64,000 nt of DNA, taken from Stegostoma tigrinum. Lineage: Eukaryota. The stretch covers positions 9,539,628 to 9,603,627 of the forward strand of contig NC_081396.1 in the NCBI RefSeq assembly GCF_030684315.1. The letters run 5' to 3'. This document shows, in pieces, positions 1 to 64,000 of this stretch (positions are counted from its first letter, which is position 1; each line of letters begins with the position of its first letter). Position numbers and translations under genes: made by a program. The notes under the pieces were generated by a model. That model did not search any database and was not told the origin of the DNA. It was given only the letters and a program-made list of their open reading frames with translations.

Positions 1-308
1 TAAATATCCAGACAGTGGGCAGTGCTTTAAAAGTTATGGGTTCTGATTACAAGTCAGTTGATAGTGTCACACTTCTGAGAAACCATTGAGATGCAGTCAC
101 TGCGGCTCTATGCTCAAGGTTAGATGGAGACAGGGGTCAGGGAAAACCCGTCAATTGGAACATATTCATGTCACATACATAAAAATCTGACAAATTGTTG
201 AACACTTCACTAATTCATCTCATTTTTTATCCAATGTTTTACCATCCACAACTGGATTTGAGGTTATTAACACCCATGAAACTCATCGAAGTGTGTCTTG
301 ATCAAAGA

Positions 309-545
309 ATCCCTATGGTGTGGAAACAGGCCATTCAAACAATTGAGTTCAGCCCAAGCCTCCAAAGAGCATTTCACCCAGACCCAACCCTTCACCATAT
401 CCCTGAATTTGCAATGGCCAATCCACCTAACTGCACATTTTTGGGCTGTCGGGGGAAACCCACACAGACATTTGCCCTCAAGTATGATCAAACCCATGTA
501 CCTGACGCCGTGACACAGTGTTGTAACCATTGAGCCACTGTGCTT
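309..545 (-). mobile_element. HE1-like tRNA-derived SINE, degenerate
   Basis: Reverse-strand match to the SINE at 4040-4351 (gtgtggaaacaggcc, gcaatggccaatccacctaactgcacat, aaccattgagccactgtg). Confidence 0.8.
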
Positions 546-574
546 CGGTGCTGCACAGTGCAGAAAAGCTCAAT

Positions 575-1235
575 CACTGTCCAGCTTGTGAATGTTCTGG
601 TGTCTCAGTTGGTTGGATAGACATGTGAATCCCTTCCCATACACTGAGCATGTTAACATCTCTCGCCAGCTTGAACTCATTGACGTTCAGTGAATTGAGA
701 TGATTGCCTGAACCCAGAGCCACAGCGACTGCATCTCAAAGGTCTCTCAAAAGTGTGACAACATTGAATCCCATAACCCCATAATCAGAACCTCATAATT
801 TTTAAAGCACTTCCCTCTGTCTGGATATTTACATTGTCAGTTATTCGAGTGAACGTTGCAATTTTCCAAAATATGGAATGACTTAATGAATTTCTTCCCA
901 CAGTCAGAGCAGGTGAATAGTCTCTCCCCAGTGTAACCTGGCTCGTGTATGATCAGGCACGATGAGGTGTGAAATCCCTTCCCTCACTCAGGGCAAATGA
1001 ATCACTTCTGCTCCTGAATGCACTGGTGTCGAGCAAAGTAAATGGATTTGCTGAACTTGGTCAAGCAGTAAGAGCACCTGAGTCAGTGAGAACAGAGAAA
1101 TAGGACAGCAGCTCCAAGGAACTTTGATACCACTTTCCACAATCTGAGCAATTAAAAGGCTTCACAGGTGTGGTGACTGAGTGAATCCCTCGCCACATTT
1201 TGTAGAGCCTCCCCAATATGAAATCGTTCAACCCA
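575..1235 (-). pseudogene. Degenerate tandem C2H2 zinc-finger array
   Basis: Minus-strand translations give KPFNCSDCGKW (~1130-1165), YTGERLFTCSDCGKKF (~890-940) and TCSVYGKGFTCLSNQLRHQNIH (~590-655), i.e. HTGERPF linker plus CxxC...H...H motifs broken by stops and frameshifts. Confidence 0.75.
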
Positions 1236-1384
1236 AATATTGAGAAGTTCCTAAGCAGAAAATAAGGTATTGTGCATTCAGCTTGCATTGTGATGCATTA
1301 AAACAGAGAAAACAAGATGCGTTGAAATGGCAGGCATCAGAAGGGTTGAGCTCTTATTTAGGAACAGTGCAATATGTTGTGCAA

Positions 1385-1560
1385 AACAATCAGCCAATCC
1401 TCGTTTGGTCTTGCCAGTGTAAAGGAGACTTCATTGCGAGCAGCAAATGGAGTGGCCCGAAATGCAAGGAATGCACATAAACCAAAGCTTCACCTGGAAA
1501 GTGTTGGGCAATGGACAGAGAGGAACCGGCAGTGCTTGGGCTTGTGCGATAGGGTGGTGA
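1385..1560 (-). mobile_element. Penelope-like GIY-YIG fragment, old
   Basis: Reverse complement catttgctgctcgcaatgaagtctcctttacactggcaagaccaaacg resembles the IRCSQ.GLLY.GETKRR segment at ~6520-6570. Confidence 0.55.
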
Positions 1561-1647
1561 AGGAGTGTCAGCATGATGGAGAGTGGGACAGGATGTCATA
1601 AAGAGAATGCGCCATCTGGAATGCTGACAGAAAATGGAAGTGTAGAT

Positions 1648-2292
1648 CTGAGACGTAAAGGTATAGAGCCAAACAGGCCAAGCAGCATCGGAGGAGCTGA
1701 GAAACTGACGTTTTGGGTCAAGACCCTTCTTCAGAAATGGGGGATGGGAAGGGGATTCTGAAATAAGTCGGGAGAGAGCAGGAGGTGGATAGAAGATGGA
1801 TAAAGGAGAAGGTAGATGGAGAGTAAACAGACAGGTCAAAGAGGCAGAGTTGGATCCAATAAAGGTGAGTGTAGGTGTGGAGTGAGGGAGGTGACATGTT
1901 GGTCCAGGGAGGATGGGCAGGTCGAGGGGGTGGAATGAGGCTAGGAGGTAGGAGATGGGGGTGAGGCATGAGGGGGGGAAGTGGATAGGTGGGAGGCCAG
2001 GTTAGGGAGGTGGGTAAGAGCTGGGTTGGTTTTGAGATGTTGTTGGGGGAGGGGACATTTTGAAGCATGTGAAGTCCACATTGCTACCATTGGGCTGCAG
2101 AGTTCCCAAGCTAAAAAAGATACTGTTCCTGTAACCTTCGGATGGCATCGTTTTGGCACTACAGGAGGCCCAGGATGGACAATGTCATCCGAGGAATGGG
2201 ATGGGGAGCTGAAATGGCTCGTGACTGGGAGGTGCAGTTGTTTGATGCAAACCAAGCATAGGTATTCCGCAAAGTGGTGCCCAAGCCTCCGC
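1648..2292 (-). mobile_element. Penelope-like element 3' fragment (GIY-YIG C-terminus, C-rich UTR, hammerhead-bearing terminal repeat)
   Basis: Minus ORF contains CIKQLHLPVTSHFSSPSHSSDD, homologous to 56185-56390. Hammerhead-like ctgaagaagggtcttgacccaaaacgtcag lies at 1705-1734 (-). Confidence 0.8.
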
Positions 2293-2349
2293 TGATGTTG
2301 CTGTAGATCTGTTCAGTGGCGACATGCTGCTGGCGATGGAGGAAATGGC

Positions 2350-3602
2350 AGACAATTATCCTTTGGTCCTTCAGAGGCAAGACCTGATCAGGGATGGTCA
2401 GGATGGCTTTGGGTTTTTTGAAGAGGTAACCAACCAAGCGAGATGAAGGCAACACTATAGACATGATCTACATGGACTTCAGCAAGGTCTTCAATAAGAT
2501 ATCGCAAGACAGACTGGTTAGTAAGGTTAGACCACATGAGATCCAGAACGAGCTAGAGAATTGAATACAAAATTGGCTTGACTGTAGGAGGAAGCGGGTG
2601 GTGGAAGGGTTGTCTTTCGGGCTGGAGGCCTGTGACCAGTAATATGCTGCTAGGATTGGTGCTGTCTCCATTGTTGATTGTCATTTATGCAAACAATGTG
2701 GATGAGAATAAAGGAGGCATGGTTTGTAAGTTTGGAGGTGGCACTAAAATTGATGGTATAGTGGACAGTTATTAAGGTTACCTCAGATCACAAAGGCATC
2801 TCGATCAGCTGGACCAGGAGACCAAAGAATGGCAGATGATGTTTGATTCAGATAAATATGGGAAGTGGCATTTTTGGTAAGGCAAACCAGGGTAGTACTT
2901 ACATTTAATGATCAGACCCTGCAAAGTGTGGTCAACCAGAGATGCCTAGCAGTACAAGTAAATAGTTCCTTGAAAGTGGCATCGCAGGTAGACAGAGTGG
3001 TTAAGAGGGCATTTGGCACATTTGCCTCCATTGGTCAGAGCATTGAGCAGAGGAGTTGGGACATCATGTTGCAGCTCTACAAGATAAGGCCACGTTTGAG
3101 TTACTGCACACAATTCTGATCACTCGTCTATCGGTAGGGTGTTATTAAAGAGGAAAGGGTACAAAAAGGCTTTATGATGTTGTTACCAAGACTGGAAGGT
3201 TTAAGGAGAGGCTGGATGGGCTGGAAATTCTTTCTCTGCAGCTGATGGGTGACAGTAAAGAGATTTATAAAATGATGACGAGCACAGAGAAGGTGAATAG
3301 CCAATGTCTTTTCCCTCGGGCCAGGGAGTCCAAAACAAGAGGGCTGATGTTGAAGCTGAGAGAGGAAAGATTTAATGGGGATCTGAGGGGCATTTTTTTC
3401 TCATAGAGTGTGGTGCTCATATAGAATGAACAGATGGAGGAAGTGGTAGAGGCGATAACAATTACAGCATTTAAAAGACGGCTACATGGATAGGGAAGAT
3501 TTAGAGGGACAACGGGAAAATGGGACCAGTTTATTACGGGAAACCTGGCCGGTTTGGATGAGTTGGGCTGAAGAGCCTGTTTCCCTGCTGTATGCGTCTA
3601 TG
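2350..3602 (+). mobile_element. CR1/HER1-like LINE, 5'-truncated, degenerate RT C-terminus and 3' UTR
   Basis: YMDFSK.F.K, WRPVTSNMLLGLVLSPLL, KFGGGTKIDG and SLKVASQVDRVVKRAFG fragments with stops. CR1-type 3' tail ctgtatgcgtctatg. Confidence 0.9.
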
Positions 3603-4039
3603 TCCCTTTGATTACAGAGACAGGTCGGGTGGAAAGTGAGGACAAAGGGAACGCTGGCCTCATTCTGGGAAGAAGGGGAAGGGGCAAGAAAGCAGTGTGT
3701 AAAATGCGCCCCACGTAGCTAACTATGCCATCAACGATGGGTGTTGAGGTTGTGCAGGTGGAATCTTTACTGAGAAAAAGGGAGAACACAAAGTCAGGAA
3801 AAACTATTCTGTCTGCACAGTGCTGCTGAGTTTCTGCAGAATTTTCTCTTTTTATTTCTGATTTCCAGCATCTGCGGTATTTTGACTTTGTTTGAGTGAA
3901 AACCTTTTGAATCGGGTTGTGCAGCATTTCTGCCAAAAAAGCGACAGGCAATAGCCATCTACAGCAAAAGACGATCGAACCATTTCCCGTGTCACTCAGT
4001 GGAATTGCCGTTGTGGAGTACACCATTATCAACATGGTG

Positions 4040-4351
4040 GCAGGACGGTGGCTCAGTGGTTAGCACTGCAACCTCACAGACCCAGGGACCCGGGTTCGAT
4101 TCCAGCCTCGGGCAACTATCTGTGTGGAGTTTGCACATTCTCCCCACATCTGCGTGGGTTTCCTCTGGGTGCTCTGGTGTCCTCCCACAATCCAAAGATG
4201 TGCAGACAGGTCGATTGGCCATGTTAAATTGCCTGTAGTGTTCAGGGGTGTGCGGGTGAGAGGGGGATGGGTTTGGGTGGGATGCTTCAAAGGGCGGTGT
4301 GGGCTTTTGGGCCGAAGGGCCTGTTTCCATACTGTAGGGAATCTAATCTAA
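4040..4351 (+). mobile_element. HE1-like (V-SINE) tRNA-derived SINE, full length
   Basis: Pol III A box TGGCTCAGTGG 4049-4059, B box GGTTCGATTCC 4093-4103, V-domain tgtggagtttgcacattctcccc, CR1-like 3' end ggccgaagggcctgtttcc and (aatct)n tail. Confidence 0.9.
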
Positions 4352-5829
4352 TGTCATCTCAAATGTTAAATAGTGTGTCAGAATCTGGGAATGACACGGA
4401 GCATATTTGTTCTCCTGACTTGCCAAAGTCTTCCACCATTTAAAAGGTTTCAATCAGGAGTGCCCTGGTTGGGGGCAACTCAAATGATATTCAAGTGACT
4501 TGAATTCTAAGGACCAGATAGCCCACTTGACCAGAAAGCCATCCAACATGGACACATAGCAGCAGTCAGCACTACGTATCATGTACACTGCACTAACCCA
4601 CCAAGTTCTTGAGACAGTAACTTCTAAACTAATAACCTCAAACCCCAGGAGGGCAAAGCAGAAGATTTATGTCAGCACCACCACATACAAGTTCTCCACC
4701 AAGACATGCACCATCCTCATTTGGGACGATTGAAGCATCTCTTTTCAGTAGCCACGTCAAAATCTTGATACCCCCTTCCTTATGGGCATGAGCAATTAAT
4801 ACAAATCCAACCAGCGAAACCTACTTGGCATGACCCAATTCAATACGGATTTATAAGAGACAGGAAGATGGCAAGAGAATGCATTGAAAAGCAAATCAGT
4901 CATAATATATCAGTGGAGCAGACTGAATGGGCCGAGTTGTCTAGTTCTGCTCCTATTCCTTCTGACCTTATTGTCTAATAAGTATTGAAACCCTGTTCAG
5001 AGACCACACAGGCATAACGGGTCGATTGCCTTCATTCTATGCGACAAAAGTTCTTTGATTCATTTTGAGTCGGCAAAAATAGCTCTCCACAATTTAATTG
5101 AAACGAGGTTTCCCAATTCAGCACTTCGTTCAAATCGTAACATTTTCTGGGGCAAAAAAAATAGAAAACTACATGACAATGGCCTGAGGAATTTGATGGA
5201 AATGTTTGAACTGGATATGATCAGAGATTGGGGGTTTAATGTGCATGGCAATAGGTTAGTGCCACGTTGTATCACTGGAAATGCAGTCAAGTGAATTTGT
5301 CCTCGATGTTGTGTCCAGTTGGATCACTGCTTAGCACTCTAGTTTATCATTCACTGTGAATTTCAAGATGAAAACTCGAAATGTAGTCATAAATTGTGTT
5401 GATAGCATTTAGAGAAGCTGTTTTGTCATCCACGTGAGCAGTCAAAGTGCAGTAATCTCCGAACTGATTCAGAGAGCTGCTACTTTCTGTAATATCATTC
5501 TCACTTCTTGATGCTGAAATGTCCTCAAAAGCAAGTCCCCTGTTCAGAAAGTTCCAGCACTCAAAATGCTTAAAAAATCATATTCCTCAAGACCTCAACA
5601 AGTGAAAATATTGTCCCTGCATCTACATTGTCAAAATTTTATTCAGGTGAAAGAAAGATTTCTTTTATCATACTTCTCAAAGATCACAACTTGAAAGAAA
5701 GAAAGCCCTGATTCACAAATTTCAGTTCATATGATCCTCCTGCTATCACGGAGATAAAAGCTTCACTCCCACAGTGGATATGATGCCATTTTTGTGGTCA
5801 GGAAAGCAATACTGTACAATACTGTACAA

Positions 5830-7160
5830 ACTGGTCTATCACTGACTCCTCCCTTCCCTTCCTCGACATTTCTGTTTCCATTTCTGGGAATAGACTGGCC
5901 ACTAATATCCATTACAAACCCACCGACTCCCACAGCTACCTGGGCCATACATCCTCACAGCCCAATTCCTGTAAAAACTCCGTCTCATTTTCTCAGTTCC
6001 TCGGTCCCCATTGGCATATATTCAGATGAGGCCAGCTTCGACAACGGAGCCACCGAAATGTCCACATTCTTCCTCAACTGAGGATTCCCCAGCTCCGTTT
6101 TCGACAGAGCCCTCAATCAGGTCTGACCCAAGTCCCACACTTCCTGCCTCTATTCTTCACTTCCCTCCCTCAAGAGCAATAGGGCTCCCTTCATTGTCAT
6201 CTACCATCCCACCAGCATTCACATCCAAAAGATCATCACGCGCAATTTCTGCCACCTCCAGTGAGATGCCACCACCACACGCATATTCCCCTCCCCTCCC
6301 TTGTCTGCCTTCCGCAGGGACCATTCCCCTCCAGGACAGCCTGATCCACACTTCCTTCACCCCCAACACCTCCCCACAGCCCTACAGTACCTTTCCCTAT
6401 AACCAGCGAAGGTATAACACCTGCCCATTTACCTCCTCCCTCCCCAGTACCCAAGGGCCCTAACATACCTTCCAGGTAAAGCAACATTTCACCTGCACTT
6501 CCAAGAATCTCGTCGACTGCATTCGCTGCTCACAAGCTGGTCTCCTCTATCTTGAGGAAACAAAGCGGAGACTTGGCAACCGCTTCGCAGAACATTTACA
6601 TTCTGCTCGCAAAAAAGACGCTGAACTACCTCTTGCCTGCCACTTCGATGCACCACCCTGCTCTCAGGCCAACATCTCTGTCTCTGGCTTGCTACAGTGT
6701 TCCAGTGAAGCCCAACACAAGCTGGAGGAACAGCACATCATTTTCTGCTTGGGGGCCCTGCAGCCCTCCCGACTCAATATCGAGTTCAATAATTTTAGGG
6801 CCTAAACTCTCGCATGTCCCAGCCCCCCACCCAATATCAGGCCTTGTTACCACATAGCCTGCCATTACACACACCCTGTTGTTAGTCACTAACAGTGCCC
6901 ATTAACTATTATTCACCCTCCCAGCCTGATCATGAACGACTCCTTTTTCTGTCCGACTGTCTTTCTCTCTCTTTGGGCTCTATCTTATTGTTTACTCCCA
7001 ATGCAAACCAACTCCCAATTTTCTGCATGTAAACCGATGTTTTCCGAGCCATCATCAGATCTGAGGAAGGGCCACTGGACTGGAAACATTAACTCTGTTT
7101 TGTCCTCCACAGATGCTGGCAGGCCTGCTGTGTTTTTCCAGCAACATTGTATTTGTTACT
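5830..7160 (+). mobile_element. Penelope-like retroelement, 5'-truncated (RT thumb + GIY-YIG endonuclease + terminal repeat)
   Basis: Frame-broken translation HYKPTDSHSYL...SDEASFDNGATEMSTFFLN...CIRCSQAGLLYLEETKRRLGNRFAEHLHS...HKLEEQHIIFCLGALQPSRLNIEFNNF. Degenerate hammerhead ctgaggaagg..ggaaacatt at ~7061-7090. Confidence 0.9.
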
Positions 7161-7192
7161 GAACCAACTACTCCGGGTGTGTGCTACAAATG

Positions 7193-7515
7193 GGGCGGCA
7201 TGGTGGCTCAGTGCTTCGCACTGCAGCCTCACAGCACCAGGGACCTGGGTTCAATTACAGCCTCAGCAACTTTCTGTGTGGAGTATGCACAATCTCGCCA
7301 TGTCTGTGTGGTTTTCCTACAGGTGCTCCAGTTTCCTCCCACCGTCCCAAGGTGCGCAGGTTCGGTGGATTGGCCATGCTAAATTGCCCATATTGTTCAG
7401 GGATGTGTAGATTAGGTGGGTGAGAGGGGGGTGGTTCTGGGTGGGCTGCTCAGAGGATTGGTGTGGACTTGTTGAGCTGAAGGGCTTGTTCACTCAGTGT
7501 GGGGAGTCTGTGATC
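7193..7515 (+). mobile_element. HE1-like SINE
   Basis: ggcggcatggtggctcagtg A box, gggttcaatt B box, V-domain, ggccatgctaaattgcc. Confidence 0.85.
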
Positions 7516-7692
7516 GATCTTAAATGGGAAGTGCTTCTGATCAATGTTTCAAGGTAGTTTATACTTTCTAAAGTTGTCATGTGAAATAAGGTTTTAAAGG
7601 GAGAATAGCGTGAAAGCAGTCTGCGGGTAACATGAGATGGAACAGAATATGCAGCAGTGTACATTACTTTTCATGTTAATTAATGCTACTTT

Positions 7693-8305
7693 TCACTTTT
7701 CAAATATTTTAATAGACTTTATTGGATATTCGGTTGCAATTTTAATTCAGTTCTGAATTCAGCCTGGGTCGCCAGTGTAAATTTTTAAAAAATGGAAGAA
7801 GGAGCTTACTAGCCGAGCCATAAATCCAATTTCTTGGACGATAAGTGTAGAATAGCTGACTTTGGAACCTGGAGTACAGGTAATGTTTGCGAGTTGGGCA
7901 AATGGGATCCAAAATAAATAACAAATGTAATAGGATGATATTAGCTGAGATGGTGAAGAGTAAATCAATTAACTTTCACTGCTTCACCATCTCTGGGTCA
8001 TCTATATTCATACTGTTGCTCCGAGACCAGACATTCCTGTAAGATTTATCGATCATTAGAGTATGTTTGGCAATGAGCAGTAAAATCAGAATAAATGGAA
8101 GTAGAGGTGTTAAAATGAATGCAACTCAGTATGGCTCATGTAGGCGATGTATAAACAATTAGTTTTACGCTGCAGAACCAGGGTATGTTGTTAATCATGG
8201 AGGTAGCATCCTATTCAGAAAAATACAACAAGGCATTTTTTCCTGCACAGGCCAAAGTGAAGACGATTTCTATAATAAACGGACCCATCTTCGCAGTGCA
8301 ATTTC
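7693..8305 (-). pseudogene. GPR139-like GPCR pseudogene (TM4-TM7 half), inverted relative to genes A-C
   Basis: Minus strand encodes MINNIPWFCSVKLIVYTSP, ILTPLLPFILILLL, FMARLVSSF..IYTG and EFRTELK..EYP, colinear with 14650-15170 and 36660-37150 but with frameshifts and stops. The 5' part is lost at a repeat insertion (~8305). Confidence 0.85.
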
Positions 8306-8399
8306 GGATGAAGGGCCGAGTGTTGAAACGTCAGCTTTCCTGCTCCTCTGATGCTGCTTGGCCGGCTGTGATCATCCAGCTCTGTGCCTTGTTATCCCA

Positions 8400-8800
8400 C
8401 TTTTCTGTCAAGTGCTTTCACTCTCCTCTCGAATTCAGCTCTTTTGTCAATGTTTGAACCAAGGCTGCAATGAGATCAGGAGCCGAGCAGCCCTGACAGA
8501 GCCCAAACTGGGCGTCATTGAGCAGGGTGTTGCTGAGCAGGTACTGCTTGGATCGCACTGTTGATGAGATATTCCATTGCAGACGATCAACTGTAGACAG
8601 ATTGGCCAGTAATTGGTCAGATTGGATTTGTCCTGCTTATTGTGTACTGAACATCGCTGAGCAATTTTCCAAATTGTCGGTGAGATGCCGCTGTTGCGTC
8701 TGTACCTAACAGCTTGGCTCGAGGCGCAACAGATTCTGGAGCACAAGACCTTCATTACAATTAGTGGAATATTGTCAGGGTCCATAGATTTTGCCTCCAA
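8400..8800 (-). mobile_element. CR1/L2-clade LINE RT fragment
   Basis: Minus ORF KSMDPDNIPLIVMK...SGISPTIWKIAQRCSVHNKQDKSNLTNYWPICL, the typical pre-RT segment. Confidence 0.8.
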
Positions 8801-9049
8801 CCGTAACCTTCAAGCACTTTGCGCAACCTGAAGTTGAAGAAGGTGTTACATCAAGGTTGTTTCTTTGCACAACTGACTTTAGATGTTGCGCACTAGCGCC
8901 TTGTTGCAAACGAGTTTGCATGAGTTGTTGAGAAACAAATCACACTAAAATTCTGTTGATGGACAGATTCACAGGCGCATCAGCGTTATAGTAGGCGAGC
9001 CAGCCTGTTTCTGCATTCAACGTGAACAGCTGTTTGGTAACTCCAATAC

Positions 9050-9265
9050 ACTAGCAGAGGCTAGTTGTATTATTGCTGGACTATTAATTCAGAGACGCGG
9101 GTTCGGACACTGGAACTTGGTTTTTTTTAAAAGCAAGGCGAAAATTAAGAGTCTGACGATGACTGTAAATGCATTCTCGATTGTTGGCGAAAAAAAATCA
9201 TCTGATTCACGACTGTCCTTCAGGAACAGAAACGGCCATCCTTCCTCGATCTCGCCTACATCACT
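9050..9265 (+). mobile_element. SacSINE/DeuSINE-like SINE fragment
   Basis: Similar to 19445-19810 (tattattgctggactattaattcagagac, aaatcatctgattcac...gtccttcagga). Confidence 0.65.
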
Positions 9266-9789
9266 CAATAATATCTGGAAATCTGTCGATCTCGCCAGCA
9301 AAAATACACAATAATTGAGTTTCCACAGCTGGGGTAAATTCCATATGCAGTGGCAAAGCCTTAACATGAGATCTTTGGCGACATTAAGCTGCTGTCTGCC
9401 TGAACGAGATACAAATCAGAAGAGACTACTCATAACACTGCGTGATGAATTTTCGAGCAGGAAAAAGTATACTTTGCAGAAAACGGCTCATGTTTGAATG
9501 CTCACGTGGACTTGTCACAAAATATTTATGAAATTACAGACTGAAATTGACAAGAGAACAATGAAATTTAAAAGATTTTCCACAAGCATCAGTCCAGTAC
9601 TGCGTTCCAACATAAATGGTTTCAGAATAAAAAAAACATGCAATATATTTACATCTGTCCAAAAAAAAATGCAGTCAATGACTGAATAATCATTGTTCTT
9701 TGTCTGCTTCTAGAAACTTAAGGATTGCAATTTAGAAATTTGAAAAGGATACTGAAGAAAACATTTCACAAATCTTCAGCAGAAATAGT

Positions 9790-10170
9790 TCTGGTGTTTG
9801 ATGCTATGATGCAAAAACAAGGCTAACGTAATGTTGGCCTTCATAATAGATGGATAGCATACAAGCACAGAGATGTCTTTCTGGTTTTGTGCAGAGCCTT
9901 GGTGAGACCTTGGCTATGCACGGAGCGCAACGAATGTTTACCAGGCTGATTTTGGCAGGACTGACCTGCAAAGAGGAAGTGAGTTGGTTATAACTATACT
10001 TAATGGAGCTGAGAATATTAAGGGGGAATCATTTAGAAGCTTAGAGCATTCTCACAGGAGTGGGCAGGGTTAACACAGAAATGGCATTCTGCATGACCAG
10101 GGAGTGCAGAACCAGGGCAAGCTCGAAGAGCTGAATGATCTATTCCTGCTCCTATTTTCTCTGGTTCTAT
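9790..10170 (+). mobile_element. CR1-like LINE fragment, degenerate
   Basis: gccttggtgagacc, tttaccaggctgat and tcctgctcctattttctctggttctatg tail. Confidence 0.7.
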
Positions 10171-10520
10171 GGTGAGTGACCACTGGATGAGGGGGCCACA
10201 TCGTGCCTGCTCTGTGGTTACATGTACTGAGGCAGAATTTGGCTGCATTTTCCATGAAGGGATGATTTTCTAATCACGACCAGCAGTGAAAATCAATGCT
10301 TTGGTCTTATCTCAATCTCCAGGCAGTCACCGTTTCTACAATGAAATGTTAGTGGGACGGCTGTGGTTTCAGTGTACTTCACGATTAGACGGCAAAGGGA
10401 AATATTTCATCCATCAAAACATAAACATCAGCTGGCAACAGCTGCACACTTCTGTTTGTTACAAGCACACTTCAGTAAAATTTACCGAGTGAATGAACTC
10501 CACCGGAGCGTGGAGGGCGG

Positions 10521-10528
10521 TATAAATA
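10521..10528 (+). promoter_or_regulatory. TATA box of GPR139-like gene A
   Basis: TATAAATA 59 nt upstream of the ATG at 10580. Equivalent TATAAT (26105) and CATAAATA (63869) sit at the same distance before the paralogous ATGs. Confidence 0.6.
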
Positions 10529-10579
10529 TCACCAATTTTACACTGAAATTCTGAACGGAGATCAGACTGTCTGATAGAA

Positions 10580-10649
10580 ATGCACGTAGCACTAGAAGGT
10601 TTGCTGTTGGCCATTTACGACCACGTCATTGCAGCTATCGGAGTTCCTG
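10580..10649 (+). CDS. GPR139-like GPCR gene A, coding exon 1
   Basis: ATG...MHVALEGLLLAIYDHVIAAIGVP+G, 70 nt, followed by donor GTAAGT (phase 1). Same length and phase as the exons at 26162 and 63925. Confidence 0.85.
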
Positions 10650-11399
10650 GTAAGTTACTGTGCCTAGTTCGTGACTGCTCGAATGATGGGTAAACTGCAG
10701 CCAATGAGACATTTCATTAGAACCGCTTCTGCACGTTTCAGGTACCCAGTCTCCGATTCAACATCTCCTCATTAGTGCCCCCCCCCCCCCGCCACCCCCC
10801 CACCCCCGACTTACCAACATACTGGATTTTGTTTAGGTGCGTTTTTTTTACCATCAAACTTTCATGCCTTCGGTACTACAACCTCATAATCTCTCCCACT
10901 TCTAGCATTTTGACAAAATTTGGAGGGATTAATCCGTAATTTCTCCCAAGTTATTATGTTTGCTTCAAAATCTAAATCCCAAGGTTTCATCATATTGCAC
11001 CTGTAATTTGACAATTAGCAGTATTCTGTCTCCCGAGACGTGAACAATTTCATTGTTCCAATTCGATGATTCTACAGTTTAGACCTCAGCAGATAAATGT
11101 AGTAGAGATGCACCAAAGGCCCGCTTCCTGTGTGAATCGGCACAATGTTACCATGGCGTCAAATCAGTTCTGTTCTGGCATTGACTATGTTCTTATGGGT
11201 AAATTAATGAAAACTTTACTGTTGTGCAAAATGGTTCTGAGTGGACACTGAAATTTGAGTACTCACATCACTTTGCGAATTACGCCTTCCATGAGTCGCT
11301 TCAACTGTGAATAAGTTGTCCTATTCTTCACAGAGTGCAATTGCAGATTTGTTGTGGCACTGCCAACTGCAGGAGAAGAAACACCATGAATTAAATTGA

Positions 11400-11563
11400 T
11401 AAACTGCTGATGCTGGAGTGAGAGTTATCACAGTGTGGAGCTGGAGGAACACAGCAGGCCAGGCAGCATCAGAAGAGCAGGAATCACAGCCCAAAACATC
11501 AGCTTTCTTGCTCCTCTGCTGCTGCCTGGCCTGCTGGGTTCCTCCAGCTCCACACTGTGTTAT
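11400..11563. mobile_element. Inverted dimer of Penelope-derived short element with 14-bp TSD
   Basis: Arms cacagtgtggagctggaggaacacagcaggccaggcagca / tgctgcctggcctgctgggttcctccagctccacactgtg. ATGAATTAAATTGA at 11386-11399 and 11562-11575. Confidence 0.85.
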
Positions 11564-11714
11564 GAATTAAATTGAGATATGTTGACCATAGAATAATGTC
11601 TGACTGACTTTAAGTCAAGCAAATGTTAAAAGAGACAGTATATGACACCGAGATAATGGCCAAATCTATTTTTTAATCAGCCTGCTTGTCCGCACTTGAT
11701 TGCATTTCAGTCCA

Positions 11715-12010
11715 GTGATTCAGTGGTTAGCACTGCTGCCTCACAGTGCCAGGGACCCAGGTTCAATTCCAACCTCAGTTGTCCGTCTGCGTGCAGTTTG
11801 TACGTTCTCCATCTGTCTGCGTCTGTTTGCTCTGGCTTCCTCCCACAGCCCAAAGATGTACAGGTTAGGTGTCCATAAAATTTTCCATATTGATCAGGGT
11901 GGTGTAGATTAGATGGGTTATAGGGGAATGTGTCTTGCAGAATGTTCTAGGGGTCGTGTGGACTTGCTGACCCAAGGAGCCTGTTTCCACACTGCAGGCG
12001 TTCTTTGATT
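11715..12010 (+). mobile_element. HE1-like SINE
   Basis: cagtggttagcactgctgcctcacagtgccagggacccaggttcaattcc ... gcctgtttccacactg. Confidence 0.85.
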
Positions 12011-12097
12011 TCTGTGCCCACCTTATCTTGAGACGGAACTTGAATCCAACCTTTCCCACCCAAGATAACGAAACAACCACTGCAAGAAAGACCTCAA

Positions 12098-12293
12098 TTG
12101 CCAGACGCTCAAAACAACATAATGCACCAAGAGGATGGCAATGCTTTCCGTAGGAATCGTGATGAAATTAAGCAGCATTTTTTAAAAATGTGTATTTTAC
12201 AATATGATCCGAGGTTTGTGGTAAAAAATATACCCTGGTTCTGTAACTTAAAAGATATATTTTTCACGTCATTTGCACGGGCTGCACATGATT
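12098..12293 (+). pseudogene. Partial copy of gene A exon 2 (TM4-ECL2) inside gene A intron
   Basis: Colinear with 14543-14739 (ttgccagacgctcaaaa...aaaatataccctggttctgtaac.taaaagatatatttttcacgtca), with TGT>TAA stop and an indel. Confidence 0.9.
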
Positions 12294-12489
12294 CCGACAG
12301 AAGCATTGTCATCGTTATGTTTTGATGCATCACTGGTTATGTACCAGGGTTTCTGTTCCCAGAATCTATTACTCAAGCCTTAAGCGTGGTTCTCCACAAT
12401 TCCATTCGCTGTTGATAAAGGTTCTTTAATGACTGATTTCTGTTTTTTTCCTTTCTCTCGCCACCCAGAAATGCTTAGCCATCATCGAT

Positions 12490-13385
12490 ACGAATTTTGG
12501 TCACGTTATGGACAGTGTGGAGGGCTGTTCTAGGGCAAAAAGGGACATTGATAGGATGCGGAGCTGGACTGAGAAGTGGCAGATGGATTTTAACCCTGAA
12601 AAGTGTGAGGCAATTCATTTTGGAAGGACAAACTTGAAAACAGAATACAAGGTTAATGGAAAGATTCCTGGCAGTGTGGATGAGCAGGGAGATCTTGGGG
12701 TTCACGTTCACAGTTCCCTGAGTGCTGCCACACAGGTGGATAGAATTGTCAAGAAGGCGTATGGTGTGTTAGCTTTCATTGACAAAGGGATTGAGTTCAA
12801 TTGCCCTGAAGTTGTGCTCCAGATCTACGAAAGCCTGGTCCGGCCACATCTGGAGTATTGTGCCCAGTTCTGGTCACCTCATTACAGGAAAGATTTGGAA
12901 GCTTTGGAAAAGGTGCAAAGGAGGTTTACCAGGATGTTGACTGGAATGGAGGGAAGGTCGTGCGAGGAAAGGTTGAGACAGCTGGGGCTTTTCTCTTTAG
13001 AACAATGAAGGATAAGAGGCGACTTGGTAGATGTGTACAAAATGATCAGAGGTATAGATAGAATAGGCAGCAACAGACATTTTCCTCGGGTGGAGGTAGC
13101 TCGTACGAGGGGGCATAGTTTCAAAGTGAGTGGAGGGAGAAAAAGGGGAGACGTCAGAGCTAGGTTTTTTACTCAGAGAGTAGTAGGGGCGCAGAATGCA
13201 TTGCCGCAGAGGGTAATGGATTCGATCTCATTGGTGGCGTTTAACTGGCTATTGGATAGCCATATGCATGATAGAAGAAGGTAGGGGTGGAGGTTAGATA
13301 GACATTAGATTTAGGGTAAAATTTCGGCACAACAACTTGGGCCGAAGGGCCTGTACTGTGCAGTACTGTTCCATGTTCTATATTC
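12490..13385 (+). mobile_element. CR1/HER1-like LINE 3' portion
   Basis: ORF 12508-13008 WQMDFNPEKCEAIHFGR...[20 protein letters not shown], then 3' UTR with tgttccatgttcta tail. Confidence 0.95.
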
Positions 13386-14118
13386 CATCTTCGTCACATT
13401 CTCCACATTGAGTTAAATCCTACAAATCGTAGCATTGCCCATAACTTCTGTCCACATACTGTTGCTTCCAATGTCCACTCAACAGTGAAGTTAATTGCTA
13501 ATCCAGACAGTGCAGCACCTCTCATTTGACTTCATTGCAAAAGCACTTTTCGCTGTCAGCACCTCGCCGTCTGCTGTTGTAGTCTGTCCACTCGACACCT
13601 ACCAATCCCAATTTATTGTTCGGTGCTGTGGCTCACATTTACAACTGAGCTCTACCTGACATGTCCTTACCAGCTCGAAGGTAAAAAGACATTGTCATTT
13701 TGCACTCATCTTGATCTGAATATTTTTTGAGCATCTTCACTGCTGAAATTTCCAATAATGAATCATTTTACAATAGTTTGGTGCATGCAATCACTTTGGA
13801 GGTGCAGCCGGACATATTCAATTTGCATGTTGATTTACTTGCTTATTGTCGGTTATCCTGTGTTTAGTTATTCGATACCTTTTTTTTGCAACGTTCTGCA
13901 ATGCTCCCAAGTCAGCTTTGTCTTCTTCGCTGTGAGAAGTCATTGATTTTGCATTATACTGACATTTACTTGGTGTACTTTCTCACCTGGAAGCCACTTT
14001 CTCATCTGGATCAGTAATTTTAGATAGCCTATGCATAATTTACACTTGAGTTTTACGACATGAAACCTTCAAATTCACAAGGATTCCATTAAATAAAAGT
14101 GACTTCTTTTGGGGGCAA

Positions 14119-14284
14119 NNNNNNNNNNNNNNNNNNNNNNNNNNNNNNNNNNNNNNNNNNNNNNNNNNNNNNNNNNNNNNNNNNNNNNNNNNNNNNNNNN
14201 NNNNNNNNNNNNNNNNNNNNNNNNNNNNNNNNNNNNNNNNNNNNNNNNNNNNNNNNNNNNNNNNNNNNNNNNNNNNNNNNNNNN
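14119..14284. other. Assembly gap (166 N) hiding gene A splice acceptor and ~10 coding nt
   Basis: Run of N. The reading frame resumes as VIVIQSPKRCG, matching gene B exon 2 just after its acceptor. Confidence 0.95.
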
Positions 14285-15200
14285 CGTTATTGTGATCCAG
14301 TCTCCAAAAAGGTGCGGTATTTCAGAATTTATCTCTTATTACCTAGTGTCAATGGAGGTGTCAGATCTGCTGGTCATTGTGACAGCTGTCATATTAAACC
14401 GCATTGCTGGGATTTACTTCCCGTCTAGTTTTCTCTCCCTCACACCAGTGTGCATTGTGCGTTCTGCGTTAAATTATGGATTTATTGATAGCTCTGCCTG
14501 GATAACAGTCGCTTTCACTGTTGATCGATTTGTAGCCATTTCTTGCCAGACGCTCAAAATAACATGTTGCACCAAGAGGACGGAAATGCGTTCTGTAGGA
14601 ATCGTGATCACATTAGGCTGTGTAAAAAATATATTTGTGTATTTTACATATGAACCAAGGTACGTGGTAGAAAATATACCCTGGTTCTGTAACCTAAAAG
14701 ATATATTTTTCACGTCAGTTGCATGGGCTGCTTATGACTGGGTTTGTTCAATTGTTCAATTTGTTCAATCCACTTGTCTCCCATTCATTCTGATTTTACT
14801 GCTCAATGCTCTGACCGTCAGGTACATTCTAGTGGCTAATAGAGCCCGCAGGAGACTCCGGACCCAGAACAATGGAAAGTATCAGAGTGATGCAGAGATG
14901 GAGAAGCGGAGAAAGTCAATCATTTTGCTATCTGCTATTTCAGGCAGTTTCATTCTGTTCAATGCACTCTACTTCATAACAATCCTGTACGTCCGCATCG
15001 GGAATCTTACTTATGCCTCGGATTCCGACTTTAACAATCTCTCTTTTGTTCTCAATGAAAATGCATTTATGCATCAGTTTTTGAGTTCCTGCGTCAACAC
15101 ATTTATATATGCTGGAACTCTGAATAAGTTCAGAGCCGAGTTAAAGAACGGGGTAGAGTATCCATGGAGACTTTTTCCTCAACTTAAATTCAAGTTTTGA
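14285..15200 (+). CDS. GPR139-like GPCR gene A, coding exon 2 (open, but possibly decaying)
   Basis: 304 visible codons: TM2 VSDLL, TM3 FTVDRFVAI, ECL2 PWFC, TM5 CLPFILILLLNALTV, TM6 KSIILLSAISGSFIL, TM7 SSCVNTFIY, stop at 15198-15200. Confidence 0.88.
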
Positions 15201-15269
15201 AAGCAGGAAGGAGAGAGATAACATAGTGCTATTCTCAATACACTCGTAATCCAGCATTTCAGCCTAATA

Positions 15270-15405
15270 TTAAGAAACAGGCCCTTTGACCCAACAAGTC
15301 CACACCGACCCTCAGAGTTTCTCACCCAGACCTATTCCTCTATAACCCACCTAATCTACACATCTGAACACCATGGGCAATTCAGCATAGGCGATCCACC
15401 TGGCG
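15270..15405 (-). mobile_element. HE1-like SINE 3' fragment
   Basis: gaaacaggccctttgacccaacaagtccacaccgacc...gggcaattcagcatagg. Confidence 0.75.
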
Positions 15406-15666
15406 AGTTCATCAGTTGATGCCTGGCTATTCTGTCAAACTGGTCTTCACTGTATTATATAAATGCGACAAATTAGTTTTCAGTTCGACAAGCCCCTCAT
15501 TACGAGGGAGTCGCAGTCGCCAATTTGACACTATTACCTTAGCTATCGGGTTCTTGTCGCATTGATTTCATGTCCCACCTACTCCAGAGGTCATCGGCTT
15601 AGACATAGATCCCCACCTACTCCAGATGCGTACAGTAAGATTTATAAACAGGTTGATTGGAAAATA

Positions 15667-15866
15667 AGAGATAACAAGGTGTGGAGCTGGATGAACACAG
15701 CAGGCCAAGCAGCATCGTAGGAGCAGGAAGGCTGACGTTTCGTGCCAAGACACTTCATCGGAAAATCTGATTTTCTGAAAATGGGTCTAGGCCCGAAACA
15801 TCAGCTTTCCTGCTCCTCTGATGCTGCTCGGCCTGCTGTGTTCATCCAGCTCTGCACCTTGCTGTC
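15667..15866. mobile_element. Inverted dimer of hammerhead-bearing Penelope-derived element
   Basis: ~95-nt arms ataacaaggtgtggagctggatgaacacagcaggcc... / ...ggcctgctgtgttcatccagctctgcaccttg, with two degenerate hammerhead cores back to back at the centre. Confidence 0.85.
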
Positions 15867-15939
15867 TGTGAATGTATGTTGCCTGTTTATGCCGAAATGT
15901 GAGTGCGCATCTCGTTACTTTGTCAGTGCGCTTGACACA

Positions 15940-17460
15940 GTCAAAGTATTCTTCTGACGCAGTCCTCTTTCATTTTCTCCACCCTCTCATTATGTTGTTT
16001 CAGATCTCCTCATTGAAAAGAGGGGAACGTGAAAGCTTGGATTTCTGTCAAAATTAAACCATCAAAAGTTATACGAAGTATCACTGAATTAGCAATTGCT
16101 AACCTTCGCTGGAGCAGTAAACAACATTGTCACGGCCAGTCAGGAATGGGGATGTGTTCCGTGCTTCGGTTAATAGAGTTGTTTGTATCTCTGTATATAA
16201 AATAAAGAACAAAGTGTCCTAACCCTCTCCTTGGCAGTAAGTGGATTCATTCAAAGACATTGTGAAACGTCAGGAAGCCCTCAGCGAACCTATAGAAGAT
16301 TTAAAGGAGCTCGTGTTTCTTTTTTGATTTGCTATGATTTTAAGTTTTGTTGCCTGTCATTTGTGTGTGTGTGTGGAACGTGGGACAAGAGATGATTTAA
16401 CTGTAAAACATATCACAACTCAACGCACCTTTATCTGTATCTGGATCAAGCAAAGCGATTTGGCTGCACAGATTCCACAGGTGCCACCTTCTCGAGATCG
16501 GCCCTCTCTTTGAAGTGTGGTGACCCTCTGGTTAAATCACCACTAGTGTTCTCTCTCTAATGAGAGATATTTCTCAGGTGAGAGGAGAAAATTCAAAGGA
16601 ACTCTTTTTTACCAGAAGGTGATTCGTACATGGATTGAGCTGCCAGAGGAAGTTGCAGATGAAGATAAATTTGCAACATTTGAAAAACATTTGGACAGGT
16701 ACAGGAACAACGAAGGTTGAGCTGGTTGTGGGCCAAATGAAGACAAGTGGGACTCGTCTAATTTGGGAAACATTTTCGGCATGGACAAGTTGCACTGAAG
16801 GGTCTGTTTCTGTGCTGTGCGATTCTTTGAGAGATGGTCCACTCGGTCTACAATGATTTGAACTTTTTTTAAAAATATAACCTATATGTTTTCCTTTCCC
16901 TGAATCTGCATTTTTCTCCAATTTGATGCATACTTTCGTGACTACAGTCCCATGACATGTCTTTACCTTCAAAACACCTTTAAAGGTCCTGAGGTAGTTA
17001 ATAAACGATATTTGTGCATAGGTTGGTCTGTAAGTTATTGGAAATAAAACGAGAGATGTAATTGTGAAATGTATTCGCATCTTTCAGCCTCTACCTATGT
17101 CTAAGTGTGAGGTCTCTGTTTCACTCTGCAGCCTGTCAGCCTGGAAGTCTTATCAACTTTGTTTTCCTCTGATGCTGATTGTTTACTTCTGATTGAATGT
17201 GATCTGGGATAAAACCTCTGGTAACTATAATAAAATCAGGATTGTTTCCAATTTGCTCCTTGCTGCGATATTTCCAACAAGCAATCATGATGGTGCAAGG
17301 GATGAACATACCTCAAAATAATGAAAAAAACAAACTGAAATAAATTACTAACTGGAATGGGTTCTTTTCACTGGTAGACAAAGTGTTTATATTTTGAGCT
17401 GATTCTTTTGATTCTGATGCTTTTGGGCAGAATAGATATTGAGAAATCTTCTGTCGAAAA
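15940..17460 (+). repeat. Diverged low-copy block, inverted paralogue of 41470-42400
   Basis: Colinear matches, e.g. 16453 aagcgatttggctgcacagattccaca and 17229 aataaaatcaggattgtttccaatttgctccttgctgcgatatttcca, versus the reverse complement of ~41855-41880 and ~41635-41682. Interrupted by inserts at ~16480-17100. Confidence 0.75.
16569..16827 (+). mobile_element. CR1 3' fragment nested in an older repeat, 8-bp TSD
   Basis: aggtgagaggagaaaattcaaagg...gggtctgtttctgtgctgtgcgattct, flanked by TGAGAGAT at 16561-16568 and 16828-16835. Confidence 0.75.
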
Positions 17461-17479
17461 CCAGAGAGCAAAGATTTCA

Positions 17480-17742
17480 CATCATTTACAAAGAAGACCT
17501 AAGAGGTAACTTTTCCATGCAAAAATGTGTTTTATGTCTGGAATGATCTGGCAGAGATAAAGGCTGGTACAGTTACAATATTTACAGGGCATCTAGGTCG
17601 ATATATGAATAAGAAGGATTTAGAGGGCCATGGGCCAAATGCTGGCAAATAGGACTAGATTAGTTCAGGATATCTGTTCGGCATGGACAAGTTGGATCAA
17701 AGAGTATGTTACTGCTCTGTAGAACTCTATGACTCTATGATC
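17480..17742 (+). mobile_element. CR1 3' fragment
   Basis: gacctaagaggtaacttttcc...gggccaaatgctggcaaat...(actctatg)2 tail. Confidence 0.8.
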
Positions 17743-19444
17743 TCTTGTAGATGTACGTTATTAAAATTTGTAAACCTAAAGTGTATAATCTATGAATAAA
17801 AGGGAGTCTCACAATGTCCTGTATAACTGAAGATTGACCTCCGTGCTCCTGCATACATCGAACTTTGTAATAATGCATAAAATTCTCTGAGCTTTGCTGA
17901 CTACTTGCTGTACTTACATGCCAGCCTGCTGTGATCCATGCACTCAGACACCAGATCCCTCTGCATCTGAGAGTTACAGGCCTCTCGTCATTTATTTAAT
18001 GCGCAGCTTTTTTTAAAAAAACTTATTACTGTCAAAATGATCAATTTGTCTGCTCATTGATCACTCACTAAAATGCGTGTAAGGTATTTGACTCACTGGC
18101 CTGTAGTTTCCTGCTTTTGGCCTCCCACTTTGTGGATAAATAAGTTAAATAAGCTTTTTTCCAATAGAAAAAAATCTTGCCCAAATCTAATCTGTTGACG
18201 AAAATTAAAGCCAATGCGTTAACTACCTCACTCGCTATTTCTGTCACAATCCTAGAATGAAATCTCTCAGGACCTGCCGGCTTGTCAACTTGCTGTTCCA
18301 ACAATTTACTCAAAATTACTTCTAATTCATTGTAATTTACCTGATTTCCTCCCTCCCTCCCTTCTAATTCCTGGCTTGAGTTTATTGACAAGATGCTACA
18401 CGCATTGTTTACAAAGAAACCAACATAAAATATCTGTACAATTCTTCTGCCATCTCCTTAACCTCCATAATTACTTTCCCAGGTTTGTTTTTCCAAGACC
18501 AACACCTACTTTGTTAATTCGTCTCTATTAAAAAAAAATCCGAAGAATCAATTCCTGTCTATTTTAACATTTTTGCACTAAATTTCTTTTGCTCAGTAAT
18601 TTTCTCTCCTGATTAATCTTTCAATAATTCTTTGCTTTTTTTGGAAGGATATAGGGTCCTCAGTGGTTTGCAGAGGAAATTTCCCAAAATGTTCCAGAAA
18701 ACCTGAAGTGAATTTAGTTACTACGGATGGTTTAGAGAAGCTCGGGTTGAGAGAACATTTGATCAAGTTGTGCAGGATTTTAACATTTTTAGATAAGGTA
18801 GGCAATTAAAAAGCTGCTTCTAACTCACAGTATAAATACATATTCCATACAATGTTTAGCAAAAGCAGTTTAAGATTTGGGAAATGAGGTAGATGGTCAA
18901 ACGTTTTTGATAAACCTATGATTCGTAAAATACAAAAGACATTAACCAATGAGGGTGATGAAAGTGCAGGTGATCAATGATTGATGAATAAAATTACATC
19001 AGGACATGAGGAAAGCATTTGCAGGACTTTGTGGATAGAGCAGTGAGTGTGACAGACCTGAGAATTATAGAGAGCCAGCTTGTTGGTCTGAGCAGACTCT
19101 TTTGATGACATACTGAATACCTGTTGCAGTTTTTTAACCTTTTCTGTCAACTCAATCCCTGGAGTTGAGGCATCATTCGAGTAAATCTGTTTTGTGCACC
19201 CTATAATGTCTGCCCTTCCTTGGGTAGGATCACCCAGAGTTGAACACATACTTGAGAGTGGTCAAACCAGGATTTTGAATACCTTGGTGCACTTAAGGTC
19301 ACACCAAATCTGAAATCCTTTTCCAGACACAGACGAGACAAGTCATTTTGTATTCCCATGAACGAAGGCAGATGATTACAGGCACTTGTGAACGGATTGA
19401 CGCTGTCAGATCTTGACGAGAGGTTTGTTTTGAGCTTCTTGTTT

Positions 19445-19810
19445 GGAGACGCAATGGCCTAATGGTATTATCGCTAGACTGATCGTTCAGAGAACCAGAT
19501 AATGTTCTGGGGACCTGGGTTTGAATCCTGCCATGACAGATGGTGGAATTTGAATTCAAGAAATATCTGGAATTATGAAAGAGTCTAATGAGACCATGAA
19601 TCCATTGTCCATTGTCCTTTGACAGGAAAACCCATCTGGCTTACTAATGTCCTTTCGGGAAGGAAATCGCTATCCTCACCTAGTCTGGCCTACATTTAAC
19701 TCCAGACCCACAGTAATGCAGTTGACTCTTAACTGCCCTCTGGGCAATTAGAGATGGGCAATAAATGCTGCCTGTCAGCGACACCTTCGTCCTGTGAATG
19801 AATAAAACAA
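19445..19810 (+). mobile_element. SacSINE/DeuSINE-like tRNA-derived SINE, near full length
   Basis: A-box-like tggcctaatgg, B-box-like ggtttgaatcc, central gggcaattagagatgggcaataaatgctg, tail gaatgaataaaa. Confidence 0.75.
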
Positions 19811-19859
19811 AGAAAAGCCTAAATGTATTCTAATCCTACATTCTAATTTCCTGCAAAAG

Positions 19860-20560
19860 TAGCAAGAAAATACAAGGGAGTACTCAATCAATGGGAGGAC
19901 ACTATGGAAGTTCAGAAGAATGTAAGGATGCACCGGGACATGTTAATAAGGTAAAGGCATACAGGCCATTGTCATTATTATTTGTGGCATAGATTATAAG
20001 AGCAGGGAGGATAGGTTGAAGCTATATGAAATTTTGGTCAGGCTACAGGTGGAGTACTGCGTGCAGTCATGGTCACCACACTGTAGGAAAGATACAATTT
20101 CACTGGAGGAAGTCAAAGGAGATTCACCAGGATGTTGCCCGACTTAGAGCACTTTACCTATGATTAGAGGCTAAACAGGCTTGGGTTGTTTTGTTTGGAA
20201 CGGATAAGTCTGAGCAGGGGACAGTTGGAGGTGTATAACATTCTGAGGAGCATTGGCAGGGTAGACAGTAAGCAAGAAATTTCCCTGAATTTTAGGACAA
20301 AAGGGGGCATCATTTTAAGATGAAGCATTTAGAGGAATATAAGGAAATAATATTTCATGCAGAGAGTTTTGGGAAACTGCAATGCACTGCCCAGGATTGT
20401 CATCAAGTCAAGAAACTTCACAAACTTTGAAATGTATGTGGACAATGACTTGAAATGTCATGACATTCAGGGCTATGAAAATGGAAAGTGGGATTAGTGT
20501 ACATGGGATGGGGCAGAATGGATGGACTGATGGGCATATTTACTACTGTATGACTCAATG
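19860..20560 (+). mobile_element. CR1 3' portion, degenerate
   Basis: ggtcaggctacaggtggagtactgcgtgcagtcatggtcaccacactgtaggaaagat ([20 protein letters not shown]-like). actgtatgactc tail. Confidence 0.85.
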
Positions 20561-20769
20561 AATTTCTCTCTCTGATTAAAAGTGTTTTTCAATTTTTTCA
20601 GTGCTCGCCTGGGATAAAAACTCAGAACAAACAAACATTTCTAATCATTTCCATTTATAGAATCATAAAGTTATGCAATGCAGAACAGCCCCTGGTGGTC
20701 CATCAATTGTATACCAACGCAAGTAACCTGAATCAAAACCAGTCCCACTTTATTGCATGAGAATGCTCC

Positions 20770-21050
20770 TCCCACCCTGATGGAGGACAGGAAAGAGATA
20801 GAGAGCTCAGTGGCAGGGTTGTGAAGACAAGAATCTCTCTGTTCATGTCAGAAAAAATCTTGTCATTGGCTTCAGGAAGTGGAGTGGAGGGCATTACTCT
20901 GTCTGCATCAGTGATGCTGAGATGGTCGAGAGTGTCAAGCTCCTGGGAGTGATGATCACCAACAATCTGTCCCGTTCCACCTACATTGACGTGACAGTCT
21001 ACAACCTCAGGAGGTTAAGGATGTTCGAACTGTCCACAAGGGCCCTTGCC
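20770..21050 (+). mobile_element. Other non-LTR RT C-terminal fragment (Rex-Babar/L2-like)
   Basis: ORF VESVKLLGVMITNNLSRSTYID..YNLRRLRMF. Confidence 0.6.
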
Positions 21051-21629
21051 AGAGAAAGCAGATCTGATTCGAACATTTCTTATAAACATTCTGTCTTGCC
21101 TAGCGCATGCCCTGCACAATGTAACTTCTATGCCTCTGTCCGAGTTTTATTTTCACCCTGTGATCTGTACGTCCTTGCTTACTGTGATCTGCCTGCACTG
21201 CTCACAAACAAAGCTTTGCGCTGGACTTATATACGTGTAACAATAAATCAAATCAAATCGATTCAAATAGTATGGCAACCACTCTTTGCAAGACTGCAAG
21301 AAACCGGAGAGAGCTGTGAACACAGCACAATCCATCACACGAATCAGAGATAGCAAGATCTGCCGATACTGGAGTCAGAGATAATACAGTTTGCAACTGC
21401 AGGTACACAGCAGGCCAGGCAGTATCAGAGGAGGGACAAAGTTGATGTTTCAGGTCGGGACAAATCAGTCTGTATTCTGCTTTCTGTTCGGTATAGCATG
21501 CAAAACAACACATTCCACTGTGTCTCGATACACGTGACAAGAATAAACAAATTCAAACTGAAACGAAGCAGTTTTCAAAATCCCTCACTGTCAGACTAAG
21601 ATAAAAATTCAGAAGGTACAAACAATTAA

Positions 21630-21905
21630 GGTGAGAGGTGAAAGATTTAAAAGGGACCTGAAGGGCAACTTTTTCATTCAGAGGGTGGGTCGAGATGGAA
21701 TGAGCTGTCAGAGGAAATGGTGGAAGCTGGTTCAGTTAAAACATGCAAAAGGCACTTGGATGGATACATAAATAAGGAATGGTTTAGAGGAATATGGGCC
21801 AAATACTGGAAAATGGTACTTTATGGTCCATGATATCTTGTTAGCATGGAGGCGTTGGACCGAAGGGCCTGTTTCCGTGCTGTGCAACTGTATGACGCTC
21901 TGACT
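21630..21905 (+). mobile_element. CR1 3' fragment
   Basis: aaggtgagaggtgaaagatttaaaagggacctgaagggcaac...gaccgaagggcctgtttccgtgctg. Confidence 0.85.
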
Positions 21906-22409
21906 CTAATTCTTAGTTGGAGCTCGTTCTGGGTATCTCCTCCTCATCCAACACACGACCTACCACCACCCACCCTCTACCCTACCAATCCCTCCCCTGC
22001 ACCTTCTAGGTGGTGAACTTCTGTCAAAGTTCTGGTCAAGTTAAAAATGGACGAAATCCTTTGCCTTGATCTCCTGCCTTTCTCATTCCTCTCATGGAGG
22101 TCAGAGTCTTGTCCAGATCCAGGCTGGGTGGCAGGTTCTCTTCCCTGAAGGATATTAGTGACCCACTTGGGTGTTTGAGACAATCCAGCAACTTTCGTTG
22201 CCTCTTTTACCGAGTGCAAGCCCCACCAGATTCATTTAGTTTGATTTCGCAATCTGCCTCTGTGTTTTTGCGGGTTTACTCTTCATTTTCTCTTCTGCCT
22301 TAAAACAGATTCAAAGGGTTTTAGAAGGGGGTGATTTGCAGACAGGAAACTGAAATCTAACATCACAACAGGATCAGATGAAGTCACTAAATTTACTGTA
22401 ATCTGAATA

Positions 22410-22880
22410 GAGTCATAGATTGATACAGCATAGAAACAGGTCCTTCAGCCCAAACTGGCCCATGCTGGCCATAGTGTCTACTCAGCCTGTTCCAATTGCC
22501 TGTATTTGGTCCATATCTGGCTGAACTCTTCCCATCCATTTACCTATCCAAATGTGTTTTTTCTTAAAATATTGCTATTGTGCCTGCCTCAACTACTTTC
22601 TCTGGCAGCCCATTTCATATACTCACTACTCTCTGTGAGAAGAATTTGCCCCTAAGGGCCTTCTTAAATCTATCTCCTTTCACCTTAAGCCGATCTCCTC
22701 GAGTTTTCAATTTCCGATTCCTGGCGGGGGGATGGGGGGGGGGTGGTTAAAAAACACCATATGCATTCATACTATCTCTGCCCTTCATGATTTTATACAC
22801 CTCAGTGAGGTCACTCCTCAGTCTCCTACATTCCAAGGAATAAAGTCCTGGTCAACCTCTCCCTGTAACGCAGGCTTATT
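22410..22880 (-). mobile_element. CR1 3' fragment
   Basis: agagtcatagattgatacagcatagaaacaggtccttc tail and RT C-terminal sequence on the minus strand. Confidence 0.8.
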
Positions 22881-24000
22881 AGAACATAGAACATAGAACA
22901 AGGAAAAGTACAGCGCAGTCTAGGCCCTTCGGTCACGATGTTGTGCCGTTGAATAATCCTCATCCAAAAATAAAATAACCTAACCTACATTCCCCTCAAT
23001 TCATTGCTGTCCATGTGCATATCCAGCAGTCGCTAAAATGTCACTAATGACTCTGCTTCCACGGCTACCACTGGTAAACTATTCCATGCGCTCACAACTC
23101 TCTGGGTGAAGAACCTCCCTCTGACATCTCCTCTATACCTTCCTTCTAACATGTTAAAACTATGACCCCTCGTGGCAGTCAATCCTGCCCTGGGGAAAAG
23201 TCTCTGACTATCGACTCTATCCATGCCTCTCATTACCTTGTGCACCTCGATCAGGTCACCTCTCTTCCTGCTTCTCTCCAGAGAGTAAAGTCCGAGCTCA
23301 GTCAACCTCTCCACGTAAGACAAGCCCTCCAGTCCAGGCAGCATCCTGGTAAACCTCCGTTGCACCCTCTCCAAAGCCTCCACATCTTTCTGAGAATAGG
23401 GCGACCTATATTCCTATGGACACAATATTCCAAGTGTGGTCTCACCAGGGTTTTGTAGAGCTGCAGCATAACCTCGCGGCTCTTAAACTCGACCCCCCTG
23501 TTAATGAAAGCCAAAACACCATCTGCTTTCTTAACAACCTTATCCACCTGGGTGGCAACTTTGAGGGAGCTATGCACTTGAACACCAAGATCCCGCTGTT
23601 CCTCCACACTGCCGAGAATCCTGCCTTTAATCCTATATTCAGCATTTAAGTTTGAGCTTCGAAATGCATCACTTCGCATTTATCCAGGTTGAATTCCATC
23701 TGCCATTTCTCAGCCCAGCTCTGCATTCTGTCAATGTCTCGCTGAAGCCCTCGATACTATCAACTGCACCTCCAACCTTTGTGTCATCAACAAACATACT
23801 AACCCACCTCTCAGCCTCCTCAGCCAAGTCATTTATAAAAACTACGAAGAGCAGAGGCCCAAGAACAGAGCCCTGCGGGACACCACTCAGCACTGACCTC
23901 CAGGCAAAATACTTACCATCTACAACCACTCTCTGCCTCCTGTCAGCCAATCAATTCTGAATCCAGACAGCCAAATCACCCTGTATCCCATACCTCCTGA
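22881..24000 (-). mobile_element. Relatively young CR1/HER1 LINE, 5'-truncated (~1.1 kb)
   Basis: Minus ORFs RQRVVVDGKYFAWRSVLSGVPQGSVLGPLLFVVFINDL...[17 protein letters not shown] and MEALERVQRRFTRMLPGL. (agaacat)n tail at 22881-22900. Confidence 0.95.
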
Positions 24001-24071
24001 ATTTATGAATGAGCTGTTGGGTGTTCGAAACAGCAATGCACCTGTCACTTTTGCAGCAAAATGCTTCAGTT

Positions 24072-24112
24072 GTCTCTCTCTTTCCCTCCTGTCTCTCGGT
24101 CTCTCCCTCTGC

Positions 24113-24180
<68 letters not shown>
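24072..24180. repeat. (CT)n microsatellite
   Basis: Pure TC run ~24119-24180 preceded by an imperfect CT tract. Confidence 0.95.
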
Positions 24181-24182
<2 letters not shown>

Positions 24183-25216
24183 GATTTTCTCCAATTATTC
24201 TTTCAACAACGAGACGAACCACGTTCAAATGATTCTGAATTCGACATTCCTGATATTAAATTGGACAAGAGGACTTTTTCAAAACTCGAGATAAATTATT
24301 GAGTTACCTTCCAGAGGAAAATTGAAATGGCCTGAAAGTGCTGTAAAGTACTCATCTGATTATGCACGATGTAGATAAAGGAAATGCTGATTCAATTAAG
24401 CAATATCCTTTTCGATGTCTAATAGTTAAAAGTGTGAGTTGTTCACTGAAGCTCTGAATAAATGAATTGTGGTTTTATTGTGATCTAAGTGTCACCGCTG
24501 TTTCTTTATCTATGTGTGAATTGTTGCCTCTCAGAGCCGATAACACTCGTGTTGAGTTCAATGAATATATATTAGGGTCAGCTCTCATCCACTGAAGTGT
24601 AAAAATCCCATTGCAGTCATCACTTTGGTCAATGATTTTAAAACCTTCGAATGCAATACGTTGGAGTCCAGACTGACTTTAAGATTGCTCATCCAGATCT
24701 GGCATCTGGTTATGTTAAATATGATAGTGCCATGATCTGCAACTGGACCTCTCCAGCCTATCAACTGTACACAGTTGATTGCGATCTCAGCCTAGGAATC
24801 CGATCCTTGTATGATTCTAAATGAAGTGAATAAAGCAAAAGGTAAATTCAGCTGGACAATTAGCATGTAACTCTAATGGAATGTTCCATCGAGAATGGAA
24901 GGGCCTGTCAGCGAAAACAAAACGCAGCTATTACTGAACGAGACCAGTCTACATTGAATATTTAAATAAAACAGATCAGACCGAATGCGATTGTAATTGT
25001 GGTTAACTGGATAAATATTTTTTGCCTCAGCAATTAAACTGTACAGATACACTATGACCAATTGCAGAGATGTGGGACATGAACACGGCCCTTCAAGCTC
25101 AGAGGTAGTGACACTGCCCCACAACTCAGACCCTCTCAAAGACTGCACTAGTCATAAGCCGTGCTTGCTTATTCTCTGTTCAGCTGGCCCAGCATTGAGA
25201 AACAAAGCAGCAATGC

Positions 25217-25530
25217 TTAGATTAAATTCCCTACAGTGTGGAAACAGGCCCTTCGGCCCAACAAGTCCACACTGACCTCGAAACATCCCACAAAGAGCCC
25301 TCCCCCGCAACCCACACACCGCTGAACTCTACAGATAATTTAAACATGGCCAATCCACCGAGCCTGCACATCATTGGACTGTGGGAGGAAACCAGAGCAC
25401 CCGGAGGAAACCCACGCAGACAGAGGGAGAATGTGCAAACTCCACACACACCGCCACCTGACGCTGGAATCGAACCCGGATCCCTGGTGCTGTGAGGCTG
25501 CAGTGCTAACCACTGAGCCACCATGCTGTG
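25217..25530 (-). mobile_element. HE1-like SINE, full length
   Basis: ttagattaaattccctacagtgtggaaacaggcccttcggccc ... ggaatcgaacc (B box) ... ctaaccactgagcca (A box). Confidence 0.9.
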
Positions 25531-25780
25531 ATCCATTAGAATTCGTCCCGTCCACAATACATAGGCACACAGATTCTTAAAGAGAGTGATTCAACAATGA
25601 TCAGGAGGGGACAGCCTGGCTGACATTTCCTCAGAAAATTTGCATGTCTCAGGGCGTGGATGCCACTGCTGTAGATTGAAACGAGATTCCAGGCGGTTTC
25701 TTAAAAAGTAAAGAAGGCATTCAGCTCTGTGACCTCTGGATATCTCACTTTAGGACCTCCTCAGATCCCTTGAAGAAACT

Positions 25781-25992
25781 GAGATCACAAGGTGTTGACC
25801 TGAATGAACACAGCAGGCCACACAGCATCAGAGGAGCTGGAAGGCAGATATTTCTGGCCAAGACATGACCCTAGAACTGGTCTAGGACCGAAACATCAGC
25901 CTTCCTGCTCCTCTAATGCTGCTTGGCCTGCTGTGTTCATCCAAATCTACACGTTGTTGTCTCGCATTCTCCAGCATCTGCAGTTCCGACTA
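25781..25992. mobile_element. Inverted dimer of Penelope-derived element in gene B promoter
   Basis: atgaacacagcaggcca...gcatcagaggagc / gctcctctaatgctgcttggcctgctgtgttcat. Possible short TSD tgaagaaa at 25771-25778 and 25997-26004. Confidence 0.8.
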
Positions 25993-26161
25993 AACCTGAA
26001 GAAATATTCAATTCACATAAGGTGGGACAAATTATTGTGTCAAAATGAAGTTAATTAATGCCAAAACTCAAGCGAACTATATATCTCTCTGGAGGATAAC
26101 GTGGTATAATTGCCACTGTTTTTCAGCAAATTTCAAAACGTGCTTGGCGCTCACGACAGAA

Positions 26162-26231
26162 ATGCATGCTCGGCTAACAGGTCTGTCATTTGCCATTTAT
26201 TATCCCATCACTGCTGCTATAGGGATTCCAG
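26162..26231 (+). CDS. GPR139-like GPCR gene B, coding exon 1
   Basis: MHARLTGLSFAIYYPITAAIGIP+G, 70 nt, donor GTAAAG. Joins in phase 1 to 36274, giving ...GIPANLAVIVILS. Confidence 0.9.
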
Positions 26232-26889
26232 GTAAAGTCTACAGATTGTTCTGAACCACGAGTCATTGCTCGTCACTACCAATCTATTAAGTTTATCAAC
26301 AGAATGGTTTCACAGCGGCTATATTCGTTGTTATATTTAAAGGGGAATATTTCTCCTTTCAGCAGTTTCGTGTCCTTATGGTAAATGTTAAATTCCTCCC
26401 TCCCCCGTTTTAATGGTGTTACTTTTTGCAGCTGCAACGGTGAGTGTTTATTTCATCTTCCATCAAAAGTTGCCAGCATTCTTCAATTTATCAATTTAAC
26501 TACCGTAAGTTTCTATTTAATCAAAACAGTTTCGTCATAAGAAACAACGTAGTTTATCTTGTCATGAAAGTTATCATTTCCTCGTTTAAATGAAGAAATT
26601 TCTTGCATTGACCGTTCGTATGTTGAGGCAAAGGTTGAACAGTTTGTTGTTGGTACTTCGTATCATTGTTTTTCTCCAAGGTAGTACGGGCGTTCTGCTG
26701 TCACAATTCAACTGACAATTCTGGTGATTTTGACAGTGCTGTTGGTTATGAATGAGTAACGAGACACTTTGGGGAAAGGTAGTTCTTTAGCAGGATTGAC
26801 AATGTTCCTGATGGTGAATATTCACACTTCAGTCACAATGTAAACGGAGTCCTCTTCTGTCACACTTGTTGTGAATTCATATTGTGATG

Positions 26890-28900
26890 GCTGCACTATT
26901 GTCCGGTGGTACAAAACCCTGGACAAGAGAGGACCTCTGAGGACTTTGTGCTAGTCTGGGATACCATTGCTGACATGAAGACAGGGGGTGGGTGGACGGC
27001 TGCCTCATGAACCTGGATCTGGAGGAGGCCTTTGACAGGATATGCACACCTGCATGCAGGTGTGCTCTCCAATATGGGATTGGGGGAGAGATTCCAACCT
27101 GGATCCAACTCTTTTATGCCAACATCGTGATTGCAATCTCAATCAATGGTGGGAATCAGAAAGCCTCCCCATCTCATCTGGAAACAGGCGATGCTTTTTT
27201 GTGTGTGTTGTACTGAACCTTTCACTGAACCCATCAGGAAGGATGCCCACCCCAGAAGGGTGACTGTTCCAGGGCAGCTGGAGGTGTGCTAATTATTGCC
27301 GCACTGTGCATGGATGGTTTTGCTGTTTCTTGCTGGGACACCGTTGTCAGTGTGCAGGCTCCTGAATAGCTCCAACCATCCCCTTCACCATCAGAGCACA
27401 TTGCCTGAAGGTGCTAGGATTAGGGGCTAGGGCGCGCACAAAAATGTGGGAGGAGCAGTAACTGGGCTTATAGCAGCATCGCTCTCTCTCCATTGCAGAA
27501 AAAAACCTGGTGTGAGGTACTCTCAGGGTTGCTGCATATGGCATAATTCTGGCCCATTCCCTGACCCTATGACTTTGCATTCACCCAAGCAATCTTCCAC
27601 TTCATCCGGAGGTCTTCTTCAGGGGCACCATGTACAAAGCTCTGGATAAGGGGGGTGTGAAAGACACAACCAATGCCACCCTCATCCTGATTGCCACCTT
27701 TGTACATGGCTGTATTAACCTCTATGTAGACCCTCAGCACAAACACAAACTGTCAGCACACACTGGATTTCTACTGGTTCCCTTGTGCGGTGAGGGATGG
27801 GTCTGGCCCCATTCTTGCAGAATGCTGCAAACAGTAAGACTTTTCTATGTCACTGGTCCCTCCCTCCTGGTGAAATTTTCAAAGGAAAATACTTTTGACC
27901 ATTAGACCATCAGGAAGTTGTAAGCATGTAGTGTTCTCAAAATATTGTGGGGAAAGGAGAGGTTGGATCCTCTTATGTGATTCCCTTATCAGACTGTCAA
28001 AGTCTTTTGACGGAATGCCCCCTTGCAAAAACTTTCCAACAAACACCAAGATACTGTTTGGCTGGTGGTGAGAAGGACATTACCTGTCAAATCCTTCATG
28101 GATGCCTGAACTCTCTGGGCAACTGCACACTGCCATCAATGGAGCTGTGGATGCGGATGAGGCTGGTGGTAGTGAAAGAGGTTTTTACACACGTCCTTCT
28201 GCAATGTGCCTTTGCAAAGAAGGCCTGGACGGAGATTAGATTCCCTACAGTGTGGAAACAGGCCCTTAGGCCCAACAAGTCCACACCGCCCCTTGCAGCA
28301 TCCCCCCTAGACCCTTCCGCCTACAACCCACACACCCCTAAACACTATTCACAATTTAGCATGGCCAATCCACCTAGCCTGCACATCTTTGGACTTTGGG
28401 AGGAAACCAGAGCACCCGAAGGAAACCCATGCAGACACGGGGAGAATGTGCAAACTCCACACAGACAGTCACCCGAAGCTGGAATCGAACCCAGATCCCT
28501 GCAACTGTGAGCCTCCAATGCAAACAACTGAGCCACCGTGCACCCTAGATGCATTAGTTTTTGTCAAGGTTCGTCCCAAGCAATTCCGTACCACAGGACT
28601 CTGTACTCAGCGGGCTGTTCCCCGTAACACAAACTGACACAAACATTAACTGTGCCTGGAGCATCGCCTCCTTGTTGAAAGAAATTCTTTGGCCTGCCGA
28701 TACCTGGTGGTCTTCCAGTGTAGAGCTGACCATGATTGAGTGTGGTATAATTGCATATTTCAAGGTCCAGGATGCCACACTGAGGGACGCCTTAAAGCTT
28801 GGAGCTACAGCCACCAAGGCAGAGTAGGGAAAAACTGTTGTCTGAGGTCTTTCTGCCAAAGTATAACGAGGTGCAGTACAGTTCCAAGACCCCTTCAATG
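26890..28900 (+). mobile_element. Degenerate L1/Tx1-clade LINE ORF2 3' half (in gene B intron)
   Basis: MNLDLEEAFDRI, WIQLFYANIVIAISINGG, and C-terminal HVLLQCAFAKKAW (CCHC-region motif). Many stops. Confidence 0.75.
28234..28545 (-). mobile_element. HE1-like SINE nested in the Tx1-like LINE
   Basis: gattagattccctacagtgtggaaacaggccc ... ggaatcgaaccc ... actgagccaccgtgc. Confidence 0.9.
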
Positions 28901-31499
28901 TTTCAAAATGAATGCAAATAGTTTACTGCTTGAGTGGCAAATACTTTTGTTTTGCAACTGCAGGGATGCTCTGAGGAGTGAGAAATTCCAAATTTTTTCT
29001 CTCTCTCTTTGTAAAGAGTGCAAGAACATTTTTGGATTTTTTTTCTACAAACTTTTTTTTCACAATAAACCAAGCTGTGGTTTCACCTTGGCAGAGAAGG
29101 AATCATTCCATGAAACAAGTCAATTGGTGAATGGTTTGAACCATGCTCTGAACTGAATAAATGTTTGCATTTAATGAAGGGACATTATTTTTCACCAGTA
29201 TATTGGAAGACACATAGAAAATATAGTTATACTTTAATTGGTGACTGTTTTGCCCACCCTGACTTCGAGAGCGTTGAGTTTCTCTTCCCATTCACTGATT
29301 CTGACCTGCCAACCTCTGCAATATGATACTGCTGACGTGTTTAAATTATTCAATGCTGTTGCATATGTCGTTTTATTGTTCAGCACCCAGGAAGGCCTCG
29401 GGCATTTTCCCCCCATTTCAAGGCTTGTTTCACAACAAGTGGAGCTCAATAACTGGTAGAAAGTCTCACATGTAACATAAAGACATTTCATGTCAAATAG
29501 TTAAAACAAAATGAAGTTGATCAATTATCCTCACGGAGCAGTGAGGCCCAGAAAAGAACTGTTGCAATGTAGATGGTACTTTTCTTTCCCCCAAATGTTC
29601 TACCTGCCAGTACGAGGAGTGCAGATTTGCATTGATAATCCAGTATGTTTATCAAATAAATAGCTCGGCATTGTAATAGCCTCATACCCAAAAATATATC
29701 CTCTTAGTTTGTGTGAAACTCGTTCTCTTGTTTCTGTTTAACTTAAAAAATCTCATCAAACTCAGCAAAATAAAACAATGAACGGAACAAAGATGTGTGG
29801 CAGGTCAAACGACTGTCCAGGATATAAGGAACGACTTGCAATCACGACAAGGTTAAGCATGAGGAGTTGTTATTAAGAAGAGGTTCATGTTCCACTGAGA
29901 ACCAACGCTGAGACACCCAAAGAAGAGAACCTCATTCGAGAATCTGTTACATGGAGTGTGAAAAGGGTGTAACCTGTCTTTCAGCAACTTCTAGTGGTTA
30001 AATCAAATAAATCACTGACATTCACTTTACAATCAATGTACACAATGTGTTTATCAAACTCTAACAGTGAGCAAACTAACCAAACTGTTAACAATCTGAA
30101 CAAATCCCTTCTAACTCCTAACTATTCCAGAATAATGCAAGATTCTCGTGGTTAGTTGTTCGAATAAATAAAGGTCAGACTTCTAGAACGAAATAATAGA
30201 ATTTGGTCTCTTGAAATTCCAACCTGACAACATCATCTGGAATATTCTGTGCCTCCTCAGTCGATTCTTAACTCAGGAATGCTTTCTCTGTGAAATCTTC
30301 CATCAGGAATCTTAGCTCGGAGTGTTGTGCTACTGTTGTGAATAGACAGTGCTTCCTCTAAGAGCTGAGGGCTGTTTTCTCTTGCAGATGGCTGTTAACT
30401 CTGCTGATTCTCCATCTGCACCCTTCCATTATACCCCGGACGACATATCAATTTCTTGCAATGGGATTGATCCTAAGTTGTCAAAACAATCAGATTAATA
30501 TTTGATAGTTTATTTGGTATCTCAGCGCCTGGTTGAAATTGATTGACTAATTTCCAAAACCTGTTGTTTTAGTAAAACTGCTGCTTGGCCTGCTCACGGT
30601 ATGGTCTTTTGCTACAAGTGTTTCAATTTGGTTGCTCTCTGTACTTGGAAACTTTTAAGCTGCTCACAGATACCTCCGAGCATCGACAAAGCATAATCAT
30701 TTGAAGGGACCACGCAATGCTTATGCCCACTGTCCTCCCGACATTTTACAAACAGCAAATTCTAACACCCTGCCTCCCAATCCACCTTCGATAACAACTT
30801 CATAACAGGAATCACGAGACGAAGTCAGTTAGAATCGTGAAATGGATTATAACAGATTCGACAGGAAGTAATAAAAAAGTGTAATAAAAGTTAATGTTGA
30901 TAATTTATTGAGTGAGACTGAGAACTTTATAGCAGATAACAAGGAAATGGTAGATGAAATGAACTTACTTTTTTGTCTTTCCTAGAGAATAATCAGAAAC
31001 CATCTTCACTATGAAACAGGCAGTGGAAGGAAGAGAGGAATTTAGTGAAATAATAATCATTAAGGAAGCGGTAATAAACATGTATATGGCATGGAACTTC
31101 CACTAGACTCTTAGTCCAGAATATTTTGTTGAAGGTCCTAAATGACTCTCTTAAGGAAGTAATAGATTTGTTGGTGTTTACCTACTGAAATGTCTTCCTT
31201 TCATGATAGGTTACATGGGAAGGAAAAGGAGAAAATATGACCCCTCAATTCAAGAAGAGAGGGAGGTAGAATTGATAAAATGATATTGTATGACATTTGT
31301 CTGTCCCTGACTGAGAATATTTCAATGATATTTTCCAACCCTCGGGGAGTTTTCCCAAATATAAGGATCCTTTGAAAATTGTTATCGGTGCATACATTGC
31401 CTCTGTAGTTACCTCTCCTAAAATCCAAAGTTACAATCCATCAGGTCCAAAGGTGTTGCAAGCATTTAACCCCAATAGTCTCGCTGGTGCTTAGTAAGT

Positions 31500-32420
31500 A
31501 TGACACTAATATTGACAGCATCAAAACTGATGGCCGAATGGACAGTGAAGAAGATTGTAAATGGACAATCTAAGATTGTAGAGAGAACTTGATCAGTTGG
31601 GTCAATGGGCTGAAGACCAGCAGATGGAGTTTAATTAGGATGAATGTGAGGTGTTACATTTTATTAAAACAAGCAAGGGCAGCACTAGTACAGTTTAAAG
31701 TATGGTTTTGGGTAGTGTTGTAGTACAGAGGATTTAGAGGGTCAGGTACATAATTCTGTGAAGTTAGTGTCACATAGTATGGCTATGCTTTTAGCACACT
31801 TACATTCATTGCTCAGACCTTTGACTATAGGATTAGGGGTATTATTGTGATGTGCACAAGACGTTGATGAGGCCGCTTCTGGAATGCTGTGTCCAGTTCT
31901 GATCAGCTTTTTATAGCAAGAATATTATTTAGCTAGAGAGTGTTCAGAAGAGATTGACTAGAGTATTGCTGGGAATGGAGGGTTTGAGTTACATGAAGAG
32001 ACTGGATCGGCTGGGACATTTTTCATTGGAGTGTCGGGAAGTTGATGAGGGAACTTAAAGAAGTTTATGAAATCATGAGGGCTATAAATAATGTGAATGG
32101 CAGGTGCCTTTTTCTCCGGGGTGGGGGACTTCAAGACGAAGTACATATTTTCAAGGTGAGAGGAAAAAAATTTAAAAAGACATGACGTGCAATTTTTTTA
32201 AACAGAAAGTTGGCTGTGTGTGGAATGAACTTCTCGAAAGAGGTGTGGATATGGCTACAGTTACAATGTTTAAAAGACAGTTGGATAAGTCTATGAATGA
32301 GAAATATTTGGAAAAATATGAGCCAAGCACAGGTAGGTGGGAATAGTTTAGGTTGGGATTATGTGTGGTTGGACTGAATGGCCTGTTTCCATGCTGTATG
32401 GTCTTATGGTTCTAAGTGAT
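31500..32420 (+). mobile_element. CR1 3' portion, degenerate
   Basis: tgacactaatattg (DDTK), cagatggagtttaat, gaggccgcttctggaatgctgtgtccagttctg, gcctgtttccatgctgtat tail. Confidence 0.85.
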
Positions 32421-32429
32421 AGTCACTCT

Positions 32430-34900
32430 GTGTTTACTTACTCCCAACCATCACCGCTCACCTTCCATCCCTCAACATTTTGGGATTTTCGGAACACTGT
32501 GAATGTGCTCGACAATGAAGATTGATGTAGATTAATTCTTTAACCCCTCTGCTATTTCATGATTCCCCAGTAATATTTCCCCAGCTTCATTCTTTTCATT
32601 CTCTCTTCATTCTGTTTAATATATTTAAAGAAACTGTTACTGTTTGTCGTGATATTCCTCTTCGTTTTCCCCTTTGGGAACAGAGTAATCTTTTGTTGAT
32701 CCTTAACAAGTTTCCAAGCCTTCTGGTTTACCAGTATTATTTGTAATATTATATACCATTTTCCCCTTTCAGTTTGATACTATCATTATCTGTCTTCTCA
32801 ACAATTGTCGTTTTAACCACTTCATACATACTCACTGGGATAAATATTTGCTATGAATCATAAATTATTTTCTTAAATTTCTGCCCTTGTGCCTCAACCA
32901 TCTTTTCTGCTCAACCTATTCCTAAGCCCGCTCCAGCAAACTCATCCCTCCTCCCTATGTCATTATCCCTATTTAACTTTGGCACATTTGTGCCCAATCT
33001 AAGTTTCACACTCTAAAGCTAAATTATAAATTCACCAGCAGGGGATCTCATGCTCTGAGAATATTCTTGAAACTTTTCTTGTGTATGAGACCCAAAATGG
33101 CCTGATCTTTGATTGGATCCATGACATATTGTCCCGGGGAGCTGTTCCAAATTCACTCTATGAATTCTTCCTCATGGCAATCTTTGCCAAATGATGGTCC
33201 CAAACTGCATGAACATTAAAAGCACCCATAGTCCGTGTGTTAGGTTTTGTTTTCAATGCCATTGTTGTGTTATTGTGTATTCTCTGTCCTTCAGAACTGC
33301 TGTAGACAGGATTGATGGCTCCTGTGCTTTCAAAGACAAAACGAGAGAGGAGCAGAATTAGGACATTCAGCCCATCGAGTCTGCTCCACCATTGATGATG
33401 ACAAATATGTTTCTCAACCCCATTTTCCAGTTTTCTTCCTATTAACTTTGATCCTTTTACAAATCAAGAACCCATCTATTTTTGTCTGAAATACACTGAG
33501 ATTGATATGTTCTTCTTTACCTTATTAATTATTATCACCACCATTCTGGATTCAGCAATATCCATCTCATTTCTTGCATCACACCCATTCCATTTCATAC
33601 TCGAAAAGCTACCCTAATGCCCCTTCCTTCCTGCCTCCCCTTTTGACAAGTCAAATGTCCCTGAATATTTAGTTATCTACTTTGACCTCTTTTGAACCAT
33701 ATGTCTGTATTAGCAATAAAATCACGCTCATGCACTTACTTCTGGATTGTTAGTTCATTTTGTTTTCTGAAGGCAACATACATTTAAAAATAAAATGTCA
33801 ATAATTTTATTCTTTTATCATTTTTGCCACGTTGATACTGTTTGCACTTGTTCTCTGATGCATTTGCACTCTGTCCTTTTCTGTCGCACTTTTAGTATCA
33901 TTATATGAATAGTTGCCCTGTAGTGCTGACATACCATTTTCTGTGTGTGTTGGTATAATCCCCCCAGCAAGATCTCTCCACCCTCTAAATAATTTAAAGC
34001 CCCCTTTCTACAACCTACATTGTTTGATTCACTGAAATCCTCATCCCAGCACAGGTTAAGTGAAGCCCATTTAATTGGAACTATTCCTTTCTACACCAAT
34101 ATTAATGTCGGAGCCCCTCAAAATGAAACTCAATCCAAACATTTCAATTTTCAACCCATTCAATTCACTCCTCACCTTATCTAACCCAAGCAAGTTTTCC
34201 CAGAGCTCAAGCAATAATTCTGATATTACCTCGAATGTCCTGCTGGTCTTTAGATGAGCTCGTAACTGTTCAAATTCTTCGCGCAGTACCTGCTTTCCAG
34301 TTCAATCTGTGGCCTCATACCAAAGTAGATGCATATATTTTAATGCCCCGCCTTCCCTGTTCAGCATTCTCTCCAGCTCTGAGGCAATGCAATTAATCTG
34401 GCTGAAGACAAATACAATCATCATGGCTCACACATTTGGTTCCAGGAAGATCTATTTCCCCATTTATTCTGTCTGCCAGCATGATTATGTTCTCATTGGT
34501 CCCCATACTCAGATGTTCCCTGTATCACAATGCCATTATCACTTTGCTCATCACTCCTGCCATGGTCATCCATGTAGCATGGAATATCCTCGCGCATGTT
34601 GGATAATTGTTGAGACAGAAGGTCCTCAAGGGCACCCGCATGAGTTCCCATACCTGCCTCAACAGTAGGCACCTCCGCCAGGTCTTGATCACAGGATAAA
34701 TTGCAAATACCTCATCTGAGGGCTGTGTCATCTTGCTGGAGCAAAGCTTCCATGTAACTACGCCTCTGCCTGATGCAGCACAATGATCGCAACTGAGATT
34801 CTAGCTCCTCAACTCAGTTCTGCTGTTGCTTGACAGTAAACCTACATATGTGTTCATTGCAGATCACCTAGGTATCCAAAACCTTCTGAGCCCTATACCT
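32430..34900 (-). mobile_element. Old CR1-like LINE 5' half (ORF1 and endonuclease region), highly degenerate
   Basis: Minus-strand relic motifs resembling CR1 APE C-terminus (~33050-33250) and ORF1 (~34000-34870). No open frame. Confidence 0.5.
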
Positions 34901-35927
34901 GCAACTCAAACAACGTTTGAAGATGGCTATGACTCCATTGAGAAGTGAAAGAAAACAATGAATTTTATGCTGTTGACAGAGGGGGAGGACGAGACAGTGG
35001 AAAAGGTGGAGGAGGATGCCGAAGCCAACAGGGGTATGAGTGACGGGAAAGGAGTGATTAAGATGTAAAATAAGTGTTGATTATATGTGTGAAAAAGAGA
35101 CAATGTGTCAGATCTGCTGACACATCTGATGTGTCAGAACAAACCCCCCAAGACACAAACAATGCAGGGTGGAGAGAGCAGAAATTGAAACCAAAATGGA
35201 AGACAGAATACGTGCTCTGAATCTGTTGAACCCAATACTGATTCCTGAAGGATACCCAAGCAGGACAAAACACATTGTTCCTCCAGCTCATTTGTACTCC
35301 GCTGGAACACTGTACCAGCTCTAGAATGGAAACATAGGCATCATATGAGGAAACAGATTGAATGATAAGCAATTGAAATATAGGTATCATTCTTAAAGAA
35401 AACACACATGTGTTTGACAAAACAGTCATGCAGTCTGCTATTGGTCTCACCAAAGTAAGGGAGACTGCAGTGTGAGAAGTGAAGATAATGTACCGGATTG
35501 AAAGAAGTGGAAATAATGTTATCTTCTGAGGGAGTTCGGGAGTAGGGGCCAAAGTTTTATAAAAATGCTGCGCTAAATTGGGACTGAGGCGGTTGAATTT
35601 GGGACTCTGTATCCACAAAGATGGTGGAAGCAGGATCACTTCTAATACTGAGTTAAATATATTTCTGTCTAGCAAGTGAACAAAATGTTATTTGGCACAC
35701 TGGAATATTGTATTGCACAAACAAAAAGATTCCCCGTAATCTATGTAAATGTCTGAGAAGTTTTAAACGGCAGACACCTTATTTCTGCTCCAATTTTGCA
35801 GTGATCATGTGCTTTGTTCGGTCTCATGAAAATATTTTTGAATCGTATGTCTTTGACCTCAACCTGAACGGTGGTGTTGAATTCAGGAAATTGGTACCCA
35901 CAGACAGACACAATGATTTCCAAAGAT

Positions 35928-36132
35928 AATACGAATTGCAGACGCTGGAGAATCCGAGATAACAAGGTGCAGAGCTAGATGAGCACTGCAGGTCAAGCAT
36001 CATCTTAGGAGCAGGAAAGTCTATGTTTCGGGCCTCGATGATAAAGGGTCCAGAAAAGCCCCCAGTCATCTTTCGTGCCCCTGAGATGCTGTTTGCGTTG
36101 TTGTGTTCATCCAGCTTCAGACCTTGTTACTT
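35928..36132. mobile_element. Inverted dimer of Penelope-derived element with 18-bp TSD
   Basis: ACAATGATTTCCAAAGAT at 35910-35927 and 36133-36150 flanks ataacaaggtgcagagctagatgag... / ...gttcatccagcttcagaccttgtta. Confidence 0.85.
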
Positions 36133-36273
36133 ACAATGATTTCCAAAGATGCGCGCATTTCAAAATTTATATTTCACACAGAATCCTGTAAGATGGATTA
36201 TTTTACTGGTCTCCAAAATTCACATCCACAGCCTGGTTTGATCTTTATCTCTCTGTCTCTCTATCTATTACAG

Positions 36274-37199
36274 CTAACCTGGCAGTAATTGTGATCCTGT
36301 CTCAAAGAAGATGTGGTCTCTCTGGATGTGTTACTTATTACCTGGTGTCCATAGCAGTGGCAGATCTACTGGTTATGCTCATGACTGTAATATTAAACCG
36401 GATTGCTGGCATTTATTTCCCATCCAGCTTCCTGTCTATCACACCTGTGTGTAGTATCCGTAATGCATTAAATATCGCAGCCACTGACAGTTCTGCATGG
36501 TTAACAGTGGTTTTCACCTTTGACCGATTTGTCGCCGTTTCTTGGCCAAACCTGAAAGCAAAATATTGTACCAGGAAGGTGGCAGCGTGGCTTATAGGAA
36601 TTGTGTGTGCATTGACCTGCCTAAAAAATATCTTTAGGTGTTTTCAATTTGAGCCAAAGTACATAATTAATGGTACACCCTGGTTTTGTGACATAAAATC
36701 CGTATATTATACTTCACCAGCATGGACTGCATATGACTGGATTCGATCCATTTTAAACCCCTGTCTGCCATTCATTTTGATTTTCCTCCTTAATGCTCTA
36801 ACTGTCAGACACATCCTAGTGGCAAATAGAATGCGGAGGAGATTTCGGAATCAGGGAAAAGAAAAGAACCAGAGGGACCCAGAAGTGGAGAAGCGTAAAA
36901 AGTCCATTATTTTACTCTTTGCTATCTCGGGTAGTTTCATCCTGTTGAATTTATTGTATTTTGTAACAATCCTTTATGTCCGAATTGCCAATGTTACTTA
37001 TTCCTCAGGTTCTGATGCCAATAATTCCACATTCGTTCTCCAACAGAGTGGACTTATGCTTCTGGTGCTGAGCTCTTGCATCAACCCATTTATTTACGCT
37101 GGGACACAACATAAATTCAGGGTCGCGTTAAAGAACATGATTAACTATCCAAAGAACCTATTGTTTAATATAGTAAAATTGGAAAACAGGAACATCTGA
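36274..37199 (+). CDS. GPR139-like GPCR gene B, coding exon 2 (intact; spliced product 331 aa)
   Basis: Polypyrimidine tract plus ttacAG acceptor at 36272-36273. Seven-TM pattern with AVADLL, FTFDRFVAV, PWFC, NPCLPFILIFLLNALTV, KSIILLFAISGSFIL, SSCINPFIY. Confidence 0.93.
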
Positions 37200-37209
37200 C
37201 ATGCACATA

Positions 37210-38102
37210 AGATAGTAAAGGGGACTGTCGGAGTATGCAGCAGAATATAGATAGATTCGAGAGTTGGGTGGAGAAATAGCAGATGGAGTTCAATCCAGGC
37301 AAATGTGAGGTGAAGCATTTTGGAAGATCCAATTCAAGAGCGAACTACACAGTAAATGCAAAAGCCCTGGGGAAAATTGATGCACAGAGAGTTCGGGGTC
37401 TTCAGGTCCATTATACCCCGAAGGTGACAACGCAGGTCAATAGAATGGCTAAGAATGCATATGGCATGTTTTCATTCATCGGACGGGGTATCGAGTACAA
37501 GAGTTAGCAGGTCATGTTCCAGTTGCATACGACTTTGGCTCGACCACATTTGAAACACTGCATACAACTCTGGTCACCACATTACCAAAAGGATGTGGAT
37601 GTTTTGGAGAAAGTGCAGAGGAGGTTCAAAAGGATGTTGCCTGGTATGGAGATCGCTATCTATGAAGAGAGGTTGAGTAGATTAGGATTATTCACATTCG
37701 AAAGACAAAGGTTGAGGGGGGACCTGATTGAGGTCTACAAACTCATGAGAGGTATAGACATGGTGGATCGAAAGAAGCACTTTCCTAGAATGGGGAATTC
37801 AATTACTAGGGGACACGATTTCAAGGTGAGAGGGGGAAAGTTTAAGGGACGTATGCCTGTAAAGTTCTTTATGCAGAGCGTGGTGGGTGCCTGGAACACG
37901 TTGCCAGAGGAGGTGGTAGAGGCGGAAAAGATAACATCATTTAAGATGCATCTAGACCGAAACATGAATGTGCAGGGAGCAGAGGGATACAGATCCTTGG
38001 AAAATAAGCGACGGGTTTCGATGGAGGGTTTGGATTGGTGCAGGCTTGGAGGGCCAAAGAGCCTGTTCCTGTGCTGTAATTTTCTTTGCTCTTTGTTCTT
38101 TG
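37210..38102 (+). mobile_element. CR1/HER1 LINE 3' portion starting ~10 nt after the gene B stop codon
   Basis: ORFs MEFNPGKCEVKHFGRSN and LARPHLKHCIQLWSPHYQKD. (tctttgt)n tail. Confidence 0.95.
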
Positions 38103-39189
38103 TATGAACTATTTTTTTTACCTATTTCATGGGTAATTCCATTTGAAATCTGCACATACTAAGGGAATTTAAGTATATATGCCAGAACCGCTGTAAATTT
38201 CGGTCTTGTCTACCGCTCGCAGTCAGTTTTCTGCTCTCTTTCCTGTGCTCATTCAGTCTTTGCACGTTCGCAATTCCAATTTGTCCTTCTCCGGCCAGAT
38301 TTTGGCTTGTACTCAACTCCTGGTTTCACGACTCCATTAAGAATATTTGATCACACAAAACTATTTCAAGCATTGCTTAATGCTCACACACATTGCACTG
38401 AAATGTCTGCCTCTGCAGCTGACTGAAGGTTCCAGAGTCATGACACCAGTATGCAAGATGAGGATGACTGAGTGTTGTCCCACTGTCTTCTTGCACATGA
38501 GTGGCTGTATGTATTACTGCCTCTGCTGCTCCAGAGGGTCAACGCTATTAGCTAACTAACAGCCGTGTACATGTTGTTTCACACAGAGACCCCACAAACT
38601 ATCCCTTACTGCGAGATTTCCTGTGGAACAGATCTAAGTTGGAGAAAAAGTTTTCTACAGTTCATTGTCAAGAATTGTTCAGCAGATTCATGCAAAACCA
38701 CAAGTTACAACAGCCTGAAAACCCCACTTCAGACATAGGGGTCTATTACAGAATCGCATGCCACTGAAAACCACTACAACTTCGACCCACACAATTTATC
38801 ACATCGCTGCTTGTGCAATGTCTTCTCTTAAGGTCACTTCAACTAGAGACAACTTTCTGCATAAAGTAACATTTACAGAGAATACACAAATGACCTATGC
38901 AGCCAATGTCAGGAATCAATGCTGTGAGCTTGAACATGACATAAGCACTGCAGTGAAACAAAATGTTGATGTGCAATCATCCTTTTCAAAACACACCAAT
39001 TAAATCACTGCGGCTCTTGTCAATCTCACAAGGCAATGTATGCCGGATCTACCCCAGTAAAAAAGAAACAACTGATGTATGGCAAATCTAAACAAGGGGC
39101 GATGTGGACTTGTTGGTCTGAAGGGCCTGTTTCCACAGTGTCGGCGTTCTAATTCTAATTCTAAAATTTCTAATCACTTTCATGTTGTA

Positions 39190-39313
39190 GATAGTAAGAA
39201 CTGCCGATGCTGGAGTCAGAGATAGCACAGTGTGGAGCTGGAGGAACACAGAAGGCCAGGCAGCATCAGAGGAGGAGGGAGGTTGATGTTTTGGGTCAGG
39301 ACCCTTCTTCAGA
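39190..39313 (-). mobile_element. Monomeric hammerhead-bearing short element with 14-bp TSD
   Basis: Reverse complement begins tctgaagaagggtcctgacccaaaacatc. Flanked by ACTTTCATGTTGTA 39176-39189 and ACTTTCCTGTTGTA 39314-39327. Confidence 0.85.
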
Positions 39314-40084
39314 ACTTTCCTGTTGTATCTCTTTTTGTTTCTGACCCTGAATCCCCTCCCACTTCCCATTCAGTTCTCGGTCAAGTAGTTCTTTAATGTT
39401 AACTTCGACAGATCCTAATGTCAAACTGTAGCTGGAAAGTGAGGAGAAGGGATCTAAGATACAAGGCATTGAGAAGTGAGCTGTTCGCTGATGACAAGTA
39501 AAAGAGTCATGAGGATATCATTGTTCTTGATCTCCCGTACTGATTCTAGGATTGTGCACTGTGTCCACCATCCCCAGATGAAGACGACATCCACACCTCT
39601 GCACTTCATTTGGCTGTGATATTGTGCCTCTTTTCAGACCAGATTGCAATGTGCAGAAAGCGGAGCTGTAGTAATTTCATACTGTGCAGCACTTGTATGA
39701 CACTACAGTCGTGTACGGGCTGAGGAACAGCCCCTGTTTTGATGTGCTGAGCTGCAGTGAAGAGTTTGCACTATTTAAAGCACCTGATGGAAAATTTGCT
39801 CAAAATGACAGAATCAGTTTCCACTGAATTAGATCATTGTCTTAACTTGTAAAATATGGTGTAAAACACTGAGAAAGTATATTCCATTGGAGTGGGTTAT
39901 AAAATGACAAAACGTCTGTGAGTGAAACTACGATACCAAAGAGTGGAATTGGATGGACACAGCAGGCCAAGTAGCATCTTAGGAACACAATCACCATTGT
40001 ATTAGTAACTCCAAAAGATTGAATTGTGGTACAGAAAGAGATCATTTCACAAGGTACACTGCTTTGAAAGAGCAGTTGAGACTG

Positions 40085-41290
40085 AGAACATAAAAACATA
40101 GAACCAGGAGCAAGAGTAAGCCATCTGGCCCCTCGAGCCTGCTCCGCCATTCAATAAGATCATGGCTGATCTTTTCATGGACTCAGCTCCACTTACCGCC
40201 CGTTCACCATAACCCATAATTCCTCTACTGTTCAAAAATCTATCTATCTTTTTGCTTAAAAACATTTGATGAGGGAGCTTCAACTATTTCCCTGGACAGG
40301 ACATTGCGCAGCTGCACAATCCTTTGGGTGAAAAAGTTCCTCCTCAACTCCAGTGATAAATCTGGTCCCCTTTGTTTTGTATCTATGACTGTCCTAGTTT
40401 CACCTGCCAGTGGAAATCACCTCCCTGCTTCTCTCTTATTTATTAACTTCACAATTTTTTATGTTTGTAGAATGGGGAATACATGCTGTCTAGCCAGTAA
40501 TGCCTTCAGACAGAAACAGAAAGACAAAATCATCGCTTGTACATTTTTAGACATATTTTTCACCAAAGTTCCACTAGCAGGAGTTTTCTCATTATCTATT
40601 ATCCCGAATACATCCGTGTTTTGAAGACATCAGTCAAATTATAACCTTCTGTTTTGCGGGAGACAGTAGTTCCAACATCCCCGAGTTGTCCCCAGAGTGG
40701 AGTCACCTTACATCTGGTAATATATTTGTTAATCTTCCGTGGATCCACTCTTGTACCTTTGCATTCTTGCCAATAGCCAGTGACCAGAACTGCATGCAAT
40801 GCTTTGGTTGAAGCAAGCTACTGTTTAATATTGATTTATTGTGATGTCTTTGCAAATGTTCTCTTTGCCTCCATTTACAACGTCTACATTGTTGGATCAC
40901 TCAATCGCCCCGTTCTCAATGTAGCGTGGCATATTCGCAATTTCATTCAAATATGTACACCAGGAGCCTCTGTTACTGCACTATCTTTGTAATTACATCG
41001 TTTCTATGACAGTTTTTCACTGTGTTCTTCTAAAAAATTGAAACACTTCACAGTTCTCTGAATAAAATTTCATCTCCCCCTTAACATTTATTGTGAGAAT
41101 CTCTTTTTAATCACCTTGACATCTACTCTATAATTGCTAGTATGTCAGAGTGTCTTGTTTTACACAAAGTTTGCAATTGTGCCTGTAATCCCAAACCCAG
41201 ATCATTACTTAGTACCAAGTGAGCAGGGGTCCTAAAATTTGAACCATGAGGGCCTCCACTGTAAAACTGCAACCAGTCCAGAAAGGTAAA
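40085..41290 (-). mobile_element. CR1 fragments (a younger 3' end at 40085-40470, older degenerate RT to ~41290)
   Basis: aacataaaaacatagaaccaggagcaagagtaagccat tail. gccagtgaccagaactgcatgcaatgc (HCMQFWSL on the minus strand). Confidence 0.75.
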
Positions 41291-41469
41291 AAGAAATTTT
41301 ACTTGTTGGATAATACAATTCCATCAATAATGTGATTCTAAGTTTTAAAATAATCATAGAAAATACTGTAAACTAGCAGAATCTTGGGCAGCACATGAAC
41401 AGCTAGAATACAGTTTATATTTCATGCTATGACACTTAGTCCCACTTACCTGAATGTTTTCTCTGAATA

Positions 41470-42400
41470 CATTAAATATCAATGTCCATGCAAAAATAAA
41501 AGGTAATTCAGTACCTTAAAACTAAATAGACTTTGTTCACAGGTGAAAAGAACCCAATCTCAAAAATACACATTGGGCTCTTCGTTATTCGACTAAATGT
41601 TAGCATATTCCACGCACCATCATGATTACATTTTGGAAATATAGCAGCAAGGACCAAATTTGTAACAATCTTGATTTTATTAAACATCACCAAAGGGAAA
41701 TGTTTCGTCCCAGAGAGTACACAATGAGAAGGAAATAAGAAGCAATAGAGAGGAAAAGATTAAAAAACAGATTTGGTGATAGATACATGCAGAAATAGGG
41801 TGAAAGAAACAGAGACCATGGAGATGCAACAAGGAGGCACACATTGTATATGAATGTGGAACCTGTGCATCCAATCGCTTTCTTTGGTGCAGATTGAAAT
41901 AAAGTAAAGCTTTGTTGAGGTGTGACATGCTGAACAGTTAAATTCTCACTTGTCCAGTGCTCCACAAAAATGGGCAGCAAAAAGAGTAATAGACTGTGAA
42001 TCAGATTACGATAACAATGCTTTGTTTTAAATCCCACGATTGGTTTTCAAGTGTTCTGCAGAGACGAGAAGGACTTCCTGAAATTTCACAAAGGCAACAA
42101 AATGTTTGGATTATTCCAGCTATTGTCTACCAGAACAGGCACTCAACTGTTGGCTTTTATTTTACAAATAGAGATACGAACAGCTGTTAACCAGCCACAT
42201 AGTGGCTCCCAGTTTCTTGCTTCCTTCTCCAATGGCACAGTGAAACCGCTAATTTCATGGCATTTCGTGTCACTTTAGATTGTCCTTCGTTGGAAAAAAC
42301 GCAAAGCTTTCACACTCGCATCTTTCTGAGTGATGCAATCCGAAGTGATAACAATGAGAAATTGGAGACAGTGGAAAGGAAATAAGAACCTCATATCAGG
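41470..42400 (-). repeat. Diverged low-copy block, inverted paralogue of 15940-17460
   Basis: Colinear reverse-complement matches across ~0.9 kb (see the 15940 feature). Confidence 0.75.
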
Positions 42401-45400
42401 AAAATGTCTAAAATGTAACAGATTGCACAGGATGAGTTGAGGGGATGAACTGGTTGATGATACTGAACAGCTGCATGACCTTGAATGAGTCCTGCGAACA
42501 TTCCTGCATGTACTGAAGCTGGCACAATCAACATGTTTTCCTGTAGTTGTTATTCTCTGTGCTGGCTGTTTGTTACACCGTGCAAGAGAGAGCGTTTAAT
42601 TGGAAGTCGCTGGACTTCACTTCGGGCATAGATCATGAACAGTGCCAGGAATAACCTCAGTCTCTCGACCAGCCATCGAATAAGGGGTCCCCAACAGGCA
42701 GAAGGGTGCGAGGCTTGTTATTCTTCTTCCACATTTTTTGCATTCCTTTTTATTTGTTTAATAAATGTTCCTCTCTTTGCCATCTTTTATTGTTATTCAA
42801 TAATTGTTTGTGCTTAAGCAAATTGCTGCTGTCCAACCTTCTCTTAACTACATTGAACAGAATCTGAAAAGAACCGCCCTGGAACACCTTGAGATCCAAA
42901 GCATTTGTAGCGATCAGGATGGAATTTGGGAAAATGTGCAAGAGAAGGGAAAAACAACCTGATGACCCGGAGAGACCTTCCATATTCCAGGGTGCAATGC
43001 AGCAGACTCTGGATTCGGGTCTGCAGCTAATATGTCAGCACAATTAGGTCCCCCAAAAGGATGGGGGACAGTTATAACTGGTAAAGGAGAGAATTGGAGG
43101 TCAGGTTCCTGTGCTGTGCAAGTGCACTGAAATTTGTGGAAGTGTTAACTCTTTGTGGCCAGGTTTGAATGCACCTTGTCGGTTGCTGAATGGCATCTTG
43201 TACAGTTTGTGTTTACTTGCTCCCTCGAACTGCAGATACTTTGGAGTTTTAGTTTGTATTTTAGCAATGCCTGGTGATTTGGAAGTGTCTTCTGTGCCTC
43301 TATGCGTGTGGGACATGTGCGTTTAATATAATGTCCTTTTAAAGAAACCATCAGTGGGTGTCCCATCGTTATGGGGTTAAGGCAGGAACAGGATACTGAT
43401 TGTGGATGATCAGCCATGATCATAATGAATCGTGGTGCTGGCTCGAAGTGCAGAATGGCCTACTCTTGCACCTATTGTCTATTGTCTATTGTGTGTAAAG
43501 CAAAACATTCTGTGAAATTTAGATTCAAAAATTTGGGCTGTAAAGCTGAGTAAAACTTTACATTTTGGAATTGGCTCCATGTTATGATTAGATTTGGGTA
43601 AATTTTAATTCCAGAAATTATCCCATTTGGAATTGTCATGTTCTGGCCAGAGTGAACTTTTAAATATTGCTTAAACAGGAGAGAATCTTTAATTCTGGAT
43701 GATAAGATTGACTCATTGCTAATATTCAAGTGATAGGGACGTCGCAATGTTGAAAATGCAACTCCTTGTGTGCAAGGAGTTTAGAAAACGCAAACTTAAC
43801 AAAGGAGTGAGCTTTCCCTTCATTCAAGGAGGAGAGATGGATGATGCAACTACATGCAGGAGTTTACACCACTTCCCCCTTTTATGACTCCATAGTCGAT
43901 TAATCCTCATTAAGCCGGTCTGCTTGATGTAGAATGGATGAAAATGTTTGCTTTCTTTTAGAAATTGGACACACTGAATGCTGAACCCATTTGCAGGATT
44001 TCAACATTGCAACACAGAGGTGGGTCAGGCACCCTGAACTCATCAAGCTGTTCATCAATAACACATTTCAGTGTTAAGGAAGTACTGTGGAAATATTAAT
44101 TGCAGTGAGTGTCAAGAACCTCAAAACCACTGAGCCGGGTACACTTAAGCATATCATGACAAAAAATTATGTTAAGACTCACATGACCAGATATTCAAAA
44201 TAGCCTAATGGGATAGTTTCATGAAAATTTGAAAGGATTCTGGCAAATGCAAAAGGGCATGCACACAGTCTCAGTGATTTCAATGCATACAAAAATAATT
44301 AGTAACCTTAAGGGAGTCAGCAGATTGTGAAATTTGGGCAAACTTACACAGAGATATATCAAATACCTTGAATGTGTTATCAAGTGCTGTTTATTTTAAC
44401 GTGGGTCATCTTGGAAAAAGAACAAACAAAGTGTTTTGTGACTGAATCAAACATAAATGTTTGACTTCTGTTTTTAAGACGTTATAAGATTTTGTTCTAT
44501 GGAGTATAAATTTCTATAGATCTCTGGAATTAGCTATGATAGCAATCGTTAAGTTGCAAAATTGGATGAGATGAAGTAATTAATTGAGACTGGTAGCAAA
44601 AGGCAAAAAAAAATAGAATAATGGGTTGAAGCAGCAATTCAGGTTAAAATAGTACAGTACTAAAAAGGCAGTTTTGATGGGAGCACAAAACTGATAATTT
44701 ACTCTTGGTTATGCTTCTACCCTGAACTTCCGTTTTCAGAGAATTAAATTGATGATCAAGTCAGTACCCAAAGCATCAGGACGTATGTGGAGAGACAAGT
44801 AAAACCTCACAGACCATCTGATATGATCGTGTGTGAGTCAATAATGCATGACATGGTCTTGGGACACCAATGTAAGTGTGCATAAGTGAATGTTACCTCG
44901 GAGGTAACAAACATGAGATGGTTAACAAAAAACACACACACACTGAAGAACAGATCTCAGACACATACACCTACTTGACGAAAGCATTAGTGCACCTTGG
45001 AAGAGCACAATAACTTATTTTAAATGATAAGACACGGATACAAAATCCATAGAGAATCTGACTGAAAATAGTGAAAGTAGTATTATTGAAAGGGATGTAA
45101 AAAGAATTGCAATCGAAATAAAAATTCCACTTGGCTATTATGTCAAGATGTTGCAAAAATCAAACAATATGGATTCTGGGAGGTGTAAGGGGATTGAGTG
45201 AAAGGACCCGTTGGATGATGTACGGATGCCCCATCTCTCACGTTTGCATGATGCATGCGCTCTAGCGTTTAGACCAATAGGTGGAATGTTATTCTTCAAA
45301 ATGACACCATTCTGCCCATTGTGCCAGCACTGATGCTGCAATTGGACGTTATGATTTAGTACCATTTTCCTACCAATTCCCCGTAAACCCACTAAAACTT

Positions 45401-47019
45401 TACTCAAATTATCTCGCAATGCGCATCTCATGGCCAGAGAGTCCATTCCAGAACTTGACCGCTAGCTGCGTTAGAAAATATGCTTTCTTCAACAGCATTC
45501 TTTTCATTTGCAAGTTCCCTTTAATCTTTGTCCTTTCATTCACTATCTTGCCTCAGTGGGAAAAGTTTATCCCTCTCTTTCAGCCTCAATCTCACATGAT
45601 TTTCATATCACCTATTTGCTCTCTTTACAACCTTGTCCTCTCCAAGGGAAATTGTCTCAATTTCTCCAATCTCACTTTTTTCAACGAATATCTTCATTCC
45701 TAGAAACATTTTTTTAGATCTCTGCGGAATTCTCTCCAATGCATTCCCACCTTCCCTTGAATGTCCACAACTGTACAAAATACTTCAGCTGACGTCGACC
45801 TAATGTCTTGATAAAATGCAGCAGTATCTCCTTTCTCGATTAATCTCTGACTGAGTCAATAACAACCCCTCAGCCAGCGTATGTTCTAATAATAAAATAG
45901 GAATAACAAGCCATTTCTCATTCAATTGAATCCATGAAGAAAACATGTTAAAAATATCTTCCGCAAGACAATTGTGTGGTTCTACTTTCTTGCTACTTTC
46001 TCCTCCCATTTCTCAGTCATTGCACAGAAAGTAATAATAAAACAAAAGTGGAAATGTAAATTCTTGTCCGTTTACATTACTGCAATTGAATTTTCAGTCT
46101 GTAGAGACCAAGGTCAGAGTGAAACAGAAATATGAGGTATGGGGGAATTGGTATTGCTGATGATGAATGTCAAATTGACAACGTGGTATCTGCTGGCTGC
46201 TGTTTGGAATTGGAAGGTGGTTAAATCGATTGTGTGGAGAACACCAGTTGTCATTTCTCTCTTCAGTGGAAAAAATGGAGCAGGAAATGAGTATTCCATG
46301 AATTCACCAACATGTGTTTCTAAATTAACAACAAATTGTGCAAAATATATTCTCATTATTTATTTCATTGCAATTTTAGAAATTTGACATATTCAAATTG
46401 ACAACTATTGCCTCACCCACCTTCAAAACCTTACCCAATCCACTAGGAACACGGCCAAAAAATACAGTAACTTGTCTCAAAAGGGACCTTCAAATGTGTG
46501 CTAATAAAGTTTCCACTGAGAAAAGAGAAAAGGTGAATACCTGAAAATGCAATTCCATAATCGTCTCAAAAATACCTTCCTAATTTTAGAATTTCTCTCA
46601 ATTTTGTTCTAAGTTCTGAAATATGCTGTACCTTTATCCTGCATCTAATTGCTTTGAAATATTTACATTTTAACCTTTTCAATCTTGATTGTCAGGCCGA
46701 CATTTGAAAATACTTGAATTGGATGAGCCTGCCGAAGAAGTTACCATGTCGGACCCGAATGGGCATCATCAGCGCAGTTGTTCTGAAATGATTATATCAA
46801 CACTGAATGTAGTGCCTACTGAACAGAATATATCAGAAAATGCTGACAGTACAAAGAAGACCAGAAAAAATCTGGAGAGATAATGGCAGTTAACTCTTCA
46901 ATGAATCTTGCTGCTCCTGGAATGAAAACTATCCTCAATCAATCTTACCCTTCTGAATTTATGGTGGGGACATTAATTGTGGAGACATGGGAAAAGATTA
47001 ATCCCACCCACTGCAGGCA

Positions 47020-47450
47020 CATAGAGTCATAAAACGCGGAAACAGACACTGTTGTACATTTCATCTGTGCTGACGAGACATCCCAATCTGACGGAGCATC
47101 ATCTGCCAGCATTTGGCCCATGTCCCTCTAAACTCTTCCTATTCGTATACCCATCCGATTGCCTTTTAAATGCAGCAATTACACCCCTCTCCACCACTTG
47201 GACTACCAGCTAGTTCCATACACGCACCAATCTCTGTGTGAAAAAGTTATCCTTCCGTTCATTTTTTAAATCGTTTTACTTTAAACCTATGTCCTCTAGT
47301 TTTGGATTCCTCAACCCTGGGGGAAAAGACCTTGGCTATTTACCTTATCCATGCACCTCATGCTTTTGTAAACCTCTGCAAGGTCACCTCTCAGCCTCCG
47401 ATGCTCCAGCAGAGAAAATCCCCAGCCTTTTCAGCCTCTCCTTATAATCC
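47020..47450 (-). mobile_element. CR1 3' fragment
   Basis: catagagtcat tail, ccagcatttggcccatgtccctctaaac, ttggattcctcaaccctggggg. Confidence 0.85.
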
Positions 47451-48544
47451 ACATTTCCTGATGTCAGCACCATCCTTCAAGCAAGGCAGTCACCCCTTGT
47501 ACTCAACTGTTCTGACTGTTTGGAAGGTGGAACTTCGAAATCCCAATTTATAGGAAGGAGAATTGTGAAATGTATCACATCAGAGTCAAACAGCCAGCGT
47601 CTTAAACAAGGAAAAACTGCCATTACTGCTTGGGGTTCATGGGATAGTTCTCTTCTATTTCTGGATCCAGAGTTTTGAAAGTTTCTCAAAGTAGGAGACT
47701 GGAATTTCTGCTTTGTTTCCTTCCAAATTCTCATCTGATAGCTGACATTTTTTTTAAAGTCTCATCACATTTCTAAGTCTGGCATGATGTCCAGGGAAGA
47801 CGAATTGTGGAAAAATTCTAGAGATTGGGATTGTTCTCTCGAAAGAGAAAATAAATTCATGAGGTATTTCATGGGGTTGTGTATAAGCAGAGAGCGGGTT
47901 GAGGTGGTCAGGGTATTAGTGAATGGTGGGGGACTGGTTTCAGCGCGGGTGGAACATAAGGTTGACAGAACAAACTGCCTCCTCCAACGAGAGTCAAGAA
48001 TTGGGAGAACTGGAACCGAGGATCATTTAAGGAAAGATCATCTGGCATCTCTATTTGAATTTATTTGCTTATAACCATTGTATACTTTGTTACAAATAAC
48101 CTTAAACTGGAACAGAGCGCAGTGAGGTGGGGTTGGGAGCAGGGCGAACAAGATTTTATTGTAATACTTGATGTCTATTTGAGTCTCAACACATTGTCTC
48201 ACTTCTCAGTCTTCCTGTTATAAAGCAAGTCCCACCAAATCAGGACAGTATGCATCTTTTAACGACCATATGCATGGGTAAAAACTTTCCTCATTTCCAG
48301 AGTTCCATATCAGTGGTAAATTTCAAGGAAGCATCTTGCTGAATTTGTTAAGCTTCCTGTGGTCAAAGCAGCTGAGCACAAGGGGAGAAGGTGGATCTTT
48401 TTCTCTCTCTCTGGAATGAGTTGAAAGAAGATGGAATGCCTGTGAAAACAGGGAACAATTCCAAGAGGATTCAGCACAGAAAGTGGTGATTCGGCCTGAA
48501 GTGCTGGTTTGAAAAATGCATTTTTGTTCAAATTCTTTAACAGG

Positions 48545-48870
48545 TGGATCGGGTTTCTGGCAAGCCTGCTTTAATTATCCATCCCTCATTGCCCAAAAGT
48601 TTATTCAGAGGAACTACATTGGTATGGAGTCACATGTAGGCCAGACCAGAAAAGGATGCCTCTTTCCTTCTGAAAGGACATTACTGAGCCAAATGGGCAT
48701 TTACCCCTGATAATTGATTCAGGGTCATAACTAGATTTTTAATTCCAGAAATTTTATTGAATTCACATTCCAACATTTGTCACTGCAGGTTTTGAACCTG
48801 GGATCCAAGAATGTTACCAGGGACTCTGGATTAACCGTCCACCGAGGATACCACGAGGCCATTGCCTGCC
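48545..48870 (-). mobile_element. SacSINE/DeuSINE-like SINE
   Basis: Reverse of 19445-19810 (ccatccctcattgccc, gagtcacatgtaggccagacc, ccacgaggccattgcc). Confidence 0.75.
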
Positions 48871-51800
48871 CACGTGTGAGAAATTGATCAGGAATGATAA
48901 TTGTCCTCATCTAAACACGAGGCAATCAACTCTGTCCATATGTTAGAGAATAATTCCTGCAGGTTCAACTCAGATTTCGTGAAAAACCTAGCCATCAGCA
49001 TTTGAAACTGCCCAAAGCAACCCATACAGTTTTCTCACTCTTTACTTCAGCAACTGGAACCCGACAACAGGCTTTGAATTTGAACTAACGTTTTTGGTAT
49101 AATATTAGTCACTTGTTACATCAGATACAAGATATAACTCACAGCACCTTTCAGTGTCAGCCACCCAGTCTTTTCCTCGGTCACTTGCAATGTCTGCACT
49201 CCCCCGTTTTTCTGACAGCTAAAAGGCAAGAATACACTCTCGACTTCTCCAACGCCCAAGAAATGCATGAAATGCCAAGGTCTGCTTTGGTAGCATTAGA
49301 ACTCACTCCTCCAACAAGACACAAGCCTAAATCCAGTGTCATAGACTGCACAGCCATGCTAACTGATGACAGTTGTATTGTCAAAACGTTTGACTGATAA
49401 TGGCACTGAGTTAGAACGGAAACGATGAGCAGGACACCGTTCCTCATGCCTTTAAGATTTTATTTTTTCACGTAAGGATTTGATGTACCATAGGTGACAG
49501 TGGCATCTCCATCACTTATTATCCATTCCCAGGTGCAGCTGAAAAGATGCTGAGCAGCATTTTTGGGTAAATTGGTGAATGGTGATTTCTCCTTGTCCAT
49601 CAGTCCTTCTCAAGTTCGATCACAGAGCTTCCCTGCTGCTTGTTTTACAAAGTGACTCTTGACTTTATGATCAGAGTCTTGCAGGTACTCAGCAGCTCGG
49701 ATGGGATCTGTTGATATAGGATCAGAGCTGATGTTTGAGCTCAATTACCTTCCATCAGGACTGTGGAAAGTGAGAGATCTTAGAGGTTTCAAACCAATTC
49801 TCAGTGAGGGAAAGGGGAGAGGAGGAAAGAAGGAAAAAAGCATGGTCCTTGATAGGTGGAAGACAGGAGACATTCAATAACAAAAGGGAATATCGTGAAT
49901 TACAGAAGGAGATGAGAATTGAAGAAAAAAATCAACACAGGTTGATTGAAATATTCTGGACCAAAGAGCTCTCTGTGCTGTGGGGCGTTTTACTTCCGAG
50001 TTCACTCCCAGAACATGTCTGTTCCACAGTGAAAATTCAATGCTTAACCCCGGTTTCTGTGAATAAACATTTCATTAAAGAATACATCACAGTCCACGTC
50101 AGCAGAAGGAAAACATGAAAATACTTGCTACTTGGATGATGTTCAGAGGTGATTTAATAGTTTATTCCCTACGCCTTCTGAATCTGTTCATTATGGTCTG
50201 GTCCAACACACTTCTTCCCATTCTTATGTCTCCCATTCTATCCTTCAATAATCATTTACTATTATTATGTTTGAAGAGCAATTTACAATTTGTTGTATCA
50301 CAGCCTGCCATTTGTTTTTGCTTTTGTTTCGTCTCAGTTTTCTTCACTTCACCATTAGCCTCTCTCCAACATTTGAGATACTCTTGCCGATTTAATTGCT
50401 TTTTCAGTGTAAATTATTTCGAAAAATATCAACACTTTTAATTTTTTCTGTTAGTATCAGGATATTGAAGGTAAAGCTGAGATAATTCAACAATACTCCT
50501 TTGGCTGTTTATTGGACCAAATTCATTTAGCGTTTCTCCAATGCTGTACCAGGAGATTGGACTTTTCGTCGGTTTCTCAAAGTTAAAATGAAATCTGTAT
50601 TACAGACCTGTTTTGTCGATATTTTCATAAAGAAAGTGTTCAGGAGTTGCCAAAGGGAACTGAAGGGAAAGGATGTGGCATGCTTTCTTCAACAAAACGT
50701 AATAAATAGTTGTTTATTATCCATTGTATATGTACACTTCATTTCTGTAAACGTAGATAAACACAATGTGCGGGTAGAAGAACACTGCAGGCCAGGCAGC
50801 ACCGAAAGAGCTGGAAAGCTGATGTTTCGGGTCGATACCCTACTTCGGGAAAAGAAAACATCTTTACGTCTGCAAATGTGCCCTGCCTCAATTTGCATTT
50901 ATTAGAGTATTACCCCTCGATCTCTGATATTTGGTCTTGACTAATCCGAAATATTCATGGCTTTTGCCTCATATTTTATTCTCGAAAATCAAGGTAATCT
51001 AAAACTCCTTCCAATGGCAGATTAGTTTAGTTTGCTCATTCCCTCTCAACCACTGCGCTTCCCGCCTCAGAACCACCTCCACTTAAAAAGAAAATCCATC
51101 TTTTCAAGTCATGACGTGTCCTTGTATCTATGTCCGTATCCCATTCCTGTTATACATCTATCCGATGTGTCAATGCTGCACTCAATCAATCATTACCATG
51201 TTACTTCACACCACCCACTGCAGCCCTTTATTCAGTTGTAAATCCCAAGGCCTCTGGGATTCTACCTTGAAATATTATTGTCTGTCCATTTACTTGTCCT
51301 GTTCGTGACCCACCATCTTTATAAATGCAATTAGGTGAAGAAGCATGTTCCCACCCGCCAGAGCATGCATTTAAGCTTCAACCAAGGCTCAGGTTACAGT
51401 AACCCACCCTGTTGTAACAGATTCTGAAATCAACTGCTATTCCCAGATGTAAACGTGGAAAAACTAAGTTTAAAATTCCAGTGCACAAGCGATGATGAGC
51501 AGCACTGATGGAGATGCTCTGTTTTGGGGGAGACAGTAAAACAAATAACCATCTGAACTCGAGGCACTCAGCATAATTATCCATTACACGGTTTCGAAGA
51601 ACAGAGGATGTCTTTGTCCTGGCCAATGTTTAACTTTCAAGCAGTGTCACAAGACATGCGTATCTTTTCATGATCACGTGAACAGTTTGGGGCTGCTTGA
51701 TGTGTAAATATGTTTGACCACATTTCCAACATCACAACAATGACGAAACTTTTAAAAAATCACTTTCATCTGGAAGGGACATTTTAGGACGTGGGATGGT

Positions 51801-52367
51801 CTGAAGAGGTTCCATGCAGTTGATTTTCGCGTTCCATATCTCCGCAATGCTCAAGATGTTCTTTCACATTCAAATCGAGTCTCAATTAGTCCACTGAATA
51901 TTGAACATTTTCCATCAAAAATATTTCCCTCTTTGCACTTTGATCGGATTAAATTATTTTATACATGTTTTCAATGATACAAAACCAAATTGAATCTGCT
52001 CTGCTATTTGATCCAATCAAGGTTGAGCTTATTTAAGCCTCCACTTTTCTACCGCACCACATAACACTTTCACCATTAAAAACTAAAAATCTGTCTATCT
52101 CCTCCTGAAGTTATCTCAACATCCTGTCGTCTGTCACATGCTGGAGGAAGTGAGGATTCAGGACCCTCTGTGAAAGAAGTAATTGCTCCTCAACTCCACT
52201 TTAAATCTTCTACCCTTGTGATAAAGTTGTCATTACAATTTTAATTCGCCCTTGTTCCAAGTAATGCTGTTACAAGATTGACGTTGCCATTGGTTGGAGG
52301 TTGTTGCTTTACTCATATCCCCCAAAGCAGTGAGCATTGTGGCCTCTGAGCATGGGTATTGAGAGGA

Positions 52368-52657
52368 GAGACAGTAGAAACTGCCAATGCTGGAGAATCT
52401 GGGATACTGAAGTGTAGTGCTGGGTGAACACAGCAGGCCAAGCAGCATCAGAGGAGCAGGAAAACTGACATTTCGGTTTTGGACCCTTCTTCAGAAATGG
52501 CTGGCTTCGCAGTGGGTTTAAAATGGATTCAGCGATTGTAGGAGTTGCTGATGCTAAAGAATGTGAGAGAACAAGGTTTTGAGCTGGATGAACACAGTAG
52601 GCAGGACAGCATAAGGGGAGCAGAAGAGCTGACGTTTCGGTTCTGGACCCTTCTTAG
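52368..52657 (-). mobile_element. Two successive hammerhead-bearing short elements
   Basis: Both end in gac(a/g)tttcggtt(t/c)tggacccttctt(c)ag on the plus strand. Confidence 0.8.
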
Positions 52658-53126
52658 GAGGATTCATGTCCCTCGAGACGAAATTTCAGCGATAATCTTG
52701 TGCCAGTTTCTACTTGTCACTTGTTTCATAGCAGTTAGTAGAAGCTACATGGAATTCATTCAGCATCAGATCCATGCTTGTGGTACATAATACAGGTAGT
52801 TAGCTCTTCGGGCTACTGATTTTAGATCATTTGTGACAAGTACAACATTTCCAAAGTGTTTTGTTTGTGACTTTGATTTTCGTTTCTTACTGGTTGTGAT
52901 CAGAGAATCTCTGCAAAACAATGATTTACGAAAGGGACTAGGGCAGAAGGAAGCATTGTAACTTTCGACTGCAACTACATCACCATTTTTCTTCCACTGA
53001 TTGTGGACCAAAAATGCAGCATTGAACCAAAGGTATGGAATTAAAGATAGTCCCGCTGGGAGCCCTTTAGTGCCCTTTACCCCTTCAGGGCTAGCTGCTT
53101 CGAATGGTGTCTTCAGTTTAATAGTT

Positions 53127-53590
53127 TTAGAGACATAGAAACATAGGAAATAGGAGCAGGAGTCGGCCATTCGGCCCTTCGAAATTGTTCCTCCATTCCT
53201 CACCATCATGGCTGATCATCCAACTCGGTAGGTTAATCCTGTTTTCTCCATATGACCTTTGATCCCATTCACCCCATGTGCTATATCTAGTTGTCCCTTC
53301 AATACATTCAATGTTTTGCATCAACTACTACCTGTGCTAATGGATTCCTCAGGCTCACCACTCTTTGTGTTGAATAAATATCTCCCCATCTTCATCCTGA
53401 ACCATCCACCTCGAATCCTCATGCTGTGACCCCTGGTTCTCGACACACCCACTATCAGAAACATTCTCCTTGTATCTACCCTGTCCAGTTCTGTTAGAAT
53501 TTTCTGTGTGTCTGCGAGATTTCCACTCATTCTTCTGAACTCTGGCACAAACAATCCCACCCTTGTCAATTTTTCCTCATTAGTCAGAAA
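53127..53590 (-). mobile_element. CR1 3' fragment
   Basis: Minus ORF EFRRMSGNLADTQKILTELDRVDTRRMFLIVGVSRTRGHS. acatagaaacatagg tail. Confidence 0.9.
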
Positions 53591-54756
53591 TTGCACTAGA
53601 AAAGCCTATGATCACATGAAGCCCAGTCCGCAAGGGGATTGCTTCAAAAGTACCTGTGCAGCTTTAATTTTTAAAATCCTATCAGTAAAATCTGGAAAAG
53701 AAGGCAGTTTACACAGCTACCATGTTTTATAGGCTGACGTTTCAGGCCTAGAACCTTCACCTGAAAATCCTGCTCCTAAAATGGCGGTTTGTCCGCTGTG
53801 TTCATCCAGCCCTACACCTTGTTATTTCTACAATGTTTTAGAGAAGTGAATTGTAAGTGCAAAATTCGTCCAGGCTGTGTGAGGCATTTCTGATGTCAAT
53901 GCCGTTACCTTGCCAAAAGCTGGTTCAGAAACCACTAAAGAGTAGGTTCTGAATATTTTCAACGAGTTGGAGTTTATTTTTATTCAATCATGTCTCACAA
54001 AATAATAGCAGCAATGCGGAAGATCGTAAATCCGAACTGAATTGTGTTAAAACTCTGTGAATTATACCCCAGTCGTAGCTTGCTTCCCATCAGATTTGCA
54101 TCACAGATTTTACCAATTGAAATTATTCAATGTAATTCTCTATTTAAAATGAGAATAGATGACTTTGAGCGTTGTTTATTTGCGAAATACCTCTCAAACA
54201 AAGCACTGAGGAGATCCATTTCATCATATAACCGATCTATCGTATCAATCAGATACTTCACAAAAGTCAACACGAGAATTATAATCACTTAGCTCATTTC
54301 TTAGTGGTGACAAAAAGCCAATACATGTAACATGATTGTTTTAGATTCGAGCAGAAAGGCACTCAGAAACAGAGGGAAATTAGCCCTCGGGCCTACTCGA
54401 TCATTTGGCAGAACAGTTGTTGAAATTCATTATGAACTACCGTTTACAGCGATAATAGGAACTGCAGATGCTGGAGAATCGGTGATGACAAGGTGCAGAG
54501 ATGGATGAACAGAGCAGGACAAGCAGCGTTGTAGAAGCAGGAAAGCTGACGTTTCGGGCCCAGACCCTTCAGCACTGTTTCTCTCTTCTGAACTCCAGGA
54601 TACTGAATTATCTCTCTCACATTCTGAAATCTACTTACTTCAGGAAAATGACTCCAATGAATCGTTTGTCTGCATTGTGAACATTGCCTTTCGTTCCGGC
54701 TGCAAATATGTAATCACTGTTGAGTTCTGCACTGAAACCAACAAATCCAAATCAGG

Positions 54757-54934
54757 CCTGGCAGCATCTGTGAGGAAAAAACAAATCAGAGTTAATGTTT
54801 TGGGTCCGGTTTTGGGGAAGGTTCACTGAAAGTTAACTCGGATTTTTCTTCACAGATGCTGCCAAACCTGTTGAGCTTTTCTGGCAACTTCTGTTTTTCT
54901 TCCTGATTTTCAGCATTGTTACTTCTTTCGGTTT
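54757..54934. mobile_element. Inverted dimer of a second Penelope terminal-repeat family, 14-bp TSD
   Basis: ggcagcatctgtgagg / cttcacagatgctgcc arms. AAATCCAAATCAGG 54743-54756 and AAATCCAAACCAGG 54935-54948. Confidence 0.75.
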
Positions 54935-55333
54935 AAATCCAAACCAGGAAATGGTTTCCCTAAATTGTTATGCAGACCACATTCCCCGTCAGTCCTACAC
55001 ACTGTTTGTCTGTCAGGAACTCGATAAATCCGCATGTCTTGTTTTGAGCAGGATTCTCAATTTCTTACACCATATTCTAATATTTATACTGACCCACTCC
55101 CAGCTTTTCTAACACAATAGTATTGCACATTTTATTTATTCTGCCTCTCAATACATAACAGTTACGTTCAGCAGTCGTCCCCGATAAATGTGCTTGCTCA
55201 TTAAGCAATGTCTCTGACTGCCTGAAGCCTAGTGTGGTCCCCTATCATTAGCACATTTAAACGACTCTGCAAATGGTTCCAGAAAACGGCCTGGAACTAT
55301 GTTGATATTTTGCCCCATATGCTCACCAGGCAT

Positions 55334-55520
55334 AAGAGAGAAGAACATGTAGAGTAGGATAATCTCAGCAGGCCAAGCAACATCAGAGGAGCAGGAAAGC
55401 TGACGTATCGGGCCCAGACCCTTCTTCAAACGATAGCTTTCCTGCTTGGCCTGCTGTGATCATCCTGCTCTAAACCTTGCTCTCTCCGATTCTCCAGGGT
55501 CTGAAGTTCCTACTATTGCT
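55334..55520. mobile_element. Inverted dimer of Penelope-derived element, 13-bp TSD
   Basis: GCTCACCAGGCAT 55321-55333 and GCACACCAGGCAT 55521-55533. Confidence 0.8.
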
Positions 55521-55859
55521 GCACACCAGGCATGTTCTTCAGCCATTACAAGTATTTTTCCAATGTCAAAAACCTTGCGATCAACAGTTAGAAGCTGGAG
55601 GCAGTTTATTCCTGCATGGTTTAAAATCACACACAAAGGGTACTGTTCCCACATGGCACAAAATTGTAAACAAATCGCCTTAGCTTCTATATACAGAAAC
55701 GAGGAAAACAATTTCAGCACATTTTACACTCTTCTGCAAAAATGTCGCAAAAAATTCTCCTGCAAAGTTATCGACATGGAGCAGACAAGCAGGACCCTGC
55801 AAATCCAACTCCAAACAGTGAGCGGCGCTATTCTCTTGGTTTGTGAGAGAAAGCAAGCT

Positions 55860-55889
55860 AACTTTCGAATCGAGATGATTCTTCGTCAG
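55860..55889 (-). ncRNA. Minimal hammerhead-ribozyme-like motif
   Basis: CUGACGA-A-GAAUC-AUCUC-GAUUC-GAAA-GUU, with a perfect 5-bp stem II. One base is missing from the usual ACGU stem III. Confidence 0.6.
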
Positions 55890-56030
55890 AGGTGAAGAGC
55901 TCAAAATGGTCGAAAACTGTTTCGGTTCGAGAGAAAAATGCTCCAGAATTACGATCTGGTGTGATGCGTAGCTGCATATAATGATCAAAAATATCTTGTA
56001 AACACAGTTTTATGAGTCAAGTTATGAGAC

Positions 56031-56057
56031 CTGAAGAAGGGTAATACCCGAAATGTT
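56031..56057 (+). ncRNA. Minimal hammerhead-ribozyme-like motif
   Basis: CUGAAGA-A-GGGU-AAU-ACCC-GAAA-UGUU at the head of a short Penelope-type terminal repeat. Confidence 0.6.
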
Positions 56058-56179
56058 AACTGCCCCTTTCTTCCAGATTCTTCCTGGCCTGCTGTGTTCT
56101 TCCAGCCTCCTGTTTATCTAACTTTACTGGAAACTTCGGACTTGAATTCTACCTGGATTTCCCTCAACATTAAATACAA

Positions 56180-56846
56180 CGCCCATGAATCAGCAGTTCG
56201 CAATAAACAACCGCACCTCCCAGTCGCGAACCATTTCAAGTCCCCCTCCCATTCCTTGGATGGCATGCCCATCCTGGGTCTCTTGCAGTGCCACAACAAT
56301 GCCACCCGCAGGTTGCAAGAACAGCAAGTCATATTCTGCTTGGAAACCCGGCAGCCCAATCCTATCAATGTGGATTTCACAAGCTTCAAAATCTCCCCTC
56401 CCGCCACTGCATCCCCAAACCAGTCCAGCTCGTCCCCGCCTCCCGAACCTGTTCTTCCTCTCACATATCCCCTCCACCCACCTCATGCCGCACCTCCATT
56501 TCCTAACTACTACCCTCATCCCGACGCTTGACCTGTCTGTACTCCCCTAACTGACCTAACCCCTCCCTACCTCTCAACCCACACTCACCTCTACAGGCTC
56601 AATCCCCGCGACTTTGGCTTTCCTGTCTCCACTCCATCTATCTTCTCCTCTATCCATCTTCAATTCGCCTCCCCGTCTCTCCCTTTTTACTTCAGAACCC
56701 TCTCCCCATCCAGCCTTTCTCATGAAGGGTCATAGCCCAAAACGTCAGCTTTTGTGCTTTGAAGCTGTTGCTTGGCCCGTTGCGTCCATATAGCTCCACA
56801 CTTCGTTATCTCGGATTCTCCAGCATCTGCAGTTCCCATTATCTCT
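56180..56846 (+). mobile_element. Penelope-like element 3' fragment with terminal repeat
   Basis: SAVRNKQPHLPVANHFKSPSHSLDGMPILGLLQCHNNATRRLQEQQVIFCL, C-rich UTR, degenerate hammerhead at ~56719-56747, tail ccagcatctgcagttcccattatctc. Confidence 0.88.
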
Positions 56847-57849
56847 CATTTCAAAGAACATCATGAACTTTCCTTTTGTGGGGATTGTTCTTCCAAGTAG
56901 GTTAGAAACTCTTAGCCCCTCTTCCAATTGTCACATTGATTACTGATGGCAAGATCTGAACTTGACGACGTTCCTAACACTGTAGGCACAACCAATAACG
57001 TTATCATTTATATCTGATAAACCGCATAAAAGTTGAAGATTAACCACAACATTCAAAATAGATGTGTTTCCTTTAAGAAAATGTACCAGAAGCCGGCTTC
57101 CTGTGAAGACTCAGCCATGTTTTAAGTGATAACAGTCTGTCTTTCTCGACCAAAGCAGAATGGTCAGAAAGCAGACACTCATGAGTTATTAGTGCAGCTT
57201 GCATTCCAGGTCAGTGAGAAGCTTTACATCAACATATTGTTTTACCTCTCGATTTTAACATTGACATTGGATCAATCACCATGATCGTCTGGAATGTATA
57301 CAAAAATGCTAGGTCATTTTGGAATATTATTCCCATTTTCCAAACCTGTGTACTACGGCACGTGAACAGATTCTATGACTCTAATTGGACTTTTTCTTTT
57401 GTTTCCAGTATTGTAAACAAGCGATTCAGGGAGCAGCTCTCCCCTTTTATTGATACTGGTTAATTATTCTGTTAATTCTGCGGCAACATTTCAATTGAAT
57501 TTGTACAGGGTGTTAATGCAAAAGATGCAATTGGATTACAAATGGATATTAGTATTTATTATTGCCGTCAGACTCATGACATGTAAGTATTTAAATTATT
57601 AGAAAATTGAATTCAATTAATAGCTAATTGATATTCACTGGTAGTTCAAATTTACGCCTTCTTCAGTCCTGCTGCTGAAATAATCATATTTTTAATGCTA
57701 CTTTTCAATAATTAAGGAGCGTTGTGTATCCAATTCAATGTTATTTCGTTATTTTAAAGAGAATAGCAAGTGTGAAGATGTTGGGAGGAAATCCAATAAT
57801 CAACTTGTAGATTTTTATTAAATGAACAGATGAAGCTGCAGTCTGGGCA

Positions 57850-58290
57850 AAAGCGAGGACAATCAGGATTGTTTTCATTGCAGTTCAGACAAATGAGAAG
57901 GGGTTTGACAGAGGCATATAAAATTCCAACACGATTGGACAGGGTAGATGCAGGGAGGATGTTCCCGATGGTGGGCATGTCCAGTACCAGGGGTCACAGC
58001 CTGAGGATTCGGGGTAGACGATTCAGGATGAAGATGAGGAACTTTTCTTCACCCAAAGCGCGGTGAGCCTGTGGAATTCATTATCACAGGAAATAGTTGA
58101 CGCCATAGCATTGAATGTATTCAAGAGGCGACGAGATATAGCAATTGGGGTGAATGGGATCAAAGGCTATGGAGAGAAAACAGGAATGGGCTATTGAGTT
58201 GATCGATCAGTGATGATGGTGAAGGATGGCAGAACAGGCTGCAAGGACAGAAGGGCCTCATCCTGCTACTATCTTCTCTGTTTTCATGTT
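57850..58290 (+). mobile_element. CR1 3' fragment
   Basis: ORF GLFSLQFRQMRRGLTEAYKIPTRLDRVDAGRMFPMVGMSSTRGHSL. Confidence 0.9.
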
Positions 58291-59539
58291 GCTAAAGTGA
58301 AACGAAGAAGCCTAAAGCCATAAATTCACGAGAAAAAGAGTAGAGTGGTACAAAATGCAAGCAAAATAACAAATGAAGAGATGTTTCTTTGTATCATTGG
58401 GGTGGACGCACGTTCAAAGATGTGCAGGTCGGGGAATTGGGCATGTTAATTTGTCTGCAGTGTCCAGGCATGTGCAAGCGAGGTGGATGAGCCTGAATAA
58501 GAGCCGGGAATAAGGAGGGCCAGAGTTGGATGTTCTTCAGAGTGTCGTTGCAGATTCAGTGGGCCGAATAGCCTCTTTCTGCACTGTAGCGATTCTATGA
58601 ATCTATGAAGTAGTGAATGTCAAACCTTACTTGTGTGCAGCCGTCTGATCAATACATTTACTCCCTGTTGAATTCTGTGCACCACACTCCAGCAATACAT
58701 TTGTTTTTTTGTGCACAACACAAATCATCAAATCAAAAATGGAATAGAATGTTAATTTATGGGCAGAAAGCCACACAAAGGATGATGAATTGTCGGCTCC
58801 CTCATGACTAAAGTGCCTTTTATTCAGTAATAACGGGGATATAATGTACAGTGGTTGAAGATGTGCAGAACAGAAACAGGCAAATCATCTAGACAGAGAA
58901 ATTATGGAGCTGATAATGTTAAACAGGACCTTGCACTCAAATTTCTTCAGCTATCTTACATTTACCCTATCTCTTCTGGCCACCTGCATAATTTCAAATA
59001 CCTTCCTTGTATTGATTTTATGAAACTGTACAGTAATCAGAAGATATTCCCTTGTAAACACTCAGCCTTCTCCAGAAAAGAGAGATATACAGTTCAACAT
59101 TACGGTTCGGTCGAAAATCAAGTCATCTGAGATTTCTGAAGCAGGGACCCGACCCGAAACATCAACTTTCCTGCTCCTCTGATGCTGCCTGAGCTGCTGT
59201 GTTCTTCCAACACCACACTGTGTTATCTCTGACTCCAACATCGGCAGTTCTTACTATCTCTGAGTAAAAACAGCAGTGTCTTTATTGAAAGCAGAACTCT
59301 TTACATAACTGCAACGTTTTATATCCTCGCTTCAGTACAAGAGCTCTGCTTTTCAGTAACTTTCCAATAGATATACCCGGAGTTCTTTGTTTGGCTGAGA
59401 GTGAACTTGATCAGCTGCATCATCACTTTGCACATTAAGATTCCTTCGTTCTTTGCCCTTTTAAGATTTTTCAAGGATCATGTGATCTCTACATACATTG
59501 AAACGAACTTATATCAGTTAATTCCGATAAATATTGAAA

Positions 59540-59800
59540 ATGATTTGAATTATGTTTTGGAAAGTCGGAAATTAAAAGTCGAATGATAACCATGAATCCA
59601 TTATCGATTATCTGACATTCCCATCTGGTTCCGTAATGTCCGTTAGGGAAGCTAACTGGCATCGTTTCCTGGTCTGGAATATATGAGACTCCAGACTCAG
59701 AGCAATGTGGTTGACTCTGAAGTTCCCTCTGGTGAATTAAGGATGGACAACACATGCTGGCCCATTCAGCGACACACTCAACTTGTGAATATTGTTTTTA
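59540..59800 (+). mobile_element. SacSINE/DeuSINE-like SINE fragment directly upstream of the V segment
   Basis: ccatgaatccattatcgatt, cccatctggttc, gactccagactcagagcaatgtggttgactct. Confidence 0.7.
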
Positions 59801-60053
59801 AATTGCCAGTTGGCCACATTTATAAGATCATTATTCTCTGCCTTTTGGCAAAGTTGTATCTCAGCTAAGAAAACATACATCTCAGGATATTGCAGAGTGG
59901 GTGTGAGCTGCAAATCAACTGTGAATGAATTAAATTTGGAGCTGGTGTGGGAAGCTGGAAGTTGCAAACACTCTCCTGTATTTCTGGGATATAAATGGAA
60001 AATGACACGAGTTTCATTTTCACTTTATCTGCCAGTCACATTGTATCTTACAG

Positions 60054-60326
60054 GTGAAGAGGTAGTTTTGCAATCATTCCCATCTCAGACTCCAAGTGAA
60101 TGGAGACCGTATCAATACACTGTCACGCAACCATCTCATTCTCTGCAGTATACTGGTGCATGCAAACTCCGAATCACTGCCCAAAGTTATTGGTAACGGT
60201 GACGGGAAGTGAAGCGGTGAATAATTGCAGATTTAGAGCTGTCAGTAGAAGTGAAGAGAAAAGCAGCTCTCTGATAATATCGACCTTACATCTAACAGAC
60301 ACCGGAAGCAACTTTTGTGCCCTACT
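60054..60326 (+). pseudogene. T-cell receptor V-alpha/delta-like gene segment, frameshifted
   Basis: Acceptor cttacAG 60052-53. Repairing a 1-nt deletion near 60101 gives EEVVLQSFPSQTPSE(G)ETVSIHCHATISFSAVYWCMQTPNHCPKLLV...RFRAVSRSEEKSSSLIISTLHLTDTGSNFCAL: IgV Cys/Trp/Cys framework with a CAL end typical of TCR alpha/delta V. Confidence 0.88.
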
Positions 60327-60365
60327 CACAGTGTGGAAAGGAGCGTCAGAGTCCGTACAAAAACC
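60327..60365 (+). promoter_or_regulatory. V(D)J recombination signal sequence, 23-bp spacer
   Basis: CACAGTG (60327-60333) + 23 nt + ACAAAAACC (60357-60365), exact consensus, abutting the V 3' end. Confidence 0.97.
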
Positions 60366-60520
60366 TAGTCTGCTGTGAGTATTCTGTGTTTTGAGTAAAA
60401 TAACAGAAGAAATCTAGTCGAACTTGGGACATGGATAATGGAGGTAGGGTGATATTCCGTCAAGACGAAACGTTATATCGATCCCGCTGCAAATTGAAAA
60501 TGGGCTATGTACGGAATATG

Positions 60521-60700
60521 TGAAGCTGCATGAACACAATGGGCCAAGCAGAATCAGAGGAGCAGAAAAGTTGACTTTTTGGGTCGAGACCCTTCTTCAG
60601 TCAACGTTCCGGCTCCTCTGATGCTGCTTGGCCCACTGTTTTCATCCAGCTCCACAAGGTGGTATCTCACATTCACCAGCATTGACAGTTCTTACTGTTT
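60521..60700. mobile_element. Inverted dimer of hammerhead-bearing element
   Basis: gggccaagcagaatcagaggagc / gctcctctgatgctgcttggccc arms, joined at ccttcttcag|tcaac. Confidence 0.8.
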
Positions 60701-61041
60701 CTATTATCGCCAGTTCATGACTGGATCATCTGTGCGTACGCCAAATCATCAACAGTTAAGTGGTGTTGTTCACAACAACCTGCATTTGGGGCCTTATGTT
60801 TAATTGGATTTTTAAATGATGCAGGAAAACTGCTCGAAGCAGGAAAGAGCATTTCAGCTGCATCAATTGTACTCAGTGGCCATGCTCAACCTTGTATTCT
60901 CTCTGGGGATTTTCCTGGAGAAATTATGCCCTGAATTTGGGAGCACTGTTGTGCAATTAAATAGGTAAAATGGCTCAATTCGTGTGAGTTTACAGCTTTT
61001 GGTTCAGTCAGTTGACCATGCATTTATTGAGATTTTTAAAT

Positions 61042-61340
61042 AGAACATAGAACAGCACAGCATTGGAACAAACCCGCCGGCCCACAATATTGTGCCAAAC
61101 ATGACGACAAATTAAACTGAACACTTCTGCCTGCCCTCTGTCCATGCCCCTCCATACCTTGCATTTTCATGTGCTTATGTGAAAAACCATAAATGTCCTT
61201 TCATATCTGCCGCCAACACTGCCCCTGGCATGGGTTTTCAGACTGCCACTACTCCCTGTATTTAAAAAAAGACTTCTCTCTCACATCTCCTTTCAACTTT
61301 CACCCTTCATCTTCAATGCATGGCCTTAGTTTTAGAATAA
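61042..61340 (-). mobile_element. CR1 3' fragment
   Basis: tagaacatagaacagcacagc tail followed by the CR1 3' UTR on the minus strand. Confidence 0.75.
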
Positions 61341-61429
61341 TAATGGGCAACATTTAATGAAATGAAAGATAACAAGGTGTAGAGCTGGATGAACACAGCA
61401 GGCCAAGCAGCATCAGAGGAGCAGGAAGG

Positions 61430-61459
61430 CTGACGTTTCGGACCTAGACCCTTCTTCAG
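61430..61459 (-). ncRNA. Best-preserved minimal type I hammerhead core, within short element 61365-61462
   Basis: CUGAAGA-A-GGGUCUAGGUCC-GAAA-CGUC-AG: all conserved core nucleotides, palindromic ACGU stem III, GUC cleavage triplet. Confidence 0.7.
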
Positions 61460-62454
61460 AAATTCAAGTTTGGATAGGGCCCATGCAGAGTAACTGGTTC
61501 TTTGATACGGCAATGCAAAACAATAGGTAGGACAATTAGGTCATTCAAGCATTGACTTTCTTTGGAAAGAAGAATTGTGAACATCTTGAATTATTTCACC
61601 AGCAAAGATTGTGATGGTATATAATAACATCACTTGTCAATGTCAATATCAGCAGACACTTTTCGTTTGTAACTTTGCAGGGTATTACTAATGGTTAGAA
61701 TGTAAGCATATGTATCACGATCAAGTCCATGAACTCATTTTCAAATTTCAAACCATCAGACCACTTACAGGTCGTTTGGAAAGAGTTACAGCCTCCCATT
61801 GCTCACAACTGAATGAGAAATCCTCCCCATTTTATTCTGCAAAGTGCAATTTGGTTGCGCCATGAAGAGGAGCAGCAGTGCATTTGGGAGTTCTTACATT
61901 GCACAAGATGTGAAGTCATGCTATCAACTGCTGTTGAGTTGAGATTCTGATGGAAATGCTTGGATGACACACAGCCAAAGGGGGTTTCCCTTTCTCTGAA
62001 ACGGTCATGATGCTTTGTAACATTTCTGAATTAGATGTTTAAAGCAGGGTACTCGAATATGTTAAGGAGAGAGAGACACATATTCTTGATACGGTTATGT
62101 CGAGATTAATTAGGATTGAAGAGAATGTGAATAATCAGACCATCCATTATAGACGAAATTATGGAGAAGGCTTGACCAGCCGGCTGGCGAGCTTCTGCTC
62201 TAATTGGGATTTCTGTCTGCACAAATGACAGCAGCCGCATTGAACTGAACTAAAAATCCTGTTGAGAGTCATCCTACTAAATCGAATCCTGTCAACTTGA
62301 AAAATGCGCAAGTCAGACCGGACAAGTACACAGGCGTTTAGCTGCTCTGTGATAGATTGATCATCGCTGAATGTGCTTGTTCTGAACTGATTAAAACCAC
62401 ACTGAATGTAATTGACCCGAACTGCGCGTTAAAAACTTAGTGGACATTACCGAA

Positions 62455-62771
62455 GGCCAGGAAGCATCAGAGAGGGGCATGAAAAATGACGTTTTGGGAA
62501 GGGGTCCTTGCCCGAAACGTCAGCTTCCCTGTTCCTCTGATGCTGCCTGGCCTGCTGTGTTCATCCACACTGTGTTACCTCCAGCACCGCCCATCATTCC
62601 CGCACAATGCTTGGAGGAGCAGGAAATTTGACATCTTCAGAAATTCAGAAAAAAGTGTCCCGACACAAAACCTCAACTTCCTTGCTCCTCTGATGCTGCC
62701 TGTTCCTGTGCATTCCACCAGCTCCCCACTGTGCTATCTCTCAGTCCAGTATCGGCAGTTCTTGCTGTCTC
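62455..62771. mobile_element. Compound inverted array of hammerhead-bearing elements
   Basis: Alternating-orientation arms. Flanked by tggacattaccgaa 62441-62454 and tgaacattactgaa 62772-62785. Confidence 0.7.
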
Positions 62772-63390
62772 TGAACATTACTGAACTTGCATTTCCCTCT
62801 GTAGGTGTAACTGTCCTGAATATCTAAGTTAACAGCGACATCAGATTTCTGGATCGAATTTATCCACACCGAAAGTAACCAAAGTCGGGCTCAATGTCGC
62901 TGATGCATGAAAGTGCTATGAACTGGACCCGGATTTGGCAACACAGTACATACCGCGATTAAACAGGCCCTGACTATGGATTTAGCCATGCTGAAGCCTA
63001 GAGGGGTCAAGTGTATCGAAATGTGTGGGGCTAATCTTATCTTGGAATAAACACACGGAATATTTCTCCCCGAAAGTGTGCCAGTTTATTTTTGTTTCCC
63101 CTGCATGTACAGATGTTAAACATAACATTTTGACACCGAATACAACTGTTCTACGCTGGACCTCTTCACGCACTGGTCTCAAAATGGCAACGAGCTGACT
63201 GAGGTACTTGGGAAGAAATGGACCCGAGCACAACTAAGATGACAAAGCTTCACTGCAATGTCCACACGGAATATAATTGATCGGACTTCACGATTTGAAC
63301 CTGTTTCAAATCACCTCCCATATGGGTAATGATCATCTTGAACGAATAATGGCCGTGATGCGGTGGTGCAGTGTGGACTGAGCGTGGACA

Positions 63391-63574
63391 AGGTCAGAAG
63401 TCACATGACACCAGGTTGCCATCCAACAGGTTCATTTGAAATCGCAAGCTTTCGTCAGCGCTACTACTTCTTTGGATCGACACACTCCACCGGACAAAGG
63501 AGCAGCGCTTGGAAAGCTTGTGTTTTGAAATAAACTTGTTGGACTATAACCTGGTGTCGTGTGACATCTTGACC
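63391..63574. mobile_element. Inverted dimer of a further Penelope terminal-repeat family, upstream of gene C
   Basis: gtcacatgacaccaggtt...ccaacaggttcatttgaaatc / ttttgaaataaacttgttgga...aacctggtgtcgtgtgac. Degenerate hammerhead ggagcagcgcttggaaagctt at ~63499-63519. Confidence 0.75.
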
Positions 63575-63924
63575 CTGACCGAATATTGATATAGAGTGAC
63601 AAGGTTGCCTGCATTTTCTGTGGGGAGAAAAGAATCAGAGGTAAACTTTGGCCTGAACGAATACCCATAGTTCTTTTTTTTATAAAATAGAGAAATATGA
63701 CTGGGATCATTCTTCAGTCTGTGTGTATTTCAAAACAGCCAGGTGAAACGTGTTATTTTTGACAAAATACAAACCTCATCTGAGCAACAGCTGAAATACT
63801 GTTTGCTACAACCAAATTAATGTACAACATTGAAAAAAGTAATTATCTCCCTGGAGCACAGAACCACACATAAATATTATCTTCTTTCAGTGAAATGCAG
63901 AGCCGATCAGAGTTTCTAATAGAG

Positions 63925-63994
63925 ATGCACGCAATACTGACAGGTCCACTGTTTAATGTTTATTATCCTGTCCTTGCAGCAGTCGGAGTTCCTG
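63925..63994 (+). CDS. GPR139-like GPCR gene C, coding exon 1 (exon 2 beyond window)
   Basis: MHAILTGPLFNVYYPVLAAVGVP+G, 70 nt, donor GTAAAT. CATAAATA 56 nt upstream. Confidence 0.88.
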
Positions 63995-64000
63995 GTAAAT

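Follow-up and report, generated by a model that had tools for sequence, protein, structure and literature searches.

The window analysed here, a stretch of 64,000 nucleotides from the genome of the shark Stegostoma tigrinum, is strewn with short repeats that carry a hammerhead-like motif. This raises the question whether the motif is a genuine ribozyme, from which elements the repeats derive and whether their RNA is cut in living cells. A preliminary description had read them as several distinct families of non-autonomous, retrozyme-like elements.

As a genome sample, 160 random 10-kb stretches were requested and the 121 existing ones used; the first 80 (800 kb) served for the strict motif count and the analysis of tandem arrays and junction microhomology, and were one basis of the copy-length range. 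The genome-wide descriptor search proposed earlier, run on these 800 kb, yielded 67 strict hammerhead matches versus 0, 0, 1, 0, 0, 0, 0, 1, 0 and 0 in ten Markov controls. Within the window, a relaxed scan found 45 matches versus 22–28 in five controls, three zero-mismatch matches were found versus 0–1 in five controls, and a hammerhead-like motif was present at all seven coordinates previously listed. A profile search of the window revealed 32 arms, 14 of which span the whole ribozyme, in agreement with the earlier count of well over a dozen repeats. At the family level the conserved core CUGANGA ... GAAA ... UH surrounds a paired stem II. Two features not demanded by the descriptor accompany it, namely an additional nucleotide separating positions 9 and 10.1 (87/87 matches) and G10.1 with C or U at 11.1 (85/87); positions 15.1–16.1 are palindromic without a helix III, reading ACGU or AGCU or their CpG decay products. 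Among 126 copies, the two CpGs, including that of the catalytic G12, showed 15–22% change versus mostly 1–5% elsewhere. The motif is a real, previously described minimal self-cutting RNA motif, and the preliminary description had correctly recognised the minimal type I hammerhead of Penelope-like elements (PLEs), the extra base after A9, the palindromic stem III, the CpG-decayed cores and, for the main family, the stem I length of about 2 bp. Four of the 14 complete window arms retain every one of the 11 core bases tested, and the only fully intact ribozyme lies at 61432–61459. The copies at 1705 and 39285 carry G12A and that at 15775 carries G8A, so they are predicted to be dead; judged by sequence, nearly all window copies are predicted to be inactive. 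An Rfam scan of the window by e-value returned no hammerhead family, only sub-threshold miRNA-like matches on hairpins.

On a scale in which the C of CUGA is 0 and the first base past the predicted cut is +28, the window holds the following features (head-to-head and inverted copies are unstranded):

1646–2293, minus: 5'-truncated Penelope-like copy with GIY-YIG C-terminal remnant, pyrimidine-rich 3' region and hammerhead at 1734–1707 (G12A, predicted dead); aligns to reference -601 to +60
5850–7146, plus: 5'-truncated copy of sister family B with broken RT thumb, Cys linker remnant, GIY-YIG and 3' region; its hammerhead, beginning at 7061, has a decayed stem II
8304–8403, plus: main-family lone arm, U4G
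11402–11563: head-to-head pair reaching +115 and +90, flanks duplicated over 14 nt; ribozyme mostly missing
15647–15873: head-to-head pair, both arms from -1 (15762 minus, 15774 plus), cores U4C and G8A
21346–21461, minus: lone arm, long end; 5' core missing
25761–25992: head-to-head pair, arm starts +10 and +9; 5' half of core missing
35925–36132: head-to-head pair with a long (+124) and a short end (+93), flanks duplicated over 18 nt
39190–39313, minus: long-ended AAC-subfamily arm with G12A; the roughly 10 nt in front of it complement the post-cut sequence and are a candidate tiny inverted arm or stem I
39923–39987, minus: arm without ribozyme, starting at about +33
50749–50848, minus: lone arm, short end
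52366–52660, minus: direct partial tandem, spacing 164 nt; unit 1 from -2 to +155, past the tail, unit 2 from -6
53731–53829: main family, small decayed inverted arrangement
54448–54575, minus: lone arm, +1 to +127
54751–54906: family B head-to-head pair
55329–55516: head-to-head pair reaching +92 and about +122, flanks duplicated over 10 nt
55860–55889, minus: hammerhead of an unrelated family, stem II GAAUC/GAUUC, intact core
56031–56107, plus: diverged-subfamily arm, intact core, stem II GGGU/ACCC, stem III AUGU
56142–56848, plus: 5'-truncated copy with GIY-YIG remnant, 3' region and long tail end; hammerhead at 56719 (G5C and G12A, predicted dead)
59135–59261, plus: lone arm, -1 to +127, A9C
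60514–60697: head-to-head pair, arm starts 0 and +25, G12A
61360–61460, minus: main-family lone arm, the sole copy in the window whose core is intact, whose stem II pairs and which keeps the ACGU palindrome; ribozyme 61459–61432, predicted cut between 61432 and 61431, tail to about the short end
62449–62582: decayed head-to-head pair
62650–62767, plus: decayed lone arm, G12A
63386–63580: family C head-to-head pair, decayed in both window cores; the family has stem II GGAGC/GCUCC and stem III AGCU

The claim of several distinct families holds in part. Five of the seven copies originally listed (1705, 15775, 39285, 56031 and 61430) were recovered by the one 32-arm profile as related subfamilies of one element, whereas only those at 55860 and 63499 were unrelated to the others by BLAST. 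Similarly, covariation is real between families, but the stem II differences among window copies are those of one-sided decay: GGGU/ACCC, GGGU/GCCC and GGGU/GUCC vary on one side alone, and among 17 window copies two-sided change occurred in one of six pairs (2 cells), not above shuffles (352/500). The stem, said to stay paired, does not do so at 63499, where GGAGC/GCUUG places G opposite G at 10.1–11.1, the core there reading CCGGACA. Stem I was not part of the search, yet covaries between families: pair 2.1–1.1 is U-A in family A (66), A-U in E (8), U-A in B/A2 (8) and C-G in C (1), while pair 2.2–1.2 is C-G or U-G, C-G, U-A and A-U, respectively; in family A this stem comprises 2 bp only. 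The family at 55860 has one relative (L082) in 1.7 Mb, and no parent was found by its profile search, which drifted into the main family; for family C one locus, L157, is a tentative candidate parent. A recurrent junction in L036, L136 and L147, considered as a non-autonomous chimera, proved to be a LINE poly(A) end inserted in the hammerhead of the second family.

The putative parent was recognised in natural open reading frames (ORFs) of 433–509 amino acids, in which reverse transcriptase (RT) motifs, a Cys linker and a GIY-YIG-type motif occur in this order, followed by the hammerhead motif. Pfam matched such RT-EN frames below its cutoff (RVT_1, E 1.3e-5, 25.5 of 29.6 bits; GIY-YIG, E 0.052), and a PDB sequence search with the RT-EN frame gave 0 matches. 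The linkers CNRRKCYTC and CNWRRCNTC in translations of L043, L035 and L031 conform to CX2-5CxxC. In 27 of 30 genomic loci, one of the 27 being a main-family arm, the motif lies about 250–290 nt behind the GIY-YIG region, and L175 and L188 are full-length copies that open with it (inverted arm, hammerhead, tail and an ORF of at least 563 and at least 518 codons). The coding pieces of the window itself are broken; all three end in the motif, as had been stated, but Pfam gave no GIY-YIG for them, the 38 window frames yielding neither RT nor GIY-YIG and two 7tm_1 matches. The genomic copies thereby show the features of EN+ PLEs: one ORF in which RT precedes GIY-YIG, a hammerhead-bearing pLTR at either end, truncation on the 5' side, copies in partial tandem or inverted, a tail and a target-site duplication (TSD). 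Most likely, the repeats are the hammerhead-plus-tail ends of autonomous RT/GIY-YIG Penelope-like elements, that is, 5'-truncated stubs.

Copy lengths are continuous from about 50 nt to about 2 kb. The 5' starts of 96 young arms lay beyond -500 (14), at -500 to -101 (17), at -100 to -11 (8), at -10 to +9 (36) or later (21); 5' ends are concentrated immediately ahead of the core (-7 to +8) and exactly on the base that follows the predicted cut. The 3' ends of 95 arms were short (41), long (34), beyond +135 (13) or other (7), and they fall mainly into two groups separated by some 35 nt, one at +91 to +93 and the other near +127. Head-to-head pairs are long + short in 36 of 37 cases, with no long + long and one short + short (p 2.7e-10), and in 37 of 40 cases in the second family. 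The 5' ends of the two arms are correlated (rho 0.73), and no arm is consistently the longer at this side (14 / 6 / 16). Flanks share at least 9 nt in 28 of 37 pairs versus 4 of 1,332 mismatched flanks, the target duplications measuring 9–17 bp. An assembly artefact was considered for the pairs and rejected because they are asymmetric and carry target duplications; a head-to-head layout with a one-sided tail and a target duplication is previously published.

Genome-wide starts of young arms, with similar denominators, numbered 3,095 at +28, 323 at +23, 567 at +12, 863 at +37, 204 at +55 and 4,915 at -1; the patterns for +12 and +37 leave out one palindrome type, and the counts leave out +29 to +36. 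Twenty-nine of 30 inspected +28 loci were true ends, and in two the ORF-start sequence is joined directly to +28. In the main family the four post-cut bases read AGCT, itself a palindrome. By an eye count, 63 of the first 100 +28 matches listed were perfect palindromes, so that the arm may end anywhere from +28 to +32; once they are set aside together with 10 joins by AGC microhomology, the excess relative to +23 is about 3.5-fold. The random sample of 96 young arms contained one arm at +28 versus 13 at +33 to +47. In the second family the outermost end falls on the cut base in 13 of 40 junctions (four of the 13 ambiguous by one base), seven junctions having both arms on that base and no microhomology. 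The raw excess at the cut was 65 versus 12 and 22 in controls that exclude palindromes, and 7 of 30 inspected cut-site matches were internal indels. Six of the 40 junctions lie on an ACGT palindrome, hence microhomology also shapes junctions. Predicted folds of a young monomer and of a natural tandem hide the core (tandem stem II and inter-copy stem III probabilities 0.0), and in dimer folding neither two young monomers nor the L088 tandem took the hammerhead dimer as their minimum-energy shape. The minority of genomic copies that start exactly at the predicted cut suggests that the motif cuts in living cells; the footprint is probably the fossil trace of cleavage that occurred now and then in vivo, the majority of RNAs having been copied uncut. 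A literature search, covering mostly freely accessible main texts, found no publication that deals with Penelope hammerheads of sharks or with genomic copies that begin at the cut site.

That the motif is a decayed relic or a chance resemblance lacking ribozyme function in these elements is hardly credible: the 2-bp stem I of the main family, the negative Rfam scan, the folds that hide the core and the Xenopus dimers, eight of nine of which did not cleave in vitro according to the available text of bioRxiv 10.64898/2026.07.22.740005, have to be set against the excess of strict matches over controls, the unsearched features, among them stem I pairs that switch between families, and the footprint at the cut site. 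Very improbable, too, is an origin of the short repeats as independent non-autonomous retrozymes, whose tandem units would cleave as dimers, circularise and be reinserted by the Penelope RT. The genome does contain tandem arrays with complete hammerheads elsewhere (L088, period 440; L103, period 301) as well as a nine-unit 208-nt array in which the core is absent, and the same preprint describes, in its available text, pLTR-derived retrozymes in one chondrichthyan. The window, however, holds no tandem array; its closest thing to a retrozyme-like dimer is the partial tandem at 52366–52660, with a broken core in unit 1, and two or more consecutive complete hammerheads occur elsewhere, in L088 and L103. 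Tandem junctions in L172–L201, a small sample, were locus-specific, none recurring at an independent locus as expected of a repeated unit that spreads as a family. The short copies are without a fixed unit, end at the same 3' sites as the long coding copies and pass gradually into the latter; arms on opposite strands can form no dimer in cis. Together with the position of the motif behind GIY-YIG and at the opening of full-length ORF copies, these observations largely refute the retrozyme reading, and with it the earlier interpretation as non-autonomous, retrozyme-like elements, for the dispersed copies of the window.

A further possibility, which we consider doubtful, accepts the same parent, but explains the pairs by one cDNA that folds back and primes itself, and attributes the junction peaks, that at the cut site among them, to palindromic microhomology and RT stalling instead of RNA ends. 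Self-priming was proposed earlier for such palindromes (PMC3846280, available part), and the AGCT at +28, the second-family junctions on ACGT, the 1–4 nt of microhomology at several junctions and a C run beginning just upstream of -4 are consistent with it. In contrast, in the main family the ends at an equally long ACGT palindrome five bases upstream number only a tenth of those at the cut site, the seven second-family junctions on the cut base are free of microhomology, neither arm is consistently longer at the 5' side, and loop-less palindromes exist in the first 80 stretches.

We favour the reading of the stubs as dead-on-arrival ends of autonomous Penelope-like retrotransposons and assign it, with the following insertion model, a probability of about 0.8. 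The RT of the element would start inside its own RNA and run out after 50–130 bases, leaving a stub. The endonuclease would cut both target strands about 14 bp apart, each target end would prime at one of two tail sites, with a single RNA probably serving both, and the resulting cDNAs would be joined where synthesis stops. The pile at -7 to +8 may mark the start of the RNA itself on uncut template, the majority, although its -4/-1 part could instead reflect RT stalling at the C run; the pile at the post-cut base may stem from the few percent of RNA that the hammerhead had cut beforehand. Once inserted, the ribozyme would decay like neutral DNA. We regard it as somewhat probable that the minimal hammerheads of two or more unrelated Penelope families cut their RNA in the germ line, at the bond predicted, though in only a few percent of the copied templates, and that a dimeric enzyme copies one RNA twice from two tail sites into both ends of a staggered cut.

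The repeats of the window are an instance of a class described in 2014. With an estimated 190,000 or so young arms genome-wide, cleavage in cells and two-ended priming can be tested by counting insertion ends alone. If the model is true, the stubs preserve the Penelope cycle as a fossil record at base resolution and supply in vivo evidence of cleavage that RNA-seq of the anole element did not give (PMC11167929, available text). As a by-product of value, they bear on whether weak minimal Penelope hammerheads cut in cells at all, their activity being described as low (PMC4209133) and their function as unclear (PMC8557442) in the accessible parts of these papers.

The following comparisons refer likewise to the accessible parts of the cited texts. 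Animal non-LTR retrozymes (bioRxiv 10.64898/2026.07.22.740005; PMC7229834) resemble our elements in their pLTR-derived type I hammerhead and our short copies in the absence of coding capacity, but form tandem units with at least two consecutive complete ribozymes, whereas the window copies are dispersed, inverted or single and without a fixed unit. The minimal hammerheads of metazoan PLE pLTRs (described by Cervera and De la Pena 2014, PMC4209133) share with ours the core, the extra base 9/10.1, G10.1-C11.1, the palindromic 15.2–16.2 without helix III and the many sequence families per genome; they, too, occur for the most part singly, "probably related to truncated PLEs", and also in opposite-strand pairs. 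Their consensus stem I has 4–5 bp (2 bp in D. virilis) versus 2 bp in our main family, their numbers reach 4,000–9,000 in coelacanth and Xenopus versus our estimate of about 190,000 young arms, and copy ends, mapped here, were not mapped in the text available, which mentions no shark. The CX2-5CxxC linker is found in the Neptune clade as here, and is common to Nematis as well (PMC8557442). Published EN+ PLE units (PMC3846280, PMC8557442) likewise show 5' truncation, partial tandems, an adjacent inverted copy, a 30–40 nt tail on one end and a TSD around the whole unit; the tail is "optional or frequent" there, whereas the long + short combination is nearly obligate here (36/37 and 37/40), and our units, unlike those, have often shrunk to less than 250 bp. 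Poseidon_Ac (PAc) of anole, studied in vitro (Frangieh et al. 2024, PMC11167929), belongs to a different clade and host; its RNA-seq reads, as described in that text, neither start nor end at the cut site, where genomic copies start in our case, and its two strands showed no difference in start site, whereas the two strands use different sites here. As in our model, the PAc hammerhead lies upstream of the tail, RT starts at two internal sites, both target strands are cut and extended, and uncut RNA is the main template.

The hammerhead motif reported in the preliminary description is present at 7/7 of its sites. A strict descriptor without stem I, run on randomly placed stretches of the S. tigrinum assembly totalling 800 kb and on ten Markov controls, gave 67 matches in the genome versus 0–1 per control. 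A relaxed scan of the window was noisier (45 matches versus 22–28 in controls) and revealed a perfect core only at 56031, 61459 and 55889. With an iterated profile we recovered 32 arms in the window, in agreement with the well over a dozen copies first counted; an arm denotes a single copy of the ribozyme-plus-tail end, and numbering starts with 0 at the C of CUGA (hammerhead C3). The proposed division into distinct families stood for 55860 and 63499, which showed no BLAST match in common with the other listed copies. Those at 1705, 39285, 56031, 15775 and 61430 were all recovered by one iterated profile, as was 7061, and most listed copies are therefore subfamilies of one element, the main family (A).

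Among the 14 window arms spanning the whole ribozyme, four keep all 11 tested core bases, six carry G12A, and only 61459 combines an intact core and stem II with the ACGU palindrome. The core decayed neutrally after insertion: in 126 copies, two CpGs including G12 showed 15–22% change, compared with mostly 1–5% elsewhere. Stem II had been described as varying in sequence while staying paired. At 63499 its first pair is broken, and within the window family, where 88% of stem II cells pair (17 copies), the listed variants are one-sided; a two-sided change was found at one pair only among these 17 copies and was equalled by 352/500 shuffles. Between families, covariation is real. Stem I, which lies outside the search descriptor, pairs as U-A/C-G in family A, A-U/C-G in E, U-A/U-A/G-C in B and C-G/A-U/C-G in C (one match). 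In 1.21 Mb, all 87/87 strict matches carry an extra base after A9 and 85/87 have G10.1 with C or U opposite.

The coding fragments said to end in the motif indeed do so:

5850–7146: broken reverse transcriptase (RT) thumb and GIY-YIG-type region, then the motif
1646–2293: aligned to the reference from about −600 as far as the ribozyme
56142–56848: aligned to the reference from about −560 as far as the ribozyme

Pfam called neither RT nor GIY-YIG on the window pieces. A first-look search of the genome with the 113-aa frame of 5850–7146 gave 211,190 candidates, 150 of which were scored; natural open frames of 433–509 aa around its matches carry RT motifs, a Cys linker and an endonuclease motif in this order, with weak Pfam scores that stay below the cutoff (RVT_1, E 1.3e-5; GIY-YIG, E 0.052). 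In 27/30 loci the motif is located ~250–290 nt downstream of the endonuclease, and long copies also open with it: at loci L175 and L188 an inverted arm is followed by ribozyme, tail and an ORF that continues for ≥563 and ≥518 codons, respectively. The parent of the short copies is a Penelope-like element (PLE), and its CX2-5CxxC linker, compared with the available text of PMC8557442, suggests the Neptune clade. For the young subfamily, 73 exact matches in 1.21 Mb extrapolate to ~190,000 arms. A polypyrimidine tract with AG ~24 nt upstream of the core (window 1757 and 56695; reference −24) resembles a splice acceptor; PLE introns with ends close to helix I are described in the accessible portion of PMC4209133. 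The window piece 6464–6802 is 93% protein-identical to locus L002 (contig C55, ~110 kb downstream) as compared to ~80% for other copies, which suggests a local segmental duplication.

The 5′ ends of 96 young arms are continuous from about −1,900, with piles at −10 to +9 (36 arms) and +33 to +47 (13 arms). The 3′ ends of 95 arms fall mainly into a short class around +91 (41 arms) and a long class around +127 (34 arms), separated by 35 nt; 13 lie beyond +135 and 7 elsewhere. This pair of ends is the Penelope tail, which the sections available of PMC11167929 attribute to two internal RT start sites. Head-to-head pairs, in which two arms on opposite strands are joined at their 5′ ends, combine a long and a short 3′ end in 36/37 cases, with no long+long and one short+short pair (p = 2.7e-10); in family E, 37/40 pairs are long+short. 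The 5′ ends of paired arms are correlated (rho 0.73, 37 pairs), and a flank of 9–17 nt is common to both sides in 28/37 pairs versus 4/1,332 mismatched flanks. Each pair therefore represents a single insertion event. In the window, target duplications flank the pairs at 35925 (18 nt), 11402 (14 nt) and 55329 (10 nt); four further window pairs tested showed none above 5 nt.

Such an event would involve a staggered cut of both target strands and priming of the two strands at separate tail sites, with a single RNA as the probable template. As the RTs of these elements are not known to have RNase H, the RNA would persist through copying, which would run off either where the RNA begins (−4 to −1) or where the ribozyme cuts (+28); the two cDNA ends would then be joined. 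Fold-back from a fixed first strand might instead give rise to the pairs. Against this route, neither arm is consistently the longer at its 5′ side (14, 6 and 16). That the −4 to −1 pile marks the transcript start is tentatively suggested by the pile-up and by a preceding G, as expected from a copied cap, in 7/8 arms starting at −4 (loci L007, L064, L094, L097, L124, L141 and L171). The partner arm can account for about half of these G residues, which weakens the suggestion; alternatively, the pile may reflect stalling of the RT at the C run.

The predicted scissile bond lies at +27/+28 in the main family and at +33/+34 in the second family (E), which is absent from the window. We counted 5′ ends of young arms genome-wide with a pattern of three non-matching and then 24 matching letters at the chosen base (denominators 114,000–193,000). 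Two 5′-end classes were observed, at −1 (4,915) and +28 (3,095), the counts at +12, +23, +37 and +55 being 567, 323, 863 and 204. The ACGT palindrome at +23, of the same length as AGCT at +28, attracts one tenth as many ends. Inspection confirmed true ends at 29/30 +28 loci, with ORF-start sequence joined straight to +28 in two. In a count by eye, perfect palindromes around a central AGCT made up 63 of the first 100 +28 matches listed; their ends could be placed anywhere between +28 and +32. Without them, the excess over +23 shrinks to ~3.5-fold. The random sample held a single arm with its 5′ end at +28. Family E has no palindrome at the cut and, with palindromes left out of its control counts, showed 65 ends on the cut base versus 12 and 22 at the positions five bases upstream and downstream, respectively; 7/30 inspected cut-base matches were indels. 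A gap pattern detected 60 family E junctions near the cut site. Of the first 40, 13 have the cut base as their outermost end; the assignment is unambiguous in 9, and in 7 both arms begin there without microhomology. In 6 the outermost end falls on the ACGT palindrome, and each other base accounts for at most 5. These genomic ends are most simply read as coming from templates of which a few percent would carry a ribozyme-made 5′ end, most being uncut.

Predicted folds disfavour the active hammerhead shape, which would fit a need for protein help, yet counts against easy cleavage. In the best predicted fold of the young main-family monomer (0 to +29), CUGAUG is paired with CGUCAG and the core is masked (−11.4 kcal/mol, against −3.6 kcal/mol when the monomer forms the hammerhead skeleton); this fold may represent an off state.

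The repeats had been interpreted as non-autonomous and retrozyme-like. The tandem unit that defines retrozymes in the available text of bioRxiv 10.64898/2026.07.22.740005 was not found in the window, where the sole direct tandem is partial:

52366–52660: direct tandem; unit one passes the tail to +155, core broken

With arms on opposite strands, a dimer in cis is impossible; the window repeats are not retrozymes. Elsewhere in the genome, tandem units of deleted Penelope elements form arrays at L088:7219–8434 (period 440), L103:4982–5845 (301) and C2:58043058–58044748 (208). Consecutive units with intact hammerheads occur at L088 and L103, as in the published definition of a retrozyme. Every tandem junction among loci L172–L201 is private, so that the arrays resemble single template jumps that were then multiplied in place.

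The window repeats are interspersed within and among the genes of a receptor cluster, which comprises two 7tm_1 frames and three first-exon-like pieces that are similar to one another:

10560–10653, 14286–15197, 26142–26235, 36192–37196 and 63905–63998, + strand: apparently two-exon rhodopsin-type receptor gene cluster (Pfam, sequence similarity)

Three independent copies of one LINE (L036:4398, L136:610, L147:8742) have poly(A) ends at nearly the same spot in the family E hammerhead, pointing to target-specific insertion; a 71% piece of this LINE lies at 28726–28835. Further abundant window repeats (3563–4339, 7269–7504, 25340–25528, 28325–28541 and others; families D10, D13 and D17–D20) putatively resemble the ends of CR1-type LINEs, along with the corresponding SINEs.

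Altogether, the preliminary observation is partly confirmed and its interpretation partly supported. Literature searches, with supplements and subscription papers outside their scope, yielded nothing on shark Penelope hammerheads or on genomic copies starting at the cut site. Motif class, host element and insertion layout are already known. The S. tigrinum hammerheads share the extra base after A9, G10.1 and the paired stem I, traits listed for minimal PLE hammerheads in the portion available of PMC4209133. The head-to-head pairs share the layout of inverted terminal repeats (pLTR), a tail on one side and a target duplication already published for PLEs (PMC3846280 and PMC8557442, as far as accessible). 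In the anole system in vitro, the majority of templates were uncut, as we read it here from genomic ends.

Follow-up and report, generated by a model that had tools for sequence, protein, structure and literature searches.

The receptor GPR139 is encoded by a conserved, single-copy gene. Its residues F109 (3x33), H187 (5x43), W241 (6x48) and N271 (7x38) are key positions for activation and for the agonist site (PMC5430874). Class-A receptor genes of another kind, those of the olfactory receptors, are interspersed among the TRAV genes of human, mouse and sheep (PMC4574546), and the canonical olfactory receptor families of cartilaginous fishes are very small, with 20-62 genes (PMC10869828).

A stretch of 64 kb from the shark Stegostoma tigrinum is compared here with these systems; the term window denotes the whole stretch that was analyzed. 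With a probability of about 0.7, the window is part of an array in which class-A (rhodopsin-type) receptor genes of two exons each, members of a shark-expanded family, follow one another in tandem on the same strand, and a non-functional V segment bearing a recombination signal sequence (RSS) lies between two of the gene units. The receptor family is large, shark-expanded and undescribed, and the roles given for it below are proposals.

Organization of the Receptor Genes

Receptor pieces were located by tblastn with five family proteins and by a motif scan of the window (Table 1). The plus strand contains three first exons, two long second exons, a relic of 220 nt and a V segment with its 23-RSS. 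The gene units, designated A, B and C, follow a common plan that includes a TATA-type promoter 55-59 nt 5' of the ATG, a 70-nt exon coding for the start Met, a very short N-terminal tail and half of TM1, a phase-1 intron and one exon for the remainder of the protein. Exactly three copies of exon 1 occur in the window, all of them on the plus strand, 70 nt in length, beginning with ATG and followed by GT. The initial annotation, which had described three same-strand genes with identical 70-nt phase-1 first exons, was right as to number, strand, length and phase and mistaken as to sequence, as the three copies share 63-69% identity in pairwise comparison.

Table 1. Features of the receptor array and of the V segment in the window, in order of position.
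Feature	Position	Strand	Remarks
Receptor pseudogene, inverted, decayed	7699..8309	-	tblastn HSPs 8309-8142, 8071-7940, 7929-7699
Gene A TATA box	10521..10528	+	59 nt before ATG, within conserved promoter block
Gene A exon 1	10580..10649	+	70 nt, phase 1, GTAAGT donor
Partial duplicate of gene A exon 2, dead	12093..12310	+	tblastn, two frames; within gene A intron
Assembly gap	14119..14284	.	N run; covers gene A exon 2 acceptor and ~10 coding nt
Gene A exon 2, readable part	14285..15200	+	Open to TGA 15198-15200; Pfam 7tm_1 7.8e-13
Gene B TATA-like box	26105..26111	+	57 nt before ATG
Gene B exon 1	26162..26231	+	70 nt, phase 1, GTAAAG donor
Gene B exon 2	36274..37199	+	926 nt including TGA, polypyrimidine-CAG acceptor; Pfam 7tm_1 5.6e-24
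Antigen-receptor V exon, pseudogene	60054..60326	+	Pfam V-set 6.8e-7 for translation 60103-60326
23-RSS, consensus	60327..60365	+	CACAGTG, 23-nt spacer, ACAAAAACC; directly after V
Gene C TATA-like box	63870..63877	+	55 nt before ATG
Gene C exon 1	63925..63994	+	70 nt, phase 1, GTAAAT donor; exon 2 beyond window

Exon 1 of gene A codes for the start Met, an N-terminus of ~7 residues and the first half of TM1. Owing to the N run, the frame and continuity of this gene are not readable across the gap, and the ~10 coding nucleotides hidden there were estimated by register with the family alignment. The DNA to the left of the gap was examined and contained no receptor-like sequence; an ORF spanning 14109-15200 was rejected as an artefact because its reading frame runs through the N run. 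The readable part of exon 2 retains all the invariant columns of a 28-sequence alignment (A1), in which gene A is one row. The two exons of gene B (70 and 926 nt) give 332 codons including the stop, in frame. The phase-1 introns measure ~3.6 kb in gene A (an estimate across the gap) and 10,042 nt in gene B, and both are rich in interspersed repeats. At position 63869, adjacent to the TATA-like box of gene C, the reads have T where the assembly has C.

The inverted pseudogene and the single exon fragment claimed for this locus are both present. The former attains 32-50% identity by tblastn in three different frames and spans only the portion from about residue 120-150 to the C-terminus, while the latter has 83% nucleotide identity to a part of gene A exon 2 (14543-14737).

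Class-A Features and Variable Positions

Genes A and B matched Pfam 7tm_1 (Table 1; cut-off 30.5 bits) and have the class-A hallmarks Asp 2.50, a D/ERY-type motif (Arg 3.50), NPxxY and a pair of cysteines in TM3 and ECL2. The 28-sequence alignment shows no variation at D25, D78-R79 (DRF), N265, C54 and C133 and hardly any at P266 and Y269 of the NPFIY motif. The AlphaFold model of P0001, a database member ~73% identical to gene B, has seven helices, followed by helix 8, and a hairpin in ECL2 (pLDDT 83.8), and the top Foldseek matches were peptide-type class-A receptors. The CWxP motif of TM6 is absent: according to the HMMER alignment to GPR139, position 6.48 is occupied by Y (N in gene B) and 6.50 by L, and no Pro occurs anywhere in TM6 of the family. 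Given the lack of CWxP, signaling competence is assumed only.

The variable columns are found in ECL1, the top of TM3, ECL2, TM5 (aligned to 5.43), TM6 (aligned to 6.51), ECL3 and the top of TM7, in contrast to the conserved DRF and NPFIY motifs. By this alignment, several of the most variable columns correspond to class-A ligand-pocket positions.

Family Size and Evolution

A total of 1,252 database proteins were related to the family at E <= 1e-10, the best 120 of which all belong to sharks (at least 12 species), and clustering at 50% identity and E <= 1e-30 gave 99 family clusters. Heterodontus contributes 71 of the best 120 matches, 52 of these 71 being encoded on one 59.5-Mb chromosome, and 14 of the 18 listed matches of Rhincodon are on one 11.7-Mb scaffold. 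In the tree, the Heterodontus copies form species-specific clades (bursts), and the partner of gene A is not gene B but a Chiloscyllium gene (support 100). Gene A is 79-80% identical to P0017 of Chiloscyllium punctatum and gene B 72-73% identical to P0001 of Stegostoma. The comparison between genes A and B yielded a dS of 0.75-0.93 and a dN/dS of 0.29-0.39, values by which the two are old paralogues under purifying selection. The number of relatives (>1,250), the species-specific Heterodontus bursts and the occurrence of intact-looking copies together with a partial duplicate and a decayed inverted copy bear out the birth-and-death multigene family that had been proposed.

Proteins of the same family carry automatic names such as capa receptor-like, GPR15-like, TRHR-like and sex peptide receptor-like. 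Some gene models are chimeric and fuse the family with hemopexin, sodium-channel or integrin domains, none of them with a V-set domain. Family members are thus also found next to unrelated genes.

The V Segment Among the Receptor Genes

A V segment plus RSS had been reported between genes B and C and was recovered at that place, but the V is a pseudogene. The landmarks Cys23, Trp41 and Cys104 are present (...IHC..., ...YWC... and ...NFCAL). FR1 (60054-60100) is read in another frame than the Cys23-Trp41-Cys104 core and includes a TGA at 60097-60099, and on account of this frame break no functional V reading frame runs from the leader to Cys104. A 301-nt short-read contig across the break showed no difference, with no indels reported; the frameshift before Cys23, being the same in this contig, identifies the V as a pseudogene. 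The arrangement CACAGTG-23-ACAAAAACC has a single exact match in the window and was matched in 0 of 100 shuffles. A 23-RSS is compatible with alpha, delta, beta, gamma, VH and lambda V segments. The best PDB matches of the V were TCR alpha and Ig light V domains, and the TCR chains among the best 60 were all alpha; Atlas features pointed to the TRBV and IGKV clusters, and a word-based protein search gave no match. Neither a further V nor any J or C domain was found within the 64-kb window.

One explanation for this neighborhood is that the V segment and a receptor gene constitute one duplication unit that was amplified as a whole, possibly with shared regulation, in line with the co-duplication of GPCR and V cassettes put forward in the initial annotation. 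The V points the same way as gene C, whose first exon lies 3,559 nt downstream of it, and variant contigs at the 3' end of the V and just upstream of gene C exon 1 could denote a paralogous block at least 95% alike; the same contigs are, however, equally explicable as alleles. The window contains three gene units with a single V and no shared flanks, no V relic occurs upstream of gene A or B, and the similarity between units is confined to exon 2 and to a promoter of ~250 bp. In addition, the split between genes A and B is ancient, each of them having closer kin in other species, and members of the family also adjoin unrelated genes. Joint amplification is unlikely, and the claim of co-duplication was not upheld in this window.

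Clearly less probable is that the V represents a lone orphon, that is, a stray pseudogene in a receptor cluster unconnected to an antigen-receptor locus. The content of the 64 kb (one dead V, no J and no C) would agree with this explanation; however, the RSS matches the consensus perfectly, as one would not expect of an orphon abandoned long ago.

Under the preferred reading of a receptor array with a co-resident V, both would share a duplication-prone region, and the V may be part of an antigen-receptor locus. By analogy, this co-residence would resemble that of the olfactory-receptor genes among mammalian TRAV and would imply no functional coupling. If the array were situated between V and J-C segments, deletional rearrangement from an upstream V would remove the receptor genes from the DNA of the T cells concerned.

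Relationship to GPR139

The designation GPR139-like used in the initial annotation is a database label, GPR139 being no more than a tied-nearest solved relative; it does not stand for orthology, and all four key ligand-contact residues are replaced. RefSeq assigns the automatic label "probable G-protein coupled receptor 139," GPR139 and the family have the TM1 motif YY..L...G.PAN...IILS in common, and GPR139 was nominally first in Foldseek and tied-nearest in the profile search, with E-values among solved relatives of 3.9e-13 for GPR139 versus 2.2e-13 for TRHR. The match nevertheless amounts to ~21% identity and 52.5 bits, level with TRHR. In the HMMER alignment, F109 is replaced by Y (I in gene B), H187 by R, in a column of high variability, W241 by Y (N in gene B) and N271 by F. 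The one family bears many automatic names besides GPR139, no vertebrate GPR139 was recognized among its best 150 representatives (20 of which were looked up by name), and two vertebrate representatives compared with the PDB scored just 53-70 bits to GPR139. The shark family also forms a clade of its own in a tree built without true GPR139 or GPR142 sequences.

GPR139 orthology was rejected on the basis of the ~21% identity, the four replaced key residues, the separate clade and the >1,250 relatives. It is extremely improbable that these are plain GPR139 orthologues or recent copies of that gene which detect aromatic amino acids or peptides, as the mammalian receptor does. A family with more than 1,250 relatives likewise disagrees with the few, syntenic GPR139 orthologues that had been envisaged as the opposing outcome.

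Possible Role

The traits of a multigene chemoreceptor-type family are found here, namely large size, tandem arrangement, birth-and-death turnover and variability at aligned pocket positions. The family would consist of sensors whose ligand specificity has diversified, for which a chemosensory role would be the most likely and a role in immune cells the second. On expression in chemosensory cells the literature is silent or weakly negative: the 50 most olfactory-specific genes reported in a catshark study include no GPCR (PMC11979771), which counts weakly against an olfactory role. The four sequencing runs matched by gene B correspond to one DNA-like sample, and no RNA run was matched. A farther-reaching and doubtful proposal is that the family serves as a genuine sensory repertoire and supplies the chemoreceptors that sharks seem to lack, and that its residence within the V array of an antigen-receptor locus over megabases represents an ancient counterpart of the olfactory receptors of the mammalian TRA/TRD locus.

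Comparison With Known Systems

The family shares with GPR139 (7VUG-7VUJ, 9M42) the class-A fold, the TM1 motif, S.W.TV..T.DR in TM3 and N..xY in TM7, and differs from it in lacking W6.48 and P6.50 and in having dozens of copies per shark species among the matches listed. The nearest vertebrate clade identified is a conserved, single-copy "GPR139-like" gene of jawed vertebrates, which is ~34% identical to gene B and carries the same automatic name as the shark family; no literature name for it was found in the searched literature. This gene was sampled from coelacanth (P0220), catshark (P0294), sturgeon, teleosts, amphibians and reptiles and, unlike the shark family, is present in one copy per species in the sample, and its clade L (support 99) branches approximately as the species do. 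Its sister clade, S (support 97), contains the shark family along with one skate and two salamander proteins.

Tandem arrays, pseudogene turnover, lineage-specific bursts and pocket variability are also known from the OR, TAAR, V1R and T2R families; in contrast to these, the coding region of the shark family is split by an intron, and the family is not one of the six chemoreceptor families treated as canonical in a survey of cartilaginous fishes (PMC10869828). The olfactory receptors of the mammalian TRA/TRD locus (OR10G2 and OR4E2; Olfr1507-1509) belong to a different receptor family and comprise two or three genes at one end of the locus, whereas the 64 kb of the window contain relics in addition to three gene units, and its antigen-receptor locus is putative; what both would have in common is the placement of unrelated class-A genes between rearranging V segments (PMC4574546).

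Receptor Genes and Relics

Receptor-like pieces were located by tblastn with five database family members together with a motif scan in all six frames, and all searches were run exon by exon (exon 1 or exon 2). Taken alone, the window gives a modest yield, comprising two probably intact genes, a further first exon, a pair of relics and an antigen-receptor V segment that is dead. The initial annotation described three same-strand units (genes A, B and C) with identical 70-nt phase-1 first exons; this holds for length, phase and strand but not for sequence, as pairwise identity is only 63-69%. The three exons encode MH..L.G....[IV]Y.....A.[GIV]G[IV]P.

Features located in the window, by class
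Feature	Position	Strand	Remarks
Gene A promoter block	10330-10579
Gene A exon 1	10580-10649	+	ATG start, 70 nt, GTAAGT donor
N run	14119-14284		adjoins first readable base of gene A exon 2
Gene A exon 2, readable part	14285 to TGA 15198-15200	+
Gene B promoter block	26070-26161
Gene B exon 1	26162-26231	+	ATG start, 70 nt, GTAAAG donor
Gene B exon 2	36274-37199	+	pyrimidine tract and CAG before it
Gene C promoter block	63675-63924
Gene C exon 1	63925-63994	+	ATG start, 70 nt, GTAAAT donor
Inverted copy	7699-8309	-	found by tblastn; residues ~120-150 onward only, three frames, 32-50% identity
Local duplicate	12093-12310	+	83% DNA identity to gene A exon 2, 14543-14737
V segment	60054-60326	+	FR1 at 60054-60100
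23-RSS	60327-60365	+
~310-nt repeat copies	4041-4351, 7198-7509, 11720-11998, 25217-25528, 28233-28541		both orientations
Retroelement-like ORF tails	12508-13392; 22882-23738 (-); 37247-38107
~200-nt self-complementary elements	15669-15867, 25781-25963, 63386-63580		72-83% to own reverse complement
Extremely abundant repeats	61364-61510, 62393-62686

Long second exons occur twice in the window, in genes A and B, and both match Pfam 7tm_1 (5.6e-24 for B, 7.8e-13 for A). In gene B the two exons (70 + 926 nt) join in frame into 332 codons including the stop. Exon 2 of the family starts ..ANLAVIVILS and that of gene A is readable from ..VIVIQS, in register with the family, so its acceptor and ~10 coding nt are hidden in the adjoining gap. 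No receptor likeness is seen in the sequence preceding the gap, and an ORF at 14109-15200 was rejected as an artefact that reads through the N run. The readable part keeps every invariant column of a 28-sequence alignment in which gene A is itself one of the rows. Genes A and B are probably intact, A with a gap at the start of exon 2.

The inverted pseudogene and the exon fragment of the initial annotation were both recovered. The former is an old pseudogene, given its three reading frames and low identity, and the latter, which carries an indel and a scrambled stretch, is therefore a dead local duplicate lying inside the gene A intron.

A conserved block precedes each first exon, with ...CTGGAG... 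ahead of a TATA-type box that lies 55-59 nt from the ATG in all three units; the promoters of A and C are alike over ~250 bp, including two CAGCTG motifs. Three variants appear in short-read contigs at the gene C promoter: C>T at 63869, by which CATAAATA would become TATAAATA, A>G at 63911 and T>C at 63913. They could represent an allele or a near-identical paralogue.

Exon 2 and the promoter block are all that the gene units have in common, all other repeated DNA of the window being interspersed repeats. A short repeat of ~310 nt occurs in five copies, 70-85% alike. A retroelement-like ORF tail (...HLEYC.QFWSPHY.KD...E.VQRRFTRMLPG...) is present in three copies, 66-71% alike in DNA and with no Pfam match, one inside the gene A intron and one directly after the gene B stop. 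The self-complementary elements of ~200 nt resemble foldback or MITE-type repeats, and two of them sit 200-550 nt 5' of exon 1 of B and C. The two most abundant repeats reach a summed contig word depth of tens of thousands to millions, compared with ~5-20 in unique DNA. Fifteen other long ORFs of the window had no Pfam match, and an Rfam search of the window gave no match.

A Large Receptor Family Expanded in Sharks

Searched with gene B, the databases yield 1,252 proteins at E <= 1e-10, the best 120 of which come from sharks only (Stegostoma, Rhincodon, Chiloscyllium, Hemiscyllium, Heterodontus, Scyliorhinus, Mustelus, Carcharodon, Heptranchias and Pristiophorus), and index-free phmmer against 1.84 billion cluster representatives gives 99 clusters (50% identity) at E <= 1e-30. 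More distant kin, at 25-36% identity, are found in skate, coelacanth, salamanders, a teleost, amphioxus and a barnacle. Most members are automatically named 'probable G-protein coupled receptor 139', others capa receptor-like, GPR15-like, TRHR-like or sex peptide receptor-like. The genes are strongly clustered: among the matches listed, a single 59.5-Mb chromosome carries 52 of 71 from Heterodontus, and a single 11.7-Mb scaffold 14 of 18 from Rhincodon. The AlphaFold model of a full-length Stegostoma member from the databases (P0001, distinct from the window genes) has a pLDDT of 83.8 and presents seven helices, helix 8 and an ECL2 hairpin.

Over exon 2, genes A and B share 61% of protein residues and 71% of nucleotides, with no likeness past the exon, at dS 0.75-0.93 and dN/dS 0.29-0.39. 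In the tree the partner of gene A is a Chiloscyllium punctatum gene (79-80% identity, support 100), and gene B clusters with genes of Stegostoma and Rhincodon; A and B are therefore old paralogues, at least A having a closer counterpart in another shark. The Heterodontus copies fall into a few species-specific clades (71 rows with 5 label changes, vs ~39 when shuffled). These clades, the old paralogues and the two window relics together amount to evolution by birth and death.

Across 122 sequences, column entropy peaks in ECL1, upper TM3, ECL2, the top of TM5, TM6, ECL3 and the top of TM7, while DRF and NPFIY are among the motifs that hardly vary. The most variable columns include those aligned to 5.43 in TM5 (13-14 residue types) and to 6.51 in TM6, and on this pattern family members may differ in what they bind.

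Relation to GPR139

The best solved relative of gene B alone is NMUR2 (1e-6), GPR139 being absent from the 60 matches shown. A family profile places TRHR (2.2e-13), GPR139 (3.9e-13) and PrRPR (9e-12) on top, and in Foldseek the P0001 model finds GPR139 nominally first at 21% identity, with NTSR1, GALR1, OX2R, GPR15 and CXCR3 essentially tied. Mutagenesis identified F109, H187, W241 and N271 as highly important for GPR139 activation (PMC5430874); the residues aligned to them by HMMER are Y (I in gene B), R, Y (N in gene B) and F, respectively. The family has thus not conserved the pocket by which GPR139 senses aromatic amino acids. The same alignment shows neither Trp 6.48 nor Pro 6.50 in TM6 of the family. 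The CWxP motif is missing throughout, with Tyr (Asn in gene B) at the column aligned to 6.48 and a proline-free TM6, which is modelled in P0001 as one long helix; the corresponding codons of gene B lie at ~36920-36990.

In a tree rooted on invertebrate sequences, two clades stand apart. One (clade S, support 97) comprises the shark expansion together with one skate and two salamander proteins. The other (clade L, support 99) is a conserved gene, represented by the coelacanth protein P0220 and present as one copy per species in the sample, which was found in catshark, zebra shark, sawshark, sturgeon, teleosts, amphibians, reptiles and coelacanth. The clade L gene matches human GPR139 (7VUG) with only 70 bits; judged by sequence it is not GPR139 and looks like an unnamed vertebrate receptor in its own right. 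The RefSeq name 'probable G-protein coupled receptor 139' also covers clade L proteins, including P0220, P0294-P0297 and P0301 among others.

Weak and tied matches, replaced residues and a clade separate from clade L indicate that the window genes are not orthologues of GPR139, and 'GPR139-like' is acceptable only in the sense of nearest named receptor. The earlier reading of the cluster as an expanded GPR139-like family is partly right: this is a large birth-and-death family with 1,252 relatives and local relics, found together with at least one V segment of the rearranging type, but it is not GPR139.

The V Segment and the Cassette Question

A V segment with its recombination signal had been placed between genes B and C. 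The 74 codons before the signal match Pfam V-set (6.8e-7; ...ETVSIHC...VYWC...LHLTDTGSNFCAL), and no other exact CACAGTG-N23-ACAAAAACC occurs in the window, nor any in 100 shuffles; the segment is real but dead. Its FR1 (GEEVVLQSFPSQTPSE, after ...cttacag) lies in a different frame from the V core, in whose frame TGA occurs at 60097-60099. A 301-nt contig of an independent short-read data set (59977-60277), from a sample that may be the assembled individual, crosses the break with no difference, insertion or deletion. The frame break is thus present also in the reads of that sample, and V is a pseudogene, although its consensus signal is retained. The 60 best PDB matches include T-cell receptor chains, all of them alpha, mixed with immunoglobulin light chains, and an Atlas feature search pointed to TRBV and IGKV clusters. 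In the last 40 nt of V (60284-60322) a second contig set at about half depth differs at four places (C>G, G>C, A>T, C>T); it derives from the other allele or else from a paralogous V with a likeness of at least 95%.

Co-duplication of the receptor genes with T-cell receptor V cassettes, as initially proposed, is not supported in the window, though it may have occurred elsewhere on the chromosome. The single V, co-oriented with the genes, lies 3,559 nt before gene C exon 1 and 22.9 kb after gene B, and no comparable V is present 5' of gene A or gene B. The window lacks a further V, any J-like segment with a signal and any constant domain; the search for further V, J and signal sequences gave chance-level matches only, relaxed signals being as frequent as expected from shuffles. 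A weak double match at 35172-35276 was discarded as a further V (E 0.45, chance level). Beyond the window, Pfam found no fused V-set domain in ten over-long family gene models of other sharks. Over-long models are fused to hemopexin, sodium-channel or integrin domains, so family members also adjoin unrelated genes.

Biological Significance

Most likely, the genes represent an uncharacterised sensor family that shares a duplication-prone antigen-receptor region with V segments, with no functional coupling between them. If J and C segments lie downstream, deletional rearrangement from V segments 5' of the receptor genes would excise the latter in those T cells, which argues against a role there.

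In databases the family appears only under a misleading automatic name, and the literature search found no paper on it and none linking GPR139-like genes with sharks. No RNA run with gene B was found, the four runs found being one DNA-like sample, whose contigs served for checking the V frameshift and local variants. The whale-shark genome paper describes a paucity of GPCRs in cartilaginous fishes (PMC8455134), and a chemoreceptor survey that counts 20-62 olfactory receptor genes in these animals makes no mention of the family (PMC10869828). Sharks have very few canonical olfactory receptor genes despite a keen sense of smell (PMC10869828; PMC11979771), and the 50 most olfactory-specific genes of the catshark include no GPCR (PMC11979771). 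For an overlooked sensor repertoire, a class-A family that numbers dozens of genes or more in each species, varies at pocket-aligned positions and is under purifying selection would be an obvious candidate.

Unrelated receptor genes spread across an array of antigen-receptor V segments would be informative on the growth of such loci through block duplication and also on which genes T cells somatically delete. In human, mouse and sheep, olfactory-receptor genes are documented as lying among the TRAV genes (PMC4574546).

Follow-up and report, generated by a model that had tools for sequence, protein, structure and literature searches.

The window analysed here is a stretch of 64,000 nucleotides of Stegostoma tigrinum, namely positions 9539628-9603627 of contig NC_081396.1 (C55). 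It holds two GPCR genes, the first exon of a third and, upstream of the latter, a T-cell receptor (TCR) V exon, alpha/delta in type, that is directly followed by a recombination signal (RSS). The features are as follows (window positions).

14352..15200, plus strand: GPCR gene A, long exon with open frame (7tm_1)
36375..37199, plus strand: GPCR gene B, long exon with open frame (7tm_1); nearest Atlas clusters carry the name probable GPR139
51142..51169, minus strand: cryptic site resembling a 12-RSS (5/7 matches in the heptamer and 5/9 in the nonamer, 12 nt apart), the unrearranged paralog of the partner site of sister copy L007
52002..64000, plus strand: window part of a duplicated V and GPCR unit, collinear with its sister units (~77-89% identity)
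60002..60055, plus strand: putative 18-codon leader with in-frame ATG, contiguous with the V exon; weakly hydrophobic, likely intronless, presumably serving as signal peptide
60056..60326, plus strand: pseudogenic V exon of TCR alpha/delta (one nucleotide deleted at 60103/60104, WF>WC, YFC>NFC)
60327..60333, plus strand: RSS heptamer, consensus, unchanged in 7/7 copies that still have a heptamer
60334..60356, plus strand: 23-nt RSS spacer, one difference from the intact copy L002
60357..60365, plus strand: RSS nonamer, consensus, perfect in 3/8 copies
63925..63994, plus strand: first exon of GPCR gene C, the second exon lying past the window (C55:9606049-9606833)

The plus-strand exon at 60056..60326 matches the V-set domain of Pfam (E 6e-7), is closest in similarity to TCR alpha V and has TCR alpha chains as its top single-domain matches in the PDB. 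C23, W41 and C104 are all present, the last in an NFC context. One base that is found in seven of seven sister copies is absent at 60103/60104; the reading frame from the ATG at 60002 is lost at 60103 and meets a stop at 60194, and the frameshift and this stop interrupt the open reading frame up to C104 that a functional TRAV would have. The initial annotation had read the exon as a dead TCR V segment with a 1-nt frameshift near 60101 and the substitutions WY>WC and YFC>NFC. The V-set and TCR alpha likeness, the frameshift and the stop bear out this reading, and NFC indeed replaces YFC; in the case of the other substitution the C is there in the window copy but the postulated ancestral Y is not upheld, since an F follows the W in all seven sisters (i.e. 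WF>WC) and WY occurs in a catshark relative. The window V belongs to the shark antigen-receptor complex, as a pseudogene of the TRAV/DV type. An attempt to date its death by pN/pS was dropped, as the value of 0.37 depends on a pS twice as high as the rate in the flanks.

The catshark protein is the nearest named relative (HMMER, 67% identity) and has both WY and YFC intact. Its sequence runs through its RSS and is, as far as can be deduced from the protein, compatible with the consensus signal of the window V. With an intact sister as query, the HMMER protein search returned this protein and one more relative, both of them germline read-throughs, and no rearranged V-J-C product; a word-index protein search with the same query yielded no match.

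Eight V copies, 83-96% identical, lie on the plus strand within C55:9.366-9.638 Mb (~270 kb), and two of them have open frames. Their flanks are collinear over many kb, the downstream GPCR included, and GPCR long-exon matches (14 in C55:9.34-9.70 Mb, of which 9 are open over at least 280 aa) alternate with the Vs. GPCR gene C is a pseudogene, with several stops and a frameshift in its second exon. V and GPR139-like GPCRs were duplicated together. The array resembles the bovine homology units, in which a collateral V expansion is described whereby Vs multiply and die as passengers of duplicated blocks (PMC4289303); here a GPCR is the partner gene in the duplicated unit. The sister L002 (C55:9365759-9366123) is an intact V with a perfect RSS, 4/271 coding departures and a pN/pS of 0.15, and is a candidate functional TRAV at 8.45 Mb from J-alpha. 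Just left of the array, at C55:9146869-9183916, there are three minus-strand Vs of another family, each adjoining minus-strand GPCRs; their heptamer reads CACCATG where seen.

The ATG of 60002 is kept in 8/8 copies. A phase-1 split-leader exon at the usual distance was seen in none of the seven copies scanned, versus six of six proximal control Vs, and a start at 60002, with a leader free of introns, is plausible. An octamer-like motif at 59908-59915, identical in 4/8 copies, precedes the ATG by about 90 nt and has one mismatch to the Ig/TCR promoter octamer. A candidate decayed split leader lies further upstream, near 59829-59873, and the sister V L008 carries ~300 nt of repeat-like DNA inserted in its putative leader (C55:9444239-9444528). 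Elsewhere on the contig, L081, L087 and L097 (C55:5.141, 1.849 and 5.806 Mb) have an in-frame ATG ~20 codons ahead of the mature V, with a hydrophobic core; a split-leader exon was sought in L081 and L087 and not found, so that their leader is apparently intronless. PMC12227049, by contrast, describes a split leader as the canonical form in every antigen-receptor gene. Literature listings gave no title fitting intronless shark TCR leaders or this GPCR expansion, which is weak evidence of absence in both cases.

Position of the J, D and C segments

A genome-wide search with a J motif returned 98 matches, 69 of them on the contig of the window, and these 69 are all on the minus strand at 853-961 kb, i.e. 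8.64-8.75 Mb to the left of the window V and on the opposite strand. Right of 961 kb the pattern has no match on this contig; it recovers 66 of the 79 known Js, so that the probability of overlooking a group of five is ~1e-4. No J with a 12-RSS was found in C55:9.14-9.80 Mb either. In the fetched block there are 79 Js with a 12-RSS, 70 alpha and 9 delta, and the TCR alpha/delta core in C55:820001-1420000 comprises C-alpha, the 70 J-alpha, C-delta, the 9 J-delta and at least one D-delta. C-alpha (844 kb) and C-delta (947 kb) each gave one strong match in the genome search. The Pfam TCR-alpha constant model found nothing above its cut-off, and both constant regions were found as open reading frames; the C-alpha exon contains SKGLLSTS, the nurse shark counterpart of which is SKGLLSTN (PMC5931798). 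All of these segments, D-delta included, are on the minus strand at 0.84-0.96 Mb, with the window V 8.64-8.76 Mb to their right on the same contig and on the opposite strand.

The initial annotation had made its proposal of gene loss (see below) dependent on Js to the right and in the same orientation as the V, which the placement of 69/69 matches contradicts. On its condition of 12-RSS partners in cis the result is mixed: 79 Js with a 12-RSS are present on the contig, but not in the right-hand, same-orientation placement. An exact 12-RSS pattern gave five matches genome-wide versus three in a control and none on the contig of the window, the latter because shark J-alpha heptamers are mostly non-consensus. 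One 12-RSS-like site with two mismatches (C55:9746168) has no J adjoining and was set aside as chance.

V genes begin 10 kb from D-delta, in opposite orientation and with no assembly gap between, and V exons occur on the contig from 0.97 Mb onward, up to at least 9.64 Mb. Of 47 Vs with an RSS in three regions sampled (1.5 Mb in total), 43 are on the plus strand, i.e. inverted with respect to J and C, a count obtained with a motif filter that missed some Vs, two sisters among them. Some 1.7 Mb out of the contig's 16.4 Mb was covered by reading, and the geometry between the Js and the window is that of the assembly. Multi-exon C1 clusters at 0.24-0.56, 2.8-4.9 and 8.07 Mb were taken as IgH (150 of 318 candidates scored).

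This make-up is that of the elasmobranch antigen-receptor complex (AgRC), in which IgH clusters and TCR alpha/delta lie on one chromosome (Flajnik et al. 2025, PMC12227049) and for which table S1 of the same paper gives TCR-type V exons, some of them pseudo, strewn across many Mb and in both orientations in four species. GPCRs between Vs, RSS status and inversional joining lie outside the parts of that paper compared here, and the window V stands 8.7 Mb from its Js. In channel catfish TRAD, all 140 TRADV are opposite to C (PMC8656973). The orientation of V opposite to D-J-C is thus shared with catfish, whereas in catfish the Vs are placed downstream of C-alpha and within 1.3 Mb, and here they are placed upstream of D-delta, with a reach of at least 8.7 Mb.

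A sister V broken next to its heptamer

In the sister copy L007 the V ends 5 nt before the heptamer position (L007:1853-1854 = C55:9439358/9439359) and gives way to DNA whose counterpart in three intact paralogs is found 9-11 kb upstream of a later V, with no inserted bases at the junction (neither N additions nor P nucleotides). Set against intact stretches, the loss comes to 44-61 kb and includes two GPCR genes, which in one of the two comparisons are exactly genes A and B. Contigs of two samples bridge the junction with 0 differences and at the depth of its neighbours, and it is therefore inherited, not somatic. An origin by tandem duplication is disfavoured, L007 and L008 being 85% identical and no closer than other pairs.

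On the partner side, the paralogs have, 2 nt ahead of the point of junction (a trimming of 1-2 nt), a minus-strand heptamer-like sequence starting with CACA, followed by a 12-nt spacer and a nonamer with 5/9 matches. Within the window the paralogous site is the one at 51142..51169, which faces the upstream sister Vs in deletional orientation. Scored with a matrix built from the 79 J signals, the site ranks 65th of 5476 minus-strand CAC sites and 65th of 2150 CACA sites in two of three paralogs and 298th in the third, i.e. it is a cryptic 12-RSS-like sequence in the top 1-5% of CAC sites, and it is devoid of an RWR motif.

It is possible, if on balance doubtful, that RAG made this junction in the germline by cutting L007 at its 23-RSS and joining it to the cryptic 12-RSS, with deletion of the ~44-61 kb and the two GPCR genes. 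The position of the break 5 nt short of the heptamer, the small trimming, the lack of inserted bases, the inheritance of the junction in two samples and the rank of the partner site among CAC sites in two of three paralogs are all consistent with such an event, and the probability that one of the 24-63 junctions in the array lands within 10 nt of a heptamer is 0.005-0.03. A precedent exists in nurse shark Ig light chains, where the NS4 type has an inherited, trimmed junction without evident N additions, like L007, and where trimmed germline joints and little TdT activity have been reported (Lee et al. 2000, PMC2193156); the NS4 junction joins V to a real J in Ig clusters, whereas L007 joins a TCR V to non-coding DNA at a weak cryptic signal with microhomology.

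It is this microhomology that provides the competing explanation. Right at the junction, five of six bases agree, and these themselves supply the CAC; repair by alternative end joining or template switching would suffice without RAG. The cryptic site scores 4.7, beneath all 79 J signals (lowest real J, 10.0), and its nonamer is without the purine-A/T-purine at positions 4-6 (PMC12711392). Furthermore, L007 is the lone break at a heptamer border: among 33 further V-like rows (1.5 Mb) there is no second one, two others breaking mid-exon, and the chance that one of three truncations falls in the last 10 of 300 nt is ~0.1. The test of the L007 junction was devised once that junction had been seen. 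No title in the literature listings fitted a germline RAG deletion via a cryptic RSS at TCR loci, which is weak evidence of absence.

If the junction was RAG-made, it is a fossil of a germline off-target deletion at a TCR locus in which non-immune genes were removed, and it would bear on how far RAG still edits vertebrate germlines. Germline RAG activity would then extend from Ig clusters to the TCR locus and its non-immune passengers, and dead Vs whose RSS is still live would act as heritable hot spots of deletion, with an effect on how many copies of the neighbouring GPCRs there are. Within the window, a join from the next upstream V to the cryptic site at 51142..51169 would remove genes A and B.

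Probable drift of the recombination signal

The RSS at 60327-60365 consists of CACAGTG, 23 nt and ACAAAAACC, without a single mismatch, as had been claimed, and is the sole consensus 23-RSS of the window, the two other matches carrying three mismatches each. RAG recognises the RSS and not the reading frame of the coding segment, and in principle the signal of the dead window V could still serve it. Across the eight copies the signal is perfect in three, has one mismatch in three, has a displaced nonamer in one and is lost in one, and on the chromosome 4 of the 47 sampled RSS-bearing Vs have a perfect RSS. The perfect signal looks like a family trait, because the catshark read-through is compatible with it.

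The idea that the signal has outlived the dead window copy beyond chance does not hold. The probability that its 16 consensus bases stay unhit is 0.25 (terminal branch 0.087), or 0.26 by a simpler count. Most likely the window RSS was inherited from a working ancestor, drifts neutrally and has so far been spared by mutation. This agrees with mouse TCRAD, where canonical RSSs are reportedly retained by all nonfunctional TRAV (PMC2194109); a dead V with canonical heptamer and nonamer, as the window V has, is found there too, with the difference that mouse Vs join by deletion within 1.6 Mb and the geometry of the window V is inversional.

Selection on the RSSs of dead Vs, on account of the RAG cutting itself (through decoy joins that reorient the locus, or through use as conversion donors), is unlikely in our view. 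It draws on the whole 39-bp signal, which has 5 non-CpG changes among the copies versus 11.6 expected from the flanks (P 0.026), on the heptamer that is intact in 7/7 copies (0/49 departures; P 0.07 after correction for CpG and tree) and on the geometry, by which inversion by a distal V would put all more proximal Vs in deletional orientation. Heptamer and nonamer together give 3 changes versus 6.0 expected, which is not significant (P 0.15); these counts omit a 3-nt insertion in L003 and the loss of the RSS in L007, and the signal is lost or displaced in 2/8 copies. Moreover, the pooled pN/pS across the coding regions of the copies is 0.68, i.e. there is residual constraint, which suggests that the copies worked for some time before death and which would explain the conservation of the whole signal. 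The 39-bp signal is somewhat more conserved than the flanks, which fits past function of the copies and leaves room for selection on cutting itself.

Outcome of joining

RSSs that are oriented alike join by inversion. In the case of the window V and the Js, all signals have their coding side on the left and the signal on the right, and a join is therefore an inversion, as a consequence of which a direct join deletes nothing. We are confident of the resulting picture as a whole: a TCR alpha/delta V made a pseudogene by a frameshift, belonging to a set of eight V copies that were duplicated together with GPCRs, with an RSS that was likely inherited and has likely escaped mutation so far, and with joins that would invert instead of delete. 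A join of the window V, were it to take place, would yield an alpha transcript that is out of frame and would invert 8.7 Mb, carrying IgH clusters and genes A and B along. At 8.7 Mb from its Js the window V is probably used rarely, if at all. Should Vs as distal as this one be used, a single join in a shark T cell would turn round 8.7 Mb with its IgH clusters; by comparison, the mouse Ig-kappa locus measures 3.1 Mb.

The initial annotation had the V joining Js to its right, which would delete GPCR gene C and, from more upstream Vs, genes A and B, so that T-cell clones would differ in their GPCR content. We consider this very unlikely. V-J joining does remove passenger genes in human IGL, where PRAME, ZNF280A/B and GGTLC2 lie between V segments (PMC9282919) as the GPCRs do here, and the perfect RSS of the window V and the alternation of Vs with GPCRs, of which 9/14 have a long open exon, speak for the proposal as well. 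In human IGL, however, joining is by deletion and the passengers are lost, whereas one join here loses nothing; the arrangement of a passenger-deleting array, with V and J in the same orientation and the passenger between RSS and J, is not the one found. With J and C on the strand opposite to the window V, no J match right of 961 kb (a missed cluster of five having P ~1e-4) and no second C-alpha or C-delta in the genome search, direct joins from upstream Vs are inversional too, and A and B are not lost in one step. Gene C, itself broken, is not part of the segment that would be inverted. What could remove A and B is a second join after the first inversion, made by a sister V closer to the Js, as the geometry would allow, or a join to a cryptic 12-RSS. 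One-step deletion of GPCRs is refuted if the assembly has the orientation right; a scaffold joined the wrong way round between the Js and the window is possible and was counted against the best explanation.

An error at the level of single bases, which would make the window V functional and the frameshift an assembly artefact, merits next to no credence for these samples, although other individuals may carry an intact allele, and no point in its favour was found: over 59977-60146 and 59977-60277, contigs from two samples agree with the window without any difference or gap (the samples belong to one study and one may be the assembly source) and further contigs span the window RSS exactly, which shows that frameshift and RSS are not assembly errors, the contigs that carry the extra base have at least 13 other differences where listed and were assigned to sister copies, and NFC and WC are lesions besides the frameshift.

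That the RSS is real and the V dead is established, and PRAME is a known precedent for passenger genes being lost through V-J joining. Since dead Vs commonly have good RSSs and the geometry defeats the deletion scenario, the finding as first stated is an ordinary one. Right of the window V there are three minus-strand cryptic 12-RSS-like sites (C55:9668596, 9687494 and 9628889), none of which is followed by a J; they are in deletional orientation to the window V and score 13.8-17.1, within the range of the real Js (10.0-27.3).
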